From Candidatus Methanomethylophilaceae archaeon (lineage in GTDB: Archaea > Thermoplasmatota > Thermoplasmata > Methanomassiliicoccales > Methanomethylophilaceae), in assembly GCA_944320495.1 (NCBI GenBank), contig CALUHR010000013.1, forward strand, positions 256,001 through 320,000: DNA of 64,000 nt, in the 5' to 3' direction. The notes beneath the pieces are model-generated. The model did not search any database and had not been told where the DNA came from. It worked only from the letters and a program-made list of their open reading frames with translations. A program made the translations under genes and the position numbers. How positions within the stretch are numbered: the first letter of the stretch is position 1; the number at the start of each line of letters is the position of its first letter. This document shows, one piece after another, positions 1 to 64,000 of this stretch.

Positions 1-1
1 G

Positions 2-361
2 TGGCAGGGTCCAGACGGTGTCAGGCACGTGAAGGAGTTCGGCAACACCGGCAGCAGGATGGGGGCCCTCGGCCCCGCCGGCGTGAAGGAGCCCTTCACC
101 GACGTGTCCGAGGAGGACAGCGTCGTCCGCGCCGTTGCGGAGATCCCCGGCGTGGAGAAGCAGGACATCGAGCTGTCCTGCACGAGGAACGTCCTGAGCA
201 TCAGGGTCAAGACCCCCGGCAGGGAGTTCGAGAAGGACCTGGCACTGCCCTGCGACGTGGACGTGGACTCCGCCAGGGCGGAGTACAACAACGGCCTCCT
301 CGAGGTCACCCTGGACAAGGTCTCCCCCTCCGACAGGGGCAAGACGATCAGCATCGCATGA
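2..361 (+). CDS. Hsp20/alpha-crystallin small heat-shock protein (5' truncated by window edge)
   Basis: Frame is open from position 2: WQGPDGVRHVKEFGN...EPFTDV...VAEIPGVEKQDI...ARAEYNNGLLEVTL, a typical archaeal sHsp; TGA stop. Confidence 0.9.
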   Translation, partial: WQGPDGVRHVKEFGNTGSRMGALGPAGVKEPFTDVSEEDSVVRAVAEIPGVEKQDIELSCTRNVLSIRVKTPGREFEKDLALPCDVDVDSARAEYNNGLLEVTLDKVSPSDRGKTISIA

Positions 362-364
362 TGC

Positions 365-382
365 CGGGGCCTCCGGGCCCCG
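365..382 (+). terminator. GC hairpin after hsp20
   Basis: cggggcc-tccg-ggccccg immediately after the stop; T-rich tract at about 410-425. Confidence 0.45.
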
Positions 383-445
383 CGGCCTTCCGCGGGTCCC
401 GTGCCTCCTCTTCATATGTTTTTATAGAAGCTCTGACACTAGTGA

Positions 446-1408
446 ATGACCAGTGAGACCATGGGCAGGACCGAACTCATCAACACGACACGTGCCATCC
501 TGGCCAAGGCGGGATTCGACGTTTCATCCGCGCTGAGCATGCGCGGGATATGCTTCGACGTTGTCGCCAGGCTGGACGACCGCGTCCTGATCATCAAGGT
601 CCTCAGCAACGTGGACGCGTTCTCGAAGGAGAACGCCGCGGAGATCAAGACGCTCTCCGAGGCCCTGGGCGCGACCCCGCTCGTCGTTGGGGAGAGGTCC
701 AGCTCCGGTGACCTGGAGCCCGGCATCGTCTACTCCAGGTTCAACATCTCCATAGTGTCGAACGAGACCCTGGCGGACCTCCTGCTGGAGGATTCGCCGC
801 CCTTCATATTCGCCGCGCCCGGCGGGCTCTACGTCAAGCTGGACGGCGCCCTGCTGAAGCAGGCGCGCGAGAGCATGGGCATGAGCCTCGGCGCCATGGC
901 CGAGATCGCCGGCGTGTCCAGGCGCACCATCCAGATGTACGAGTCCGGCATGGGCGCCATGATAGACGCCGCGCTCCGCATAGAGGAGAAGCTCGGCCTG
1001 CCGATCATCGAGCCCATCGATCCCTTCGAGTTCAAGAACGAGGAACGCGAGAAGGAGGAGAAGTCCGAGAACGCCCCCGTGGACACCTTCGCCGTGAACC
1101 AGCTCTGCAACCTCGGGTTCTCCGTCAGACCGGTGGTTCGCAGCCCGTTCGAGGCCGTGAGCACCGGCAACAGGTCGCTCATGCTGACCGCCTACGGGTC
1201 GGACGACGACCGTCTGGCACAGCGTGCGCTGGTAGCATCGGACATTGCGCGCATCATGGACCGCTTCTCCATCCTCATCGTGGAGCGCAAGCACGTGGAC
1301 AGGGACAACATCGATTCCACGGCTGTAGTCTCCAACGAGGAGCTCAAGAAGATAGACGCCCCCGAGGAGCTAACGGACCTCGTCGCCTCGAGGGGGTCCC
1401 GCAGATGA
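446..1408 (+). CDS. Archaeal putative HTH (XRE/Cro) transcriptional regulator, COG1395-like
   Basis: N-terminal FDVVARLDDRVLIIKVLSNVDAF; central HTH LKQARESMGMSLGAMAEIAGVSRRTIQMYE. Confidence 0.85.
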   Translation: MTSETMGRTELINTTRAILAKAGFDVSSALSMRGICFDVVARLDDRVLIIKVLSNVDAFSKENAAEIKTLSEALGATPLVVGERSSSGDLEPGIVYSRFNISIVSNETLADLLLEDSPPFIFAAPGGLYVKLDGALLKQARESMGMSLGAMAEIAGVSRRTIQMYESGMGAMIDAALRIEEKLGLPIIEPIDPFEFKNEEREKEEKSENAPVDTFAVNQLCNLGFSVRPVVRSPFEAVSTGNRSLMLTAYGSDDDRLAQRALVASDIARIMDRFSILIVERKHVDRDNIDSTAVVSNEELKKIDAPEELTDLVASRGSRR

Positions 1409-2016
1409 TCCACGTCGCCGTTGGCGAGTGCGAGGTGGACATCCTGCCGGTGGTCAACGGCATCGTGTCGGAGTGCGACAGGGTGCGTGAGGCCTACGGC
1501 GGATACGAGTCGTACGCCGCATCCATGGGCATCGAGGGCATCCAGGCGATAAGGGCCAGACTCACCCTGGACGGGGACGCCGAGGTCAGCGAGCTGGACA
1601 TCGCGTACGCCCGCAGGATGATGGCCCTCACCGGCGAGGAGGTGCAGATGCCCTCTCCCGCCATGTGCACCCTTGTGGACCTTGTGACCGCCGACGGCGG
1701 CAGCGTCATCGCCCTGGACATGAACGACGAGGAGTTCACCGAGATGTACTGCGAAACTGTGCCAGCCTTCGATTTCGTGAAGGAGCACCGCCTGGCCAAG
1801 AAGGGGCTGAAGAAGCGCTTCTCGTCCGAGACCCCCGAAGGGTTCGCCCTCGAGTGGGACGCGTACGTGAACACCGTCAAGAGCTACCGCCAGGTCTCCC
1901 TGAACCGCGAGAGGCACATGGCGGACGAGATCAGGGACATAGCCAGATACCGCCGCAGCCTCCTCGCCGTCATCGAGGTCGAGCGCGCCGAGGGCGTCGC
2001 ATCACTGCTGAGGCGA
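1405..2016 (+). CDS. Hypothetical protein (203 aa, CGA-terminated)
   Basis: ATGA overlap with the upstream gene. Protein-like sequence ends ...EGVASLLR-CGA(2014-2016), 4 nt before the next ATG. In the standard code it runs on to 3078 through the shadow frame of the next gene. Confidence 0.75.
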
Positions 2017-2020
2017 TACG

Positions 2021-3064
2021 ATGGCCTGCGACATGTGCGAGGAGTCCCGCGAGGCCGGGATGAGGTTCTGCCCCCATTGCGGCCAGCCCCTGGCCGCCGA
2101 CATCGTCCCGAAGGAGGAGCCGAAGCCGTTCCTCAAGACGGTCGTCGCCTGGACCACGGCCGTGGTCATGGCGCTCCTGGCTTTCGAGACCCTGTTCCTC
2201 ATCATAGGCGCCCCGGACGTCTTCGACTGGTGCCAGTACCACTCCATGGACGTCCTGGTGCTGATCCCCAACCTGGTGACCGCGTGCACCATATCGGGGA
2301 AGGCTCTGCAGCTCGCCTGGGTCCTGATCTTCGCCGCGGCCGTCGCATCCATAGCCATGGTGATCTGGAGGACGTACCGCCAGATCTCGGACAACAGCGA
2401 CGAGCCGGACTGCATCGAGAGGACCGACGCGTACGGGATGTCCAGGCTGTTCGCCGCATCCATAGCCCTGAGCGTGATATCCAGCATCTTCCTGATGTCC
2501 TTCGGGAACGGGATCGACGTGCCGGAGGACCTCCCCGTCGGGAGCGAGTCCTCCGCCATCCTCTCGTTCACCAACGCGGCGGTGTGGGAGGAGATCATAG
2601 CCAGGGTGGCCTACATCGGCCTGCCCATGGCGGTCATCGCGGCCGTGTGCGGGAAGGGGAGGGGTTCGTTCAGGTTCCTGCTCGGAGGGTTCGGCCTCAG
2701 CAAGGCCGCCGTCGTGCTGATCGTCGTCTCCTCGCTGATCTTCGGATTCGGCCACATGAGCGGATGGGGGCTGGAGAAGGTGCTCCCGACCACCCTGTCC
2801 GGACTGATAATGGGTTACGCGTTCGTGAGGTACGGCATCCACGTGTCCATCGGGATACACTTCCTGACGGACTTCCTCGGGGTGATCGCGGGACCGGACA
2901 CGATGACGCTGGCCGCGATATTCATCATGGCCATCCTGGTGCTCGGGATCCTCTGCCTCATCGACCTGCTGATCGGTCTGAATCGCTCGCTCGACGGAGT
3001 CCGCGACCTGCCGAACTGGGTCCCCGATCGGGAGAGCAGCGCCTCGAGGCGCGACAGCGACTGA
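2021..3064 (+). CDS. CPBP-family (CAAX protease-like) intramembrane glutamic endopeptidase with N-terminal Zn ribbon
   Basis: CDMC...FCPHCG Zn ribbon; many TM segments; motifs AVWEEIIAR, IFGFGH and IGIHF; GAGG RBS at 2010. Confidence 0.88.
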   Translation: MACDMCEESREAGMRFCPHCGQPLAADIVPKEEPKPFLKTVVAWTTAVVMALLAFETLFLIIGAPDVFDWCQYHSMDVLVLIPNLVTACTISGKALQLAWVLIFAAAVASIAMVIWRTYRQISDNSDEPDCIERTDAYGMSRLFAASIALSVISSIFLMSFGNGIDVPEDLPVGSESSAILSFTNAAVWEEIIARVAYIGLPMAVIAAVCGKGRGSFRFLLGGFGLSKAAVVLIVVSSLIFGFGHMSGWGLEKVLPTTLSGLIMGYAFVRYGIHVSIGIHFLTDFLGVIAGPDTMTLAAIFIMAILVLGILCLIDLLIGLNRSLDGVRDLPNWVPDRESSASRRDSD

Positions 3065-3786
3065 ACCGCGGACTCTAGGCTCTTGGATTCGATGATCCAG
3101 TTCCCGCGGTATCCGCGAAGACGCGAGACGACGTGACCGAAGTCGATGTCCCCGTCACCTATCGTCAGATGCTCGTCCCTCTGACCGTGGTTGTCGTGGA
3201 TGTGGATGTTCACCAGCCTGTCGGCGAACCTGTCGATCATGGCGTCGACCTGCCCCGTGGTGTTGGCGTGCCCGATATCGAAGGTCACACCGAGATCGGT
3301 GCCCTCGATGAGGCTGCCGAGGCTCTCGGCGGTCCTCCCCAGGAAGAACGGGACATTCGGCATGTTCTCGATCCCCAGCCTGATGTCCCTGCCGGCGACC
3401 AGCCTGTCCAGGGCCCTGAGCGACTCCCTGGCACGCACCATGGCGCGCTCCTCAGTTCCCGGCACGGACATGGACGACAACCCGGGGTGGGCCGTGACGA
3501 CCTTGGCGCCGAGCTCCTCGGCCGCCTCGATGTTCGCCACAGTCTCCTTCAGCGAGGCCTCCCTGAGCCTGTCGCTGAGGGCGGCGATGTTCCAGTCGCA
3601 TATGGGCGAGTGGACCTGCCTGGAGAGGCCGGCGGAATCCAGGATGCCCTTGATCGCTGGCGTGTCGCGGTAGACGATGTGGTCCGCCTCCGAGAATATC
3701 TCCCACAGGCGGAAGTGCTCGGAGATCGGTCCCGCCCACTCCGCGACTGGCGTCGCGCTGAACCCGGGGCAGGACACCCCGATCAC
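3028..3786 (-). CDS. Sugar phosphate isomerase/epimerase-family TIM barrel (AP endonuclease 2 fold)
   Basis: VHSP, AHPG, LGIENMP, VTFDIGHA, NIHIHDNHG and WIIE motifs. Ends ...LEALLS-CGA(3030-3028); standard-code end 2815. Confidence 0.85.
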
Positions 3787-4172
3787 GCTACGACCTCCTC
3801 CCCGTCGACGGTGATCGGCGCGACCCTGTCTATCAGGGCCTGGAGGTCCTCATCCTCGATGGTCACCTCTATCGCCCCCAGGACGGGGTTGCGGTCGGCG
3901 AAGGAGATCTTCCCGACGGTGGCGACCTGCTTGTTCAGCATCAGCCTGGTGCGGTTCCCCCTCATGTTGGAGATCATCACGGCGCGAGTGGCGTCCAGGA
4001 TGCGCTGCCTCCTGATCTGCTTCGAGAAGTGGTCCAGACCTGGGGCGGTGCCCCCGTACGCTCCCTCGCCGAGCTCCATGAAGGCGTCCGGGAATATGGA
4101 CATGACCGCCGAGAGGACCTTCTCGGGATCCTCGCTGGGGTTGACGGGGCATGAGATGCTGACTTGGACCAT
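3783..4172 (-). CDS. UPF0201 family RNA-binding protein
   Basis: VNPSEDPEKVLSAVMSIFP...QRILDATR...LNKQVATVGKISF. Confidence 0.85.
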   Translation of the reverse strand: MVQVSISCPVNPSEDPEKVLSAVMSIFPDAFMELGEGAYGGTAPGLDHFSKQIRRQRILDATRAVMISNMRGNRTRLMLNKQVATVGKISFADRNPVLGAIEVTIEDEDLQALIDRVAPITVDGEEVVA

Positions 4173-4325
4173 GACGGGCAGATGGTCGTGCGCGTACTTA
4201 TCGGCGACGGACGACGTCTACTCAATTCTGGGTTGATAATTTCACAACATATTGTATATATGGTTTTTCCAGGATATAGCCAGCGTTCCAGCAACCTTTC
4301 TATACCACCCTACTCTGGGTCGGGT

Positions 4326-5549
4326 ATGAAGAACAAGGAAGGAGGATTCACGCCGACGAGGGTCACTTTGATAGCCCTCCTGCTGAGCTCCATGCTCATC
4401 CTGATGGGTGGAGCCGCCGTGGCGCCCGCGCTCAACGAGATCAAACTCGCATTCCCCGGAAACGACTTCCTCACATCGCTCATCATCACACTGCCGTCGC
4501 TGGCCGTGGCCATCGTCGGTTACGCCATCGGTGTGGCCGCCGACAGATTCGGCAAGGTCAGGGTCCTGCTGACCGCCCTCGCGATATTCATCATCGCCGG
4601 AGTGGCAGGATACTTCCTCCCGACGCTGGAGACGATCCTCGTGGCCAGGTTCGTCCTGGGCATCGGCATCGCTGGGATCACCAGCACGGTCACCGCGCTC
4701 ATCGCCGAGTACTACGCCGGCATCGACAGGGTCCGCGTCCTGAGCTACCAGTCCGCCGCAATGGGGATCGGCGTCCTCATCCTGGAGTTCACCGGCGGGA
4801 CGCTCGCCGAGATATCCTGGAGGACCCCGTTCCTCGTGTACCTCATCGGCATCCCCATCCTGATCATGGCCATCCTCTCCATGAGGGAACCCACCATGTC
4901 CGACAGGGACAGGGCGGAGATCGAGGAGATCGCCCACAAGATGAGACCGAAGAGGGTGGACCACGGCATCGTCGCGCTCTGCTATATCTCCGTCTTCTTC
5001 TGCATGAACCTGGTGTTCCTGCTACCCACCAGCATCCCCATCGTCCTCGCGGACCTGGGGGTGTCGTCCTCCATCGTCGGGCTGTTCCTGGGATTCCACG
5101 GGGTGGCGAACGCCGTGCTCAGCATCAACTACGGCAGGCTGACCACCCGCATCCCGCCCTTCAGGATCCTCGGGATGGGATTCCTGTGCATGGGGATCGG
5201 CCTGGCGGTGCTCATCATGTGCCCAAGCGTGCCCCTGGCGATCTTCACGCTGATCATCACCGGCGTGGGAGTGGGCATGATCGTCCCCTCCCTGGTGAAC
5301 ACCCTGGCGGGACAGATCTCCAGCTCCAACTCCGGGAAGATCATGGGAGGGTACGGGACTTGCCTGAACTTCGGGCAGTTCGCCATCTCCCTGATCAGCG
5401 TGCCCCTGCTGGCCTTCCTGCACGACTCCTACTACGAGATGTACTGCCTCATGGGCGTCATCGCCGTGATCTACGGCATCGTCATCGCAGCCTGGAGCGT
5501 CGGGTACTACCGCCGCAGGTCCGAAAGGGCCGTTGCCATGACTGACTGA
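4326..5549 (+). CDS. MFS transporter
   Basis: 12-TM pattern with the motif GVAADRFGKVRVL; ATG at 4326 (the ORF-track 5' extension is unlikely). Confidence 0.9.
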   Translation: MKNKEGGFTPTRVTLIALLLSSMLILMGGAAVAPALNEIKLAFPGNDFLTSLIITLPSLAVAIVGYAIGVAADRFGKVRVLLTALAIFIIAGVAGYFLPTLETILVARFVLGIGIAGITSTVTALIAEYYAGIDRVRVLSYQSAAMGIGVLILEFTGGTLAEISWRTPFLVYLIGIPILIMAILSMREPTMSDRDRAEIEEIAHKMRPKRVDHGIVALCYISVFFCMNLVFLLPTSIPIVLADLGVSSSIVGLFLGFHGVANAVLSINYGRLTTRIPPFRILGMGFLCMGIGLAVLIMCPSVPLAIFTLIITGVGVGMIVPSLVNTLAGQISSSNSGKIMGGYGTCLNFGQFAISLISVPLLAFLHDSYYEMYCLMGVIAVIYGIVIAAWSVGYYRRRSERAVAMTD

Positions 5550-5627
5550 GCCTTGCGGCCCGGGATTTCCCGGGTCGCCGAACACCTCTACGAAGGTACT
5601 TTACCGACGGCGGACATCGGGTCCCTC

Positions 5628-7070
5628 ATGAGGGAGGAGATACTGTCCGCGGCGGCCAAGCGCAAGCTTTTCTTCGCGCCGGACGCCCTCGAGATGATCC
5701 TGTCGAACGATCATCCCATGGAGTTCACGAACACCGTCTTCTCCAACCTGTCCAAGAACGTCATGTTCGTCAGCAAGCAGGACGTCCTGGACTGCATCGC
5801 CGGGGACAAGGTCATCTTCGAATCCCCGAAGGAGATCGTCCCCCGCAACAAGTTCACCTCGGACATCCATGTCATGGAAGGGTCCGACATCACCGGCGAG
5901 TCCACCTGCGAGGGGAAGATCAACGACTTCGCCCAGTACTTCCGCGCCCGCTTCTTCTCGTTGAAGAGGCTCATCGAGAAGCGCCCGGACTTCGGCAGGG
6001 GAATGGACATCTCCCGCGCCAAGACCCTGGACAGGGAGGTCAAGGTCGTCGGCATCGTGTACGAGAAGAGCACCACCAAGAACGGCCACACGATGCTGAC
6101 GATCGAGGACGATACGGACACCATCAAGGTCTTCATCGCCAAGGACTCGCCCCTCTCCGGGGAGACATTCGTCGACGACGAGGTCATCGGCGTTCTCGGC
6201 AAGCCGAACATGCAGAGGACCATGATCATCCCCGAGAAGATCTTCCGCCCGGACATACCCCGCAACCATCAGTGGGAGCCCTCGGACACGTCGTCGAAAG
6301 TCGCGTTCCTCTCCGACGTGCACGTGGGCAGCACCACGTTCCTGGAGAAGGACTGGGAGAGGATGACCGCCTGGCTCAGGGCCAACTCCGAGAAGGAGAA
6401 CATCAACTACCTCGTGTTCCCCGGCGACGTCGTCGACGGAATCGGCGTGTTCCCCGACCAGGACAAGGAGCTCCAGATCGCCGACATCGACGACCAGTAC
6501 GCCAGGCTCGCCGAGTACCTCAAGGAGATCCCCGACCACATCAAGATGGTCATACACCCGGGCAACCACGACGCAGCCAGGCTGGCGGAGCCGCAGCCCG
6601 CGCTGAACAAGAGATTCACCACGGGGTTCGACTCCAACGTGCTGCTCCTGGGTAACCCCGTATATCTGGACATCGAGGGCAGGACCGTGCTCACCTACCA
6701 CGGCAAGGGCCTCGACGACTGGATCGCCGGGGTGCAGGGCCTGACCTACGACAATCCGCTGGCCGTCATGAGGCAGATGTGCGTCCGCAGGCACCTGGCA
6801 CCGATCTACGGACAGAGGAACGCCCTCGCGCCGGAGAAGAAGGACTACCTCGTGATGGAGCACGTGCCGGACATATTCGTCACCGGCCATGTCCACGGGG
6901 CGGGCCAGGAGATCTACAACGGCGTGCGCATGATCAACGCATCCACATGGCAGTCCCAGACCGAGTATCAGAGGCAGCACAACTTCAACCCGGACCCGGG
7001 GATCATGCCCGTGGTGGACCTCGGCACCGGAAGGATCAGGATGCACAGCTTCCATGAGGAGAGCACGTGA
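5628..7070 (+). CDS. polB: DNA polymerase D (Pol II) small subunit DP1
   Basis: OB fold plus calcineurin-like phosphoesterase motifs SDVHVGS, GDVVDG, PGNHD, YHG and TGHVH; ASTWQSQT. Start chosen at ATG 5628. Confidence 0.93.
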   Translation: MREEILSAAAKRKLFFAPDALEMILSNDHPMEFTNTVFSNLSKNVMFVSKQDVLDCIAGDKVIFESPKEIVPRNKFTSDIHVMEGSDITGESTCEGKINDFAQYFRARFFSLKRLIEKRPDFGRGMDISRAKTLDREVKVVGIVYEKSTTKNGHTMLTIEDDTDTIKVFIAKDSPLSGETFVDDEVIGVLGKPNMQRTMIIPEKIFRPDIPRNHQWEPSDTSSKVAFLSDVHVGSTTFLEKDWERMTAWLRANSEKENINYLVFPGDVVDGIGVFPDQDKELQIADIDDQYARLAEYLKEIPDHIKMVIHPGNHDAARLAEPQPALNKRFTTGFDSNVLLLGNPVYLDIEGRTVLTYHGKGLDDWIAGVQGLTYDNPLAVMRQMCVRRHLAPIYGQRNALAPEKKDYLVMEHVPDIFVTGHVHGAGQEIYNGVRMINASTWQSQTEYQRQHNFNPDPGIMPVVDLGTGRIRMHSFHEEST

Positions 7071-7834
7071 CGGATCCGGCCGCGATCAGAGAGGGCATCA
7101 TCGCCTATTCGAGGGGACTCGGGGCGACGCTCGTCCGCATGTGCCCCACGGACAGATGGTCAGAGCATCCGATCCAGTCGGAGATGTTCCGTCCCAGGAG
7201 CATCTGGCCCTGGGCCGAGACGGCGATCGTCCTGGGCATCCCCCTGTTCGCTCCCATGGTCGCCACCACACCGTCCATGGTCTATCAGGAGCTGTACCAC
7301 ACGAGCAACCGCATACTGGACGACATGGGCTATCGCCTCTCGTCGCATCTGACCTCGGAGGGGTACCGCGCGATGTACTTCCCAAGGGACTGCTACTTCA
7401 GCGTCGAGGCACTGCTCGACCGTCCCGCTGCCGCGTTCTCCCATGTGCTGTCGGCGTACTACGCGGGCATGGGTACAATCGGGGACAGCCACAACCTCAT
7501 CACGAAGGAGTACGGACCGAGGGTCCGCATGGTCACCGTCCTGACGGACGCCATACCGGAGTGCGACGACATGCTCGATGAGGACCTCTGCATCCACTGC
7601 GGGAAGTGCCTGAGGGAGTGCCCGTCGAAGGCGTTCACCGACAAGGGAGAGGGCATCTACGACATGGACGCTCGCGCATGCACGGAGTACCACCTGGAGC
7701 TGAAGAGACAGCGTCACTGGCCCTGCGGGAGATGCATCGCCGTCTGCCCGGTGGGAGAGGACCTGAGGTCATATCGCGGATCGAAGATCGCCACCGACCA
7801 GGGGATCGGACATTGCAGAACGTACGGATCCCGA
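7067..7834 (+). CDS. Epoxyqueuosine reductase (QueG)-like / reductive-dehalogenase-like 4Fe-4S protein
   Basis: FSHVLSAYYAGMGTIG, YGPRVRMVTVLTD, CIHCGKCLRECP, CGRCIAVCP. Ends CGA(7832-7834) directly followed by TAA(7835-7837). Confidence 0.8.
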
Positions 7835-8060
7835 TAACAATTGCACATCGGACGTTCTGACGAACAGTGAACCATCCTTTCTGCGGGATGTCCTCAGGGA
7901 CCATCGCAGGAGCGCTCGCCGTTGATGACTATCGAATGTCGTTCAACATTTCTGACTACGATTTCAACATAGTAATATCGATACAATCGATTGTCAATTC
8001 ATGAAATTCGACATGCAATCCCTTCGAGGGGATGCGATATGAAAACGTAGATGGTATAAT

Positions 8061-8078
8061 CCCCGCCTTCCGGCGGGG
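8061..8078. terminator. Hairpin downstream of the ATP synthase operon
   Basis: ccccgcc-ttcc-ggcgggg, 10 nt after the stop of the last operon ORF. Confidence 0.55.
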
Positions 8079-8088
8079 GTTAAGGGGT

Positions 8089-8244
8089 TTATTGGAACAG
8101 ATAGGTGTAGGCGAGGATTCCGACGATGAGGAGCGCCCCGAGCATCAGCATCCCGTAGGATATGATGTATATCGCGGAGAACGCCCGCTTGAACTTCACG
8201 GGGTCCTCCTTGATGTCCTCCAGGCGGTCCTCTATCGACTTCAC
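8089..8244 (-). CDS. Small single-pass membrane protein (51 aa), last ORF of the ATP synthase operon; absent from the ORF track
   Basis: GTG start overlaps the atpD stop (GTGA), with GAGGTGGAGG upstream. MKSIEDRLEDIKEDPVKFKRAFSAIYIISYGMLMLGALLIVGILAYTYLFQ-TAA; host-like codon usage. Confidence 0.7.
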   Translation of the reverse strand: MKSIEDRLEDIKEDPVKFKRAFSAIYIISYGMLMLGALLIVGILAYTYLFQ

Positions 8245-8876
8245 TCCTCCACCTCACCCTTTCCCTTGAGGTGTTTGAGACGGGTGGTGTTCTCGCGGTC
8301 CATCTCCTCGAGACGGAACTTGACGAACCTCTCCGACTCCTTGAGCTCGGGGATTATCTTGAACTCAAGGGCGTTGACACGCCTCTTGGTCTTCTCGATC
8401 TCGTCGAGCAGCTTCTTCATGGTGGTCTCCACCTCGGCGGCGCGGACGAGCGTGTCGAGAAGCTTCTCGAACGCCGCTGCGGCCTCCTCGATGTAGGCGG
8501 ATGTCGAGATCACACCATAGCCTTTGTCGAGCATGCTGGTGTGGATCCTCTCGGCCTCGACCTTGGGGACCATCATTCCCATGATGCTCTTGCTCCCGAG
8601 CTTGACCTGCGGGTCTGCCTTGAGGGCGTACGCCGCGCTCTTCACGGCGATCTCTCCCTCGACCGCTCTGGCGATGGTGATCTTCTCCATTGCCGACTCG
8701 TAGTCGGAGGAGACGCCCTCACGCATCTTCCTCGCCTTCTCCAGGACCTCGAAGAACTCGATGATGAGGCCGTCCCTCTTCATCTTCAGGATCTTGTACC
8801 CTCCCTGGGAGAGCTTGATCCTCTTCTTCAGGTCCAGGAGGACGGAGCGGTTGGGGGTGACATCGTGTGCGGCCAT
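8241..8876 (-). CDS. atpD: A/V-type ATP synthase subunit D
   Basis: VTPNRSVLLDLK...ILKMKRDGL...KTKRRVNALEFKIIP. Confidence 0.97.
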   Translation of the reverse strand: MAAHDVTPNRSVLLDLKKRIKLSQGGYKILKMKRDGLIIEFFEVLEKARKMREGVSSDYESAMEKITIARAVEGEIAVKSAAYALKADPQVKLGSKSIMGMMVPKVEAERIHTSMLDKGYGVISTSAYIEEAAAAFEKLLDTLVRAAEVETTMKKLLDEIEKTKRRVNALEFKIIPELKESERFVKFRLEEMDRENTTRLKHLKGKGEVEE

Positions 8877-8880
8877 GGGA

Positions 8881-10269
8881 TCACTTCTTCGGCAGGTACT
8901 TCTCGATGTACTTGCGGTCGATCCTGGTCAGCTGGTCGAGGTCGAGCTCGGTGAAGATCTCCCATCCGATATCGAGGGTCTCCTCGATCGAACGGTCCTC
9001 GTCGATGCCCTGGCGGACGATGCGGTCCTCGAAGATGTCGGCGAAGTCCAGGAGCTTCCTGTCCTTGGCGGAGAGGGAGTCCTTTCCGACGATGGCCACG
9101 AGTCCGCGGAGGTCCTTACCCTCGGCGTAGGACGCATAGAGCTGGTCGGAGACCGCCTTGTGGTCCTCACGGGTCTTGCCCTTTCCGGTTCCGCCTCCCA
9201 TCAGCCTGGACAGGGACGAGGAGACGTTGACCGGCGGGTAGATACCGTTCCTGTGGAGCTCCATCGACAGAACGATCTGACCCTCGGTGATGTAACCGGA
9301 GAGGTCGGGGATCGGGTGGGTGATGTCTCCGCCGGGCATGGTCAGGATGGGGATCTGGGTGATGGAACCCTTCTTGCCCTTGATCCTTCCCGCACGCTCG
9401 TACAGCTGGGCGAGGTCGGTGTACATGTAACCGGGGTAACCGCGCCTTCCGGGCACCTCCTCACGGGCCGCTCCGATCTGACGGAGGGCCTCGCAGTAGT
9501 TGGTGATGTCGGTCATGATGACCAGCACCTGCATGCCCAGGTCGAACGCCATGTACTCCGCGGTGGTGAGACCGAGACGCGGGGTGAGGGTACGCTCGAC
9601 GGCGGGGTCGTCGGCGAGGTTCAGGAAGACGACGGCGTTCTTCAGAGCGCCGGTCCTCTCGAACTCCTTCATGAACATCTGCTTCTCTTCGTTGGTGATA
9701 CCCATGGCGATGAACACCACAGCGAACTCCTCGTTCTCGCCGCGGACCTTGGCCTGCCTGGCGATCTGAAGGGCCATCTCGTTGTGGGGGAGACCGGACT
9801 GCGAGAAGATCGGCAGCTTCTGTCCCCTGACGAGGGTGTTCATTCCGTCGATGGTCGAGATTCCCGTCTGGATGAAATCGGACGGGCTGTCCCTGGCCCA
9901 CGGGTTGATGGCGGCTCCGGTGATGTCGACCTCCTTCTCGGGGACGATCCTGGCTCCGCCGTCGAGGGGCTCTCCGGCTCCGGAGAGAACCCTTCCGAGC
10001 ATGTCCTTGGAGACGGGCATCTTCATGGTCTCGCCGAGGAAGCGAACGGACGCATCCCTGTCGACACCGGAGGTGCCCTCGAAGACCTGGACGACGACGA
10101 TGTCGTTGGACGAGTCGAGGACCTGTCCCCTCCTCATGGTACCGTCGGACATCCTGATGTTGACCATCTCGTAGTAACCGACGGGCTCGGTGTTCTTGAC
10201 GTACACCAGAGGTCCGGCGATCTGGGAGATCGTCTTGTACTCTTTGGATACTTCTGCCATGTGAATCAC
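8881..10269 (-). CDS. atpB: A/V-type ATP synthase subunit B
   Basis: [23 protein letters not shown]; [19 protein letters not shown]. Confidence 0.98.
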
Positions 10270-11996
10270 ACTCCCAGCTCGGCGAACTGCTTGTCCATGT
10301 CCTCGCTGACGGCCTGAAGCTCGGCGTCGATGTTCTCCTCGTACTTGGCCTGGTTGAACCTGGACCTGACGGGGAGGTACGCGATCTTGTCGACCTGGAC
10401 GCCGGCCGCGAGGGCCTTGTCGGACAGGTCGGAGTACTTCTTGATCAGGCCGAGCATGACGTGCTGCCTCTGGATGGGGCAGTAGCAGTCCACGGGGTGG
10501 TACGCATTCTGCTGGAGGAAGATCTCACGGATCATCTTGGCGACCTCGAGGGTCATCTTCTGCTCGTCCGGCAGAGAGTCGGAACCGACCATCTGCACGA
10601 CCTCCTGCAGCTCGGACTCCTTCTGGAGGACCTGCATGGCCCACGCCCTGAGGGTGGGGAAGTCCTCGGCGACATTGGCCTTGTACCAGTCGACCAGCTG
10701 TTTGTCGTACATGGTGTACGAGGTCAGCCAGTTGATGGTGGGGAAGTGACGCCTCTCCCTCAGCTTGGTGTCCAGCGCCCAGAAGACGCGGACGATACGG
10801 AGGGTGTTCTGAGTGACCGGCTCGGACAGGTCTCCTCCGGGCGGGGAGACGGCTCCGATGACGGAGATGGATCCGTCCTCTCCACAGAGGGCCCTTGCAC
10901 GGCAGGCACGCTCGTAGAACTCGGACAGACGTCCGGCGAGGTACGCGGGGTAACCCTCCTCACCGGGCATCTCCTCGAGCCTGGAGGAGATCTCACGCAT
11001 GGCCTCGGCCCACCTGGAGGTGGAGTCGGCCATCAGCGCGACGTTGTATCCCATGTCGCGGAAGTACTCGGCGATGGTCATGCCGGTGTAGACGGACGCC
11101 TCACGGGCCGCCACAGGCATGTTGGAGGTGTTGGCGATCAGGACGGTCCTCTTCATCAGGGACTCGCCGGTCCTGGGGTCCACCAGCTCGGGGAACTCTG
11201 TCAGAACCTCGGTCATCTCGTTTCCGCGCTCGCCGCATCCGATGTAGACGACGATCTCGGCGTCGGAGTACTTGGCCAGGGACTGCTGGGTGACGGTCTT
11301 TCCGGTACCGAACGCACCGGGGATGGCGGCCGCACCTCCCTTGGCCAGGGGGAACATCGTGTCGAGGACACGGAGTCCGGTGACCAGGGGGACATCCGGC
11401 TGGTACTTCTCGGCGACGGGCCTGGGGACACGGACGGGCCAGTGCTGGCACATCGTGACCTCTTTGCCGTCGATGACGGCGACGGTCTCGTCGACGGTGA
11501 AGGATCCGCTCTTGATGGAGTCGATCTTTCCCTTCTTGATGTCGATGGGGACCATGATCTTGTGGACCATGGGCCCCTCCTGGACGGTACCGATGACCTG
11601 TCCAGCGGCGACCTCGTCTCCGACGTTGGCGACGGGGACGAAGTCCCATTTCTTCTCGTGGTCAAGACCGGGGGCGGAGACTCCGCGGTAGATGAAGTCT
11701 CCCATCTTCTCCCTGAGTACGGGCAGGGGCCTCTGGATTCCGTCGTAGACCGAGGTCAGGAGACCGGGTCCGAGCTCGACGGACAGGGGTTTGCCCGTGT
11801 TGGTGACGGGCTCACCAGGTTTGATACCGGACGTGTCCTCGTAAACCTGGATGATGGAGTAGTCGCCGATGATCTTGATGACCTCACCCATCAGCTGCTC
11901 CTTGCCCACGTGCACGACGTCGTACATCTTGGGGGAGATGCCTGTGGCGGTCACCACGGGTCCGGCGACCCTGTAGATTACACCTTCAGTGCTCAT
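10266..11996 (-). CDS. atpA: A/V-type ATP synthase subunit A
   Basis: Walker A GAFGTGKT; GCGERGNEM; [12 protein letters not shown]. Normal length, no intein. Confidence 0.98.
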
Positions 11997-12302
11997 TTAT
12001 TCATCCTCTGATTTGTATAAGTCAACTCCAATCGCTCTCTTCACCTTCTCACGGAGATCGCTCTGATCCCCTCCGACCGGCACGACGACGGGCTGGATCG
12101 AATCCATGACCCTGTGCCTGACGGCGAAAGAGAGGTTGTCCAGATCCTTCGCGTCCACTGCGAGGATACCGATGTTGGGCTGGGACATCGCCTCCAGCAT
12201 TTTTTCCTGGTAGTTGTCTTTCTCAGCAACGAAGACGCGCCTGATACCGGCGAGCCTGAAGCCGAGCACGAACTCATCGCTGCCTATTACTGCGATCTCC
12301 AT
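11997..12302 (-). CDS. atpF: A/V-type ATP synthase subunit F
   Basis: MEIAVIGSDEFVLGFRLAGI...KVKRAIGVDL. Confidence 0.96.
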   Translation of the reverse strand: MEIAVIGSDEFVLGFRLAGIRRVFVAEKDNYQEKMLEAMSQPNIGILAVDAKDLDNLSFAVRHRVMDSIQPVVVPVGGDQSDLREKVKRAIGVDLYKSEDE

Positions 12303-13366
12303 CGGATCACCAGCAACCCTTTGATGGTGTCTGCGTCCAGTCCGCTCTCCACTCCCCTCGAGATGGTCCTGATGTTGCTGACCTCGATCTCCTTGTGGAT
12401 CATGTAGTCGATGATGGGGACCACCGACAGGGGGTACATGTGGGAGAACTTGTTCGCGGCGGCGATCTCGTACTTCTTCATCTCGGTGACGACCTCCCTG
12501 ATGCTCACCTTGTCGGATTCCACGAGTCCCTTGATGGAGTCGTAGAATTCGAGGCGGGACAGGTCGGAGGACGCGGCGGCGATGGTCTCCGCGTTGGCGA
12601 GCTGAGTCGCGTAGCGGGTGTCGATCTGCCTTCCCCCGGGGATGATGTACTTCATCACGACCTCGCCGTGGATCCCCTCCGCCTTGAGCTTGAGGATCGT
12701 CTCGAGGTTCTTGATGTCGATCTCCGTCCTGACGTAGTCCTGGAACATCCTGGTCGGCCTGGAGGTGGGGTTGATGCTCTTGACCAGCCTCACGTAGTGG
12801 GCCTTGTCCAGGTAGTCCTCGATCTCTCCCAGGTTCCCGGTCGACTTGTAGGTCGAGATGACGTCCTGGGGGATCGTGATGTGTTCCATCTTGTCGTAGT
12901 TCGCGATTATGTCTTCCACACTGTCGAGCGAGAGCAGCTTCTCCAGAGACTCGGAGTCCAGACTTCCGGCGGGGACCAGGTCCTCCCTGATTCCCTCGGG
13001 GTCAAGTCCGTACGACTTGCCGCGCAGGATGACCTTCAGGTTCCAGATGTCCCACTTCTCGAGGTACGCCTGGACCATGCCCTTGAGCTCTCCCTGGGAG
13101 GCCTGCAGGATGCTGCTGAACACCTTCGCCATGTTGGTGTAGGTGGCGTGCTCCACGAGGTCCATCCCCTCCAGCCTGCCGGCGAGGTCGGTCATCTCCT
13201 TCTGATAACCGGACTCGCTGATGTAGCGGGAGATCTCCGGGACGCTCATGAGCAGCATCTTGTTGTAGTCCTCGTCCTTGAGGAGAAGGGCCTTCTTGGC
13301 CTTCACCCTGGACACGGCATACGCGTAGTTGCCTGCCCTTCCGCTGCGGTTGAACATTGCTCTCAC
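12302..13366 (-). CDS. atpC: A/V-type ATP synthase subunit C
   Basis: GNYAYAVSRVKAKKALLL...DIWNLKVILRGK. Ends ...KGLLVI-CGA(12304-12302), overlapping the atpF ATG by 1 nt; standard-code end 12287. Confidence 0.95.
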
Positions 13367-13920
13367 CCGAAGAGGATGTCGGACACCTTCTTGATCTCGC
13401 GGTCCCAGATGGACTGCAGGATCGTGGAGTACTGCATGTCGACCTCGACGGAGCCGTCCTCGCTCTGGAAGATCAGTCCGGAGGAGATCTTGGAGTCCTT
13501 CACGACCTCGCTGACACCGAGCTCGGCGGCGGTGAAGTCGTCCTTCTCGGACATGAGAGCCCTGGGGTTCTCGATGATGCCCTTGGCGACTTTGACCATT
13601 GCCTTGTACTGGGTGAGCTTCTCCGCGGCGGAGGCGCCCTCCAGGTCAGCGAGCATGCTGTCGAACGTCTGGGCGAGGATCTCCTTCTTCTTAGCAAGGA
13701 CGATCTTCTTGCTCTCGAGCTCGGCGCTGGAGAGCTCCTGGCGCTCGAGGCGCTCAATGGCCTCCTTCAGCCTCTTGTCCTCTTTCTCCTTCAACTCGGC
13801 GATCTTCGCCTCGGCGTCGGCGGTGATCTTCGCGACCTCCTCGTCAGCCTCGGCCTTCAGGGCAGCCGCCTTGGCGTCTGCATCCCTGGAGATCTCCTGA
13901 GTTACGTTCGCTAGTGCCAT
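13363..13920 (-). CDS. atpE: A/V-type ATP synthase subunit E
   Basis: Coiled-coil N-terminus; GGLI-like SGLIFQSEDGSVEVDM; position in the operon. Confidence 0.93.
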   Translation of the reverse strand: MALANVTQEISRDADAKAAALKAEADEEVAKITADAEAKIAELKEKEDKRLKEAIERLERQELSSAELESKKIVLAKKKEILAQTFDSMLADLEGASAAEKLTQYKAMVKVAKGIIENPRALMSEKDDFTAAELGVSEVVKDSKISSGLIFQSEDGSVEVDMQYSTILQSIWDREIKKVSDILFG

Positions 13921-13939
13921 GAGAATACCTCTCGACGGC

Positions 13940-14179
13940 TCACATCACGAAGATACAGAGGATAGAGATGACCAGACCGAAGATGACGATAGTCTCGGGC
14001 AGCACGGTGAACATCAGCGCCTTTCCGAAGAGGGACATGTCCTCGGTGATGGCTCCGACGGCCGCGGCTCCGATGTCTTTCTCGGCCATACCGGATCCGA
14101 TACCGGCGAGTCCGACGGCGAGTCCAGCTCCAATAGCGACGAGTCCAGGGGTAATGTCGACGATTCCGTTCTCTATCAT
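13940..14179 (-). CDS. atpK: ATP synthase proteolipid subunit K (c), single hairpin
   Basis: GAGLAVGLAGIGSG...FTVLPETIVIFG with the conserved ion-binding Glu. Confidence 0.96.
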   Translation of the reverse strand: MIENGIVDITPGLVAIGAGLAVGLAGIGSGMAEKDIGAAAVGAITEDMSLFGKALMFTVLPETIVIFGLVISILCIFVM

Positions 14180-14201
14180 TTGTTACACCTCATTGTTTGC
14201 T

Positions 14202-16274
14202 TTACGCGTTGGTTGAAACTGTTTTCTTGCGTTTGATTGCGAGAGGCTCAAACTCGATTCCTCCGCCGTCGAAGAACTTGGCCATGAACTCCACGTACTG
14301 CAACCTGAGACCGTGCAGACCGGCGGAGATGATAGCCAGAGTCCAGATCATAAGATGGCCGAAGGCGATCATGATCAGGCAGAACACCAGACCGACGATG
14401 CTTCCCTCGAATGATCCAGTTCCCGCGGTCGCGTCCCAGACATAGCCTCCGAACATGTCGATGGCGATGTAGTTGAACGCGAGCGCCATACCCGCCTTGG
14501 ACATACCGATGGCAGCCAGACGAGCGTATGAAAGGACGTTTCCGATGATTCCGGGCAGCTCCAGGATAGCCTGCGCACCCTCGTGGCGGTTCAGGACCGT
14601 TCCGACGATGATCAGGACGATACCGAGGATGATGCACACCAGGTCAACGGTCATCAGGCCCGACTCGAGCCAGAAGATAAGGTAGTTGGCGAGTCCGTAG
14701 CACATGAAGACGATTCCGAGGAAGGCGAGCAGCCAGCCGCCCTTCTCCATGAACGCGTGCTTGAATCCGTGCTGGATCGTCTTGTTGTAGATGGCGCATA
14801 TGTACCCCAGTGCGAGGTGCACGACACCGATGTAGACGGTCAGCTTCATCAGGAAGCCGATCCACTCGGCACCGATCTTGCTGACTCCGTGGCCCTCGGG
14901 CAGGAACGAGAAGAAGCCGGCGATGGCCTCGTGGTTGAGACCCAGCAGCTGCTCCCATGTATGGGTGACTCCATCAGTCGGGATGCCGACGAAGTGCATT
15001 CCGAGGCATTCTCCGAAGAAGAAGAATCCGAAGATGAATGCCCATATTCCTCCGAAGAAGAACACGGTGGCGATTGCGCGCCAGTCTTTGTGGTGCGTGA
15101 CCTTGAGGCCGTACGCTCCAAGGATTATGAACGGGATTGCATATCCCACGTCTCCGACCATGAACCCGAAGAACAGGGGGAAGAAGATGGCGATCAGGAT
15201 GGAAGGGTCAATCTCCTGATACTTGGGCACCGACACCAGCTTGGTGGGGTACTCGAACTCCTTCGCGACCACTCCGTTGTTCATCTTGGTCGGCGGTTCC
15301 CTGAACCTCTTCTCGATGTCGTCCACTCCGTCGAGGGACCTGCCGCGGGTCTCCTGGACCTCCACGTAGACGCTCTCGACCTTGGTCTCGAGCTCGTTCT
15401 TGACGAACCCGGCCTTGGACTCGGGCACCCACGCGTCGATCACGAAGGTGTACTCGCTGTTGGCAATCCTGAGGGGAAGCTCCCCTTTCTCGACCTCGAT
15501 GGACAACTCCTCATCGGAGGCTTCGAGGAAATCCGTATACTTCACCATGAGGCTCTCGATATGTTTTCCGATGCTGTCGAGCTCGCTCGTCGCAGCCTCT
15601 TCCTCGCGCGCAATCGCCGTGAGGGCGGCGGACGGGGATCCGGTGATGCCCTCGGGGACGACGATCTCGGAGAAGCCGTGCTCGGCCAGAATGCTCTGGA
15701 CCTTGTCACGGACCTCGTTCCTGGCGAAGACCGCTATGACATTGCCCTCCTTCTTGTCGAAGGAGGAGAAGACCTCCACATCCGCGTTGACGAGGTCTGT
15801 GGAGGGGTCGTCTGCGACGGTGCCGACCATGGAGAATATGCTCCTGTAACCGGAGTACATCTCGAGGTCGATCGGCAGCCTGGAAAGGATTTCGAGATTC
15901 CTCTTGGTAGCGCTTAGCTCGGTGATTCTCTGATTGAGATCATTCCGCCTGTCGAAGACGGCATTAACCTCCGCCTCGACAGTCTCGACGCTGTCAGATG
16001 AAATCTGGCTCTTGATCTCGGCCTCGGGTATGGGGTTGGACTTCACCTTGGGGGTGATGCCGAGTCCCTTCTCCATCGCACGCACCTTCAGCAGCCTCTC
16101 GGATGCCTTAGGCGAGTACGGACGGGAAGTCCCGAGACTGAAACCTTCATCCGCGCCGACGGTATGATCGATCAGGTGGATGGATCCTACATCGTAGATG
16201 ACCTGGATGGCATCGTCGATGTGGGATTTGGCACCCACAATCACAATCCTACTCATCGACTCAGGAAGTGACAT
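14202..16274 (-). CDS. atpI: A/V-type ATP synthase subunit I (a)
   Basis: EIDPS...FFGFMVGDVGY; LSYARLAAIG; HGLRLQYVEF. Confidence 0.96.
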   Translation of the reverse strand: MSLPESMSRIVIVGAKSHIDDAIQVIYDVGSIHLIDHTVGADEGFSLGTSRPYSPKASERLLKVRAMEKGLGITPKVKSNPIPEAEIKSQISSDSVETVEAEVNAVFDRRNDLNQRITELSATKRNLEILSRLPIDLEMYSGYRSIFSMVGTVADDPSTDLVNADVEVFSSFDKKEGNVIAVFARNEVRDKVQSILAEHGFSEIVVPEGITGSPSAALTAIAREEEAATSELDSIGKHIESLMVKYTDFLEASDEELSIEVEKGELPLRIANSEYTFVIDAWVPESKAGFVKNELETKVESVYVEVQETRGRSLDGVDDIEKRFREPPTKMNNGVVAKEFEYPTKLVSVPKYQEIDPSILIAIFFPLFFGFMVGDVGYAIPFIILGAYGLKVTHHKDWRAIATVFFFGGIWAFIFGFFFFGECLGMHFVGIPTDGVTHTWEQLLGLNHEAIAGFFSFLPEGHGVSKIGAEWIGFLMKLTVYIGVVHLALGYICAIYNKTIQHGFKHAFMEKGGWLLAFLGIVFMCYGLANYLIFWLESGLMTVDLVCIILGIVLIIVGTVLNRHEGAQAILELPGIIGNVLSYARLAAIGMSKAGMALAFNYIAIDMFGGYVWDATAGTGSFEGSIVGLVFCLIMIAFGHLMIWTLAIISAGLHGLRLQYVEFMAKFFDGGGIEFEPLAIKRKKTVSTNA

Positions 16275-16593
16275 TTAGGGTCCTCTCGAATTCATTTTTG
16301 AGAAAATCTTTGACTTCCTGCATTTTCGCCTCGGAGCCCTTGGTGAAGGTCTCGGCCTCCAGCCTGCCGGTGGCAAGCATGGACTCGCGCTTGACCTTCA
16401 GGTCGGCGGTCTCCTTGGCGATCGCGGATTCGTAAGAGCTGCGCATCTGAGCCTCAGCGTCCTGAATCTTCTTCACAGAATCCCTGCGGGATTCGGCGAT
16501 GGCGGACTTCTTGTCGGCCTCGGCCTGAGCGACCTTGGCGTCGGCATCCGCCTCCGCTTTCTTAATTTCCGAAAGTATGTCGATTCGGCTCAA
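16261..16593 (-). CDS. atpH: ATP synthase subunit H (peripheral stalk)
   Basis: First gene of the operon; ILSEIKKAEADADAKVAQAE coiled coil. TTG start 6 nt after GGAGTG (alternative GTG 16602). Codon 3 is CGA (see findings). Confidence 0.85.
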   Translation of the reverse strand: MSRIDILSEIKKAEADADAKVAQAEADKKSAIAESRRDSVKKIQDAEAQMRSSYESAIAKETADLKVKRESMLATGRLEAETFTKGSEAKMQEVKDFLKNEFERTLNVTS

Positions 16594-16702
16594 ATTCAAC
16601 ACTCCCCGACCCTAGGAGTTCGTATCTTCTCGCGATACTTAACTATAACCCCCTCCAGAGGGTGCTGGGTGGCGGACGGCACGATAAGAGCCAGACGCTC
16701 CA

Positions 16703-17152
16703 TCATTGGAGATGGAACTGTCTTGTCACAATGTCAGTCTCTTTGAGAAGGCTGTGGGACAGATCGTCGATGTATCCCTCGTCGTAGACGATCTCCCTGA
16801 TTCCCGCGTTGATGAGGATCTTGGCACACATGGAGCACGGGAACGTGGTCGTGTATATCGTCGCCCCGTTCACGCTGACGCCGAAATATGCGGCCTGGGT
16901 CACCGCGTTCTGTTCTGCGTGGACGCCCCTACACAGCTCGTGCCTGGTCCCGGACGGGATGTTCATCTGGACTCTGATACAACCGAGCTCCTCGCAGTGG
17001 CGCGTACCCTTGGGGGAACCGTTGTAGCCCGTGGACAGAACCCTCTTGTCCTTGACGATGACGGCCCCTACCTTCCTCCTGAGGCATGTGGACCTCGTGG
17101 AGACGAGCCGGGCCATCTGCATAAAGTACTCGTCGTTGCTGGGTCTGTCCAT
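16703..17152 (-). CDS. dCMP deaminase / cytidine-deoxycytidylate deaminase (ComEB-like)
   Basis: [29 protein letters not shown] Zn motifs. Confidence 0.93.
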
Positions 17153-17254
17153 ACGCTTGTATCATGCGTCACATATAAGGGAATTCTGAACGGAAACTGG
17201 GTCGTCCGGACGTCCGTACTGTTTTTATTTATTCGAAACCAGTTGTGGTGTCCA

Positions 17255-18112
17255 GTGAGCGGGGACAACAAGGGATTCATTCTGACGATTCTGGTCATAG
17301 TCATCGTGTTTGTCGGCGGATACGCCGCACTCGTAGTGTACACAGGATCCAGCGTCCCCTTCAGCTCCGTCGTCTCCGAGAGCATGCAGCACGACAACGA
17401 CAGGTCCCAGATCGGCGTCATAGACACCGGGGACATAGTCATCGTGCGCGACCCGGACAAGACCGACATCCACAGCTACGTGGAGAGCGTCGCCGACGGC
17501 TACGAGTCCTTCGGGAACTACGGATCCGTGATAATCTACAACCGCGTGGGACAGAACCCCGTCATCCACAGAGCGATGCTGTGGCTGGACTACAACGGGG
17601 ACGGAACGTGGTCAGCTCCCGACCTCGCGAACATCCAAGGAAGCTGGTACTATCAATACGAGACCGTGAACAGCGAGACCGGCGAGGTCACCGTCACGAG
17701 GGGCACTGACTACATGAACATACGCGGGGAGCTCCACTTCCTTGACCTGGACGGAAAGACCCCGTACATCGACCTGGATTCCCTCGCAGTCAAGAAGAGC
17801 GGATTCCTCACCATGGGCGACAACCACGAGACCAACCCGAACTTCGACCAGCAGTCCGGGATAGTCGACCATCTGATCTCCCATGAGGACATCAAATCGG
17901 TGGCGGTCATCGAGATTCCATGGATGGGATCCCTGAAGCTGCTCATCAACGGAAGCGACAATCTGGCACATGTGCCGAACAGCGTCCCGTCCCTGATAAT
18001 GGAGATAGTCCTCGTGTTCTCGGCGCTCATGCTCCTCGATTTCCTCACCGTGTTCAGATACAACAGGAAGAGACAGAGGAAGATCGAGCTGGTCGAGAAG
18101 TGGAAGGGACGA
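17255..18112 (+). CDS. S26 family signal peptidase I
   Basis: N-terminal TM; catalytic VVSESMQH; TGDIV, VIHRA, TMGDN; C-terminal TM. GTG 17255. Ends ...KWKG-CGA(18110-18112); standard-code end 18226 runs through an ORB and into cdc6. Confidence 0.85.
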
Positions 18113-18116
18113 CGCC

Positions 18117-18148
18117 GACCCACCCACCCCTCCATTTCCACTGCGAAC
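18117..18148 (-). promoter_or_regulatory. ORB (origin recognition box) downstream of cdc6
   Basis: Minus strand GTTCGCAGTGGAAATGGAGGGGTGGGTGGGTC: ORB-like core plus G-string; perfect inverted copy of 19694-19725. Confidence 0.75.
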
Positions 18149-18192
18149 TCCGGAAGGGTGTACCCCCTTCGAAGACACGTGAAAAACGACGC

Positions 18193-19446
18193 TCAGATGA
18201 GCGTCGTCTGCTTCGGAGGCTTGTAATCAGCGAAGACCTCGTCCTCCTTCAGCATCTCGATGATGTCCTTGGAGATGCAAAGCTCGATCTCCTTTGTGCG
18301 ACCCGCGTTGCCATAGGATTTGAGTTTCGCATGGATGACACCGAGCATGTCGAGCTCCTGGATGAGACCGGTGATCCTCCTCTGGGAGAGGACCGACTGA
18401 CCTATGTTCTCGCAGACGTATCTGTAAGAAGAATAGACATCGCCGGTCGTCATGACGGGCATGTCATTCTCGGTGTTCCTGATGATGCCCATGAGAAGGA
18501 TCTTGGACTGGATGGTGAGGGTTTTGATGACCTCGGTCATCGCATCGATCTCGATCTTGTTCTTGGCGGAACGGACATGAGCCGAGGTAATCTTGGAATC
18601 ACCGTTCCTTCCGGCTATCTCCGCGGAGATCCTCAGAAGATCGAGGGCGCGTCTCGCATCCCCCATCTCCTGCGCAGAGAGAGCAGCGCAGTAGGGAATC
18701 ACATCCTCGTCGAGGACTCCGTCCTCGAACGCGAACTTCGCCCTGTTGTAGAGGATGTCCTCGAGCTGCTGGACGTTGTAAGGAGGGAAGACGATCTTCT
18801 CCTCTCCGAGCCTGCTCTTGATCTTCGGACTCAGGAGATCCGTGAACTTGGCATTGTTGGTGATGCCTATGATGGAGACCCTCGATTTCTTCAGGACCTC
18901 GTTCAGTGTGGTGAGATAGTAGAAGATGTCGTCGCCGTTCCTCTCGACGGATCTGTCGATTTCGTCCAGAACGACAACGAAGATCCTGTTCTCGTTGTCG
19001 ATGACCTCTGCCAGAGCGGTGAGGATTTTGTCCAGACTCCACCCGGTGAACGGGATCTTGTTGTTGCTCGGATCCTTGACGATCTGGTTGGAGATGCTGT
19101 ACATTATTCCGTATGCGGTGTCGTTGACCTCGCAGTTCACATAGATGAAACACACATGGTCCTCGTTCGGGTCGGCCTTCTTCAGTTCCTTCCCGATGTA
19201 GGTCATGACCGCGGTCTTTCCCGTTCCCGTCTTTCCGAAGATCAGGATGTTGGATGGCTTGTTGTCTCCCAACGCAGGTGCGAGGATCTCGACGATGGCG
19301 TCGATCTTGTCCTTCCTGTGCGGCAGGTTGTCCGGGATGTAGGTGGTCTGCAGTATCTTCGAGTCCTTCACGAGACTGTGCCTCGTGCTCACGTACTGTG
19401 TGAAGATGCTGGATCCCTCTTCCATTGGAAACACCGCTGTTTCCAT
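18193..19446 (-). CDS. cdc6: Orc1/Cdc6 replication initiator
   Basis: LPHR, Walker A GKTGTGKT, Walker B VVLDEID, GDARRALDLLR, C-terminal winged helix. Start could be ATG 19425. Confidence 0.97.
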   Translation of the reverse strand: METAVFPMEEGSSIFTQYVSTRHSLVKDSKILQTTYIPDNLPHRKDKIDAIVEILAPALGDNKPSNILIFGKTGTGKTAVMTYIGKELKKADPNEDHVCFIYVNCEVNDTAYGIMYSISNQIVKDPSNNKIPFTGWSLDKILTALAEVIDNENRIFVVVLDEIDRSVERNGDDIFYYLTTLNEVLKKSRVSIIGITNNAKFTDLLSPKIKSRLGEEKIVFPPYNVQQLEDILYNRAKFAFEDGVLDEDVIPYCAALSAQEMGDARRALDLLRISAEIAGRNGDSKITSAHVRSAKNKIEIDAMTEVIKTLTIQSKILLMGIIRNTENDMPVMTTGDVYSSYRYVCENIGQSVLSQRRITGLIQELDMLGVIHAKLKSYGNAGRTKEIELCISKDIIEMLKEDEVFADYKPPKQTTLI

Positions 19447-19725
19447 TGAATGGGAGATATGATATAATGCTTTGGGAGACCTCAGTTTCCAGTGGAAATC
19501 CCACGACTCCGGACATCCGGTGTGGAAGTTGATTTTATAGAAGAATGCTGTACGCGGATTAAGCCCCAGGAGTGGTTAGAAAATGAAAGGATGGCTTGTC
19601 ATCGGCGCCTGTGTAGTGTGTATTCTCCTCTTCATCGGATTCCTCTACGTCGTCGGATCCTGAACTCTGAAACACACCCATACCCCTCTAGCGGTTCGCA
19701 GTGGAAATGGAGGGGTGGGTGGGTC
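19414..19725. promoter_or_regulatory. Probable replication origin (oriC) with ORB / mini-ORB elements upstream of cdc6
   Basis: gtttccagtggaaat at 19485-19499; full ORB at 19694-19725; ORB-like ttccattggaaac at 19420-19432; relatively AT-rich spacer at about 19530-19630. Confidence 0.7.
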
Positions 19726-19788
19726 CTCGTCGGTGCAGTGCTGACGCAGGACATCGACATTATATCCCAGTGCCGACAGGGACGTCCC

Positions 19789-20076
19789 ATGTCTGCACAC
19801 AGGTATGCCGCCTTGGGAATGGCAGTCGTATTGGTCGTTCTCACTCTGGTCCTGTTCTCGGACGAATCCATGCAGGAGGATCCGGACATGACCGGGATAG
19901 TGAGTGATATCAAAGAGGGAACGAACGGATATACCTTCATTCTGAACACATACGACGGAAGTGTGAGGTGCTTCTTCCGCGAGAGGCCTGCAGATCTCTC
20001 GTACTGCGGCGTCTCTGGGACCTTCTCCGACGACGGGTCCATACTCTTCGTGGAGAGATTGGTCCATTTGGATCGA
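19789..20076 (+). CDS. Small membrane-anchored hypothetical protein (possible OB fold)
   Basis: N-terminal TM followed by a beta-rich segment. Ends ...LVHLD-CGA(20074-20076); standard-code end 20094. Confidence 0.6.
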
Positions 20077-20128
20077 TCGTCGCATCATCAATAAGAATCC
20101 GAACGGGATATGTCGTCGCGGTGCAGAG

Positions 20129-21454
20129 ATGTACGTAGCTGTCGATGACACGGATTCCATGAGGGGCAATTGCACGACGTTCCTCGCAACGGAGATCATC
20201 CGCGAACTCTCCGATCTGGATCTCATAGGGAATCCGAGGCTCGTCCGTCTCAATCCTGCCGTTCCGTGGAAGACCCGTGGGAACGGGGCCTTGGTCATGC
20301 GCTTCGGACGCGGGAGAGGTCCATCCAGAATGATCGGCAGGATCGGTGACAGGGATATCGTCTGCTACGACGACTGCACGGCATGGGAGCCGGATCCCGA
20401 ATCCATAAGATCGAGGGTGATCCCCCTTATGGAGGAATACCATGATCCGGAGCTATCGGATCCGGGTCTCCTGATATCGAGGACGAAGCCGTCCCAATCG
20501 TTCTATTGGAGAGGTGTCCGGACCATCATGGGTCGCGAGGACGTCGATCCCGAGATATCGAGGCTCGGGGCTATTACGCATGAGATAAACAAGGGCCGCG
20601 GATTGATAGGATGCGTCTGCGGCATGGCATGGAGGCCCCGCGACAGCACCTTCGAGCTCCTGTCGTACAGGCCCCGCGAGAGATGGGGCACGAAGAGGGT
20701 GTTCGATCCGGACACCATAAGGTCCGTCGAGTTCGGATATCCGTCGACGTTCAACTCGTGGGAGGAGAGGTCCCATAAGGTCGCGATGGTTCCATCGACC
20801 CCCTGTCCCGTCATGTACGGCCTCCGCGGCGATGATGAGGACGATCTCATAGAGGCCGCTCCGAGGATATCCACCGAGACCATCGACAGATGGATGGTCT
20901 TCCTGACCAATCAGGGGACTGACGACCACATAATCCATGATCCCGACGAACTCGTTCCGAACAGGTCCTATTCAATCCACGGAACCGTATCATCCAATTC
21001 GACGCATTCGGAGGGAGGCCACACTTTCATCCGCATCGACACGGAGCTCGGCGGTCTGGACTGCGCCGCGTACGAGCCTTCTAAGGAGTTCCGCTACGTC
21101 CTCGATTGGCTGCGCCCCGGGGACGAGGTGGAGATGCTCGGAGAGCTTAGGGAGGAACCGAGGACCCTGAACCTCGAGAAGGTACACGTCGTATCCACAA
21201 TCGAGGATTCCATGAAGATCTCCAACCCGATATGTCCGATATGCTCCCGTACGATGAAGTCCACCGGGAAGGGGAACCGCTTCAAATGCAAGAAGTGCGG
21301 GACCCGCTCGTCAGAACCCGTGACCCGCAGGGTGAGGAGGCAGATCGTCCCCGGATGGTATGAGCCTCCCACATCGGCGAGGCGCCATCTATCCAAGCCC
21401 CTGAAGAGGATGGGTCTGGAACAACCGGTAGAGTTCGTCAATGGTCGTACTTGA
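20129..21454 (+). CDS. tiaS: tRNA(Ile2) 2-agmatinylcytidine synthetase
   Basis: VAVDDTDS...CTT, PRLVRLNPAVPWKTRGNG, PCPVMYGLRG, FLTNQGTDDH, OB fold, Zn ribbon CPIC...CKKC. Confidence 0.95.
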   Translation: MYVAVDDTDSMRGNCTTFLATEIIRELSDLDLIGNPRLVRLNPAVPWKTRGNGALVMRFGRGRGPSRMIGRIGDRDIVCYDDCTAWEPDPESIRSRVIPLMEEYHDPELSDPGLLISRTKPSQSFYWRGVRTIMGREDVDPEISRLGAITHEINKGRGLIGCVCGMAWRPRDSTFELLSYRPRERWGTKRVFDPDTIRSVEFGYPSTFNSWEERSHKVAMVPSTPCPVMYGLRGDDEDDLIEAAPRISTETIDRWMVFLTNQGTDDHIIHDPDELVPNRSYSIHGTVSSNSTHSEGGHTFIRIDTELGGLDCAAYEPSKEFRYVLDWLRPGDEVEMLGELREEPRTLNLEKVHVVSTIEDSMKISNPICPICSRTMKSTGKGNRFKCKKCGTRSSEPVTRRVRRQIVPGWYEPPTSARRHLSKPLKRMGLEQPVEFVNGRT

Positions 21455-21506
21455 TAATCGACACTATTTTATAAAGTACGCCGATGACTAGCCGAGGGAA
21501 CATCCC

Positions 21507-22685
21507 ATGGACGAAGCAGTCATCGTAAGCGCCGTAAGGACGCCTATAGGAAAATACGGCAAGAGCCTCGCTGGTTTCAAAGCCACCGAACTCGGGGCCA
21601 TGGTCGTGAAGGAGGCCGTCTCCCGTGCCGGTCTCCAGCCCGAGGACATCCAGGAATGCATCATGGGCAACGTCATCGGCGCAGGTCTCGGACAGAACCC
21701 CGCCAGGCAGGCCGCCATCGGCGCCGGCCTCCCCGTGGAGATCGGTTCGTTCACCGTGAACGACGTCTGCGGATCCGGACTCAAGGCCGCCATGCTCGCC
21801 TCCGACGCCATCAAGGCCGGGGAGTACGAGGTGCTCGTCGCCGGAGGAATGGAGAGTATGTCCAACGCCCCCTACCTGCTCAACGGTGCGAGGTGGGGAT
21901 ACAAGATGAACGACCAGAAGGTCGTCGACTCCATGGTCCACGACGGACTCTGGGACATATTCAACGACCAGCACATGGGATTCACTGGCGAGATTGTCGC
22001 CGAGAGGTTCAACGTCACCAGGGAGGACTCCGACAGGCTCTCGATGGAATCCCACATCAAGGCCGCCAAGGCCACCAAGGAGGGCAAGTTCAAGAACGAG
22101 ATCCTCCCGATCACCATCCACTCCAGGAAGGGGGACACCGTCATCGACACCGATGAGGGCATCAGGGAGGACACGACCATGGAGGGCCTCGCCAAGCTGA
22201 AGCCCGTCTTCAAGAGCGACGGACAGGTCACCGCGGGTAACTCCTCCCAGCTCAGCGACGGAGCTTCCGCCCTCGTTATCACTTCCAGGAAGTGGGCCGA
22301 GGAGCACGGCATCAAGCCGATGGCGTCCATCGTCGCCTACGGCGAGAGGGGAGTCAAGCCCGAGTACATCATGGAGGCCCCCATACCCACCACCAGGCAC
22401 GTGCTGAAGAAGGCTGGAATGACCATCGACGACATCGACCTCTTCGAGCACAACGAGGCCTTCGCCTCCGCGTCCTGCGCGGTCAAGAAGGACCTGAACG
22501 TCCCCGACGAGATCTTCAACGTGAACGGAGGGGCGGTCGCGCTCGGACACCCCATCGGATGCTCCGGAGCCCGTGTCATGACCACGCTGCTCTATGCGCT
22601 CCAGGACAGGAACAAGGAGACCGGACTGGCCACCCTGTGCCTCGGCGGCGGCAACGCGGTCACCATGATTGTTCGCCGCGAGTGA
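21507..22685 (+). CDS. Acetyl-CoA C-acetyltransferase (thiolase)
   Basis: TVNDVCGSG, TAGNSSQLSDGA, EHNEAFA, GGAVALGHPIGCSG, CLGGG. Confidence 0.96.
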   Translation: MDEAVIVSAVRTPIGKYGKSLAGFKATELGAMVVKEAVSRAGLQPEDIQECIMGNVIGAGLGQNPARQAAIGAGLPVEIGSFTVNDVCGSGLKAAMLASDAIKAGEYEVLVAGGMESMSNAPYLLNGARWGYKMNDQKVVDSMVHDGLWDIFNDQHMGFTGEIVAERFNVTREDSDRLSMESHIKAAKATKEGKFKNEILPITIHSRKGDTVIDTDEGIREDTTMEGLAKLKPVFKSDGQVTAGNSSQLSDGASALVITSRKWAEEHGIKPMASIVAYGERGVKPEYIMEAPIPTTRHVLKKAGMTIDDIDLFEHNEAFASASCAVKKDLNVPDEIFNVNGGAVALGHPIGCSGARVMTTLLYALQDRNKETGLATLCLGGGNAVTMIVRRE

Positions 22686-22852
22686 TATTCGCAATCACAA
22701 ACCATTTAACAAACCACTTACCATCGATTATCTTCCAGCATTGCATTATAGAGATTGTCAGATGATTATGAATAATCGATATTCTGTTGACAATTGCATT
22801 TTGGATATGTCGCATCCGTTCCGTTAGGATGGCAACGCGTATGAACGGATGA

Positions 22853-24100
22853 GTGGATTACTCCGTTATGAAGAGCCTCCAGTCCGTCTTCGGAGAGATA
22901 GATGCCAGCATGGAAGAGATAATCCAGACAGCCGTCGAGTTGGTCGGATATCCCGCATTGGCACCGATCAACGGAGGGACTGGCGAGGGGGCCAAGGCGG
23001 ATTACATCGTCTCCAAGCTCAGGGGGTTCGACAGCGTCGAGCGTATCGAGTTCCCCGATGTTACTGATCCTTCTGTGATGAGGCCCAACATAATCGCCAG
23101 GAAGAATGGCAAGGGCAAGGGGACCTTGTGGATAGTGTCCCATATGGATGTGGTCCCCACTGGTGACCCGGAGTTGTGGGACACTCCTCCGTTCGAAGGA
23201 GTCTACAAAGACGGTCGCATCTACGGCAGGGGGACCGAGGATAACGGACAGTCCGTCGTGGCCTCGATGTTCGCCGCCAAGCCGTTCCTGGATGAGGAGT
23301 TCGATGGGATGTCGCTTGCCTTAGCCTATGTGGCGGACGAGGAGACCTCCAGCGTCCTCGGCATACAGAGCCTCCTGGAGAAGGGTCTGTTCTCGGAGGA
23401 CGATGCGATAATGGTCCCGGACTGGGGATCCCCAGGAGGAACCATGATAGGCCTGGCGGAGAAGTCCGTCCTATGGCTGAGGTTCGTGATCGAGGGGAGG
23501 ACCACCCACGGTTCCACTCCCGAGCTCGGTGTCAACGCGTACCGCGTCTCCACTCTCCTGTTGATGGACCTGATGGAATCCCTCCCGGAGAAGTTCGGCG
23601 AGAGGGATGACCGCTTCCTGAATGGCGTGTCCACGTTCGAACCGACCAAGAGGCCAGCCACTGTCGACAACGTGAACACGATACCCGGCCACGACGAGTT
23701 CTGCATGGACATCCGCCTCCTCCCTGAATACGACCCCGATGATGTGCTGCGCGAGGCCGAGGCCATCGCGAGATGCTATGCGAGGGACACGGGCGCCGAG
23801 ATCCGTGTGGAGGTCATCCAGAAGGCCGTAGCGGGAAGACCGTCGCCAGATGACAGGGAGGAGTTCACCGCCCTGGCGGAATCCGTCGAGGAGGTAATCG
23901 GAGTGAGACCGAGAGGTGTCGGGATGAGCGGCGGCACATGTGCCAACTTCTTCAGGCTCAAGGGACTGGACGCGTATGTGTGGCAGTCGGAGGGAGGGAC
24001 CCTTCATGCGCCCAACGAATACGTGACGGTGGACCATCTGCTGACCGATGCGAAGGTGTACGCCTCGCTTATCCGCAGGATGTGCGTCACTCGTCGCCGA
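22853..24100 (+). CDS. M20 family metallohydrolase (ArgE/DapE-like)
   Basis: SHMDVVP, GRGTEDNG, DEE, HGSTP, HAPNEY. First CGA at 24098-24100; standard-code end 24136. Confidence 0.9.
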
Positions 24101-25286
24101 AGAGCCTCTGGATCATCCACTCGGTGTCGAACTTGACGATGTCGCCGTATTCCTGACCGTTGCAGACGAAGGCTATCGGCTTGTTGATGGTGTGGGCGAT
24201 CGACAGCGCGGCGCCTCCCTTGGCGTCGGTATCGATCTTCGTCAGAATGATGGTATCGATGCCGATCGCTTTGTCGAAGACGCGGGCCTGCTCTATGGCG
24301 TCGTTGCCGGCGAGGGAGTCTCCCACGAAGACCTTGAGATCGGGCTTAGCGATCCTCACGATCTTCTTCATCTCCTCGATGAGGTTGCTGTTCGTCTGCA
24401 TCCTCCCGGCGGTGTCGATGAGGACGACGTCCTTCCTCTTGGAGCGGGCGTGCTCTATGGCGTCGTAGGCGACCGCCGAGGGATCGGCATCGTGGTCCTG
24501 TTTGACGATCTTGCAGCCCAGCCTCTCCGAATGGATGGTGAGCTGCTCGATGGCCCCCGCCCTGAAGGTGTCGCAGGCCGCGAGGACGACCGTCTGGCCG
24601 TTGTTCATGATGCGGTTGGCGATCTTGGCGATGGCGGTGGTCTTGCCGGTGCCGTTGATACCGACGAACATGATGACGGTGGGTCTCTCCTGTCCGGCGA
24701 GCCATCCGTCGAAATCGAACTCGTTTATCTTCAGGACGTCGCGGACGGCGTCCCTGACGGCCATCTCCACGACCTCTTCGAGACTGTAGGAGCGGTCGTA
24801 CTTCCTTCCAACTAGGTTCTCGCGGACCCCGGCCTTGATCTCCTCGACCACAGGGTATGCGACGTCCGCCTCAAGGAGGATGATCTCCAGCTCGTCGAGG
24901 ATCTCGTTGAGCGGGTCCTCCTTGATCCTCTTGCCGGAGTCGCCGACGGGGACGTCGGTGGATGCGGAGGGCTTCTTACCTTCCTTCCTCTCCTGTTTCT
25001 TGAGCTTCAGCATCTCCTTCCTGGAGAGCTTGGGTTCCTCGCGGACGGGTTCCGGCTCGGGCTGCTGGATTGTTGGCTGGGAGACGACGGGTTCCTCGGT
25101 CCTCTGGGGGACCTCGGGGGTCTCCGTCTCCACGGGCGCATGGGTGGCCTCCGGTCCCTTCTCGGGGACCGGGGGTGCGGGCGGCTGTTCGGCCTCCTCC
25201 GTCCTGTAGACCTGCTCCTCGTTGAGCTTCTTGCCCTTCGAGAAGAGTCCCTTCATCTTGGACTTGAGGGAGTCGAACATCGCCAC
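24087..25286 (-). CDS. ftsY: SRP receptor FtsY
   Basis: Acidic/Pro-rich N-terminus; GINGTGKTT, DTFRAGA, DTAGR, TKIDTDAKGG. Confidence 0.97.
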   Translation of the reverse strand: MAMFDSLKSKMKGLFSKGKKLNEEQVYRTEEAEQPPAPPVPEKGPEATHAPVETETPEVPQRTEEPVVSQPTIQQPEPEPVREEPKLSRKEMLKLKKQERKEGKKPSASTDVPVGDSGKRIKEDPLNEILDELEIILLEADVAYPVVEEIKAGVRENLVGRKYDRSYSLEEVVEMAVRDAVRDVLKINEFDFDGWLAGQERPTVIMFVGINGTGKTTAIAKIANRIMNNGQTVVLAACDTFRAGAIEQLTIHSERLGCKIVKQDHDADPSAVAYDAIEHARSKRKDVVLIDTAGRMQTNSNLIEEMKKIVRIAKPDLKVFVGDSLAGNDAIEQARVFDKAIGIDTIILTKIDTDAKGGAALSIAHTINKPIAFVCNGQEYGDIVKFDTEWMIQRLFGDE

Positions 25287-25290
25287 CGCC

Positions 25291-25728
25291 TCACTGCGCT
25301 CCGGCCTGCTGGCGCCTGGCCTCGTATTCCTGCTGGACGGTCTCGGACATCGCCGCCAGGTTCCTCTGGGCGTCGTTGAGCGCCTCGACGGACTTCTTGA
25401 GGGCCTCGTTGATCTCGGCGGCGTTGGCCTCGAGGTACTCGATGGAGTCGTCGGAGGTCTTCTGGACTGAGATGCCGGACCCGATGTTGGTGACGACGGT
25501 CCTGTTCCCGGTGACCTTCACGGGGATGTAGCACGAGGCTCCAACGGGCACCATGATCTCGTCGCCCTCCTTGGCGTCCTTGAACGCCTTGACGGACTCG
25601 AGGGCGAGGGAGACCTCGTCGAACGAGACGCGGAGGACCTGGACCTGGCGGTTCATGGCCTCGACCCTCTCCCTGTAGGCGTCCACCAGGGCGATTGCCT
25701 GACGGAGCTCGTTGTCGTTCACGTTCAC
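25291..25728 (-). CDS. pfdA: Prefoldin subunit alpha
   Basis: EIMVPVGASCYI...VVTNIGSGISVQK between coiled coils. Confidence 0.93.
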   Translation of the reverse strand: MNVNDNELRQAIALVDAYRERVEAMNRQVQVLRVSFDEVSLALESVKAFKDAKEGDEIMVPVGASCYIPVKVTGNRTVVTNIGSGISVQKTSDDSIEYLEANAAEINEALKKSVEALNDAQRNLAAMSETVQQEYEARRQQAGAQ

Positions 25729-25952
25729 TCACCGATCTGGTACTTGACGGTGTGGTTGACGACCTGGTCCGCGGGGATCTCGGCGACATCGGTGATGTCG
25801 ATCTGCCACCTCTTCAGCTTGTGCTTGCTGCCGATGGTGGACAGGGCCTTCTCCTTGACGGCGGCCTCGTCCTCGGCGGCCATCTCGATGGAGAAGGGCT
25901 GCCTGATCTGCCTGGGGTCTGCGTAGTTGCCAGTGACACGGAATGCTTTCAT
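25725..25952 (-). CDS. rpl18a: 50S ribosomal protein L18Ae/LX
   Basis: MKAFRVTG...STIGSKHKLKRWQIDI; conserved rpl18a-pfdA-ftsY order. Confidence 0.92.
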   Translation of the reverse strand: MKAFRVTGNYADPRQIRQPFSIEMAAEDEAAVKEKALSTIGSKHKLKRWQIDITDVAEIPADQVVNHTVKYQIGE

Positions 25953-26070
25953 GGTGATTACCTTGCCGTGTGCAACCGCACCCCCTTAATAAAGGGTTCG
26001 CTCGCGCGTAATATAGCGGGCGCAGCGTCTTCGGAGGCCAGGATGTTGTCCGGACGAATGTGCCAGACCA

Positions 26071-27300
26071 TCGGAAAAGCCTCTGTCTGCCCGCCTCCTC
26101 CGATGCGAATCCGAAATCGGCCATCTTCCTGCCTATGAGGAACACGGCGGCGAACTCGGGGACCTCCGTCTCCCCCTCCAGGGAGAAATGCTCCCCCTTC
26201 ATGTCCAGCTTCGCGGGCCTCCTCATCGTGATCTTCACAGGGTCGTCGGAGTAAGCGTCAGGCACTGCCATCTGCAGGGGGTCGAAATCCGTGAGCTGGT
26301 CCCTGGTGATGGGGGTCACGCGGAGCCCGCTCTTGCCGTGGACGGACCCGGGGAGGCGTATCAGCCTCTTGATGTCCGCCGTGACCGGCTCGTCCACCTC
26401 GCCCGAGAGTCTCGGTGCCATGTCCTCGGCCATGATCTTCACGAGGATGTTCTGGGTGGACGTGGACAGCATGGCCATGGTGTTCCTCTCGAACAGCCTG
26501 GTCCTGGCGCCCTTCAGCTCCTCCTGGGCCTTGTAGACGGTCTTGATGTCGCTGCCCTTGATGCTGGGGTACTCGCGTTTGAGCTCCTTCCCGTCCCCGT
26601 CGCAGAAGTCGTTGACGACGTCCATGAGGCCGTGGCGCATTCTCAGCCTCCATCCTCCCGCATCCGCGGGAGGGATCAGCCTGTCCTTGGCGACGTTGGT
26701 GCGCATGCCTGACCCCGTGACGACCTTGGACGTGGCGACCCTGTTGTAAGGGAAGACCCAGTCGATGTTGAGGCCGGACCCGGTGATGTAGTCCACGAGC
26801 TCGCGCCTCTCGTGCGTCCCTAGCTCCATGACGTCCGGCGTGCGGACGTGGGCGTGGTACCCCCTTCCGCCGGAGAACGTGATGTGGACCTGCTCCTCCG
26901 AGAATCCCAGGTCCCCGAGCAGGAAGGAGTCGACGAGGTTCATCATCTCCGAGCGGATCTGCCTGAGCATCTCCGCATAGGTCATGTTCGCGGCGCCCTC
27001 CAGGTGGTCGGCGTCCAGGTCGAAGATGAGCTCCGCCCCGAGCCACTCCTTCTCGTCCATGGTGGGGGCGTCCGGCTTGCGGTAGTATGACGTGGAGTAG
27101 TAGCTGTGCGCGGGGACGTTCCCCTGCATGTACCGGCGCAGCTCTTCGGGGCTGCTGAACGATAGGTGCCTCTGGACGTAGTTCCTGTCGAAGAACATGA
27201 AGCCGAACTCCCTGCGGGCGAACCTGTCTGGCACAATGGGACCGTCCGTCCGGTAGTACTTCTTGAACGCCTTGAGCATGAAGCGGGAGTTCGGGTCCAT
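26071..27300 (-). CDS. priS: DNA primase catalytic subunit
   Basis: REFGF, AELIFDLDAD, FSGGRGYH, DEPVTADIKRLIRLPGSVHGKSG. Ends ...RQRLF-CGA(26073-26071); in the standard code it runs to 25729 across rpl18a. Confidence 0.94.
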
Positions 27301-27395
27301 CGCCACGAGGACGGGGAGCGCGTATATCCATTTTCTGGGGAGCGTACGAAGGAACCTCCGAGATGCCTTTATCCGGTGACGGCTTACGAGGCCCG

Positions 27396-28232
27396 ATGAG
27401 CGAGAGCGTCCCAGTCTACGACAACCACATCCACATGTCCCCCTCCGGGAGGAACGTCGAGGCCCTGAAGGAGTACCAGGCCGCCGGCGGGACGGGGCTG
27501 ACGCTGGTGACGTTGCCCTACCCCGAGGTCCGCATCCGCGAGGGCGCGGACTTCGAGAGGTCGTATCAAATAACGTACGGTCTGGCACAGCGCGCCAGGG
27601 AGGAGACGGACCTGGAGATCAACATCGCCGTGGGGCCGTATCCGATTCTCCTGATATCCCTCGCCGAGGCCTACGGCCTGGAGAGGGCGGAGGAGATCAT
27701 GATCGAGGGGATGGAGGCTGCCGCGAGGGACGTGGCCGAGGGGCGCGCCGTCGCCCTCGGCGAGATAGGGAGGCCCCACTTCCCCGTGTCCGAGGAGATA
27801 TGGGACGCGTCCAACAGGGTCCTGCTCCGCGGCATGTAGCTCGCCCGCGAGGTAGACTGCCCCGTCATCATCCACTGCGAGTCCGAGGCCGACACCGACC
27901 GCTCCCTGGCGGAGCTGGCCGACCGCGCAGGTCTGGACAGGGGCAGGGTCGTGAAGCACTCGTCCCCGCCGTGGGTGACCCCTGAGGAGACGCACGGGGT
28001 GATGCCGTCGATACCCGCCTCCAAGACCAACACCAGGGAGGCCATCGGGAAGGGCACCGACCGCTTCATGATAGAGACCGACTACATCGACGACCCTTCC
28101 AAGCCGGGCGCGATCATGTCGGTGAACACAGTCCCCAAACGGGTCAGGGCATGGCTCGCCAACGGCGAGGTGTCCGTGGAGAGCATCCACAGGATCTGCG
28201 GGGACATTCCGAACTCACTTTACAGGAGATGA
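27396..28232 (+). CDS. TatD-family metal-dependent hydrolase with an in-frame TAG at 27837-27839 (read-through / pyrrolysine candidate)
   Basis: DNHIH, ALGEIGRPH, then RGM*LAREVDCPVIIHCE, VVKH, FMIETDYIDD; the domain is continuous in one frame across the TAG. Confidence 0.85.
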
Positions 28233-28237
28233 CAGCG

Positions 28238-28984
28238 ATGGCAAGGATACTCTGCGTGTACGACGAGGGCTCTGTGGTGGACACGCCCCTGATCGGGGCC
28301 AAGGGCTTCTCGATGCTCATAGAATCGGGCGGGAAGCGCGTGCTCTTCGACACAGGCCTCAGGGACAGGTACCTCTCCCACAACCTGGAGTACCTGGAGA
28401 TCGACCCCGCCTCGATAGACGCCGTGGTCGTGTCGCAGTCCCATCCGGACAACTGCAGGGCGATAAACGCCCTCCTCGACCGGAGGTCCGAGCCGGTGGA
28501 CGTGTACGCTCCGTCCGGCCTCTACGCGGGGAAGAAGGGCGTGCTGTCCAAGAGCGCCGGCCTCTCCGACGAGAACAGGGAGAAGGTCCGTCTGCACGAC
28601 CTGGAGGGATGGTTCGAGGTGGCCCCGGACGTATGGGTCACACCCCCGATCGCCTACGCCGACGGCTACAGGGAGGCGTTCGTCGTCATCGACGGGAAGC
28701 GCCTGACCATCGTGAGCGGCAGGGCCCGCGACGGTCCCGGCCCCGTCCTGGACGCCGTGAGGCAGAGGTTCGGCAGGGATGCAAGATCATTCGTGGGGGC
28801 GATCCTCCTGGAGAAGGTGAAGAAGCCCGTGGCGGAGGCATACGCGCAGGAACTGGACGCATGCGGATGCACCGACCTCCACCTGAACCACTGCACCGGC
28901 AGGGACGGCATGACAAACATGAGGGTCCACTTCGGCCTCACGGGCGTGGATGAGTTCTACGTCGGCATGTCCCTGGATGTCTGA
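28238..28984 (+). CDS. MBL-fold metallo-hydrolase-like protein (COG1237-like)
   Basis: GFSMLIESGGKRVLFDTG, VVSQSHPDN (degenerate HxHxDH), HCTG; alternative ATG 28229. Confidence 0.8.
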   Translation: MARILCVYDEGSVVDTPLIGAKGFSMLIESGGKRVLFDTGLRDRYLSHNLEYLEIDPASIDAVVVSQSHPDNCRAINALLDRRSEPVDVYAPSGLYAGKKGVLSKSAGLSDENREKVRLHDLEGWFEVAPDVWVTPPIAYADGYREAFVVIDGKRLTIVSGRARDGPGPVLDAVRQRFGRDARSFVGAILLEKVKKPVAEAYAQELDACGCTDLHLNHCTGRDGMTNMRVHFGLTGVDEFYVGMSLDV

Positions 28985-29038
28985 GGCTTTTGTAACATAG
29001 GATTATATACAAGCTCAATCCAACTGGAGACGATTCAA

Positions 29039-29926
29039 ATGCACTGGCGTCTAAGGACAGCGGCCATGTTCGTGGCGATGACCGGCATACTCGTGGTCGT
29101 CGGCACGGTAGTGGGCTCGTTGCTCGGGAACTGGACGATGGGACTGCTCGCGATGTTCGCGGTGTCGGTCATCTTCAACCTCTACACATACTTCTTCTCC
29201 AAGAAGTGCGCCCTCAGGGCCAACAAGGTCAGGCTCGTCACGAGGGAGCAGGAGCCCAGGCTCTACGGCATCGTGGAGAACCTGGCCATGAAAGCGGGGC
29301 TCCCCATGCCGGAGGTCGGCGTCTCCGAGGTGCCCATGCCCAACGCGTTCGCCACCGGCAGGAATCCCAAGGACGCGGCCGTCGTGGCCACCCGTCCCCT
29401 GCTCAACCTCCTCACCGACGAGGAGCTCGAGGGCGTCATGGCGCACGAGCTCTCCCACGTGAAGAACAGGGACATCCTCGTCATGTCGGTCGCATCCCTG
29501 ATGGCCTCCCTCGTCGCCTACGTCACGAGGATCGCCGTCTGGTCCACGATGTTCAGCGACGAGAGGAACGGTGCCAGCATGCTCCTCGTGCTGCTTGCCG
29601 ACATAACCCTGCCCATCGCGGCCATGCTCGTGCAGCTGGGTGTCTCCAGGAACAGGGAGTACCTCGCCGACGAGACCGGCGCGAGGATGACCGGCAAGCC
29701 CATGGCGCTGGCCAGCGCCCTCACGAAGATCGAGGGCGGATGCAGCTCCAGGGCGAACAACTACGACAACCCCTCGTACGAGAGCGTGTGGATCTCCAAC
29801 CCCCTCGGGAGCAGGAAGGCCAGCGGGCTGATCAACCTCTTCAGGACCCACCCGACCACCCCCGACAGGATCGCCAGGCTGAAGGCCCTGGACGAGGAGA
29901 TCAACGGCGTAAGGCACGTGCTCTGA
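29039..29926 (+). CDS. htpX: Protease HtpX homolog (M48)
   Basis: PNAFATGRNP, HELSH, SRNREYLAD, THPTTPDRI. Confidence 0.95.
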   Translation: MHWRLRTAAMFVAMTGILVVVGTVVGSLLGNWTMGLLAMFAVSVIFNLYTYFFSKKCALRANKVRLVTREQEPRLYGIVENLAMKAGLPMPEVGVSEVPMPNAFATGRNPKDAAVVATRPLLNLLTDEELEGVMAHELSHVKNRDILVMSVASLMASLVAYVTRIAVWSTMFSDERNGASMLLVLLADITLPIAAMLVQLGVSRNREYLADETGARMTGKPMALASALTKIEGGCSSRANNYDNPSYESVWISNPLGSRKASGLINLFRTHPTTPDRIARLKALDEEINGVRHVL

Positions 29927-30011
29927 GGTCTCCGTCCGAGGCCGTAAACCCTTTCCGTTGTCCTTAAGTCGGGACTGGACATGGGGTTCGTTTTCTTTTC
30001 CATATGGGCCT

Positions 30012-30052
30012 CCGGAACCTTCACAATGGAAAAACCCGGAACCTTCACAATG
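30012..30052 (+). repeat. Two 17-nt direct repeats upstream of the ATPase gene
   Basis: ccggaaccttcacaatg at 30012-30028 and 30036-30052, abutting TATATCTA. Confidence 0.85.
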
Positions 30053-30094
30053 TATATCTATAATTGATTGCGTTATTCCAAACCGTGAGCCCCA

Positions 30095-31366
30095 ATGGTC
30101 ATCAGATACATGCCAAGGACTGCCGATGCGGAGCTGAACCTCGATATGGAGGCAATGGGCGCGGTGCTGATAACTGGTCCTAAATGGTGTGGTAAGACGA
30201 CGACGGCCATGCAGGTCGCCAAGAGCGTGGTCAATGTCGACGATCTCATCATGGACGTTCGGACCAGCGGGATCGAGGAGATAGCTCCAGAGTCGCTTCT
30301 CAGGGGGGAGAGGCCTCATCTCATCGATGAATGGCAGCTCGCTCCCAAGGTGTGGGACCTCGTGAGGAGGGAGGTCGATTCTTCGGGTGAGACGGGGGCG
30401 TTCATACTCACGGGGTCCACGGCGACAGATTTCCGCAAGGTCGTCCATTCAGGTACCGGACGCATAGGGCGTCTTCACATGCGCACCATGAGCCTGTACG
30501 AGAGCGGCGACTCATCTGGGGACGTCAGTCTCGGCTCGCTGTTCCGGACGGGTGACGAAGGCATATCCGGTTATTCCGACTGCGATGCGGAATGCATAGC
30601 GAGGCTGCTGACCCGTGGGGGTTGGCCAGCGGCTATCGGCAAATCGGAGGCGGCGGCCCAGAGGATCGTGGAGGCGTACTGTGAGTCCATGATAGAGGGC
30701 GACGTCAGGTGGCCGGACGGGCACAGGCACAGCCCCGAGAAGATGAGGGCTGTCCTGTCATCGTTGGCGAGGAACAGTGCAACGTCCGCATCACGCTCGA
30801 AGATCCTGGAGGATGTGGAGGGCCACGGGGTCAGGATGCACGAGAACACCTTGGACAACTATATCCGTGATCTGAAGAAGACGTTCGTGATAGAGAACCT
30901 GGATGCCTGGTGCCCGAAGCTCCGTTCCAAGACGTCGGTCAACAGCTCTCCCACGAGACATCTCACGGACCCGGCCATAGCAGCCTGGATGCTGGACGCG
31001 CATCCGGAGGACCTGCTCTCGGACCTCGAGACGTTCGGTCTCCTGTTCGAGTCCATGGCGGTACGCGACCTGAGGTCCTACGCCCAAGCCATAGGGGGAA
31101 AGGTCCATCATTACAGGGACTCCGAGGGCCTGGAGTCCGACACTATAATCCATCTGAACAACGGCAGGTGGGCGGCAGTGGAGATCAAGCTCGGCTCGGA
31201 GGCCGGCATAGAGTCCGGTGCGAAGAGCCTCAGGTCCCTCGAGAGGAAGGTCGATGGGGCGTACCGTAACAAGCTGGCCTTCAAGGCGATAGTGACGGCG
31301 ACCAAGGCGGCCTATACCCGCGACGACGGCATCCACGTCGTTCCGTTGGCATGCCTCAGGCCGTGA
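30095..31366 (+). CDS. AAA_14 / DUF4143 family ATP-binding protein
   Basis: Walker A GPKWCGKTT, LIDEWQ, ILTGS, GLLFES, HYRD...ESD, EIKLG. Confidence 0.88.
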   Translation: MVIRYMPRTADAELNLDMEAMGAVLITGPKWCGKTTTAMQVAKSVVNVDDLIMDVRTSGIEEIAPESLLRGERPHLIDEWQLAPKVWDLVRREVDSSGETGAFILTGSTATDFRKVVHSGTGRIGRLHMRTMSLYESGDSSGDVSLGSLFRTGDEGISGYSDCDAECIARLLTRGGWPAAIGKSEAAAQRIVEAYCESMIEGDVRWPDGHRHSPEKMRAVLSSLARNSATSASRSKILEDVEGHGVRMHENTLDNYIRDLKKTFVIENLDAWCPKLRSKTSVNSSPTRHLTDPAIAAWMLDAHPEDLLSDLETFGLLFESMAVRDLRSYAQAIGGKVHHYRDSEGLESDTIIHLNNGRWAAVEIKLGSEAGIESGAKSLRSLERKVDGAYRNKLAFKAIVTATKAAYTRDDGIHVVPLACLRP

Positions 31367-31369
31367 GCG

Positions 31370-32662
31370 TCACTTCACGGGCTCCCACTTGGCGAGCTCG
31401 TTGACCTTGGACAGGGTCGATCCGCGCTCGATCTCCTCGCGGGTCCTGTTCTCCCTCTCGTGGACGTCTAGCGCGCGGTTCGCGACCTCGACGGCCATCT
31501 CCTTGGGGATGACGATGATGCCGCTCTCGTCGCCGACGATCCAGTCGCCGGTGCGGACCCTCTGTCCTCCCACGATGATCTCGATACCGATGCCGCCGTA
31601 GCCCTTCGGCTCCCCGGCGCAAGGCGCGACGGTGCGCGAGAATGCGGGGAACCCGAGGTCCCTGATGTCGTCGATGTCCCTGACGGCGCCGTCGATGACC
31701 ACGCCGCGGACGCCCATGACCATCGCCGAGTGGGCGGCGAGCTCGCCCCAGACGGCTACGGGCGCCCCTCCGACGTCGATGACGATCACGTCCCCGTCCT
31801 TCGCCCTGTCGATGGCCTCCACGGGCTTCGCCCAGTCGCCGTTGGCCGTCTGGACGGTGAGCGCCCTGCCGACCATCTTCTGCTTATGTTTGAGGGACTG
31901 TGGGACTATGCCGAACATGACGCCCTGCTTGTGGAAGGCGTCGGAGATGTTGCAGGTGGAGACCCTCGAGAAGGCCTCGAACAGGTCCTCTTCGGAATAT
32001 TTCCTGGCGAGGTCGGTGTCTACCTTCGCGCCGGCCATGGCGCTCCTGATGTCGCGGGCGGCGGCGGGGATGTCGGACGTCTTGATGATGGCCCCTCCGA
32101 CGATGACGTCCGAGGCACCTGCCTCGACGTACTCTCCAGCGTTCTCGGCGGTGATTCCGCCGGCGACCGCCACGGGGATGGAGACCTCGGATACGATCCT
32201 CCTGAGGATGTCCACCGGGGGCTCCTCGCCCCTCATCTGGGTGTCGATGCCCATGTGCATGCACACATACGACGCCCCGAGCTCCTGGACGCGCTTCGCG
32301 CGGGCGACACGGTCCGGCACGTTGATGAGGTCCACCATTACCTCCGCCCCGTACTTCCTTCCAGCCATGACGGCCTCCTCGATGGTGGCGTCGTCGGCGA
32401 GACCGAGGACGGTGACGATGTCCGCGCCGGCCTTGGCCATGATCTCCACCTCGAACGAGCCGGTGTCCATGGTCTTGGTGTCCGCGATGATCTTGAGCGA
32501 GGGGAACTCCCTCCTCAGTGCGCGGACCGCCTCGGCCCCCTCGCTCTTGATCAGCGGGGTGCCAGCCTCGATCCAGTCAGCTCCGCCCTCCACCGCCTCG
32601 CGGGCGATGTCTACGGCTCTGTTCAGCTGCATGAGGTCGAGTGCTACCTGTAGGTGGGGCAT
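31370..32662 (-). CDS. hxlA: 3-hexulose-6-phosphate synthase fused to an RraA/HMG-aldolase domain
   Basis: LQVALD, IEAGTPLIKSEG, ADTKTMDTG, VAGGI; C-terminal STCNISDA, VWGELAA, DGAVRD, GDWIVGDESG. Confidence 0.9.
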   Translation of the reverse strand: MPHLQVALDLMQLNRAVDIAREAVEGGADWIEAGTPLIKSEGAEAVRALRREFPSLKIIADTKTMDTGSFEVEIMAKAGADIVTVLGLADDATIEEAVMAGRKYGAEVMVDLINVPDRVARAKRVQELGASYVCMHMGIDTQMRGEEPPVDILRRIVSEVSIPVAVAGGITAENAGEYVEAGASDVIVGGAIIKTSDIPAAARDIRSAMAGAKVDTDLARKYSEEDLFEAFSRVSTCNISDAFHKQGVMFGIVPQSLKHKQKMVGRALTVQTANGDWAKPVEAIDRAKDGDVIVIDVGGAPVAVWGELAAHSAMVMGVRGVVIDGAVRDIDDIRDLGFPAFSRTVAPCAGEPKGYGGIGIEIIVGGQRVRTGDWIVGDESGIIVIPKEMAVEVANRALDVHERENRTREEIERGSTLSKVNELAKWEPVK

Positions 32663-32852
32663 GTGCGAAGCATCGGACGCCGATTATATACCGATGTCCC
32701 CGGAGAAGTGCCACTCAGCTCGCCCGTCTCTCGTCATTGCTCGGCTCGAAGTAACGATCATCACCGTGGCGATGGCGGGCATAAACCCCATTTCTCATAA
32801 CGCTTCCGCGCGATGGTTATATCTGGGAGCGGGAAATCGTCGTTCCGATACC

Positions 32853-33335
32853 ATGTTCGGCAGGAAGCAGTCCAAGGTCAAGACCCGCATCCTCTTCGTC
32901 GAGGCCAAGAACGACTTCGCCTCGCAGATGGCGGAGTACTTCACGAGGCAGCTCTACGACGGCATGTACGATGCGTACAGCGCCGGGCCCGAGAAGGACA
33001 TCGTGGACTGCGACATGATCACCGCCATGTACGAGAGCGGGGAGGACATCAGGAGGCAGATCTCCAAGGACTTCAAGGACCGCGACTTCCTCAGGGAGGA
33101 CGAGGAGTACGACGTCGTGGTCTACATGGACCGCCCCACGTTCGAGGAGTGGTCCGGACGCACCCCCTGGAAGGGCAAGCAGATGCTCGCCGTCGTGAAG
33201 CAGCGCTCCGAGTTCACCGCCACCGACGACGCCGAGCTCTTCGACGAGTACGTCGCCTGCATGAACGAGGTGAAGGCCTGGGTCGAGGAGAACCTCGCCG
33301 ACCCCGAGAAGCTCAAGTCGATGGTCACCGCATGA
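32853..33335 (+). CDS. ArsC / LMW-PTP-like fold protein, catalytic Cys motif degenerate
   Basis: RILFVEAKNDFASQMAEYF...AYSAG...EDI..Q.SK resembles the LMWPc fold; CX5R is absent. Confidence 0.6.
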   Translation: MFGRKQSKVKTRILFVEAKNDFASQMAEYFTRQLYDGMYDAYSAGPEKDIVDCDMITAMYESGEDIRRQISKDFKDRDFLREDEEYDVVVYMDRPTFEEWSGRTPWKGKQMLAVVKQRSEFTATDDAELFDEYVACMNEVKAWVEENLADPEKLKSMVTA

Positions 33336-33862
33336 TCCCGGTCATCGTCTACGACGAGTGTCAGTGCGACCCCAAGAAGTGCACCGCGAAGCGGATGCTC
33401 AAGTTCGGCCTCGCCAAGGAGGCGAAGACCCTCGGATCGATACCACGCGGATCCGTCGTCCTCTCGCCGTTCTCCGACAGGGCGCTCTCGCCTGCGGACA
33501 TACAGCACGCGAGGCGCGGTCTGGTCGTCATGGATCTGACATGGGCGAACATCGACGGGTTCCCCAGGCTCAAGCACGCGGAGGAGAGGGCCCTGCCGTA
33601 TCTGCTCGCCTCCAACCCGATCAACTGGGGCCGTCCCATGGAGCTGAACAGCGCCGAGGCCGTGATGGCCGCTCTGTACATCCTCGGCGAGAAGGACCAG
33701 GCGGCGGAGTTCCTGGGCAGGTTCAACTGGGCCCCGGAGTTCATGAGGCTCAACGGGAACATGCTCGAGGACTACTCCAAGGCGAAGGACAGCACCGAGG
33801 TCGTGAGGATCCAGGGCGAGTATCTGGAGTCGATCGTGGGCGGTCCGGAGAACCCGGAGCGA
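33332..33862 (+). CDS. tsr3: 16S rRNA aminocarboxypropyltransferase Tsr3 (DUF367)
   Basis: QCDPKKCTAKR, VLSPFS, MDLTW, RALPYLLASNPINWG, LNSAEA. Ends ...PENPE-CGA(33860-33862); standard-code end 34003 overlaps the ferredoxin. Confidence 0.92.
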
Positions 33863-33900
33863 TCGCGAAGTCGAAATTCTGACAGAAGGTTGGGGTTTGT

Positions 33901-33920
33901 GCCCGCCCTCGCGGGCGGGC
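33901..33920. terminator. Perfect 8-bp hairpin between convergent tsr3 and ferredoxin
   Basis: gcccgccc-tcgc-gggcgggc; intergenic only if tsr3 ends at CGA. Confidence 0.6.
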
Positions 33921-33929
33921 GTTGCAATC

Positions 33930-34097
33930 TCAGTCGGAGATGGCGCTGGAGGGGCACTCGTCGACGCAGGCTCCGCAGTCGACGCACTTTCCGGCGTCGA
34001 TGACGGCGATGTCGTCGCAGGTGATGGCGCCCTCGGGGCACACATCGACACAGGCTCCACACGCAACGCACTCGGACTCATTGACTACTGCTACCAT
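33930..34097 (-). CDS. 2x[4Fe-4S] ferredoxin (55 aa)
   Basis: CVACGACVDVCP and CVDCGACVDECP; ATG 34097. Confidence 0.95.
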   Translation of the reverse strand: MVAVVNESECVACGACVDVCPEGAITCDDIAVIDAGKCVDCGACVDECPSSAISD

Positions 34098-34398
34098 TTT
34101 TATGGCCTCGGAGGAAAAACCGACGAGGGGGTATAAAAGGCCGATGGATTTCCAGTTAGGTACGGTTAAAACAGGCCGATTTTTGTTAGGATGTATTAAC
34201 TCCGCCAGACGGGACATCCCGGACGTCTGGCTATGTGTCCCGAACGCCCTCCGCCTCCCCGATCGGGCGCCGATGCGGGGCCTCCGGGATGCGGACCCCC
34301 TAAACGCGTTCTCGGAAACGCCTCTCCGCGCGGTCCCGGAGGAGCGCTCCGACGGCCCCCGGATACCTTTATTTCAGATGGGCCCATCGTCCGGCGCT

Positions 34399-34635
34399 AT
34401 GAGCGGAGACGACCTTCTGAGGATGATATGGGACGCCCTCGGAGCCGATCAGGTGACCACGAAAGAGGCCACCGACAGGCTGGAGCAGGCGTTCGGCTAC
34501 AGGTGTCCGGACGACCTCGCAAAGACGTTCATGAAGTTCCGGAAGGAGGGCCTAATCAAGGGCCAGATCTCCATGGACCGCGGAGGATGGGTCTGGTGGG
34601 TCGACGACGAGTGCCGCTCCAGGAGGTCGCTCCGA
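34399..34635 (+). CDS. Small hypothetical protein (78 aa, possible winged helix) coupled to mcm
   Basis: MSGDDLLRMIWDALG...WVWWVDDECRSRRSL-CGA(34633-34635) overlapping the mcm ATG; standard-code end 34713. Confidence 0.7.
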
Positions 34636-36731
34636 TGGCGTCCAACTACCAGGACGAGGACATCCAGGCCGCGTGGGGCGACGTGTTCTCCCGCGACAAG
34701 TACCGCATCATGATCTCCTGCATCGCGGACAACTACCCGCAGAAGAAGAGCGTCAGGGTCGATTACGCGGACATCAACGCCGTGAGCGTGGACTTCGCGA
34801 TGTTCCTGCTCGACGAGCCCGACCGCTGCATCGAGATCGCCCGCAAGACCGTGATGTCCCTGGTCCCGAACATCAACCGCCCGGGCGACATGATCAATGT
34901 CAGAATCTACAACCTGCCCAGGGACGCGAAGGTCGACATCCGCAACCTCCGCGCCGACCACCTCCGCAGACTGGTCGCGGTGGAGGGTCTGGCGAGGAAG
35001 GTCACCACCGTCAGGCCGAGGATGACACACGCGCTGTTCAGATGCGCCAGGTGCGGCGCCGAGATCTGGGTCGAGCAGCCCGGCATGATGCTCAGAGAGC
35101 CCATGATGTGCACCAACCCGGACGGCGGATGCAACAAGCAGTCCACCCGCTTCATCATCGACGAGAAGGAATCTGTGTACATCGACACCCAGAAGATCGA
35201 GATACAGGAGAGCCCCGAGGGTCTGCGCGGGGGAGCGCAGCCGGAGAGGATCACCGGGTATGTGGAGGATGACATCGCGGGCGAGGTCACCGCCGGTAAC
35301 AGGGTCACCCTGAACGGGATCCTGCGCTCCGCGGAGAAGTCCGAGAGGGACAAGTCCACGGTGTTCGACATCTACCTCGACGTGATCTCGGTGGAGTTCG
35401 AGCAGCACGAGTACGACGAGATCGTGATCACCGACGAGGACGAGAAGAAGATCCGGGAGATGTCCAGGGATCCCGACCTCTACGACAACATCGTCCGCTC
35501 CATCTCGCCGTCCATCTACGGTCTGGACTCGGTCAAGAAAGCCATCGCCCTGCAGCTCTTCGGAGGATGCCACAAGGAGATGGACGACGGGACCGTGATG
35601 AGAGGGGACATGCACATCCTGCTCATCGGGGACCCCGGAGTCGCGAAGTCGCAGCTGCTGAGGTACATGAGCTCACTCGCTCCGCGCGGAATCTACGCGT
35701 CGGGAAAGTCCGCGTCCGCGGCCGGTCTGACCGCCGCGGCGGTGAGGGACGACTTCGGCGACGGCAGGTGGACCCTCGAGGCAGGAGCGCTGGTCCTGGC
35801 GGACAAGGGCCTGGCATGCATCGACGAGCTGGACAAGATGACCGATCAGGACCGCTCCTCGCTGCACGAGGCCATGGAGTCCCAGAGGATCTCCGTGGCG
35901 AAGGCGGGGATCACCGCCACGCTGCAGTGCAGGTGCTCCATGCTGGCGGCGGCGAACCCCAAGTACGGGAGGTTCGAGGAGGACACGCCCATCGCCGACC
36001 AGATCGACCTGCCCCCGGCGCTGATGTCCCGTTTCGATCTGATATTCGTACTCACCGACAAGCCGGACAAGAAGAAGGACACGGCCATCACGGAGCACAT
36101 CCTGAACGCCCACCAGCGCGGGCAGGTCAGGATGATGCACGAGGGGGAGTCCGTCCCCGGCATCAACGCGAAGAAGGTCCTGGAGGAGACCGACGCCATC
36201 CGTCCGGTGTACGAGCAGGAGATGCTCAGGAAGTACGTCGCCTACTCCAAGAGGATCACGCCCATCATGACTGAGGAGGCCAAGAACATCATCGAGTCGA
36301 GCTTCCTAAGGATAAGGGGCATGGGCAGCGGCGGGAACTCGGTCCCGATCACCGCCAGGCAGCTGGAGGCCTTCGTCCGCCTGTCAGAGGCGTCGGCCAA
36401 GATGAGGCTCAGCCGTGTGGTGTCCGACGTGGACGCCAACCGCGCGGTGGACCTGGTGGAGGAGTACCTCAGGAGGATCGCGGGCAACGACGAGGGCGGC
36501 TTCGACATCGACAAGATCGCATCCGGTATCAGCTCCAAGGACCGCAGCAAGATCGACGTGGTCCGCTCCATCTTCAGGGAGTTCGGTGCGGACGGCCTGA
36601 ACATGGACGAGGCGATCCAGCACGGCCTGTCCAAGGGACTGCAGGAGACCGACGTCTCTAGGGCGGTCAAGCAGCTGCACGACGCGGGGGAGATTTTCAA
36701 GAGCCCGAACGGCACTTACAAGCTGGCGTGA
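34635..36731 (+). CDS. mcm: Replicative helicase MCM
   Basis: Zn finger CARC...C...C, IGDPGVAKSQLL, IDELDKM, SRF arginine finger, ITARQLE; AGGAGG RBS at 34621. Confidence 0.97.
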   Translation: MASNYQDEDIQAAWGDVFSRDKYRIMISCIADNYPQKKSVRVDYADINAVSVDFAMFLLDEPDRCIEIARKTVMSLVPNINRPGDMINVRIYNLPRDAKVDIRNLRADHLRRLVAVEGLARKVTTVRPRMTHALFRCARCGAEIWVEQPGMMLREPMMCTNPDGGCNKQSTRFIIDEKESVYIDTQKIEIQESPEGLRGGAQPERITGYVEDDIAGEVTAGNRVTLNGILRSAEKSERDKSTVFDIYLDVISVEFEQHEYDEIVITDEDEKKIREMSRDPDLYDNIVRSISPSIYGLDSVKKAIALQLFGGCHKEMDDGTVMRGDMHILLIGDPGVAKSQLLRYMSSLAPRGIYASGKSASAAGLTAAAVRDDFGDGRWTLEAGALVLADKGLACIDELDKMTDQDRSSLHEAMESQRISVAKAGITATLQCRCSMLAAANPKYGRFEEDTPIADQIDLPPALMSRFDLIFVLTDKPDKKKDTAITEHILNAHQRGQVRMMHEGESVPGINAKKVLEETDAIRPVYEQEMLRKYVAYSKRITPIMTEEAKNIIESSFLRIRGMGSGGNSVPITARQLEAFVRLSEASAKMRLSRVVSDVDANRAVDLVEEYLRRIAGNDEGGFDIDKIASGISSKDRSKIDVVRSIFREFGADGLNMDEAIQHGLSKGLQETDVSRAVKQLHDAGEIFKSPNGTYKLA

Positions 36732-37024
36732 ACATGTTCGTTAGAGTCCACACACACGGAGAGGAGAGGATCGTCGCCGCATGCGACGAGGACATCGTCG
36801 GCATGACGTTCGCCGGCGGGGGAGCGAAGATCACGGTCCACGAGGACTTCTACGTGGGCGAGTCGCTCCTGGAGGAGGCCTTCGTCGAGAGGCTCAGGAT
36901 AGCCACGATCATCAACCTCACCGGCAACGGCGTCGTCGACATCGCCGTCCGCGAGGGGTTCGTCAGCCCCGAGGCGGTCATGGAGATCGGCGGGGTCAAG
37001 CATGCACAGGCGGTGCTGATGTGA
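36728..37024 (+). CDS. DUF424 family protein
   Basis: IVAACDEDIVG...FYVGE...INLTGNGVVDIA; alternative ATG 36734. Confidence 0.85.
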   Translation: MNMFVRVHTHGEERIVAACDEDIVGMTFAGGGAKITVHEDFYVGESLLEEAFVERLRIATIINLTGNGVVDIAVREGFVSPEAVMEIGGVKHAQAVLM

Positions 37025-38049
37025 ACTTCTGCGTCAAGTGCGGCGAGGAGTGCGAGGAGTCCATCGACGGGCTCTGCATATCATGCTGGCTGGACGGCAG
37101 GAGGCTGGTCGACCTGCCGCACCACGTGGACCTCCACGTGTGCGCCAACTGCGGTGAGTACGACTTCGGCGGCAGGTGGGTCAGGAGGGACCCCATGGTC
37201 GCCATACAGGACGCGGCAGCCGATGCGGTCATGATCGTCAAGGGCGCCGACGTCACGTCCATATCGACGTCGGTCGAGGAGCAGGACCCGCGCACCTTCG
37301 TGGTGACCGTCCACGCCGGCTGCGACGTCATGGGCTACCCGGCCGACGGCGAGGCGTCCACCATAGTCAGGGTCAAGAACACGGTGTGCAGGCGCTGCTC
37401 CAGACAGCTCGGTAGCTACTACGAGGCCATCCTGCAGATCCGCTCCGCCTCCGGGAAGCTGGAGGATGCCATGCGCGAGGAGGCGCTGGCCATGACCGAG
37501 AACTCCGTCGCCCGCCAGGCGGCCACCAACAGGCAGCTGTTCATCACCAAGATGGAGCTGGTCCCGGGCGGTGTGGACGTGTACCTCTCGTCGATATCCC
37601 TCGGGAAGGCCATAACCAAGGAGCTCGGCGACGCGTTCTGCGCCGAGACGAAGGAGTCCCCCAAGCTGGTCGGCCAGACCACCGACGGCCAGGACATGTA
37701 CCGCCTGACGTACCTCGTCCGCCTGCCCGACTTCAAGGTCGGCGACGTCGTCACCTTCCAGGGCGGATACTACCTCCTGTCGAGGCTCAACGGCACCGGC
37801 GGGAAGATCGTGAACCTCGCCGACTTCAGGGAGCGCTCGGTCCGCAGGTCGGACATGACGTCCGTCAAGCTCTACGAGAGGTCCGAGGACCTCCGCGAGG
37901 CGACCGTGGTGAGCACGTCCGGATCGGAGATCCAGGTGCTGGACCCGTCGAACTACTCGACCGTGGACCTCAGGGTTCCCGAGGGCGTCGAGATAGGCGA
38001 TTCCGTCCGTGTCGTGAGCATCGACGACGTCCTCTACATGGTCCCCTGA
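37021..38049 (+). CDS. nmd3: NMD3-related protein
   Basis: FCVKCG...LCISC, CANC, CRRC...YYEAILQIR, GGVDVYLSS. Confidence 0.92.
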   Translation: MNFCVKCGEECEESIDGLCISCWLDGRRLVDLPHHVDLHVCANCGEYDFGGRWVRRDPMVAIQDAAADAVMIVKGADVTSISTSVEEQDPRTFVVTVHAGCDVMGYPADGEASTIVRVKNTVCRRCSRQLGSYYEAILQIRSASGKLEDAMREEALAMTENSVARQAATNRQLFITKMELVPGGVDVYLSSISLGKAITKELGDAFCAETKESPKLVGQTTDGQDMYRLTYLVRLPDFKVGDVVTFQGGYYLLSRLNGTGGKIVNLADFRERSVRRSDMTSVKLYERSEDLREATVVSTSGSEIQVLDPSNYSTVDLRVPEGVEIGDSVRVVSIDDVLYMVP

Positions 38050-38088
38050 ATCGACTGTTCCAAATACGGTCGGGCCGTTAGCCCGGCC

Positions 38089-38958
38089 ATGATAAAGCTT
38101 CCCGAGCCGGTGGACCAGGTCGTAGTCAACCTTCTCCGTCTGGCCAACACCAAGATCCCTGAGGACATCGGCTGGGCGCTGGAGGCGGCCGGCATGTGGG
38201 AGAACAACCCCGTCGCCTACACCCAGATCGGCGCCATCATGGACAACCTGAAGAAGGCCGAGCACATGGGAAGGCCGATGTGCCAGGACACCGGCATACC
38301 CGTCTTCTACGTCTGCGGGAGGTTCGACTCCTCCATCGCGGCCCAGATCGCCAAGGGCGTCGAGCGCGCCACCGCGGAGATCCCGCTCAGGCCGAACACC
38401 GTCGACCCCCTCACGAGGGAGAACCACGGCTCCAACCTGGGTCCAGGCATGCCGATCATCCACTACATCCCCGAGGAGGGGGACTTCACGGAGATCACCG
38501 TCCTGCCCAAGGGCGCCGGCTCCGAGAACATGACCCGCCTGGGCATGCTGAACCCCTCCGACGGCGTTCAGGGCGTGGAGGACTTCATAGTCGACGCCGT
38601 CCTGGACGCGGGCGGACGCCCCTGCCCCCCGACCGTAATCGGCGTGGGCATCGGCGGCATGTCCGACACCTGCGCCGAGATGGCGAAGATGGCGCTGGCC
38701 TGCCCGCTCGACGTGGAGAACCCCGACAAGACCCTCCGCGAGATGGAGGAGCGCATATTCGTGAGGCTCAACAAGTCCGGCCTCGGGCCCATGGGGCTCG
38801 GGGGCGCGACAACCTGCCTCGGCGTGAGGATCAAGAAGGCGGCCTGCCACACGGCCAGCCTCCCCGTGGCCGTCAGCATCGGATGCTGGGCCACCAGGCG
38901 CGCGTCCGCAAGGATAACGGATCACGGAGTGGAGTATGCCCAGGGGGCGGTCCTGTGA
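38089..38958 (+). CDS. Fe-S hydro-lyase (fumarate hydratase / tartrate dehydratase) alpha subunit
   Basis: PMCQDTG, LRPN, PKGAGSEN, GRPCPP, GLGPMGLGG, CHTA. Confidence 0.92.
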   Translation: MIKLPEPVDQVVVNLLRLANTKIPEDIGWALEAAGMWENNPVAYTQIGAIMDNLKKAEHMGRPMCQDTGIPVFYVCGRFDSSIAAQIAKGVERATAEIPLRPNTVDPLTRENHGSNLGPGMPIIHYIPEEGDFTEITVLPKGAGSENMTRLGMLNPSDGVQGVEDFIVDAVLDAGGRPCPPTVIGVGIGGMSDTCAEMAKMALACPLDVENPDKTLREMEERIFVRLNKSGLGPMGLGGATTCLGVRIKKAACHTASLPVAVSIGCWATRRASARITDHGVEYAQGAVL

Positions 38959-39521
38959 CCAACCTCGTCACGCCGCTCACCGAGGAGACCGTCAGGTCCC
39001 TCAGGCTCGGGGACACCGTGTTCGTGAACGGGCCCATCGTCACCGGCAGGGACGAGGCGCACATCAGGGCGCTGGGGCTGAGGGCCGAGGGGAAGGAGAC
39101 CCCTCCGCAGCTGGACGGATGCGTCCTCTACCACTGCGGGCCGATCATGAGGCAGACCGAGGACGGATGGCAGGTCGTGGCGGCCGGGCCCACCACCTCC
39201 GCCAGGATGAACCGCCTCGAGCCCGAGATGATCCGCGAGTTCGGCATCAGGGCGATCATCGGGAAGGGCGGCATGTCGGCAGAGGTCGCGGAGGCCATGC
39301 GCGAGTGCGGGTGCGTCTATCTCGCGGCCACCGGCGGTGCCGCGGTGTCCCTCGCCGAGGGTCTGGGCGCCTGCACGGGCGTGGAATGGCTGGATCTCGG
39401 GATGGCCGAGGCACTCTGGAGCTTCCGCGCGGACCGTCTCGGGCCTCTGATCGTCGCGATGGACGCCGAGGGCAACAGCCTCTACGAGCAGGTCCGCGGC
39501 TCCCTGGTCAGGGACGCTCGA
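38955..39521 (+). CDS. Fe-S hydro-lyase beta subunit
   Basis: TGRDEAH, YHCGP, AGPTTSARM, IIGKGGM, PLIVAMDAEG. Ends ...LVRDA-CGA(39519-39521); standard-code end 39548. Confidence 0.92.
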
Positions 39522-40437
39522 TCTCGTCCTCTTCCTCGTACTGGCTGATGTCGTCCACGACCACGATGCCCGAGTCGGGCATCCTGGACTTGCGGATCAG
39601 GAGCAGCACGGCGAGCAGGACGGCCCCGGTGAGGACCATGCCCAGCGCCAGCATGGCGTGGGGCATGTCCAGCCCTCCGAGGAAGTCTATGCCGAAGTCG
39701 TTGGGGGAGATCTCGAGCCTCACCGGTGTCCCATCGGACGTGCTGGCGGTAATCTCCTCCGATGACGAGAACCCGTTGCAGGATGCCGTGAGGACGTAGC
39801 TGCCGTAGGGGAGTTTAATCTCGAAGTACCCCTCCGCGTCCGTCGTGGCGGTGTACTGCCTGCCCTCGGGGGTATGCGCGATGACGGTGGCCCCCTCGAT
39901 GCCCCTGCCGGTCTCCGAGGACCTGACGGTGCCGTAGACGGTGCCCTCGGTCAGGGCCATCGCGACGGGGTTGGCCGAGGACCCGTCCCCGGTCAGGGCG
40001 TACTTGCCCTCTTCGTCGGGATTGACGCCAGAGATGTCGAAGGACACGATGTTCTTGTCCGAACTGCCTTCCACGGTGGCCATCGTCCCGGGCAGCGTCC
40101 TGACCATGTATCCAGTGAGTTCGAAGTGGATGTACGCCGCGCCCGAATCGGCGGCGTAGGTGAACTCGAACCTCCCGGAGTCGTCGGTGTGGGTGGAGGC
40201 GAGGACCCCCATGTCGGCGTCCAGGAGCTCGACCAGCACATCGGCCAGGGGCACGTTCTTCTCCTGGCCCGAGATGTTCGAGACGTAGCCGTAGATGGTG
40301 TACTCGGTCGGGGGCTCCGGTCCGGGGTCCTCCCCGCCCTCGTCGGCGCCTATGTCCGATCCAGCGGCGGACACCGGCTGGACCAGCAGGGCGATTGCCA
40401 GAATCGCGGCGATCACCAGAATGACATCGCGCCTCAT
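39508..40437 (-). CDS. Secreted, membrane-anchored protein with carboxypeptidase-regulatory-like (beta-sandwich) domains
   Basis: Signal peptide; two repeats of the type T.YG.V...VPLADV/IEGATV...TDD/AEG.F; C-terminal TM. Confidence 0.75.
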   Translation of the reverse strand: MRRDVILVIAAILAIALLVQPVSAAGSDIGADEGGEDPGPEPPTEYTIYGYVSNISGQEKNVPLADVLVELLDADMGVLASTHTDDSGRFEFTYAADSGAAYIHFELTGYMVRTLPGTMATVEGSSDKNIVSFDISGVNPDEEGKYALTGDGSSANPVAMALTEGTVYGTVRSSETGRGIEGATVIAHTPEGRQYTATTDAEGYFEIKLPYGSYVLTASCNGFSSSEEITASTSDGTPVRLEISPNDFGIDFLGGLDMPHAMLALGMVLTGAVLLAVLLLIRKSRMPDSGIVVVDDISQYEEEDEIERP

Positions 40438-40557
40438 GGACCTTGAACCGTCGGCCTTCTTTTTAATCTATCCCGTTGCCGGCGCGGCATCCGCGGGTGC
40501 TCGGAACACCGTTTGCAAAGACTTTTTACCAGGGGACTGTTGGGGTTTCCGATTCAG

Positions 40558-43500
40558 ATGATCGAGCGGGTGGACAGGACATACACCAAGGAAGAGGTAA
40601 TGTCGCTCATGGAGCCACTCATCTCCACGTGGTTCGATGAGAGGTTCGGGGATCTCACCATCCCCCAGGCGAAGGCCATCCCCGTCATCCACCAGAGGCG
40701 CAGCGTGCTCGTATCCTCCCCGACGGGATCGGGCAAGACCCTCACCGCGTTCACCAGCATCATCAATGAGCTCACCCGCTACGCGAGGGAGGGCACCCTC
40801 GAGGAGAGGGTCTACTGCATCTACGTCTCGCCGCTCAAGGCCCTGGCCAACGACGTCAACCGCAACCTGAACGAGCCTCTCGCACAGATGCGCGAGCTCG
40901 CCGCCGAGCGCGGGATGAACGTCCCGGACATACGCGTCGCCGTCCGTTCAGGGGACACGCCCCAGAACGAGAGGCAGAGGATGGTCCGCCATCCGCCGCA
41001 CATCCTCATCACCACCCCGGAGAGCCTGGCGCTGATCCTCTCCGCGCCCAAGTTCAGCGAGGCGTTCAAGAGCGTCGAGTGGGTGATCCTCGACGAGATC
41101 CACGACATCTGCGACTCCAAGAGGGGGGCCTTTCTGTCCCTCACGCTGGAGAGGCTGAGGGAGCACTGCGACAGGGACTTCGTGAGGATCGGGCTCTCCG
41201 CGACCCTGGCCCCCATAGAGTCGATAGCGGCGTACCTGGTCGGGTGCAACCCCGACGGCACGCCCCGCGACGTCGCCCTCATCGAGTCCGGCTCGAAGAA
41301 GCAGCTCGATCTGAAGGTGATCTGCCCCGCGGCAGACATGACCGCGCTGCCCTCGGACATCGTCAACTCGATGATGTACGACATGCTGAAGGAGCTGATC
41401 GACGAGCACGACACGACGCTCGTCTTCACCAACACCCGCTCCGGGGCGGAGAGCGTCGTCTACAAGCTCAAGGAGCGCGGCCTGGAGAGCGTCGAGGTGC
41501 ACCACAGCTCCCTCGGCAAGGAGATCAGGCTCGACGTGGAGGAGAGGCTCAAGCACGGTCAGATCAAGTGCGTGGTGTCCTCCACGTCGCTGGAGCTGGG
41601 CATAGACATCGGGTCCGTGGACCTGGTGTGCCAGATCGGCTCCCCGAAGTCGGTCGCCAAAGGGCTCCAGAGGATAGGCAGGAGCGGGCACAGCTTCGGC
41701 AAGGTGGCCAAGGGCCGCCTGCTGGTGTTCGACCCGGACGACCTCGTGGAGTGCGCGGTCATGTGCCGCGCCGCCCACCGCGGGGACATAGACCGCGTGG
41801 GGATCCCGGAGAACTGCCTGGACGTCCTCTCCCAGACGCTGGTGGGCATGAGCCTGGACCGCAAGTGGGACGTCCGCGAGGCGTACGACCTCGTGAGGGG
41901 GTCCTACTGCTACCGCACGCTCACCGAGCAGAGCTTCACCGAGGTGCTCCGCTACCTGGGCAGCAAGGACGACTTCGAGGGCGTCTACTCCAAGATATGG
42001 TACGACCCGGAGGACGGCCAGTTCGGCAAGAAGAAGGGCTCCAGGATGATCTACTTCATGAACCTGGGCACGATCCCCGAGGAGGCCAACTACCGGGTGG
42101 TGACCAACCACGGCTCCACCGTCGGCGAGCTCTCCGAGAAGTTCGTGGAGAGGCTCTCGCCGAGGGACGTATTCGTCCTCGGGGGGCGCTCGTTCGAGTT
42201 CGTCCGCTCCAAGGGCATGACCGCCTACGTCAAGGAGGCCAGCGGGAGGAAGCCCACCGTGCCCTCCTGGGCCGGCGAGATGCTTCCCCGCAGCTTCGAC
42301 CTGTCCATGGACATAGCCAGGTTCCGCGGGGAGATGGAGTCCGTCATCGGCATGGACGACCGCGAGGCGGTCGCCGGCATCTCCAGGGACTTCGACGTGG
42401 ACGAGGGCTCCGCCAGGAGCATCCTCTCGTACTTCAGGGAGCAGCAGGCCGTCGCGGGCTTCATCCCGGACGCATCCAGGCTCGCCGTGGAGGAGTACAT
42501 CGACCCGTCCGGCAACCAGAAGCTGGTGTTCCACTTCCCGTTCGGGCGCAGGGTCAACGATGCCCTGTCCCGCGCCTACGCCTACAGGCTGACCACGGCC
42601 ATCGGGGCGAACGTCTCCGTGACGATCTCGGACGACAGCTTCATGCTGGGTCTCCCGAGGAAGGTGGACCCGGCCACCGTCCCCGGCATGATACGCTCCG
42701 CGGAGCTGGAGCCCGTGCTGAGGAAGGCCATCCGCGACTCCGAGCTCTTCAAGCTCAGGTTCAGGCACACCGCCTCCCGGAGCTTCATGGTCCTGCGGAA
42801 CTACATGGGCCGCCCGATATCGGTCAACAGGCAGCAGGTCCGCTCTTCCTATCTGCTGGAGGCGATGGGCGACATGGAGAACGTGCCCGTTATCGAGGAG
42901 ACCTACCGCGAGGTACTGGAGGACGACATGGACATCAAGAGCGCCCGCCAGGTGCTGGAGATGATCGAGTCCGGGGAGATGTCCGTGTCCACGATCAGAT
43001 ACACAGGCACCCCGTCCCCGTTCGCCCACTCCGCGATCCTGTCCGGGTTCTCGGACATCGTCCTCATGGAGGACCGCTCCGCACTGCTCAGGGAGCTCCA
43101 CCGGAAGGTCCTGTACCGTGCGCTGGGCGACACCGTGGGCGAGTTCGAGTTCACAGAGGACCAGATAGTCCCGTATTTCGCGCAGAAGCCCCCGAGGGCC
43201 GCGTGCAGGGAGGACATCCCGAAGCTGCTGGCCGTCACCGGTCCGCTGCAGGCCCTGAGGCAGAGGGGCAGGAACGTGTACGCATACACGGACGCCGACA
43301 AGGCGACGGTGGACGGCTGGATACGCGACCTCATCAACGACGGCACCCTCGGGACCGTGTACCTCGACGAGACCCACGTCATGCTGGCGTCGGAGATCCC
43401 GTACTACGCGGCGGCCACGAGGAAGGACAGGACCCTGAACGAGACGGACAGGGACGTGCTGTCCCGCATCGGGGACCGCACCCCGCTCTCCGAGGTCGCG

Positions 43501-45936
43501 TCCGAGCTGGAGATCAGCGATGACAAGGCCTACCGCTCGTCCAGGAAGCTCGAGTCCATGTACCTGGTCGCCAGGACCGAGATAACCGGGAACAACCGCT
43601 GGCTCTACTCCCGTGCCGAGTATCCGGAGACGGACCGCTCCGCGGCGATAGACCGCATAGTGCTCCGCTACCTGGAGTGCTTCGCCCCCGCCACCGTGCA
43701 GGAGGTCGCCTACGCGCTCTCGCTGGAGGATTCGGAGGCGAGGAGCTCCCTCGAGTCGCTGTGCGCCGAGGAGGAGGTCGTCAAGGGACGCTTCCTGATC
43801 TCCGAGAGCGACCAGTACATGCTGAAGATAGACCACATGCGCCTGAGGGCCGGCAAGGACAACGTGTTCGACTACGAGTCCGTGGAGCGCCACCGCCTGA
43901 CCAAGGGCGAGAGGTTCGGGTCCATCCGCGAGTACTTCGAGTTCTACGGCTCCGCCGGCAGCGAGCTGGACGTGTACCAGAGGGTGGACGGATTCAGCCT
44001 CGCAGAGTGGCAGGGCATGCGCAGGTCCGGGGAGATCCTCCTCGGCAGGTTCGTCAGGGGCAGGGTCAGATTCGTCCTCCGCGAGGACGCGGACAGGTTC
44101 GCGGCGTTCCGCCACGACGAGACCCAGCCCGGGGACGAGAGGGTGACCGAGGCGATAGGGAGGCTCGGACGTGCGACGTTCAGACAGCTCATCGCGGCCA
44201 CCGGCATGGAGAAGGACGCCCTCAAGGAGGCGGTGCTCAGGGTGGACCGCTCGCTCAAGGTCATCCGCGACTTCGACGACAGGGAGGACTGGGGTACCGA
44301 GAACACCTACGCCCTGTACGAGCCCGGGGTTCCGGAGGGGGACCCGGCGCTGGACCTGACCGAGAGGGCGATACGCGCCTACGGCCCGGTGCCGTCCGGG
44401 TCCATGAGGTTCATAACGGGGCTGTCCGCGGAGGAGACCGAGGCGGCCGCCGCCAGGATAGGCGCGGAGACCATCCTGGTGGGCGAGGGCCAGAGTCCGA
44501 TGCTCGTGATGCATGACGAGGTCCAGCTCCTGGAGCGCGTGCCCGAGCAGGAGTTCCCGGTCAGGGTGCTGTCGCTCTCCGATCCCGACATCGGGTCCAA
44601 ATGGGCCGAGATAACGTCCCGCTACGGGGACAGGCTGGTCTACCCTCTGGCCAGGGGCGACACCGTCGTCGGCGCCCTGGAGATGTGGGAGATGGCGGGG
44701 GTCATAGACATCCGCGGCATGGACATGGACTCGCCGGGGATGCTCCCGGAGGTCCTCGAGGCGGTGGACGTCATCATGGGGTTCTACAGGCAGAAGGGCA
44801 TGGAGATCGTGCGCATCCGCGAGGTCCTCGGCAAGGACGCCGCCGATCTCGACGAGGGGACGGTCGCCGTCCTCGTCTCCCACGGATACCACGAGGTCAA
44901 CGGATTCTACGCCAAGGGAAGGTTCTCCCCGTGGACCGTGCCCGGGGAGCTCCTCACGGCCCTGGCCATCAGGAGGCAGGGCGTCCCGCGCATGGACCGC
45001 CTTCCCGATGCGGCCGCGCTCCTCGAGGCTCGCGGGTACATCCGCGGGGACCAGGAGCTGCCGATCCGCGTGAGGGACCAGTCCAGCCTGAAGAAGCAGC
45101 TAGAGGGCACGGGGGCGGTGAAGACCGCGCTCCTCCCGTCGTACATGGGCTACGCCAGCCCCGCGGAGGCGTCGCTCTACCGCGCGGCCAAGTCGATCAA
45201 GCTCAGCGAGCCGGCGAAGACCGTGCTCGGCATCATACGCAAGTCCGGGGCGGCGTCGAAGAAGAGGCTTGTCATGGACTCCCCCTACTCGGACGACCTG
45301 ACCTCCGACGCCATATCGGAGCTGGTCCGCGGGACCGTCATCGGCCAGGGCGCCGATTCAATGTACGTCGAGATACCGGATTCCGGCATGGGCCGCCACG
45401 AGGCCCTCATGGAAGTAGCCCGCAGGCACTTCGCCGGTTTCGGTTCGTTCTCCGCGGACATCATTTCCGGGTTCCTCGAGTGCAGGATGCCCGAGACGCG
45501 CGCGGTGCTCGCAGACCTCGAGGACGAGGGGTTCCTCCAGAAGGGGTTCTTCGCCGAGGGCGACCCGACCCTCAGGTGGATGAGGTCCGAGGACGTCGGC
45601 AGGGAGCCCCGCGGGTTCGCCGAGGCTTTTGTCCTTAACACCCAGGACAACCTGAGCCTTTACCTCCGCGAGATGATCAAGGGCCACTGCGAGTCGGCCA
45701 GGTCCGTGGTGATGCAGGGTCCGGCCATCATCGGCTCGTTCAAGGGCAAGATTTGCCCCTCCGGCGCGAAGGTGGAGGAGTTCGAGGGCAACGACCGCGC
45801 ATCCAGGGTGATCAAGGAGACAGCCCAGGCCTGCGGCGTCAGGCTGGAGACCCAGAGGCAGCGCGAGGACGACGACTGGGACGTGTCGGAGTTCTACACG
45901 AAGCTGAACCTGGGGTCGAGGCTGGACCGCCACCGA
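40558..45936 (+). CDS. lhr: Lhr-like DEAD/DEAH helicase with a long C-terminal extension (about 1790 aa)
   Basis: PTGSGKT, DEIH, SAT, STSLELGID, QRIGRSGH, PFGRRVN. First CGA seen at 45934-45936; standard-code end 45948. Confidence 0.9.
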
Positions 45937-45988
45937 GGGCGCAGTTAACGGCCTTAACTCTTTATAGGCCGACGGGGATTATCCGCCG

Positions 45989-46372
45989 ATGAAGATACCG
46001 TGCGAGATCGTCGTCTGGCAGGTCCTGCCGCTCATCCGCAGGGAGCTCGCCAAGGAGCTGGTCCAGGTCCACAGGCTCTCCCAGGCCGAGGTCGCCAGGA
46101 GGTTCGGCGTGACCGATGCGGCCGTCTCGCAGTATCTGACCAAGAAGCGCGGCGGCGAGTACTCGGACAGTCCCAGCTATCCCGACTTCATCAAGGCGGT
46201 CTCCGATTCCGCGGCCGCGATCGCCAACGGCGCCGAGGTCTCCGAGGAGGTCTGCAGACTGTGCATCGTCGTCAAGCGCTGCGGCCTGCTGTCGGAGATC
46301 TACCACGAGCAGACCGGCGCGTATCCCCCGAAGTGCGCGGGCGCGTACGTCAGGGAGTCCGTCGACTCGCGA
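45989..46372 (+). CDS. Archaeal HTH transcriptional regulator (COG2522-like)
   Basis: MKIPCEIVVWQVLPLIRRELA...LSQAEVARRFGVTDAAVSQY; CGA(46370-46372) directly followed by TGA. Confidence 0.85.
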
Positions 46373-47162
46373 TGAACTTGCTGTGATAGAGGAACTCCTG
46401 AGCGTATCCAGCATAGCGTCCGAACCTCTCGCGTCCGAAGGCGGACACCTTCGCATAGGAGCCGGACACGCCGTACATCTCCTCCACAACCTTCTGGATC
46501 CTCACGTCGACGGGGAACGCCTCCAGATGCCCGTACCCGAATATGGCTACACAGTCCGCCACCTTGGGGCCCACGCCCTTAATCCCGATGAGCTCGCGGA
46601 CGCATCCCTCGTAGTCCAGTTCCGAGATGGCCACGGGGTCGATCTCGCCGTCCTCGACGCGCCGTGCCAGCTCTATGAACCTGCCCTCCCTGAACCCGAG
46701 CCTGCAGGACGGTATCCGCTCCGCGTTGTCCAGGATGTCCTTCGGCGAGGGGAAGGCGTGCCTTCCGCCGAGGTCCCTGCCGCATGCGTCACAGACCGAT
46801 TCCACCATCTTGCCGATCCTCGCGACGTTGGCGTTCGTCGCCAGCAGGTACGTGGCGAGACACTCCCACTCGTCCTGCTTCAGGATGCGGAGCCCAGGGC
46901 AGTGCTCCGACAGGGATGCCACGTATGGGTCCCTCTCGGAGATCTCGCGGACGATGGCGTCTAGGTCGTCCTCGGAGCGGAAGTAGCGCATCAGGCGCCC
47001 CATGTCGGAGCATCCCTCGACCTCCGCTCCGTAGTCGGTCTGCCTCATGCGGACGATGTCGTTGTCGATCACACCCTCCCACCATTCGCCGGTCCTCCTC
47101 CAGCGGTGGGCCTGACCGCATCCGAGGGTCGGGTCCAGCGAGACGTCCATCTCCATCCTCAT
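46362..47162 (-). CDS. 8-oxoguanine DNA glycosylase (OGG1/AlkA HhH-GPD family)
   Basis: TLGCGQAHRW, LRILKQDEWECL, GIKGVGPKVADC, FPVD, YAGYAQEFLY. First CGA at 46364-46362; standard-code end 46350. Confidence 0.9.
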
Positions 47163-47212
47163 GTCCCGGGCATCGGCGATTCCACATATAATGCGTCGAC
47201 CATCCGGGTGCC

Positions 47213-48028
47213 ATGAGATTCGGACCGGCAGGTTACCCCTCGGCGGGCAAGACCCCCGAGAAGGCGCTGGAGTACACCCGGGGCCTGGGCCTGGACGCCC
47301 TGGAGGTTGAGTTCGTCCGCGGGGCCCGCATCAAGCCCGAGAGGGCGGACGAGATCGGCGCCAAGGCGAGGGAGCTGGACATAAGGCTCAGCTGCCATGC
47401 GCCCTACTTCATCAGCTTCAACTCCGAGAGCCAGGAGACCAGGGACAAGAGCATCGACTGGGTCATGGGCACCGTGCGCGCGGCCCACCACCTTGGCGCT
47501 TACATCATCGTGATCCACGCCGCGTCGTACGGGAAGTCCCCGGACACCGCGCTGCAGTCTGTCGTCGACGGTCTCTCCAGGTGCAGGGACCTGATGGACG
47601 ACGAGGGCATCCACGACGTCATACTGGGCGTGGAGACCATGGGCAAGACCGGCCAGTTCGGCACTCTCGACGAGATCGGCAAGGTCATGGAGCAGGTGGA
47701 CGGGGTCCGCCCGGTGCTCGACGTGGCGCACGTCCACGCCCGCGGCAGGGGCTGCCTCAGGACCGAGGACGACATGAGGTCGCTGGTCGACCAGTTCTTC
47801 GGCCTCTGCGGGGACATAGCGCACTTCCACATCAGCTGCATCAAGTACGGCGACAAGGGGGAGATATCACACCTGCCCCTGGAGACCAAGGAGCCGGACC
47901 TGCAGATCCTGGCGGACATCCTGGAGGATTCGAGGCAGGACTGCACGTTCATCTGCGAGTCCCCGCTCATCGAGAAGGACGCGGTCGTGTTCAGGGACAT
48001 GTTCCCGAGGTACAGGGTGAGCCCATGA
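47213..48028 (+). CDS. nfo: Endonuclease IV-like (Nfo) TIM barrel
   Basis: LEVEFVRG, CHAPYFI, LGVETMGKTGQFG, LDVAHVHAR, HFHISCI, CESP. Confidence 0.88.
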   Translation: MRFGPAGYPSAGKTPEKALEYTRGLGLDALEVEFVRGARIKPERADEIGAKARELDIRLSCHAPYFISFNSESQETRDKSIDWVMGTVRAAHHLGAYIIVIHAASYGKSPDTALQSVVDGLSRCRDLMDDEGIHDVILGVETMGKTGQFGTLDEIGKVMEQVDGVRPVLDVAHVHARGRGCLRTEDDMRSLVDQFFGLCGDIAHFHISCIKYGDKGEISHLPLETKEPDLQILADILEDSRQDCTFICESPLIEKDAVVFRDMFPRYRVSP

Positions 48029-48996
48029 AGGCGGGGAACGCATCGATCATGGCAGTGGCCGCCGTCGTTGCGGCGGCCTGCCTCCTGTTCTCTTGGGCGT
48101 ATCTCGACGATTCCGTATCAGACGACGATGCTGAGCGGGGGACCTTCGACGGCACGTGGTATCCCGTGTACGAGAGCAGCGTCGGGGACGATGTCGTGAT
48201 CTCGGAGCCCGAGATGCTCTTCGCGACCGACAACGGCCATGTCGTCACCCTCACGGACGGCGAGTCGACCCTGGAGTACGTCAAGATATCCGACCGCGAG
48301 GCCGTGGGCTCCAGCTACGCATCACAGCTGTATCTGGAGGACGGTGTGCTGTACATGGTCTACATCTCCGCGGACCCCGACATTCCGGGCATGCTCTACA
48401 TCGCGATGAGCCAGGACCCGGATGCGGATGTGGGTCTCGCGGAACCGGACCTTATAGGCCTCTCGTGGGACGTCGAGGTCCGCAGCACCAATGGGGACGA
48501 TGTCCGCGATGCGAGGGCCGGCAATATCGAGATCACGGACCACACGGACAGGATCGCCAGCGGCACCGTCTCGGTCGAGGACTCCGGCAGCAAGCAGTTC
48601 TCCGCCTTCGTCAAAGAGGGGGCCGACAGGACGGTCCTGGTCGGGTACATGGGGGACTCCGCGGACTGCAGGCTGTTCAGTTGCGTCATCGAGGGCGGGG
48701 AGGTCATGCTCTCCACCATAGGGGACGACCCCATGACCGGCATCGCCAGCTTCGCCTCGTCCTCCGTATTCCCGGAGACACCCTCCGGGCACATGGCCGT
48801 CGAGACGTCCGAAGGCGTCCTCGATGTGGCCGTCGCCGGCGACCGCGGGCTGTTCACGATGGACCTGGGGGCCTTCGGCGTGCCCGGCGTCCTGACATGG
48901 TCCCTCGAGGGGGAGTACGTCCTGTCCGGATCCGGATCGCTGGCACTCTGGAACGGCGACGGATACTCGCTGGTCGTCAACAACATGGTCCGCTGA
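48025..48996 (+). CDS. Hypothetical N-terminally anchored acidic beta-rich protein
   Basis: ATGA overlap with nfo; N-terminal hydrophobic segment; host-like codon usage. Confidence 0.65.
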   Translation: MKAGNASIMAVAAVVAAACLLFSWAYLDDSVSDDDAERGTFDGTWYPVYESSVGDDVVISEPEMLFATDNGHVVTLTDGESTLEYVKISDREAVGSSYASQLYLEDGVLYMVYISADPDIPGMLYIAMSQDPDADVGLAEPDLIGLSWDVEVRSTNGDDVRDARAGNIEITDHTDRIASGTVSVEDSGSKQFSAFVKEGADRTVLVGYMGDSADCRLFSCVIEGGEVMLSTIGDDPMTGIASFASSSVFPETPSGHMAVETSEGVLDVAVAGDRGLFTMDLGAFGVPGVLTWSLEGEYVLSGSGSLALWNGDGYSLVVNNMVR

Positions 48997-49065
48997 CCGC
49001 CCGGCGGGCCATCCGCCCGTCCGGGTCAACCATTTTTATAGGGGGATTCTTTCCCCACATCCATT

Positions 49066-49140
49066 GCCACTGTGGCTCAGCGGTAGAGCGGCGGTTTCGT
49101 AAACCGTAGGCCGGGGGTTCGATCCCCTCCAGTGGCTCCA
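49066..49140 (+). tRNA. tRNA-Thr (CGT)
   Basis: Acceptor gccactg/cagtggc; anticodon arm gcggt-ttCGTaa-accgt; T arm ggggg-ttcgatc-ccctc; encoded CCA; TTTTTATA upstream. Confidence 0.95.
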
Positions 49141-49252
49141 TCCATCTTCTGATTCATCGGTCATAGGTTCGCTCGGCACTCCCGTCATCCGATGCGCCGA
49201 TCCGGAGCCCATCGCTGCGAACCTTAAATCCGGTCCCGCGGTGTGACGCGGT

Positions 49253-49708
49253 ATGAAGCTCGCAGAGGCATTGAAGCTCAGAGCCGACCTCAACACGCGT
49301 CTCAGCAGGTTGAAGGTCAGGCTGGTCGCCAATTCTAAGGTGCAGGAGGGGGACTCGCCGAGCGAGGACCCGGGGGAGCTCCTCACCGAGCTCGACGAGG
49401 TCACCGGACAGCTGGAGGAGCTCATCTGGAGGATCAACACCACCAACAGCAGGACCGTCGACGCCGAGGGGAGGACGCTGACGCAGCTCATCGCGAGACG
49501 CGACGTCCTCATGCTGAAGGAGGGCGCCCTGAGGGACCTCCTCAACAGTGCCAGCAACAGGATAGACAGATACTCCCGCAACGAGATCGCGATCCACAGC
49601 ACCGTGGACGTCCGCGAGCTCAGGCGCAGGGCCGACGCCCTGTCGGCGGAGATCAGGAGGACCGACAACACGATCCAGGAGCTCAACTGGACGACGGAAC
49701 TCGAGTGA
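49253..49708 (+). CDS. DIP1984 family protein
   Basis: MKLAEAL..RADL..R...L..R...N.KVQEG..P.EDP...RIN.TN...LIARRD...IQELNWTTEL family signature. Confidence 0.88.
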   Translation: MKLAEALKLRADLNTRLSRLKVRLVANSKVQEGDSPSEDPGELLTELDEVTGQLEELIWRINTTNSRTVDAEGRTLTQLIARRDVLMLKEGALRDLLNSASNRIDRYSRNEIAIHSTVDVRELRRRADALSAEIRRTDNTIQELNWTTELE

Positions 49709-49903
49709 TGCGGGCAGGTAGTCCACGGGGCGGACGCAGAACCGCCGCGGGTTGAAGCGGACGTGATGCTATGTCACAGGTGGTGCCGAGGGATGGCAGT
49801 CTCAACCGTTGTTCCCGGATCGTCACAAGCGCACGGCTCACCGTTATCGTTACCACCATGCGTCGACCGTAGGACGAGGGCGGGTGAGGGGAACCCGCAT
49901 CAC
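49705..49903 (+). ncRNA. Candidate structured RNA in the DIP1984 3' region
   Basis: Closed by a perfect 10-bp inverted repeat, gtgatgcggg(49705-49714) / cccgcatcac(49894-49903); no credible ORF; function unknown. Confidence 0.4.
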
Positions 49904-49912
49904 ATCACGATC

Positions 49913-51214
49913 TCAGCAGTCCTCGCGCTTCCCGTCGTCGTCCTTCCTCATGTAGGTGTTGACGATCTTGATGGCGCAGACGTCGCCGCACATGGAGCAG
50001 CCCTCGCTCTCCTCGGTGCAGCCCCTGCAGCGGTACCTGCGGGCCTTCTCCTCGTCGATGCAGGTGTCGAACATGGTGTTCCAGTCCAGCGCCTTCCTCG
50101 CACGGGCCATCCTCGTGTCCCTCTCGCGGCCGATGCCCCTGCAGAGGTCCCCGACATGGGCGGCGATCTTCGATGCGATGACGCCCTCCCTGACGTCGTC
50201 GACGTCGGGGAGTGAAAGGTGCTCCGCAGGCGTGAGGTAGCAGAGGAAGTCGGCGCCGTTCTGGGCCGCCACGGCCCCGCCGATGGCGCCCACGATGTGG
50301 TCGTATCCGGGCGCGATGTCGGTCACAAGCGGCCCTAGGACGTAGAACGGGGCGCCGTGGCACATGCGCTTCTCCAGCTGCATGTTCATGGCCACCTGGT
50401 CCAGGGGCACGTGCCCGGGCCCCTCGACCATGGTCTGGACGCCCGCCTCGCGGGCCCTCTCGACGAGGTGCCCAAGGGTCATGAGCTCGCTGATCTGCGC
50501 CTGGTCGGATGCGTCGTCTATGCACCCGGGCCTGAACCCGTCGCCGAGCGAGAGGGTGAACTCGTACTTCCTGGCCATCTCCAGGAGGTAGTCGTAGTTC
50601 CTGTAGAGGGGGTTCTCCTCGTCGTTGTGGAGGATCCACGCGGTGAGGAAGGACCCGCCCCTGGAGACGACGTCGGTGATCCTGGGGGATTTGCTGAGCC
50701 ACTTGACGGTCTCCCTGGTGATGCCGCAGTGGACGGTCATGAAGTCCATACCGTCCTTGGCGTGCCTCTCGATGCCGTTGAAGATGTCGTCCTCGGTCAT
50801 CTCGACGACCGCGTTCCTCCTCGCCGCTGTCAGACCGGTCTGGTAGATAGGGACGGAGCCCATCATCACGGGGCACTCCCCCAGGAGCCTGGCCCTGATG
50901 GCGTCGACGTCCCCACCGGTGCTGAGGTCCATCACGGCGTCCGCGCCGTACTTCAGCGCGACCTGCAGCTTCTGGAGCTCCGCGTCCAGGTCGACGATGT
51001 CCCTGGATGTGCCGAGGTTCACGTTGATCTTGACGGACAGCCCCTCGCCTATCGCGGCCGGTTCGGGGTCGTGGACGGGGTTGTGGGGCGCGCAGATGCG
51101 TCCGGAGGCGATGCCCCTGCAGATGAACTCGGGGCTGACACCCTCCCTCTCGGCAATGCTCCTCATCAGAGGGGTGATCTCCCCTCTGCGGGCGGTCTCC
51201 ATGATGGTGCTCAT
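49913..51214 (-). CDS. thiC: Phosphomethylpyrimidine synthase ThiC
   Basis: KINVNLGTS, VMDLSTG, DFMTVHCG, SRGGS, SLGDGFRPG, EGPGH, YLTPAEHL, CSMCG. Confidence 0.96.
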   Translation of the reverse strand: MSTIMETARRGEITPLMRSIAEREGVSPEFICRGIASGRICAPHNPVHDPEPAAIGEGLSVKINVNLGTSRDIVDLDAELQKLQVALKYGADAVMDLSTGGDVDAIRARLLGECPVMMGSVPIYQTGLTAARRNAVVEMTEDDIFNGIERHAKDGMDFMTVHCGITRETVKWLSKSPRITDVVSRGGSFLTAWILHNDEENPLYRNYDYLLEMARKYEFTLSLGDGFRPGCIDDASDQAQISELMTLGHLVERAREAGVQTMVEGPGHVPLDQVAMNMQLEKRMCHGAPFYVLGPLVTDIAPGYDHIVGAIGGAVAAQNGADFLCYLTPAEHLSLPDVDDVREGVIASKIAAHVGDLCRGIGRERDTRMARARKALDWNTMFDTCIDEEKARRYRCRGCTEESEGCSMCGDVCAIKIVNTYMRKDDDGKREDC

Positions 51215-51295
51215 TTGGAATCGGCCCTCCGCATCGTTCCATCAGCGTTAATAGTCACCGTATCGTAGGGCGTCGTCACGTTCGATCCGACGTTC

Positions 51296-51682
51296 ATGTT
51301 TTGCCTGATATGTTGTGTTCCGCCGTCACTCAGGCGTATATGGTGGGTGCTGGTGTCTCTGGACCAGCTTTATCACGGCTCGAACTGGGCGATGATGTAC
51401 GGCAACATCGGCATACTGAACCAGATGTTCCTGGAATTCCTCGTCGCCACGGTGTACTCCGAGATCCAGAGGGTCCTGGCGGAGAACGGGATCGATATGA
51501 GCGCCCGGGATGCGATCTATGCGGCATCCCAGGTGGAACTCGTCATGACGCTCGCCGGAAACCTCAGGAGCGGTGTGGACAGGAGTGCGGACAGGATAAT
51601 GCGGGCGTTTGGTATAGACGTCTTCGCGATTCTCTCATCCGAGCTCGTCAGGAAGGTCGACACGTACAGATCCGCATCGTGA
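51296..51682 (+). pseudogene. Possible C-terminal transposase remnant (IS4/IS1634-like)
   Basis: GILNQMFLEFLVATVYSEIQRVL...MSARDAI resembles the post-catalytic helices of IS1634-type transposases by recollection; atypical codon usage; no DDE core or IRs seen. Confidence 0.3.
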
Positions 51683-51758
51683 ACCATCCTTTCAATCCGT
51701 CCGAGGTCCATGACTGATGTCGCATAATAACGCGCACGCGCACGCGCGTATTATATAG

Positions 51759-53696
<1,938 letters not shown>

Positions 53697-53700
53697 TACC

Positions 53701-56190
53701 ATGGACGGCGAGAGGAAGCTCATAATCCAGCCGATCGAGAGGGAGATGCACCGTTCGTACATCGACTACTCGATGAGCGTCATCGTCGGACGCGCTCTGC
53801 CCGACGTCAGGGACGGTCTCAAGCCCGTCCACAGGAAGATCATGTACGCCATGTCCGAGCTCGGGCTGGTGTACAACAGGCCCCACAAGAAGTCCGCGAC
53901 CGTGGTCGGAGAGGTGCTCGGAAAGTACCACCCCCACGGCGACACCGCCGCGTACGACGCGATGGTGAGGATGGCCCAGCCCTTCTCCCTCAGGTACCCC
54001 CTGGTGGACGGGCAGGGTAACTTCGGGTCCGTGGACGGCGACCCCCCGGCCGCGATGCGTTACACCGAGGCCAGGCTCTCCAAGGTGGCCTCGGACCTCC
54101 TGGCGGACCTGGACAAGGAGACCGTCGACATGATGGACAACTACGACGGCTCCCTGAAGGAGCCGACCGTGCTCCCGTCCAAGTTCCCCAACCTCCTGGT
54201 CAACGGGTCCGACGGCATCGCCGTCGGGATGGCGACCAAGATGCCCCCGCACAACCTGCGCGAGGTCTGCGACGCCATCGTCTACACCGTCGACCACCCG
54301 GACGCCACCCTCGAGGAGCTGATGCAGTTCGTCAAGGGCCCCGACTTCCCCACCGGCGGTACAATCTACGGCCTCGGCGGGATACGCTCCGCCTACGAGA
54401 CCGGCCGCGGGAGGCTCCGCGTCCGCTCCAACACCCACATCGAGGAGATGCCCAACGGCAAGGAGCGCATCATCGTCGACGAGATCCCCTACCAGGTCAA
54501 CAAGGCCCAGCTGATCCAGCAGATCGCCGACCGCGTCAAGGAGAAGGAGATCGAGGGCATCACCGACCTGCGCGACGAGTCCGACAGGCACGGCATGCGC
54601 ATCGTCATCGAGCTGCACAAGGACGCCCTCTCCAGCGTGGTCCTCGAGAACCTGTTCAAGAAGACCAACATGGAGGTCACCTACGGCATCATCAACATCG
54701 CGCTGGTGGACAACAAGCCCACCACCCTCAGCCTGAAGGCGCTGATCTCCCACTACATCGACCATAGGAGGGACGTCGTCGTCCGCAGGACCAGGTATGA
54801 CCTGGCCCAGGCGGAGAAGCGCTTCCACATCCTCGAGGGCCTCATGAGGGCCATAGACATGCTCGACGAGACCATCGAGCTCATCAGGGCGTCCTCCAGC
54901 GGGGAGGAGGCCAACACGGGCCTCCAGGGGCTCCTGGGCATCGACTACGAGCAGGCCAAGGCCATCCTGGACATGAGGCTCCAGAAGCTCACGGGCCTGG
55001 AGCTGAACTCCATCCGCGAGGAGTACGACCAGCTGAAGGTGCAGATGGACGACCTGAGGGACATCCTCGCCCACGAGTCCCGCGTCCTGGACATCATCAA
55101 GTCCGAGACCGCGGAGATGAGGGAGACCTACGGGGACGACCGCAGGACCGTCATCGACCCCAACGCCATCGACTCGGACGAGGAGGACCTCATCCCCAGG
55201 GAGCAGGTCGTCATCACGATCTCCGCTGACAACTACATCAAGAGGATCCCGCTGAGCACCTACAGGCAGCAGTCCCGCGGAGGCGTCGGCCTCACCGGCA
55301 TGCAGACCAAGGACGAGGACCACGTGGCCTCGATGTTCGTCACGTCCTCCCACGACTACGTGATGTTCATCACCAACACCGGCCGCCTGCACTGGCTCAA
55401 GGGATACAGGATACCCGAGGGCAGCAGACAGTCCCGCGGCAAGCCCATCGTGAACCTCCTCTCCGACCTGGAGGAGGGCGAGAGGGTCGTGAACACCATT
55501 TGCGCGTCCGGCTTCCCGGACGACAGGTACCTGGTGTTCTGCACCCGCGAGGGGCTGATCAAGAAGACCGCCCTGTCCGCCTACGGCAACGTGCGCGCCA
55601 GGGGCATCAAGGCCATCAAGCTGGACGAGGGCGACGAGCTCATCGAGACCGACATAACCGACGGCTCCGACCAGATCATACTGGCATCCGCCGGCGGCCA
55701 GGCCGCCAGGTTCGACGAGTCCGATGTCAGGCCGACGGGCAGGGACACCATGGGCGTCAAGGGGATGACCCTGAACGACGGGGACCGCGTGGTCTCCATG
55801 GCCGTGGTGAAGTCCGGGGACAGGCTGCTGACGGTGTCCGAGAACGGCTACGGGAAGATCTCCGACGTGGACGACTACCGCAAGACCCGCCGCGGTGGCA
55901 AGGGCGTCATCACCATCAAGACCGACGAGAGGAACGGCATGGTCGTGTCCGTCCGCAAGGTCAATCCGGGCGACCAGCTGATGCTGACCTCGTCCTCCGG
56001 GAAGATCATCCGCATGGACACGGACGAGATCCGCGAGACCGGCCGCAACGCCAAGGGCGTCAGGATCATGGACGTCCGCGACGGCGACAAGGTCGTGGCC
56101 GTAGAGCCGGTCATGACCGAGGAGCAGGAGGAGGCCATCGAGGAGTCCGCTCCGGAGGCCCCCTCCGAGGGTCCCGAGGCTCCTCAGTGA
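53701..56190 (+). CDS. gyrA: DNA gyrase subunit A
   Basis: [28 protein letters not shown] (catalytic Tyr), GyrA box QSRGGVG, C-terminal pinwheel repeats. Confidence 0.98.
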
Positions 56191-56197
56191 CCCCTTC

Positions 56198-56222
56198 GGG
56201 CCCGGGCAGGACGCCCGGGCCC
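56198..56222 (+). terminator. 10-bp hairpin after gyrA
   Basis: gggcccgggc-aggac-gcccgggccc. Confidence 0.6.
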
Positions 56223-56263
56223 ACAAAAGTCTTATATCCAGGTTGTCGCTAAGGGCGAATCAC

Positions 56264-56339
56264 GCCGTGGTAACTCAGTTGGGAGAGTGCAAGACTGAAG
56301 ATCTTGAAGTCGCTGGTTCGAGCCCGGCTCACGGCACCA
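56264..56339 (+). tRNA. tRNA-Phe (GAA)
   Basis: Acceptor gccgtgg/tcacggc; anticodon arm caaga-ctGAAga-tcttg; GGTTCGAGC T loop; encoded CCA. Confidence 0.95.
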
Positions 56340-56375
56340 TGACTTTTCTTCCACCCCATCTCAGGAGGTCCCCCT

Positions 56376-56534
56376 ATGGAGCCAGACAGGATCTTCATCG
56401 ACATCAAGACGTGCGACATGACCCTCTCGCAGGTCATGCTCGAGATCGCGCGCCTTCAGTCGGAGAATCCGGAGTACGAGATCTTCATGGACGGGGACCG
56501 CTACGCCATCGTGGGGCGCAGGAGGATCGGACGA
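56376..56534 (+). CDS. Small hypothetical protein (52 aa)
   Basis: MEPDRIFIDIKTCDMTLSQV...IVGRRRIG-CGA(56532-56534) overlapping the next ATG; AGGAGG RBS upstream; standard-code end is TAG 56558. Confidence 0.7.
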
Positions 56535-57076
56535 TGGGACGCGGAAGGATCACGATAGGACTCTACAACTCGTACGACCAGAACTTCAGGGAGCCCCACA
56601 GGCGCGTCATAGCCCGCGCGGGGGACCTCGCGAGGGCGTATGACATGGGCCTCGCACTCTTCGGCTTCCCGATCCCGGAGGATGCCCGCACGCCCATGCA
56701 GATCGCGGAATGGGTGGCAGGGACCACCAGCATCGGCGGCCACGGGAAGAACTTCCTGGAGATGGCGGAGTCCGGCAGGTTCAACTGCTTCCCATATCCA
56801 GGGAAGGGCTTCCCTCCCCAGCTGGGGGAGGTGGTCCTCACCACCTGCAGACCGGACCCGAAGAGGCAACTCTCGCTCGGGCAGGTGGCCGAGATGGTCG
56901 AGGGCGGCCAGAGCATCACGCTCCTGTTCGGCATAGGCCCTCACGGCGTCCCCAAGGACGTCATGAGGATCCCCCGCTACAACCTCGACATCACCCCCGG
57001 GGGCTTCTCGCTGGAGACCGCCACCGCGCTGGGGGCGGTCACCGGAGCGCTGGCATCGAGGCTCGGGATGATCTGA
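56534..57076 (+). CDS. DUF531 family protein (predicted SPOUT-like)
   Basis: MGRGRITIGLYNSYD...EPHRRVIARAG...FPPQLGEVVLTT...FGIGPHG...SLETATALG. Confidence 0.8.
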   Translation: MGRGRITIGLYNSYDQNFREPHRRVIARAGDLARAYDMGLALFGFPIPEDARTPMQIAEWVAGTTSIGGHGKNFLEMAESGRFNCFPYPGKGFPPQLGEVVLTTCRPDPKRQLSLGQVAEMVEGGQSITLLFGIGPHGVPKDVMRIPRYNLDITPGGFSLETATALGAVTGALASRLGMI

Positions 57077-57958
57077 GGACTCGAGTCTTTCCAACGAGTA
57101 GTCCAGGATCTTCTCCTTGCGGGCTGAGAGGATGGTCATGTAGAACTCCTTCTGGAGGTCCCCTATCTCCTCGCAGCTGTCAATTGTCCCATAGATGACA
57201 TCCATGTCGATTCTGGGCAGGATGCGGATCAACGCTTCGTTGCATTCGGGATTCGACAGCGATGAGATGTATTCGAAGTAATTGATCTTCTTATTGCCCA
57301 TCTGGATTGCGGAATTGGGCCAAACGAACACTCTGTTGTCGATTTCACGCGGATCGTCGAGGACCTTCCTGTAGTCCGAGACTCTCAGCTGCGGGAACAG
57401 GCACGATCCGCAGTCGAATATCGGAGCAATCGTCGCAGTCTGTCTGTCATCATCGATGAGGAATCCCCAGTTTCCGTTGTGCCTGTCGAAGTTGCCGAGG
57501 AACGCATCGCAGATGAACATGTCCCAGAAGAACGATTTCAGCACGCTGTGGTCTATCCAATGCTGTTCCATGATGGCCGCATCGATATCATCGAGCTCGG
57601 TCCCGTATCCGCTCTCGCTCGTCTGGATGCATGTGTTCTTCAGCGAACCGAAATCCGCGAATCTCAATCCGCCCTCGGTGAAATCCCTGCAGGCGACGAC
57701 AGTCTTCGACACCCCGCGATCATCGACGAATCTGCCTAGCAGGGTCTCCTGGGCGTTCACGCCCATCCCGCGAAGGACCTGGCAGCAGATATGCTCGGAT
57801 ATGCAGCTGTTGGCGTACTCTCCCTCGCCCCTCGATTTGGCCCTGGGAGGGAATTTCAGCATGTACTGGTGACCATCGTATCTGACCGAGATCTTTTGGC
57901 CGTTCGCGCCGTTGAACGTCTTGAACGGATTGCGCGGGCAATCGGTGAAATCAATCAT
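57056..57958 (-). CDS. HipA-like (HipA_C / CtkA-type) Ser/Thr kinase, copy 1
   Basis: GANGQKI, YMLKFP, SEHICC, FLGNFDRHNGNWG, APIFDCGSCL. First CGA at 57058-57056; standard-code end 56501 overlaps DUF531. Confidence 0.85.
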
Positions 57959-58400
57959 CTCCGTCACCGATCCCGAGATACTTGGCACGCAGGTATGCGG
58001 CCTGTCCTTCGCTGATTCTCCCGCAGTGGAGGTTCCAGTTGATGGATCCGTACAGTTCATCGAGGAAGCAATCCAGGTGCAGGCAGCCGTCTTCACATTC
58101 CACCAGGTCTCTGATGGCGGTCTCCAGGTCGGGAGGGAGGTTGACCTCCAGATATGATTGGTCCCTCGGAGTTCCGTTGTTGCGGGTGATGACGCCGGTC
58201 TCCAGGTCCATCACCTCCTCTACGGGCATGTCCAACGCATCGGCCAGGCGACTGACCGTCCTGGCGGAGCAGTTCTGCAGAGATGTCTTCCCCGTGCATA
58301 TGTTGGAAAGCGTGGACCACGGTATCCCACTCGTCTTGGCCAACCTGTATCTCGTCAGGCCCTTCTCGGCCATGACGTCCGACAGCGTCCTCCCGCTCAT
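57951..58400 (-). CDS. XRE HTH protein with an extra C-terminal domain (putative antitoxin)
   Basis: LTRYRLAKTSGIPWSTLSNICTG HTH; stop overlaps the kinase start (ATGATTGA). Confidence 0.82.
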   Translation of the reverse strand: MSGRTLSDVMAEKGLTRYRLAKTSGIPWSTLSNICTGKTSLQNCSARTVSRLADALDMPVEEVMDLETGVITRNNGTPRDQSYLEVNLPPDLETAIRDLVECEDGCLHLDCFLDELYGSINWNLHCGRISEGQAAYLRAKYLGIGDGDD

Positions 58401-58441
58401 GGTGATGTATCATATCACCGATATATCAGTGTGCCGACACA

Positions 58442-59350
58442 TCGTCCCTTGTGCTCGAGCAGGTCCATGGCCCTGTCGATGATGCCGGTCTTGCGGGCGT
58501 AGATCATCGTGTAGTAGAACTGGCGCTGGACCTCGGACAGGCCCGGAGTCTCCGCGATGATCCTGCCAATCTTATCCATGTTGATGCGGCCACTCATGTA
58601 GGCGAGGGCGGCGTCGCACTCCGCATTGTCGATGGAGGTGATGTAATCGTAGTAGTTGATCCTGGCGCGGTTGATCATGAGGGTGGACTTGGGGAACAGG
58701 CGTACCCTGTCGTCGATCTCGTAGGGTCTGTTCAGCACCTTCTCCATCCTGTCCTCCGTGACCTGCGGGAACAGGCACGAGCCGCAGTCGTAGACCGGGG
58801 CGATGTCCGCGTGCTTGTTGACCTCGTCCACCAGGATCCCCCAGTTGCCGTTGTGGCGGTCGAAGTTGGCCAGGAGGGCGTCCCCGATGAACTGCCTCCA
58901 GAAGAAGGACCTCAATCTGTCCGGGACGATCAGGCGCTGCTCGTCGATGGCGTTCATGATCGAGTTCAGGTCGGTGTTGTAGCCGTTGAGGTCGTCGTCG
59001 AGGCAGGTGTTCTTCAGATGCGCGAACTCGATGAGGGTCTTCCCGATATCGGCGGCGAAGTCCCTGCAGGCGACCACGTTGCTGGTGTTTCCGCTCTGGT
59101 CGGTGTAGGTGCCCAGCAGGGTCTCCTGGGCGTCCATGCCCATGGACTGGAAGACGTGGCACGCCAGGTACTCGGTGATGTGCGAGTTGACGTAGCTCAG
59201 GTCGGCAATCTTCCCGGGCTTCGGGGGGAACTTGAGCATGTAGCCGTGTCCCTGGTAGAATATGCTAATCTTGTTCCCGTTGGCTCCGCCGTATGCGCGG
59301 TAGTCGTTCCTCTCGCAGTCGCTGAAATCGATCAGGTCCATAGTCGTCAT
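58442..59350 (-). CDS. HipA-like kinase, copy 2
   Basis: GGANGNKI, YMLKFP, TEYLAC, LLANFDRHNGNWG, APVYDCGSCL. Ends ...EHKG-CGA(58444-58442); standard-code end 58415. Confidence 0.87.
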
Positions 59351-59576
59351 CTTCGTTGAAGAGATACTTCCGCCGGAGTCTGGCCGCGGCCTCGGGGGAC
59401 AGGGCTCCGCCCCATTGGTTGGCGTTTATCGCGCCGTACAGCTCCCCCCAGAGGCAGTCCAGGAGGGGCGATCCGCTCTTCAGGCCCTCGACGTACTCCT
59501 TGATGGCGAGGGCCACATCCGGGGGCAGGTCCCGTTCGGGACCCGGGGGCTCATCCCCGCGCTCAGTAGTGGTCAT
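59328..59576 (-). CDS. Small protein homologous to the C-terminal domain of the XRE protein (putative antitoxin, no HTH)
   Basis: LPPDVALAIKEYVE...LDCLWGELYGAIN...LRRKYL versus LPPDLETAIRDLVE...LDCFLDELYGSIN...LRAKYL. First CGA at 59330-59328; standard-code end is TAG 59265. Confidence 0.72.
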
Positions 59577-60579
59577 ACAGCACGTTCTCTGTCTCCAGAA
59601 GGACGCCTTCGCCCTTCTCCACGCGTCCGACGATCTTGGCGTTGCGGTTCTCCGCGGCGATGGCCTCGGCCTCGTCGGCCGGGGCGATGATTGTGAATCC
59701 CATGCTCATGTTGAGGGTCTGGTAGATCTCCTCGGTCGTGATGTCGCCCAGCTCCTGCAGGGCGGTGAACACGGGTGCGGGTTCGATGGGGTCGTCGATG
59801 ACGTATCTCAGTCCCTTCCTCATCCTGAGGATGTTCCTGAGTCCTCCGCCGGTGATGTCCACCAGTCCGTGGACCTCGTGCGAGCGGGTGATGCCGAGGA
59901 CCTGCCTGACGTAGATCTCGGTGGGGGTGAGGAGCTCCTCGCCGATCGTCTTGGAAAGACCCTTGACGTGGTCCGTGAGGGCGATGCCGTTGGCCTCGAC
60001 GACCTTGCGGGCGAGCGTGAGCCCGTTCGAGTGGATGCCCGAGGATTCCAGTCCGATGATGAGGTCGCCCTCGGCGCAGGTCTCGCCTGTGATGATCCTG
60101 TCCTTCTCCACGTATCCCATGCAGGTGCCGGACAGGTCCACGCCGTTGATGATCTCCGGGAGGACGGCGATCTCCCCGCCGACGATCTCCATGTCGGAGA
60201 GCTCCGCGCCCTTCTGCAGGCCCTTGCCGATCTCCTCGGTGATCTCCGGCTTGGGCTCGTCGATCGCGATGTAGTCCACGAAGGAGGTGGGCTCCGCATT
60301 GACGCAGATGGTGTCGTTGACGTTCATGGCGATGCAGTCGATGCCGACGGTGTCCCATTTGTTCAGGGCCTCGGCGATGAGGAGCTTGGATCCCACGCCG
60401 TCCGTGGCCATCGTGATGTACCTGTCACCGAAGTCCACGAGGCTCGCGAAGAGTCCCGGCAGGCGGACCGCCTGTCCGATGCCTGACCTCTTGTAGCTGA
60501 CCTCGTCCACGAGGGCTCTGATCGCCTCGGATTTCTGGTCGATGTTCACTCCGGATTTGGCGTAGGTCCATCCGCTCAT
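59563..60579 (-). CDS. purM: Phosphoribosylformylglycinamidine cyclo-ligase (AIR synthetase)
   Basis: TYAKSGVNID, TDGVGSKL, GIDCIAMNVND, SSGIHSNG, DITGGG, TLNMSMG. Confidence 0.96.
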   Translation of the reverse strand: MSGWTYAKSGVNIDQKSEAIRALVDEVSYKRSGIGQAVRLPGLFASLVDFGDRYITMATDGVGSKLLIAEALNKWDTVGIDCIAMNVNDTICVNAEPTSFVDYIAIDEPKPEITEEIGKGLQKGAELSDMEIVGGEIAVLPEIINGVDLSGTCMGYVEKDRIITGETCAEGDLIIGLESSGIHSNGLTLARKVVEANGIALTDHVKGLSKTIGEELLTPTEIYVRQVLGITRSHEVHGLVDITGGGLRNILRMRKGLRYVIDDPIEPAPVFTALQELGDITTEEIYQTLNMSMGFTIIAPADEAEAIAAENRNAKIVGRVEKGEGVLLETENVLYDHY

Positions 60580-60630
60580 CTGGCTATCCTCGGCCTTAAG
60601 AACGGAACACATGGTTAATTAGGGTTGTTC

Positions 60631-62019
60631 TCGGAGGGCCTCGCCGCCGTGCCTCATGAGCTCGAACATGCCGATCCCCGTGACCTTCCTGAACTCCCTG
60701 GTGGCGAGCCACATCATTAGGCCCCCTCCGAAGACCTCCGCCACGAGCAGGCTGTAGAATATTGCGTCCATGGACACGGTGCACGAGACCATCAGGAACG
60801 CCACGATGACCAGATTCCTGATGAGCGACGACACCATGGAGAGCTGGGCGAGGCGCAGCGACTCCAGGATAGACGATCCGATGTCGATGAGGCCCATGAA
60901 CGGTATGAGCACGGCGTATATCCTCAGGACATGGGCGAACTGGGGGCGGAGCTCCGCCATGGACTCGGACTGCGTGAGCGGCACCATGGCCCAGTCGGCG
61001 AACACGAACAGGACCGCCGCGATGCCCACCATGGCGACCATCGTTATCCTCAGAGAGTAGGCGCAGGCGTCGGCCGCCCTCCTGTGGTCGTCCTGACCCA
61101 TCGCGGCCGAGACTATGGGGATGATCGACGACCCGGTGGCCTGGGAGACCACCTCGGCCAGGGACACGAACCTCCAGGGGATGTTGTAGAGGGCGGCCCC
61201 CACGGAACCTCCGCAGATGATGACGAAGATTCTCTGGACCATGGACATGAAGCTTATGAGAGTGGTCTCGACGGTCTTGGGCACCCCCACGAACATCACG
61301 TCCCTGATCATGGCGAGGTCGAACCTGAACCCCCTGAACGACATCCTCAGGTACACCGATCCGCGGGCGAACCACCACAGTCCCACGAGCATCGACGCGA
61401 CGGTGGATATCGAAGTGGCCCAGCCGGCCCCCGCGATGCCCATGTCCAGGACGAACATGAACAGCGGGTCCAGGACGACGTTCATCACAGCGGCGACCAG
61501 GAGCATGACCGTGCTGCGCCTGGCCGCGCCCTCGGCCCTGAGTATGCCCGCTATCACGCCGTCCAGCACCAGGGGCAGGGTGCAGACCACGATGGGCACG
61601 ATGTAGTCGAGGCACAGGTCCCGGATGTCATCCGCCCCCATCATCGAGATGGACGGGCCCAGCAGGAGGTACATGACCGGCGTGAGCGCGACCGCCACGA
61701 CCGCGCTGACGGCCATGGTCTGCGACACGAGGGCGTCGGCCCTCGCCTTGTCGCCCCTGCCGAGGCATCTGGCAATCGACGTCGACGCCCCCACGCCTAT
61801 GCCGGTCCCGATGCCAGACACTATCCAGTACACCGGGGATATGGTGGAGGCCGCGGAGCTCGGGTCCACCCCGAGGAGGGAGCACCACGCGGTGTCCGCG
61901 AAGCTGTTGATCTGCACCACGAGGAACGACACTATGAGCGGACCGGACATGGCGAGGACGGCCCTCCGGGGGTCGCCGAGCATGACCTTCAGGTCCCTCG
62001 TGACCTCTGCCTCGCTCAT
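60631..62019 (-). CDS. MATE family efflux transporter
   Basis: INSFADTAW, GIGVGASTSIARCLG, NVVLDPLF, GIAGAGWATS. First CGA at 60633-60631; standard-code end 60619. Confidence 0.92.
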
Positions 62020-63349
62020 GCGACCTCTTCCCGTACTTCCCGATGCGCTCCAGCCACAGCCTCATGCCGCGCTCGTAGCCGTTGTCCGAGGGCTCGTAGA
62101 ACCTCCTGTCCACGAGCTCGTCGGGCAGGTACTGCTGGTCGGTGTAGTGGTTGGGGAAGTCGTGGGGATAGAGGTACCCGACCCCGTGGCCCAGGTCCTT
62201 GGCGTTGCCGTAGTGCGCGTCCTTCAGATGGGCGGGGACGCCGCTGGTGGGCTCGGTCCTCACGGACTCCATCGCGGACGTTATGGCGTTGATCGCCGAG
62301 TTGCTCTTGGGGGCGCACGCCACGTACGCCGCCGCCTGGGAGAGTATGATCTGGGACTCCGGCATCCCGATGCGCTCCACGGCCTCGGATGCCGACACGG
62401 CGAGGACCAGCGCCTGCGGGTCGGCGTTGCCGACGTCCTCCGCGGCGCAGATCATGATCCTGCGGGCGATGAACCGGACGTCCTCGCCGGCGTACAGCAT
62501 CCTCGCCAGATAGTACACCGCCGCGTCCGGGTCCGATCCGCGCATGCTCTTGATGAACGCGGATATCGTGTCGTAGTGGTTGTCCCCGTCGCGGTCGTAG
62601 TTGAGGATCCTGCGCTGGATGCACTCGGAGGCGACCTCCGCGGTTATGTGGACCCTGCCGTCCTCCCCCGGGAGGGTGGTCAGGGCCCCCAGCTCCAGCG
62701 CGTTCAGCGCGGCGCGGGCGTCCCCGTTGGCCATGTCGGCAAGGAACGAGACGGCGTCGTCGTCCGCGTCGACGTTCAGCCTGCCCAGCCCCCTGTCGGG
62801 GTCGGACAGCGCCCTCCTAAGAAGCTTCTCGAGGTCCTTCTGGCACAGCGGTTTCAGCTCGAATATGCGGGAGCGGGAGACCAGCGCGCGGTTGACCTCG
62901 AAGTAGGGGTTCTCCGTGGTGGCGCCGATGAGGGTCACGGTGCCGTCCTCCACGAACGGGAGCAGATAGTCCTGCTGCGCCTTGTTGAAGCGATGGATCT
63001 CGTCCACGAAGAGGATGGTCCTGCGCTCCTCCATGCCGAGGGCGTCCCTCGCCTTCTGCACGGCGTCCTCCATGTCCTTCTTGCCCGCGGTGGTGGCGTT
63101 AATCTGGACGAACCTGGAGTGGGTGGTGTTGGCGATGACCTGCGCGATCGTCGTCTTCCCGGTGCCCGGCGGGCCGTACAGGATGAGCGAGCCGATCCTG
63201 TCGGCGCGGATGGCCCTGGACAGAAGCCTGTCGGGGCCTATGATGTGCTCCTGTCCGACCACCTCGTCGAGCGTGCGCGGCCTCATGCGGCTGGCGAGCG
63301 GGGCCTCCCGCTCCAGGACGCCCCTGCGGTTGTATTCGAACAGGTCCAT
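62012..63349 (-). CDS. rarA: Replication-associated recombination protein A (RarA/MgsA)
   Basis: PLASRMRP, GPPGTGKTT, VDEIHRFNKAQQD, ATTENP, KSMRGSDPDAA, HLKDAHY. Ends ...KRSHE-CGA(62014-62012); standard-code end 61628 lies inside the MATE gene. Confidence 0.95.
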
Positions 63350-63391
63350 GTACGGTCATCGCCGATGGGTCGATATATCTGTGATGGGCGG

Positions 63392-64000
63392 TCGCTCCCA
63401 GCCGTCGCAGGGGGACCTTCTGCCCTCCAGCTCCCCGCCCGCCCTCAGGACGACCTGGCGCACCTCGTCGAGGGTCCCGCAGCGCATCGTGACCGCCCTG
63501 CGGTACTCGCGGCTGTATCTGAACCCGGACAGGAACTTCGCCGCCACGCCGCGCATCTTCGCGAGGGCGACCTCCTCCCCGAACTCGGCCTCAGTCATGT
63601 CGATGAGGCGGACGCACCATTCGGCCTGCTGCGCGGGAGTCGGGTCCGGCGGAACCTCCCCTCCGGCGAGGGCCTCGGCGACCTGGGTCACGAGGAAGGG
63701 ATTCCCCACGCCTCCGCGGGAGACCATGACTGCTCCTGCTCCCGTGATGCGCATCGCCTCCACGGCGTCCTCCGCCGTGCGGATGTCCCCGGAGACGATC
63801 AGCGGCACCGGGAGCTCCTCCCCGTAGCCCGCCATGTCCCCGTGCCTGGCGCATCCCGCGTAGCGCTGGTCCGCGGTGCGCGTGTGCACGGTGACGGCGT
63901 CCGCCCCCGCCCTCACGCACTCATCGACCACCCTGCGGAAGTTCACGGTGTGCGCGTCCAGGCCGAGGCGGGTCTTGGCGGTCACCGGCACGCCGACTGA
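63392..64000 (-). CDS. dus: tRNA-dihydrouridine synthase (5' truncated by window edge)
   Basis: VPVTAKTRLG, VTVHTRT, IVSGDI, VMVSRGGVGNPF. First CGA at 63394-63392; standard-code end 63356. Confidence 0.9.

Follow-up and report, generated by a model that had tools for sequence, protein, structure and literature searches.

In the gut methanogen studied here and those closely related to it, the arginine-box codon CGA is nearly unused inside genes and appears to serve as a fourth stop codon. The genome concerned (G000; GenBank assembly GCA_944320495.1) is a 1.77 Mb Methanomethylophilaceae genome, Methanoprimaticola/UBA71-like and probably a MAG, in 14 contigs with 90.6% completeness. Across it, 312 of 1,420 genes have an in-frame CGA where their coding potential runs out, preceding any standard stop; genes ending in CGA thus make up 22% of G000, against 8% in its congener G004. 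The initial annotation had proposed, from one stretch of this genome, an undescribed code with TGA, TAA and CGA as its stops. The comparative evidence supports CGA as a terminator, but TAG cannot be struck from the set, as in a four-stop reading it still terminates 17 of about 1,414 G000 genes. We consider it quite probable that the genus reads CGA mainly as termination, the most likely agent being its single aRF1, which would outcompete a weakened tRNA-Arg(UCG). We found no description in the literature of CGA as a stop codon in a free-living organism.

The stretch in which the pattern was noticed, hereafter the window, spans 64,000 nucleotides (contig CALUHR010000013.1, positions 256,001 to 320,000) and holds 51 called genes that lie complete within it, lhr, mcm, gyrA/B and atpA/B included. 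In 16 of these 51, CGA is reached ahead of the first standard stop. All 21 positions listed in the initial annotation are in-frame CGAs of the genes it named (for minus-strand genes, its coordinate is that of the C), and the absence of internal CGA that it had reported for the genes read by eye extends to the long genes just mentioned: past codon 10, no CGA precedes the terminal one in the 18,430 codons of the 51 genes. The next standard stop lies between 1 and 354 codons beyond the 21 CGAs, with long open tails of 354, 185, 128, 114, 71, 47 and 38 codons, and downstream of each CGA the translation is rich in Arg, Pro and Ser and has an off-frame look. For AtpC, Tsr3, RarA, the fumarase C-terminal subunit, M20 and AP_endonuc_2, the Pfam domain ends about 12 residues or less from the CGA.

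Four of the window sites have a TGA exactly opposite in G004. The first ends an unnamed 203-aa gene (1405-2013) at 2014..2016 on the plus strand, with 354 open codons after it; the sequence here is AGG CGA in G000 and G018 and AGG TGA in G004 and G016, and six further relatives terminate no more than four codons away. The gene that follows begins at 2021, in a different frame. The others end the gene for an AP_endonuc_2 (xylose-isomerase-like TIM barrel) protein (3028..3030, minus strand; 71 open codons; Pfam match to residue 246 of 252), atpC (12302..12304, minus; Pfam vATP-synt_AC39 to residue 346 of 351) and priS, for the DNA primase small subunit (26071..26073, minus; 114 open codons). The G004 stop is one codon off at the end of an unnamed gene (17255-18109; CGA at 18110..18112, plus; 38 open codons) and five codons later at that of the M20 peptidase gene (24098..24100, plus; Pfam to residue 406 of 413). 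In rarA, where the Pfam MgsA_C domain is fully matched by residue 437 of 446, the CGA (62012..62014, minus; 128 open codons) lies 5 nt past the start codon (ATG) of the following gene, and seven relatives have TGA stops about 6 codons or less away. A 96-aa gene ends in a CGA that overlaps the ATG of its neighbor (CGATG; 56532..56534, plus), where two relatives have TGA and G000 and three other species have CGA.

At the ends of tsr3 (33860..33862, plus; 47 open codons; Pfam Ribo_biogen_C complete by residue 165 of 176) and of the MATE transporter gene (60631..60633, minus), CGA is the first codon past the end of coding potential, and at the MATE gene relatives stop about five codons or less from the aligned position, or earlier. 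The 1,791 codons of the lhr-like helicase gene are followed by the only CGA in its frame (45934..45936, plus), three codons past the coding-potential end, and the gene for the fumarase C-terminal subunit reaches its CGA (39519..39521, plus) after a Fumerase_C match that runs to residue 179 of 188 and to profile position 204 of 205. Two HipA_C-like kinase genes end in CGA on the minus strand, one at 57056..57058 with 185 open codons, where the sole relative with a homologue uses TGA a few codons earlier, and one at 58442..58444, which aligns with a TGA in the relative L092; L092 also has TGA exactly at the CGA of an 82-aa gene (59328..59330, minus; 21 open codons). The CGA that ends the OGG1-like glycosylase gene (46362..46364, minus) has a standard stop four codons after it. 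Uninformative by themselves are the CGAs of a 4Fe-4S protein gene (7832..7834, plus) and of a 126-aa gene (46370..46372, plus), which are directly followed by TAA and TGA, respectively. Weak support comes from CGAs near the ends of two unnamed genes, 19492-20073 (20074..20076, plus; stop 6 codons on, with the G004 orthologue continuing) and 33922-34632 (34633..34635, plus; 26 open codons, no Pfam match), and of a gene that leaves the window (63392..63394, minus), at whose end the relatives are too divergent.

The same picture emerges from the genome as a whole. CGA accounts for 3.5% of off-frame codons, yet among 237 long-tailed genes it is the first codon past the coding-potential end in 59, the next commonest codon accounting for 11, and chance cannot yield such a pattern; moreover, the distribution of first-CGA offsets agrees with that of true stops. 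When the G000 codon opposite the G004 stop was scored in 577 gene pairs, it was a standard stop in 352, fell past G000's own stop in 77, and was some other codon in 148. These 148 comprise 27 CGA (binomial P = 2e-12 against the off-frame frequency), 12 GAC, 10 GAG, 3 GGA, 2 AGA, 2 TCA and 1 TGG among others, and the reverse comparison, from G000 stops, returns nine CGAs in G004. Terminal CGA hence occupies the stop position of orthologues in 27 exact G004 cases, and it does so in further species. Treating CGA as a stop lowers the number of G000 genes that exceed their G004 orthologue by more than 15 codons from 42 to 2. The base 3' of a terminal CGA is T in 58% of cases, and a standard stop follows slightly sooner after a CGA terminator than after a TGA stop (median 20.5 versus 30 codons, P = 7e-4); these earlier downstream stops suggest that CGA terminators undergo some read-through.

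Inside genes the codon is almost gone. The 221,466 internal G000 codons aligned to orthologues include 16 CGAs, of which about three are genuine, all three being CGA in G004 too and one of them lying in the aRF1 gene. CGA is therefore all but missing from conserved internal positions, as in a change from sense to stop. This depletion is not an effect of G+C content, since G036, at 48% GC, avoids CGA (one per 66,171 mid-gene codons, with AGA at 15 per 1,000), whereas G041, at 50% GC, uses it (260 in 64,192 mid-gene codons). Among the relatives mapped, the 48%-GC sister genus is as depleted as this one and another genus is normal, and intermediate frequencies are found in G037 and G032 (0.13 and 1.13 CGA per 1,000 codons). 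One family may thus display a succession of evolutionary stages, at 4.1, 1.1, 0.13 and 0.02 CGA per 1,000 codons, followed by 8% and then 22% of genes ended by CGA.

The view that CGA has been reassigned needs qualification, as the codon would be mostly a stop, at its 312 gene ends, and rarely arginine. A sense reading appears to be kept at the aRF1 gene, at atpH codon 3 and in the GmhA/GmhB linker. The atpH exception (16585..16587, minus), already flagged in the window, is real: seven of ten genus members have CGA there and three have CGG, next to a TTG or ATG start with a GGGGAG box upstream. The linker CGA is probably decoded as Arg, and we infer the same for those of atpH and aRF1, the conserved arginine of the latter being needed for a full-length product. 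The aRF1 CGA is followed by C, that of atpH codon 3 by A and that of the linker by G. The cognate tRNA, supposed at first to be lost or weak, has not been lost as it is in sense-to-stop reassignment: the tRNA-Arg(UCG) gene was found in G000 and in 16 of 16 other genomes inspected. It is nonetheless altered in this genus, with an anticodon stem unpaired at position 31:39, to which G000 and G018 add U32 and C38; G008 and G015 have C33/A37. On these features we would call it altered and not obviously dead.

The aRF1 gene carries a sole CGA, 20 codons past NIKS at a conserved arginine (human R81), in 23 of 24 genus members, and synonymous sites beside it vary. A single CGA 33 codons upstream of NIKS is found in G005, in five of five g15 genomes, in the two g11 genomes inspected and in a single g13 genome. 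The release factor gene therefore holds an early in-frame copy of its presumed target codon, and a lone conserved CGA is most readily understood if this codon is a target of aRF1 itself, which suggests a feedback like that of RF2. A clear determinant of relaxed first-base recognition, for which the initial annotation had proposed comparing the aRF1 motifs, did not emerge: NIKS and YxCxxxF show no difference between the CGA-avoiding and CGA-using genomes compared, and every aRF1 sequence that was aligned, or inspected at this motif, has Arg (YRCDS) opposite L123 of yeast eRF1. We posit that peptide release at CGA would be carried out by aRF1 and not by a rescue pathway, that the base following CGA may tune the outcome between stop and arginine, that abundant aRF1 would reduce its own synthesis through the CGA in its gene, as the UGA of prfB does for RF2, and that G+C pressure would have converted TGA stops to CGA at species-dependent rates, reaching 22% in G000 and 8% in G004. 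The odds seem to us somewhat better than even for the full scheme, in which CGA would be a fourth stop read by aRF1, a weak tRNA-Arg(UCG) would be kept for a few conserved CGAs, and aRF1 would be under feedback.

Much of this evidence also bears on a different proposal, which we consider unlikely, namely that CGA is an unassigned "hungry" codon, at which the ribosome, served by too little or too poor a tRNA-Arg(UCG), stalls and is split by aPelota/ABCE1, with hydrolysis of the peptidyl-tRNA, rather than being released by aRF1. AGA and AUA are unassigned in Micrococcus luteus. A precedent may be seen in CGG, which Oba et al. 1991 are said to have found unassigned in Mycoplasma capricolum. Such a codon would explain the near-total internal avoidance of CGA equally well, and both the tRNA alterations (31:39 in the genus, U32/C38, C33/A37) and the unchanged decoding motifs of aRF1 are compatible with it. 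As in the bacterial cases, an Arg-box codon has been expelled from coding sequences; but those codons are without a cognate tRNA, do not end genes and go with extreme G+C bias, whereas here the tRNA is present, CGA is enriched at gene ends, it is conserved at special sites such as aRF1 and atpH codon 3, and the depletion extends to 48% GC. Rescue would moreover be slow and costly for a fifth of genes, priS and atpC included, the one conserved CGA in aRF1 points to action by aRF1, and the preference for T after terminal CGA resembles a four-base stop signal. A eukaryotic release factor does act on this codon: eRF1/eRF3 of Saccharomyces cerevisiae competes with an inefficient tRNA-Arg for CGA and releases peptide there, and UGA-biased L123F/R/Y variants of eRF1 do so more strongly (Wada and Ito 2018, PMC7379694). 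The yeast factor belongs to the same family, and its L123R variant matches the native arginine of the archaeal aRF1 sequences compared here, although CGA release in yeast is a weak side reaction in reporters, and in G000 about 22% of genes would seem to depend on such release.

It is very unlikely, in our judgment, that CGA simply means arginine everywhere, with losses of TGA to CGA tolerated and proteins extended to the next standard stop. In favor, the genome has a gene for tRNA-Arg(UCG), the CGA of atpH codon 3 is sense, and tails are often short (a stop within 10 codons in 37%); but 30% of tails exceed 50 codons and traverse other genes, either antisense to them or in another frame, coding potential runs out at CGA, identical terminal CGAs are retained between species, and internal CGA is shunned even at 48% GC. 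Furthermore, only CGA replaces TGA in the orthologue comparison, its one-step neighbors TGG, GGA, AGA and TCA staying at background. We give still less credence to C-to-U editing of terminal CGA to UGA in the mRNA, for which nothing direct speaks: it would explain the retention of the tRNA, but it would have to leave the CGAs in aRF1 and atpH untouched and does not account for the internal avoidance, and we know of no such editing in archaea. An assembly or base-calling artefact can practically be dismissed: although G000 comprises 14 contigs, is probably a MAG and is 90.6% complete, identical CGAs recur in other species that were assembled independently, and the effect is confined to one codon in one frame. 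Among the mechanisms offered at the outset (relaxed aRF1, ribosome rescue and editing), that of a relaxed aRF1 with a weakened tRNA-Arg(UCG) appears to fit best.

To our knowledge, sense-to-stop changes are known from organelles only. AGA and AGG are stops in vertebrate mitochondria (NCBI table 2), as are TCA in those of Scenedesmus (table 22) and TTA in those of thraustochytrids (table 23). There, as here, the sense codon has vanished from within genes and stands at gene ends opposite the standard stops of homologues; but the organellar genomes are tiny and the cognate tRNA is lost, whereas we deal with a 1.8 Mb cellular genome that retains its tRNA, with hundreds of genes affected and with residual sense use. 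In bacterial prfB, an in-frame UGA autoregulates RF2 and is bypassed by a +1 frameshift. The aRF1 gene resembles it in being a release factor gene with one conserved in-frame copy of a codon at which its product would terminate translation, and from that conservation we infer a feedback of the prfB type; we propose decoding by tRNA-Arg(UCG) in place of the frameshift, however, and no shift site is apparent. We would also make a distinction from the context-dependent stop/sense codons of Condylostoma, Parduczia and Blastocrithidia (PMC4967479). Those codons have two meanings, as CGA would, with cognate tRNA and release factor in competition and, in Blastocrithidia, a contribution from a tRNA with a shortened anticodon stem, but they are standard stops turned frequent sense codons, whereas CGA would be a sense codon turned mostly stop and nearly gone internally. 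In two hydrothermal-vent archaeal assemblies of about 50% GC, CGG has been read as Trp and CGA is missing from domains (Melnykov 2026, bioRxiv 10.64898/2026.04.02.715157). That study also raises CGA as a possible archaeal stop, speculatively since its method cannot infer stops, and its assemblies are without the tRNA-Arg(UCG) that is present here. Codetta and KACI infer only amino-acid meanings, and are hence blind to sense-to-stop changes.

If our reading is true, a cellular genome would for the first time be seen to have turned a sense codon into a stop, archaea would have their first example of autoregulation like that of RF2, and the conserved CGA of aRF1 would constitute a directly testable feedback circuit. 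About one fifth of the table 11 gene models of these genomes would be in error, through excess length, fusion or extension antisense across neighboring genes, and such models would affect the databases of gut and rumen methanogens. Should a culture of the relative Candidatus Methanoprimaticola sp. MG2 exist, proteomics and ribosome profiling would be feasible. For the biology of the family, termination at CGA would mean that a free-living lineage has added a stop to its genetic code with the cognate tRNA kept, and that a live codon-capture intermediate can be followed through graded stages in neighboring genera.

The source genome (1.77 Mb in 14 contigs, 62% G+C) has a G+C content of about 0.85 at third codon positions. 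Genes were called with a purpose-built caller that weighs codons by log-odds, picks out maximal-scoring segments and treats CGA as neutral, so that this codon cannot bias the result; the calls are heuristic, and the exact-alignment ortholog counts reported below are independent of them. Fifty-three called genes overlap the window and 51 lie wholly inside it. A CGA precedes any standard stop in 16 of these 51, and none of them (18,430 codons) has an earlier CGA after codon 10. All 21 CGAs listed in the initial annotation were checked and are in frame in the gene named, and the open frame that follows them runs from 1 to 354 codons. For AtpC, Tsr3, RarA, the fumarase C-terminal subunit, M20 and the AP_endonuc_2 protein, the CGA lies no more than about 12 residues from the end of the Pfam domain; at 7832 and 46370 a standard stop directly follows, and these two sites are uninformative by themselves.

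The same pattern is seen genome-wide. Off frame, CGA is the commonest CGN triplet (34.6 per 1,000). Coding potential runs out more than 15 codons ahead of the standard stop in 237 genes, and the next codon is CGA in 59 of them, the runner-up codon accounting for 11. Overall, a CGA lies near the end of coding potential, ahead of the standard stop, in 312 of 1,420 genes, with offsets that follow the same distribution as those of the true stops in the other 1,108. With CGA counted as a fourth stop, about 1,414 genes end in TGA (1,038), CGA (312), TAA (47) or TAG (17). The order to which this archaeon belongs is known to decode TAG as pyrrolysine, which fits the scarcity of TAG as a terminator.

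For comparison, 1.16 Mb of a congener (G004) was used. Among 717 gene pairs aligned, 577 had an alignment that stretched to no more than 5 codons from the end of the G004 gene, and the source-genome codon opposite the G004 stop was scored. It was a standard stop in 352 pairs and lay beyond the source-genome stop in 77; the codons otherwise found there included CGA (27), GAC (12), GAG (10), GGA (3), AGA (2), TCA (2) and TGG (1). The CGA excess is significant (binomial P = 2e-12), and since TGG, GGA, AGA and TCA, all one step from TGA, stay at background level, stop loss in general is not tolerated and CGA alone is. Once CGA is counted as a stop, the source-genome genes that are more than 15 codons too long relative to G004 fall from 42 to 2. 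In the reverse comparison, 9 CGAs of G004 lie opposite source-genome stops, and 77 of 917 G004 genes (8.4%) have a terminal CGA; of the genomes measured, the source genome ends the largest share of its genes with CGA.

Of the individual sites in the window, those at 2014, 3030, 12304 and 26073 are exactly opposite TGA in G004. In loci from seven other species, the sites at 58444 and 59330 are opposite TGA, and rarA (62014) has its TGA within about 6 codons. At 56532, where the CGA overlaps the next gene's start as CGATG, two species have TGA, and the source genome and three others have CGA. The gene at 1405-2013 ends AGG TGA in G004 and another relative, G016, and AGG CGA in the source genome and its relative G018. 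A +1 frameshift fusing this gene to the zinc-ribbon gene at 2021 was considered and rejected: the frames fit, but in the relatives the two genes are separate and a stop is present. Four CGA-ended genes fall in 56243-59576, where a pair of paralogous genes for HipA_C-like kinases, at 57059-57967 and 58445-59353 on the minus strand, sits among small ORFs and resembles toxin-antitoxin modules. RarA (62015-63352, minus strand) shares 67-72% identity with the RarA proteins of Lachnospiraceae and other Clostridia; these make up most of the best 80 loci, suggesting that rarA was acquired from gut Firmicutes. In one contig whose label is that of a Lachnospiraceae MAG (L087), the copy is 86% identical, and this contig may be mis-binned archaeal DNA.

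Inside genes, CGA is nearly absent, as had been predicted. A first codon table gave 0.33 CGA per 1,000 internal codons, a figure that was too high because standard-code ORFs include untranslated tails, and that is superseded by the ortholog-aligned count. The latter finds CGA at 16 of 221,466 internal codons, most of them in segments overrunning a terminal CGA, which leaves about 3 genuine cases, all likewise CGA in G004. The first (G000:C5:79781-81901, outside the window) lies between NifH-like and NifD-like genes (CfbC/CfbD-like) in the same frame, where the CGA and 16 poorly conserved codons separate the two genes; table 11 would make of them a single fused 706-aa protein, and this CGA is probably a terminator. 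The second (G000:C13:193618-194670, outside the window) marks the junction of GmhA-like and GmhB-like domains in one frame; the GmhB-like domain has no start codon available. This CGA is a candidate site of programmed partial termination, which would yield two products. The third, in the context GCT CGA CTC, encodes a conserved Arg in the aRF1 gene. A fourth case, codon 3 of atpH, had been singled out as an exception, and rightly so: seven genus members have CGA there and three have CGG, an alternation indicating that it is read as Arg.

The base after a terminal CGA is T in 58% of cases, compared with 29% after TGA. Part of this excess arises where the CGA overlaps a following start codon (CGATG, 22%), and part reflects convergent tail-to-tail genes, which throughout the genome frequently abut without a spacer as YGA/TCR (in the window, for example, at 46362-46372). 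The frequent CGATCG (36 terminal CGAs) represents two convergent genes each ended by CGA, one pair being so arranged in G004 too, and a conserved motif of greater length 3' of terminal CGAs was looked for and not found. Of the conserved CGAs that are not terminal, the one in aRF1 precedes C, that in atpH precedes A and that in the GmhA/GmhB linker precedes G. The next standard stop comes a median of 20.5 codons after CGA terminators versus 30 after TGA (P = 7e-4), which suggests that CGA termination may be somewhat leaky, even though 30% of the tails exceed 50 codons.

We favor a reading in which CGA is mostly a stop, recognized by aRF1 in competition with tRNA-Arg(UCG). A less likely reading, which the data do not separate from release by aRF1, is that ribosomes stall at CGA and are rescued. 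C-to-U editing of the terminal CGA is unlikely. Third-position G+C bias as the cause of CGA depletion is rejected, since depletion is equally strong in a relative with 48% G+C. Across family genomes of other genera, CGA per 1,000 mid-gene codons is 0.02 in G036 (genus g15; 48% G+C; 1 in 66,171, with AGA at 15 per 1,000), 0.13 in G037 (g16; 44.5%), 1.13 in G032 (g11; 49%) and 4.05 in G041 (g20; 50%; 260 in 64,192), frequencies that mark graded stages of depletion in the family. The last 15 codons of 282 G036 ORFs contain 6 CGAs. For genera g10, g12, g17, g18, g23 and g27, as for this genus's second subclade, the analysis covered at most the aRF1 or tRNA loci.

Loss of tRNA-Arg(UCG) is contradicted by the presence of its gene in the source genome, along with the other four Arg tRNAs, and in all 16 other genomes examined for it. 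In this genus the tRNA has an unpaired 31:39; the source genome and G018 have U32 and C38, and relatives C32 and A38. In G008 and G015, of the second subclade, the anticodon loop is CCUCGAC, with C33 and A37 (L269:1400-1700 and L272:1400-1700); C here replaces the normally invariant U33, and the uppermost pair of the anticodon stem is mismatched as well. The tRNA-Arg(UCG) genes of G036, G032 and G041 have ordinary five-pair stems.

A literature search found no account of a cellular genome that uses CGA as a stop, beyond speculation in a 2026 preprint on two vent archaea (bioRxiv 10.64898/2026.04.02.715157); those archaea lack tRNA-Arg(UCG), whereas the source genome retains it. Codetta does not infer stops. 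Yeast eRF1 shows weak peptide release at CGA, and its L123R variant shows a UGA bias and higher release at CGA (PMC7379694). The source genome encodes one aRF1 (L176:1495-2724, outside the window) and one Pelota, and a second, specialised aRF1 was looked for there and not found. The NIKS and YxCxxxF motifs of aRF1 are unchanged, and the residue after the Tyr of YxCxxxF, corresponding to yeast L123, is Arg. Human R68 corresponds to Met in g1, g10, g11, g13, g15 and g16; the other genera have Arg, Lys, Leu or Gln there. The GTS-loop Gly (human eRF1 G31) is Ser in the source genome and G018 alone, also the genomes with the U32/C38 tRNA, and Gly in all other relatives. Pelota (G000:C1:21853-22080, outside the window) seems to have no nearby standard stop, the surrounding open frame spanning 858 codons in the source genome and 777 in G018, where most relatives have about 350.

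The aRF1 gene has a single CGA in 23 of 24 genus members, located 20 codons after NIKS (human R81), and flanking synonymous sites are variable. Three g13 genomes share this position; a single CGA lies instead 33 codons before NIKS in G005, in all five g15 genomes, in both g11 genomes and in one g13 genome, and outgroup aRF1 genes have 0 to 4 CGAs at scattered positions. The preservation, at one site in the gene for the release factor, of a codon otherwise banned is the appearance that would be expected of a feedback loop. When aRF1 is high, its own synthesis would be terminated at this CGA; when it is low, tRNA-Arg(UCG) would read through. Such a loop would explain why tRNA-Arg(UCG) has been retained.

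Follow-up and report, generated by a model that had tools for sequence, protein, structure and literature searches.

The window, i.e. the whole stretch of 64,000 nucleotides that was analyzed, carries on its minus strand an operon encoding an A1AO ATP synthase with the gene order H-I-K-E-C-F-A-B-D, in which the genes I, K, E, C, F, A, B and D are supported by Pfam. The genes atpC and atpF are direct neighbors in this operon, point in the same direction and encode subunits of the same complex (Table 1). AtpC matches PF01992 with an E value of 4.9e-77 (260 bits, cut-off 29) and AtpF matches PF01990 with an E value of 7.2e-16 (58.7 bits, cut-off 23.5), and the solved structure closest to AtpC is that of the Thermus subunit C (1R5Z, E value 5.9e-14). 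Read directly, the minus strand from 12327 to 12275 is ...GGG TTG CTG GTG ATC CGA TGG AGA TCG CAG TAA TAG. This confirms what had been noticed in a previous sequence-only reading of this DNA, namely a CGATG at 12300-12304 in which the A belongs both to a CGA triplet in the frame of atpC and to the start codon of atpF. If CGA ends the gene, AtpC comprises 351 residues, from the ATG at 13357 to the Ile codon at 12305-12307. With genetic code table 11, the protein gains five residues (RWRSQ), ends at the TAA at 12289-12287 and overlaps atpF by 16 nt; the run-on then resides within codons 1-6 of atpF in a different frame, and its TAA is directly followed by TAG at 12284-12286. Hence, one criterion of a TGATG-type overlap, the canonical stop codon as terminator, is not met, as the triplet at this position is CGA and the first canonical stop is the TAA further downstream.

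The sequence-only reading had also stated that the other junctions of the operon use ATGA or adjacent stops, which holds only in part. At the F/A junction a TAA is indeed followed by ATG without a gap, and the E/C and A/B junctions show GTGA overlaps, which become short gaps if translation of the downstream gene truly begins at its ATG, but the H/I junction is a 14-nt overlap and the I/K, K/E and B/D junctions are gaps of 22, 19 and 4 nt, respectively. Among the 136 arginine codons of the nine atp genes only two are CGA, the one at the end of atpC and codon 3 of atpH. The 5' stretch of atpH including this codon (TTG AGC CGA) is identical base for base in four further genomes (G049, G102, G034 and G038), i.e. 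across genera, and the CGA may serve, at the beginning of the operon, as a regulatory slow codon or as a site of read-through. Two long ORFs lie antisense to atpB and atpA, at 8761-10317 (+) with 518 aa and at 10461-12011 (+) with 516 aa; they are shadow frames typical of a genome with a GC content of 62%, which mislead gene calling by the longest ORF and inflate the apparent use of CGA.

Table 1. Positions of the features discussed in the text (window coordinates unless a locus or contig is named).
Feature	Position	Strand	Basis or remark
atpC CDS, A1AO ATP synthase subunit C	12305..13357	-	Pfam PF01992
Shine-Dalgarno-like GGTGATCC, built from the last atpC codons	12304..12311	-	complementary to 16S 3' end ...GGAUCACCUCCU
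CGA codon at ancestral atpC stop position	12302..12304	-	C at 12304 derived, T in relatives
atpF start codon ATG	12300..12302	-	base 12302 (A) common to ATG and CGA
Standard-code atpC run-on TGG AGA TCG CAG TAA (WRSQ + stop)	12287..12301	-	sequence read directly
atpF, subunit F, 101 aa	11997..12302	-	Pfam PF01990
atpH codon 3 CGA (TTG AGC CGA)	CGA 16585..16587; atpH start 16585-16593	-	conserved nucleotide alignment
PriS-like ORF (primase subunit) with CGA at relatives' stop	25729-26073	-	orthologue alignment
aRF1 gene	L108:1084-2316 = G000 C2:85936-87165	-	one in-frame CGA

Conservation of the junction

For a comparison at the level of the order, 60 genomes were searched and the junction was extracted from 29 of them (the genome under study is referred to as G000). 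The junction reads TGATG in 22 of these relatives and TAATG in six, and in a single one TAA stands directly ahead of the ATG. AtpC ends in LLV[IVM] without any variation in length in all 29, and in all 29 atpF starts at the equivalent ATG, AtpF beginning with M-E/D-I-A-V. Similarly, all 19 other species of the genus have the sequence ...GGTGATC TGA TG, including the closest one, G102, which shares 89% DNA identity. Combined, TGATG or TAATG occurs in 47 of 48 other species and TAA immediately followed by ATG in the 48th, and the base aligned to position 12304 is T in every one of the 48. As only two of the 136 arginine codons in the atp genes are CGA and the aligned base is T in all of these species, the CGA at the end of atpC is beyond what chance would place there.

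Outside G000, CGATG was found only in G107, which is identical over 301 nt (100%) and which, judged by this identity, is the same species in another assembly. Protein homologues were retrieved from a collection of 5.8 billion proteins. Homologues of AtpC at 87% identity or below have 350-352 residues, start with MF[NS]RSG and all end in LLVI, whereas all 15 variants listed in the species' own cluster (at least 90% identity) end in LLVIRWRSQ; these were seen on 90 or more contigs of the NCBI, Logan and ENA archives. A tail resembling RWRSQ is absent from every orthologue outside this species, be it in the order, in the genus or in the protein collection. The alignment thus gave what the sequence-only reading had predicted, TGATG or TAATG in relatives with an AtpC ending in LLVI, and orthologues with an RWRSQ-like tail, which would have refuted it, were not encountered. 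The T-to-C change at 12304 is hence recent, real and fixed in the species.

The assembly of G000 is a draft of 14 contigs with 90.6% completeness and a GC content of 61.6%. The draft state, together with the fact that the difference from the relatives amounts to a single base, might raise the suspicion that position 12304 is in truth a T and was sequenced or assembled wrongly. However, G107 as an independent assembly has an identical junction, the tail is present in all 15 listed AtpC variants from at least 90 public contigs with the identical base, and the genome-wide pattern described below is frame-specific, unlike a base-calling artefact, so that an error at this position can be considered practically ruled out. 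If CGA terminates atpC, the RWRSQ tail that is already found in the AtpC entries of public databases is spurious.

Shine-Dalgarno-like sequence and inferred translational coupling

The Rfam SSU model found no match to a 16S rRNA gene in the G000 assembly. The 3' end of the 16S rRNA was taken from G097, a member of the same genus, and from G034, in which this model located the gene; in both it reads ...GATGGATCACCTCCT. The T-to-C change at 12304 turns the terminal G.U wobble with the 16S rRNA into a G-C pair. The complementarity of GGTGATC(C), the sequence of the last atpC codons, to the 16S 3' end is part of the reason why the LLVI end of AtpC is conserved even at the DNA level.

Experiments in Haloferax and Escherichia coli have demonstrated that termination-reinitiation falls steeply with the distance between stop and start codon, and overlaps of -1 and -4 predominate while longer ones are far less common (PMC6728339; PMC10666635). 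If CGA terminates, the -1 geometry present in 47 of the 48 other species is retained at atpC/atpF; otherwise, the species has acquired an unusual -16 overlap along with an AtpC tail that is absent from its relatives. The latter would be the outcome of a plain loss of the stop codon, in which CGA is decoded as arginine by tRNA-Arg(UCG), AtpC carries a harmless RWRSQ tail up to the TAA at 12289-12287, and atpF is translated from its own strong Shine-Dalgarno sequence or by reinitiation across the 16-nt overlap. At the locus itself this remains conceivable: the tail is short, is closed by TAA TAG and could simply be tolerated, the mutation strengthens the pairing of the Shine-Dalgarno sequence as described above, and the H/I junction of the same operon already overlaps by 14 nt. 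On the other hand, AtpC shows no length variation at its end among 48 relatives, and long overlaps in the phase of the 16-nt overlap are unfavorable for coupling (PMC10666635). Because the read-through product is only five residues longer and closed by TAA TAG, the atpC locus alone cannot decide the matter.

Distribution of CGA in the genome

The genome was represented by a set of 1364 ORFs obtained with an iterative, home-made codon model rather than a validated gene finder; all nine atp genes were recovered in this set. A first set, in which the longest ORF wins, had yielded 11.6 CGA per 1000 codons and was discarded, as this value was an artefact of antisense shadow ORFs such as the one at 10461-12011 (+) opposite atpA. 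By decile of ORF length, the 1364 ORFs contain 404, 177, 71, 41, 10, 10, 24, 39, 79 and 291 in-frame CGA codons, while the distribution of CGC is flat; the excess at the 5' side is explained by the extension of ORFs upstream past their true starts. In gene cores CGA is used at 0.72 per 1000 codons as opposed to 34 per 1000 in the other five frames. CGA in the tail, defined as the last 40 codons or the last decile, occurs in 212 of the 1364 ORFs (about 15%). Over the 20 codons that precede the first tail CGA, the coding log-odds average +0.29 per codon, and they fall to -0.47 from there to the canonical stop, in contrast to the control codons CGC, AGG, GGA and CCC, for which values of +0.5 before and +0.4 after the codon were obtained. 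The tails that follow CGA exceed 40 codons in 29% of the cases, and their median length is 17.5 codons compared to 28 in the control. These shorter tails could mean that read-through matters, or they could be an effect of ORF selection, in which the rule allowing ORF overlaps of at most 90 nt biases the comparison. Among the called ORFs of G000, 138 end in TAG.

The base at position +4 differs between the two kinds of gene ends: U follows 48.5% and A 8.8% of the terminal CGA codons (n=204), while the respective values for TGA stops (n=954) are 29.8% and 21.2%. The context is CGA-U at atpC, CGA-A at atpH and CGA-C in aRF1, and there may be an effect of the fourth base on termination at CGA. TG follows 23.5% of the tail CGA codons but only 6.9% of the TGA stops. 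With a downstream gene called at the respective ATG, 11 CGATG and 13 TGATG junctions were counted. A preferential conversion of TGATG to CGATG was considered and is not claimed, since the numbers are this small and six of the 11 CGATG cases are CGA-TGA, i.e. ATGA overlaps. These six gene pairs of G000, in which the ATG of the next gene lies within CGATGA (e.g. C3:173680-174267 (+)), can be read in either of two ways, with CGA as the last codon before an ATGA overlap or as a stop that is backed up by TGA.

Ends of orthologous genes

The 3' ends of orthologues were compared using 361 kb of G049 and 252 kb of G102, both from the same genus. CGA lies ahead of the canonical stop of the G000 gene in 26 of 191 pairs with G049 and in 17 of 107 pairs with G102, and it falls exactly at the end of the relative's gene in 10 of the 26 and seven of the 17 cases. 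The canonical stops coincide in none of the 26 and in one of the 17 CGA pairs, compared to 94 of 164 and 56 of 86 ordinary pairs. When close anchoring was required, a CGA of G000 was positioned on the stop of the relative 12 times and the reverse was never observed, while all other one-base neighbors of stop codons together accounted for eight cases over six codons. One example within the window is the PriS-like ORF, whose CGA aligns exactly to the stops of G049 (...KKLF*) and G102 (...QKLF*); according to the standard code, the protein would be extended by 113 codons that run across the neighboring gene. Apart from codon 3 of atpH, no genuine mid-gene CGA was present in the sampled orthologue alignments (for G049, 291 ORFs with a match), and each apparent mid-gene case that was inspected could be traced to a CGA at the gene end followed by a long tail, to an ORF over-extended at its 5' side or to an ORF that is spurious.

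Change of TGA to TGG was looked at as a parallel type of stop loss and rejected, as the inspected TGG cases either belonged to antisense ORFs that are spurious or corresponded to a TGA within a G049 reading frame. At C11:4851-5780 (+), a TGG of G000 corresponds to such an in-frame TGA, beyond which 130 codons of good coding sequence follow; the TGA of G049 could be a selenocysteine codon, the mark of a pseudogene or an error in G049. Loss of stops by mutation alone would predict TGA-to-TGG about as often as TGA-to-CGA, which is not seen in these alignments. Assuming that CGA is nothing but an arginine codon therefore leaves unexplained about 200 gene ends with TGA-to-CGA, while TGA-to-TGG and other stop losses are unseen in real genes, as well as the collapse of the coding signal after CGA, and it would burden many proteins with more than 40 junk residues, PriS being a case in point.

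As judged from the genome sequence, three criteria for a sense-to-stop change are fulfilled: CGA is nearly absent from conserved sense positions, with the exception of aRF1 Arg78 and atpH codon 3, it is found on the stops of orthologues, and the coding signal ends there. The reading of CGA in place of a stop, which had been implied for atpC before any comparison was made, is supported by these genome-wide tests, with the reservation that termination itself is inferred from DNA only.

tRNA-Arg(UCG) and release factor aRF1

The gene for tRNA-Arg(UCG) is present in G000 and folds into a cloverleaf (L070:1501-1574 (+), corresponding to G000 C13:413317-413390), and orthologues were identified by a covariance model in G049, G082, G034 and G038. 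An initially suspected absence of tRNA(UCG) from the genus was dismissed, as a BLAST-type search had missed the gene in G049 and G082, whereas the covariance model found it in all genomes checked. Differences were observed in the 31-39 pair of this tRNA: other genera have C31-G39, which closes the anticodon stem, along with C32 and A38, whereas the pair is broken in the genus, whose members have C31.A39, and G000 has the mismatch A31.A39 along with U32 and C38. In total, ARAGORN predicted 45 tRNAs in G000, among them none for Trp or Tyr, which probably contain introns, and no tRNA-Pyl.

In aRF1 of G000 the NIKS and YxCxxxF motifs are unaltered. An alignment of 22 genomes revealed a single change specific for G000 and G107 at an otherwise invariant column, a Gly-to-Ser substitution in RGR[G>S]TELIS. 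We regard this site as the counterpart of the eRF1 GTS loop, an element involved in the discrimination of stop codons. G102, however, has CGA ends without the Gly-to-Ser substitution. The gene encoding aRF1 contains exactly one in-frame CGA in 22 of 22 genomes of the family, which is located at Arg78 in 19 of the 20 genomes of the genus, at Arg25 in G094 and G034, and at Arg11 in G038. Arg78 is an invariant arginine, and the CGA is kept at this position.

CGA cannot be an absolute stop, because the conserved in-frame CGA codons of aRF1 and atpH have to be decoded. Both this decoding and the presence of the tRNA-Arg(UCG) gene would also be expected after a mere loss of the stop codon. Given the conservation of CGA in aRF1 and atpH and the retained tRNA gene, CGA is probably a leaky or context-dependent stop. 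To our knowledge, no release factor is known to accept a stop codon whose first base is not U, and direct recognition of CGA would therefore be without precedent. This difficulty would disappear if the C at 12304, and likewise that of other terminal CGA codons, were deaminated to U in the mRNA so that UGA is restored, a process by which plant organelles make UGA from CGA; editing of this kind would account for the equivalence of CGA and TGA at gene ends, and no release factor would have to accept C as the first base. Yet we know of no C-to-U editing of mRNA in archaea, and the CGA codons of aRF1 and atpH would have to escape it, which makes this explanation highly improbable.

CGA usage across the family

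In-frame CGA is very rare in the family as a whole. Outside the genus, CGA is used in frame at 0.45 (G038) and 1.4 (G034) per 1000 codons; within the genus it has been purged, and in G049 mid-gene usage is close to zero. The share of gene ends with CGA amounts to 2 of 191 (about 1%) in G049 with a GC content of 54.6%, to 8 of 107 (about 7%) in G102 with 58%, and to about 15% in G000 with 61.6%. On the basis of these genomes the pattern looks like the disappearance of a codon followed by its reappearance at stop positions under GC pressure. If CGA does terminate, the graded series within this lineage makes codon capture under GC pressure directly observable.

Interpretation

Taken together, the CGA at 12304-12302 is probably a working, though possibly leaky, terminator of atpC, and the site is probably the conserved TGATG overlap rewritten as CGATG. 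A loss of the stop codon with arginine inserted at CGA remains possible but appears unlikely to us in view of the genome-wide pattern. In the proposed course of events, CGA has been purged from gene interiors in the lineage and now acts as a further signal for termination, probably a leaky one that depends on the context, and a recent T-to-C transition in the species has converted the overlap. AtpC would then continue to end in ...LLVI, with the ribosomes terminating directly over the atpF ATG and immediately past the Shine-Dalgarno sequence GGTGATCC, and the coupling of atpF to atpC by termination and reinitiation across one nucleotide would be kept. A minority of the ribosomes may read CGA by means of tRNA-Arg(UCG), add RWRSQ and stop at the TAA TAG located 13 nt into atpF. 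While the geometry of the junction, its conservation, the fixation of the change and the genome-wide statistics are observed, termination at CGA, the factor responsible for it, which may be aRF1 or a stalling and rescue process, and the coupling are inferred.

Going further, we are on balance inclined to regard CGA as a fourth, context-dependent stop codon, at which aRF1 would compete with a weakened tRNA-Arg(UCG), which would be favored by U at position +4 and tuned by the in-frame CGA of the aRF1 gene, and which would have replaced UGA at atpC/atpF without loss of coupling. The genome-wide evidence suggests that CGA itself ends translation in this gut methanogen, a change of the genetic code that has not been established in any free-living cell. 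If true, a sense codon would for the first time have become a stop in a free-living organism, and for the first time a stop codon would lack the initial U; a cellular genome would violate the rule that stop codons begin with U, and another explanation would have to be found for recognition by release factors. Annotation by the standard code would then be wrong for roughly one gene in six, in this species and its relatives, resulting in C-terminal extensions and long overlaps that are not real and in run-on ORFs. The atpC/atpF junction offers a clean site for a test, as it resides in the genes of an abundant and essential complex, the end of AtpC does not vary among 48 relatives, and the C-terminal peptides expected from the two readings differ by five residues.

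Comparison with known systems

The arrangement at atpC/atpF resembles the pairs coupled by a 1-nt overlap of the TGATG or TAATG type (Huber et al. 2019, PMC6728339; 2023 follow-up, PMC10666635) in that the two genes run in the same direction and contribute subunits to one complex, the terminator's last base doubles as the A of the downstream ATG and the Shine-Dalgarno sequence is part of the final codons of the upstream gene; conservation of the overlap, moreover, extends throughout the order. It differs in its terminator, as CGA is not canonical and table 11 yields an overlap of 16 nt, and coupling at this junction is an inference.

The single in-frame CGA of the aRF1 gene brings to mind the bacterial RF2 gene prfB, which is autoregulated via an in-frame stop codon and a +1 frameshift at UGA. 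As in prfB, a release-factor gene possesses a single early in-frame copy of the relevant codon, in this case in 22 of 22 genomes of the family. Passage at the CGA of aRF1, in contrast, would be read-through by tRNA-Arg and not a frameshift, and a function of this codon has not been demonstrated.

Sense codons that have become stop codons are known from organelles (NCBI tables 2, 22 and 23), i.e. AGA and AGG in vertebrate mitochondria, UCA in Scenedesmus and UUA in Thraustochytrium. Similarly to these codes, a former sense codon vanishes from the genes and reappears at gene ends, but here this concerns CGA in a free-living archaeon with about 1,400 genes, which has kept the gene for the cognate tRNA and in which a few conserved sense CGA codons remain. 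A search of the literature yielded no paper that connects CGA stops with Methanomassiliicoccales. Reassignments of arginine codons in prokaryotes comprise CGA and CGG to Trp or Gln and AGG to Met (Shulgina and Eddy 2021, PMC8629427), and CGA has been put forward as a possible stop in two Njordarchaeales assemblies, which is so far untested speculation (bioRxiv 10.64898/2026.04.02.715157). Common to these cases and ours is that a rare arginine codon of the CGN type is driven to near zero and then acquires a new meaning, and that the archaeal CGA has a dedicated tRNA(UCG). Unlike the former reassignments, which lead from sense to sense in genomes of low GC content (PMC8629427), the GC content is high here (61.6%) and the codon reappears at stop positions.

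Follow-up and report, generated by a model that had tools for sequence, protein, structure and literature searches.

The window analysed here, a stretch of 64,000 nucleotides from a Candidatus Methanomethylophilaceae archaeon, a methanogen of the gut, carries on its minus strand an operon for an A/V-type ATPase, and the features that matter for the present analysis are collected in Table 1. The first gene of this H-I-K-E-C-F-A-B-D operon is atpH, which lies immediately ahead of atpI, overlaps it and has the size expected of subunit H (about 100-110 aa), an arrangement shared by 35 of 41 relatives. The eight genes after it were assigned by Pfam to the ATPase subunits I, c, E, C, F, A, B and D. 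The 110-aa product of atpH itself found no match in a Pfam search, and against the AhaH profile TIGR02926 it reaches 23.3 bits (E = 5.7e-5), which is below the cut-off of 48.5, with residues 7-90 aligned to positions 1-84 of the 85 in the profile; gene order is therefore the main ground for the name atpH. Directly upstream, at 16706-17152 of the minus strand, lies a 149-aa ComEB-type dCMP deaminase of the cytidine-deaminase fold. This deaminase is syntenic with atpH in 30/30 loci of the order, standard-code outgroups included, and is thus a housekeeping gene rather than a genus-specific editing enzyme.

Table 1. Features of the atpH locus and of related loci elsewhere (plain positions are those of the window; G, C and L numbers denote genomes, contigs and loci of our collection)
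Feature	Location	Strand	Remarks
atpH (AhaH-like) CDS	16261..16593	-	110 codons + TGA (16263-16261)
atpH start codon TTG	16591..16593	-	start codon aligned in 30/30 order-level loci
Shine-Dalgarno-like GGGGAG	16602..16607	-	GGAG core ends 8 nt before start; conserved in 30/30 order and 57/57 family loci
in-frame CGA, atpH codon 3	16585..16587	-	invariant Arg position; +4 base A
GTG, atpH codon 40	16474..16476	-	first canonical in-frame start past the CGA, 36 codons on
atpI	14202..16274	-	Pfam V_ATPase_I; 14-nt overlap with atpH 3' end; ATG at 16274
conserved nucleotide block	16573..16610	-	RBS + start + codons 2-7: GTCGGGGAGTGT..A.TTG AGC CGA AYY GAC ATA CTT
CGA at atpC stop position	12302..12304	-	overlaps atpF ATG (CGATG); in-operon contrast to the atpH CGA
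rpl18e	G000 C13:191557-191925 = L108; relatives L119-L148	-	
aRF1	G000 C2:85936-87195 = L105; relatives L149-L178	-	
CGG clade loci	L085, L087, L089, L090, L092		genomes G008, G015, G019, G007, G005

The minus strand reads here gtcGGGGAGtgttgaat and then TTG AGC CGA ATC GAC ATA CTT TCG GAA ATT AAG AAA GCG GAG, with an in-frame CGA as the third codon of atpH. The first-pass annotation of this DNA, made from its letters only, had reported the same reading from TTG to CTT, which was confirmed when the strand was read again, and had argued from the spacing of the ribosome binding site that translation starts at this TTG. Our comparison bears this out, as the GGAG lies 8 nt from the start, which is the commonest spacing among the few genes of this genome with an unambiguous start. 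The order-level set consisted of 30 loci, namely those of this genome, of 18 congeneric ones and of 11 that belong to other families in the order, and in the 29 relatives a TTG, GTG or ATG is aligned with the TTG and a GGGGAG-type site is located 8-9 nt upstream in all. At the family level the start codon is TTG in 50/57 and ATG in 7/57 loci. The assembly was also searched for the 3' end of 16S rRNA, which was not found, and the anti-Shine-Dalgarno sequence was assumed. The further remark that no start follows soon after the CGA is likewise correct, since the next ATG, GTG or TTG is the GTG of codon 40; moreover, a start at that codon would delete the conserved N-terminal ILSEIKKAE segment of AtpH.

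Genes of this genome were called by a home-made codon-bias caller, and a naive call with three stops contains 1340 in-ORF CGAs. Genome-wide, a coding signal is present on both sides of only 13 of these 1340 (1%), whereas the same two-sided test gives 16-48% for CGG, CAA, CCA, TCA, AGA, CTA, ACA and CGT, and in particular 26% for CGG, which has a similar overall frequency. In the strict set, 199 genes lose their coding signal at a CGA, and about a quarter of genes end in this way; for 69 of the 199, the next canonical stop is at least 30 non-coding-like codons away. Furthermore, there are 115 ORFs whose cumulative coding score reaches its maximum 15 or more codons short of the canonical stop, and with CGA scored as neutral and the control codons treated likewise, CGA directly follows this maximum in 29 of them (25%), compared with about 4% expected by chance and with 0-3 cases for the control codons. 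The same tendency can be seen within the window, where the CGAs of well-scoring genes are confined to the last few codons or precede the true start.

The comparison of genomes points in the same direction. The stop position of atpC holds CGA in this genome and in the near-identical G018, and TGA in 17 other genomes, outgroups included. Among about 2700 aligned ATPase codons of the genus, codon 3 of atpH is the sole in-frame CGA, the terminal CGA of atpC aside, while the same genes hold 5 and 15 CGAs in two outgroups. Taken from statistical and comparative evidence, CGA thus appears strongly stop-like in this genome, and our first reading of it as an ordinary rare arginine codon was given up after the positional tests of coding signal. 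As for the other stops, well-scoring genes without a terminal CGA end in TGA (638), TAA (23) or TAG (7).

Codon 3 of atpH encodes arginine in 30/30 order-level loci, where the outgroups use AGA, AGG, CGG or CGA. The first sample of the genus comprised 14 genomes with CGA and 5 with CGG at this codon. For the family, 121 genomes were searched and 57 operons from 19 genera compared, and the codon is CGA in 46/57, CGT in 6/57 and CGG in 5/57, with a non-arginine codon in none. Its presence in 46 of 57 family genomes means that the atpH CGA is no sequencing error, and as the replacements are always arginine codons, Arg3 is selected at the protein level. The tree of aRF1 places the five CGG genomes in one clade with 100/100 support, nested within the genus, which indicates one change from CGA to CGG with arginine kept. 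Moreover, several genera of the family still place CGA at arginine sites inside ATPase genes, and since these genera with sense CGA also carry the CGA of atpH, the latter predates the code change. Over codons 4-110 of atpH, dN/dS is 0.2-0.6 in comparison with 16 CGA-bearing genomes of the genus, and the frame downstream of the CGA is therefore translated. Altogether, the codon-3 CGA of atpH is, as judged from these alignments, a genuine and ancestral arginine codon.

It should be noted that the conservation around this codon extends to the nucleotide level. The block GTCGGGGAG(T/A)GT..A. TTG AGC CGA ACT GAC ATA CTT is conserved in 15/19 genera of the family, and non-preferred codons are fixed in it (ACT in 56/57, ATA in 53/57 and CTT in 54/57) though the GC3 of the genomes spans 0.47-0.89. 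The other columns with a fixed codon in the nine ATPase genes are almost all either preferred codons (TTC, CAG, GAG, AAG) or located in gene overlaps. The conservation of CGA is inseparable from this general nucleotide conservation of codons 2-7, and alone is no proof that the codon is read. An RNA structure which would hold the CGA in place was considered and rejected, as no fold of the block is supported (RNAalifold of the genus gives -2.6 kcal/mol, and the single-sequence z is 0.09 against shuffles) and a search of the block against Rfam gave no match.

Is the tolerance of CGA a property of the first codons? In the first-pass annotation, an arginine reading of CGA close to the start codon was one of three options offered for atpH, and a clustering of internal CGAs in the first few codons was proposed as a check. 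A scan of the genome for CGAs followed by a strong coding signal, with no start within 8 codons, returned atpH as the sole 5'-proximal case in 1.77 Mb, and a second scan that required an upstream start with a ribosome binding site added three ambiguous ones, in all of which an ATG follows 1-5 codons past the CGA. The frequency of CGA in the ATPase genes of outgroups is 2.4-5.6 per 1000, and by our own arithmetic a sense-like usage predicts some 30-70 CGAs in codons 2-10 of about 1450 genes. The first codons are as depleted of CGA as the gene interiors, and genome-wide no clustering is seen beyond atpH. In the window, the 5'-proximal CGAs of the ORFs at 4164, 28151 and 36781 are located in non-coding-like heads upstream of the true starts. 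Similarly, the longest ORF of atpB begins with a GTG at 10269 (minus strand), while alignment with relatives puts the true start at the ATG at 10260; the three codons between the two starts hold a CGA in three genomes of the genus and a TGA in one, and the apparent codon-3 CGA of atpB in those three is an artefact, the true start being the ATG three codons later. A rule of near-start tolerance was consequently rejected, because atpH is the only case and the other conserved CGAs are found at about codons 30 and 78. The arginine half of that option is supported, with Arg invariant, and the start-proximity half is not.

These other conserved CGAs belong to rpl18e and aRF1, and like that of atpH they occupy arginine sites. 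In rpl18e the in-frame CGA (ATC TGG CGA GAC, about codon 30) is present in 29/30 genomes, standard-code outgroups included, and the longer motif ATC TGG CGA GAC AT. GCG is frozen at the nucleotide level in 29/30 genomes across the order. In aRF1 it is the ORF's codon 88 (about 78 when counted from the likely start) and lies inside eRF1 domain 1; the site is CGA in 22/23 genomes of the genus, and outgroups have CGC, CGG, CGT or AGA. In G005 this site of aRF1 is AAG, and a CGA is found at query position 35. One further candidate in-frame site is found in this genome only, at C13:193618-194700 of the minus strand (L107), where one in-frame CGA links a SIS-domain ORF to the ORF of a HAD phosphatase. 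The HAD motif AVFIDRDG begins directly past this CGA and no start codon occurs for 44 codons, so that the junction represents either a fusion by read-through or a gene lacking a start. Another candidate, at C13:340630-341001 of the minus strand (L109), was set aside as uninformative, being an orphan ORF of this genome only. It has 123 codons, a good coding score and a CGA at codon 26, with no homologue in 40 relatives, even G018, and may be recently acquired DNA or no gene.

The base following CGA (+4) was also compared between the two kinds of sites. After the 199 terminator CGAs of the strict set, T is the most frequent base (56%), ahead of G (20%), C (17%) and A (7%), while at the in-frame CGAs it is always A in atpH, G in rpl18e, C in aRF1 and G at the SIS-HAD junction. 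This contrast is only suggestive, with four sites, p of about 0.03 by our own arithmetic and 44% of the terminator CGAs lacking the T, and the T excess is partly due to CGATG overlaps. As to the whole codon after the terminator CGA, it is TCG in 26/199 (forming the palindrome CGATCG) and TGA in 14/199.

A tRNA able to read CGA is also encoded. The presence of tRNA-Arg(UCG), which the first-pass annotation had suggested to check, was established with ARAGORN at C13:413317-413390, outside the window. Its acceptor and anticodon stems show compensatory changes among at least 19 genomes of the genus, and the tRNA is therefore maintained, not decaying. Its arginine identity elements are presumably the A of the D-loop, which we placed at position 20 by eye, and C35. 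In all genomes of the genus that have the atpH CGA, A39 of this tRNA stands opposite C31 or A31, which leaves an anticodon stem of 4 bp. By contrast, a regular pair (C31-G39 or U31-A39) is present in six other genera of the family and in the outgroups from the order. In the CGG clade, the anticodon loop of this tRNA is CCUCGAC, with C33 replacing the universal U33, plus A37. It is tempting to tie the type of tRNA mechanistically to the codon of atpH (A39 with CGA, C33 with CGG), but this is weakened by the fact that the CGG clade retains the in-frame CGAs of rpl18e and aRF1, and the association is accordingly one phylogenetic event and not proof of mechanism. The release factor has changed as well. 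In the tree of aRF1 the stem branch of the genus is very long, at 0.77 changes per site, and 21 substitutions are specific to the genus. Several of them adjoin the NIKS and YxCxxxF motifs; thus an S has become A immediately ahead of NIKS, an R has become M six residues past it, and a T has become A immediately ahead of YRCDSTF.

Based on these results, we consider it probable that CGA is a codon of dual meaning in this genus and that codon 3 of atpH is read as arginine by tRNA-Arg(UCG) in competition with aRF1. Three properties expected of such a codon are found together, namely a terminator role at many genes by statistical and comparative evidence, conserved in-frame sense sites with selection downstream (atpH, rpl18e and aRF1), and an encoded, maintained tRNA able to read CGA. 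A clean reassignment from sense to stop, as in NCBI tables 2, 22 and 23, does not describe this genome, where the tRNA is retained and three in-frame CGAs are conserved. The CGA of atpH had been presented as the main evidence against CGA being a stop, but it does not overturn that model; it makes of CGA a codon of dual meaning where a clean stop had been assumed. In fact, the second of the options offered for atpH, a leaky or ambiguous CGA, is the best supported one, in view of the invariant arginine, the kept tRNA and the few conserved CGAs, all at arginine sites.

In terms of mechanism, aRF1 would outcompete the tRNA at most CGA sites and the gene would end there, and the retained tRNA-Arg(UCG) would still be able to insert arginine. 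We infer that this tRNA reads the CGA of atpH, and that it does so often enough to supply the subunit, and full-length AtpH would be produced whenever it decodes CGA as arginine. The CGA probably persists because the block of ribosome binding site, start codon and first seven codons, frozen since before the code change, resists substitution, and because an early abortive termination is presumably cheap next to one deep within a gene: a stop after two residues would release Met-Ser, and the message would be re-initiated. However, if read-through were rare, an essential stalk subunit of two copies would be made inefficiently, and from a TTG start.

An alternative is that the atpH CGA is a selected regulatory device, in which the ratio of aRF1 to charged tRNA sets the passage of ribosomes past codon 3 and tunes AtpH, possibly the whole operon by translational coupling, to the condition of the translation machinery, together with the CGAs of aRF1 and rpl18e. 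It is attractive in that the three in-frame CGAs conserved across genomes are all in core genes, that the leader and first seven codons of atpH are fixed at the nucleotide level in 15 genera with non-preferred codons, and that the CGA of aRF1 is derived in the genus, a pattern which fits a feedback control of the prfB type. On the other hand, the CGAs of atpH and rpl18e are older than the code change and hence were not installed for regulation, one clade swapped the CGA of atpH for CGG with no visible compensation, and the site is without RNA structure or known motif. We regard this alternative as unlikely. A more specific form, which we offer as a speculation with somewhat less confidence again, is that the three CGAs constitute a small regulon of programmed read-through sites, decoded solely by a re-tuned tRNA-Arg(UCG) with its 4-bp stem, so that the level of release factor and the production of ribosomes and of the ATP synthase stalk would be coupled to the aRF1/tRNA balance, with the frozen leader of atpH as the sensor.

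Another explanation, which seems quite improbable, supposes that C-to-U editing of the mRNA turns CGA into a UGA stop, and that the sites in atpH, rpl18e and aRF1 escape by their context and are read by tRNA-Arg(UCG). Editing would account for the retention of an intact tRNA-Arg(UCG) and for the bias in context, T being the +4 base of 56% of the terminators and of none of the four in-frame sites. But no candidate for a genus-specific editing enzyme was found, the deaminase upstream of atpH being rejected for this role by its ComEB type and its synteny across the order, and the long stem branch of aRF1 with its 21 substitutions near codon-reading motifs points rather to a changed release factor. 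We know of no C-to-U mRNA editing of the CGA-to-UGA kind in archaea.

Could CGA after all never be a stop here, but merely a very rare arginine codon, at which the atpH site would be trivial? The existence of tRNA-Arg(UCG) agrees with this, the rarities in gene cores are similar (per 1000, CAA 0.26, TTA 0.07 and CGA 0.13), and many of the terminal CGAs soon reach a canonical stop, so that the short extensions would be harmless. Such a view is nevertheless highly improbable, since the coding signal ends exactly at CGA far above chance, 69 of the 199 terminator CGAs are followed by at least 30 non-coding-like codons, a two-sided coding signal accompanies 1% of CGAs against 26% of CGG, and the genus has no CGA in the ATPase genes besides atpH codon 3, where outgroups have 5-15. 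Finally, the proposal that the codon-3 CGA terminates efficiently and that AtpH arises by re-initiation, from a non-canonical ATC, ATA or ATT (as in the third option offered earlier, a start at ATC or ATA after a mini-ORF) or from the GTG of codon 40, can hardly be credited, for although re-initiation after a Met-Ser mini-ORF is conceivable in a compact operon leader and ATA at codon 6 is conserved, the 36 codons past the CGA contain no ATG, GTG or TTG, the ATC of codon 4 is not conserved (ACT in 56/57 genomes), ATA is just as well kept when CGG or CGT stands at codon 3, the ribosome binding site is spaced for the TTG, Arg3 is replaced only by arginine codons, and a start at codon 40 would lose a conserved N-terminal coiled-coil segment, covered by the AhaH model from residue 7.

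It is instructive to compare the dual-meaning CGA with known systems. An arginine codon ends genes also in organelles, as with AGA and AGG, which serve as stops in vertebrate mitochondria (NCBI table 2). Those organelle cases, however, concern genomes of roughly a dozen genes that lack the cognate tRNA, whereas here the cell is free-living, the tRNA is kept and in-frame sites are conserved. The gene prfB is known for a +1 frameshift at an in-frame UGA. Like the CGA in aRF1 of the genus, it is a case of an in-frame codon, read by a release factor, which is kept in an essential gene and must be bypassed (reviewed in PMC5009743). The atpH site differs from prfB in that it does not encode a release factor, its CGA is ancestral rather than installed, and the frame is unchanged without frameshift.

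Ambiguous codes of stop and sense have been described for Condylostoma magnum and Parduczia (PMC4967479) and for Blastocrithidia nonstop (PMC12153298). As proposed here, one codon both terminates and encodes in these organisms, and the competition of release factor and tRNA decides. In Blastocrithidia this involves a changed eRF1 and a tRNA with a 4-bp anticodon stem (PMC12153298), to be compared with the unpaired 31-39 in tRNA-Arg(UCG) of the present genus; tRNAs with such stems have also been surveyed in bacteria (PMC13092985), and in Blastocrithidia and some bacteria they reportedly improve the reading of stop codons (PMC12153298, PMC13092985). The difference is that in these ciliates and Blastocrithidia standard stops became mostly sense, with termination depending on nearness to the mRNA 3' end, while here a sense codon would have become mostly stop, with a handful of sense sites, in an archaeon, where no poly(A)-based context exists, and with a tRNA that is cognate and not near-cognate. 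The codon itself is the same in Saccharomyces cerevisiae, in which eRF1/eRF3 misdecode CGA, eRF1 and tRNA-Arg compete, a tRNA(UCG) of perfect match favours the full-length product, and the eRF1 variants L123R, L123F and L123Y raise termination at CGA (PMC7379694). What reporters reveal in yeast, though, is a weak pathway of error or rescue, whereas here the same codon would end about a quarter of native genes. In the motif whose position we take to be equivalent to yeast L123, the aRF1 of this order has Y-R-C, in the genus and the outgroups alike.

If CGA truly ends genes in the genus, this would be the first change from sense to stop reported in a free-living cell; our search of the literature found no paper on a CGA stop in archaea, and on the position effect of very early stop codons it gave nothing usable. 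The atpH site suggests that such a code change is not clean, as an essential gene would need the arginine reading, the codon would be ambiguous and the kept tRNA would have a role. There are consequences for annotation as well. With CGA treated as a stop, atpH, rpl18e and aRF1 would be wrongly truncated, and under table 11 about a quarter of genes would be wrongly extended or fused. The N-terminal peptide (M)SRIDILSE..., from an abundant subunit of a membrane complex, offers the simplest handle on the meaning of CGA.

One locus of the comparison merits a separate remark. In G095, which is labelled as genus g13, the atpH at L186 is 74% identical to that of the window and has exactly the same leader as that of G011, a genome of genus g1, while the atpH of other g13 genomes is about 53-55% identical to that of the window; the bin of G095 may be misplaced or mixed.
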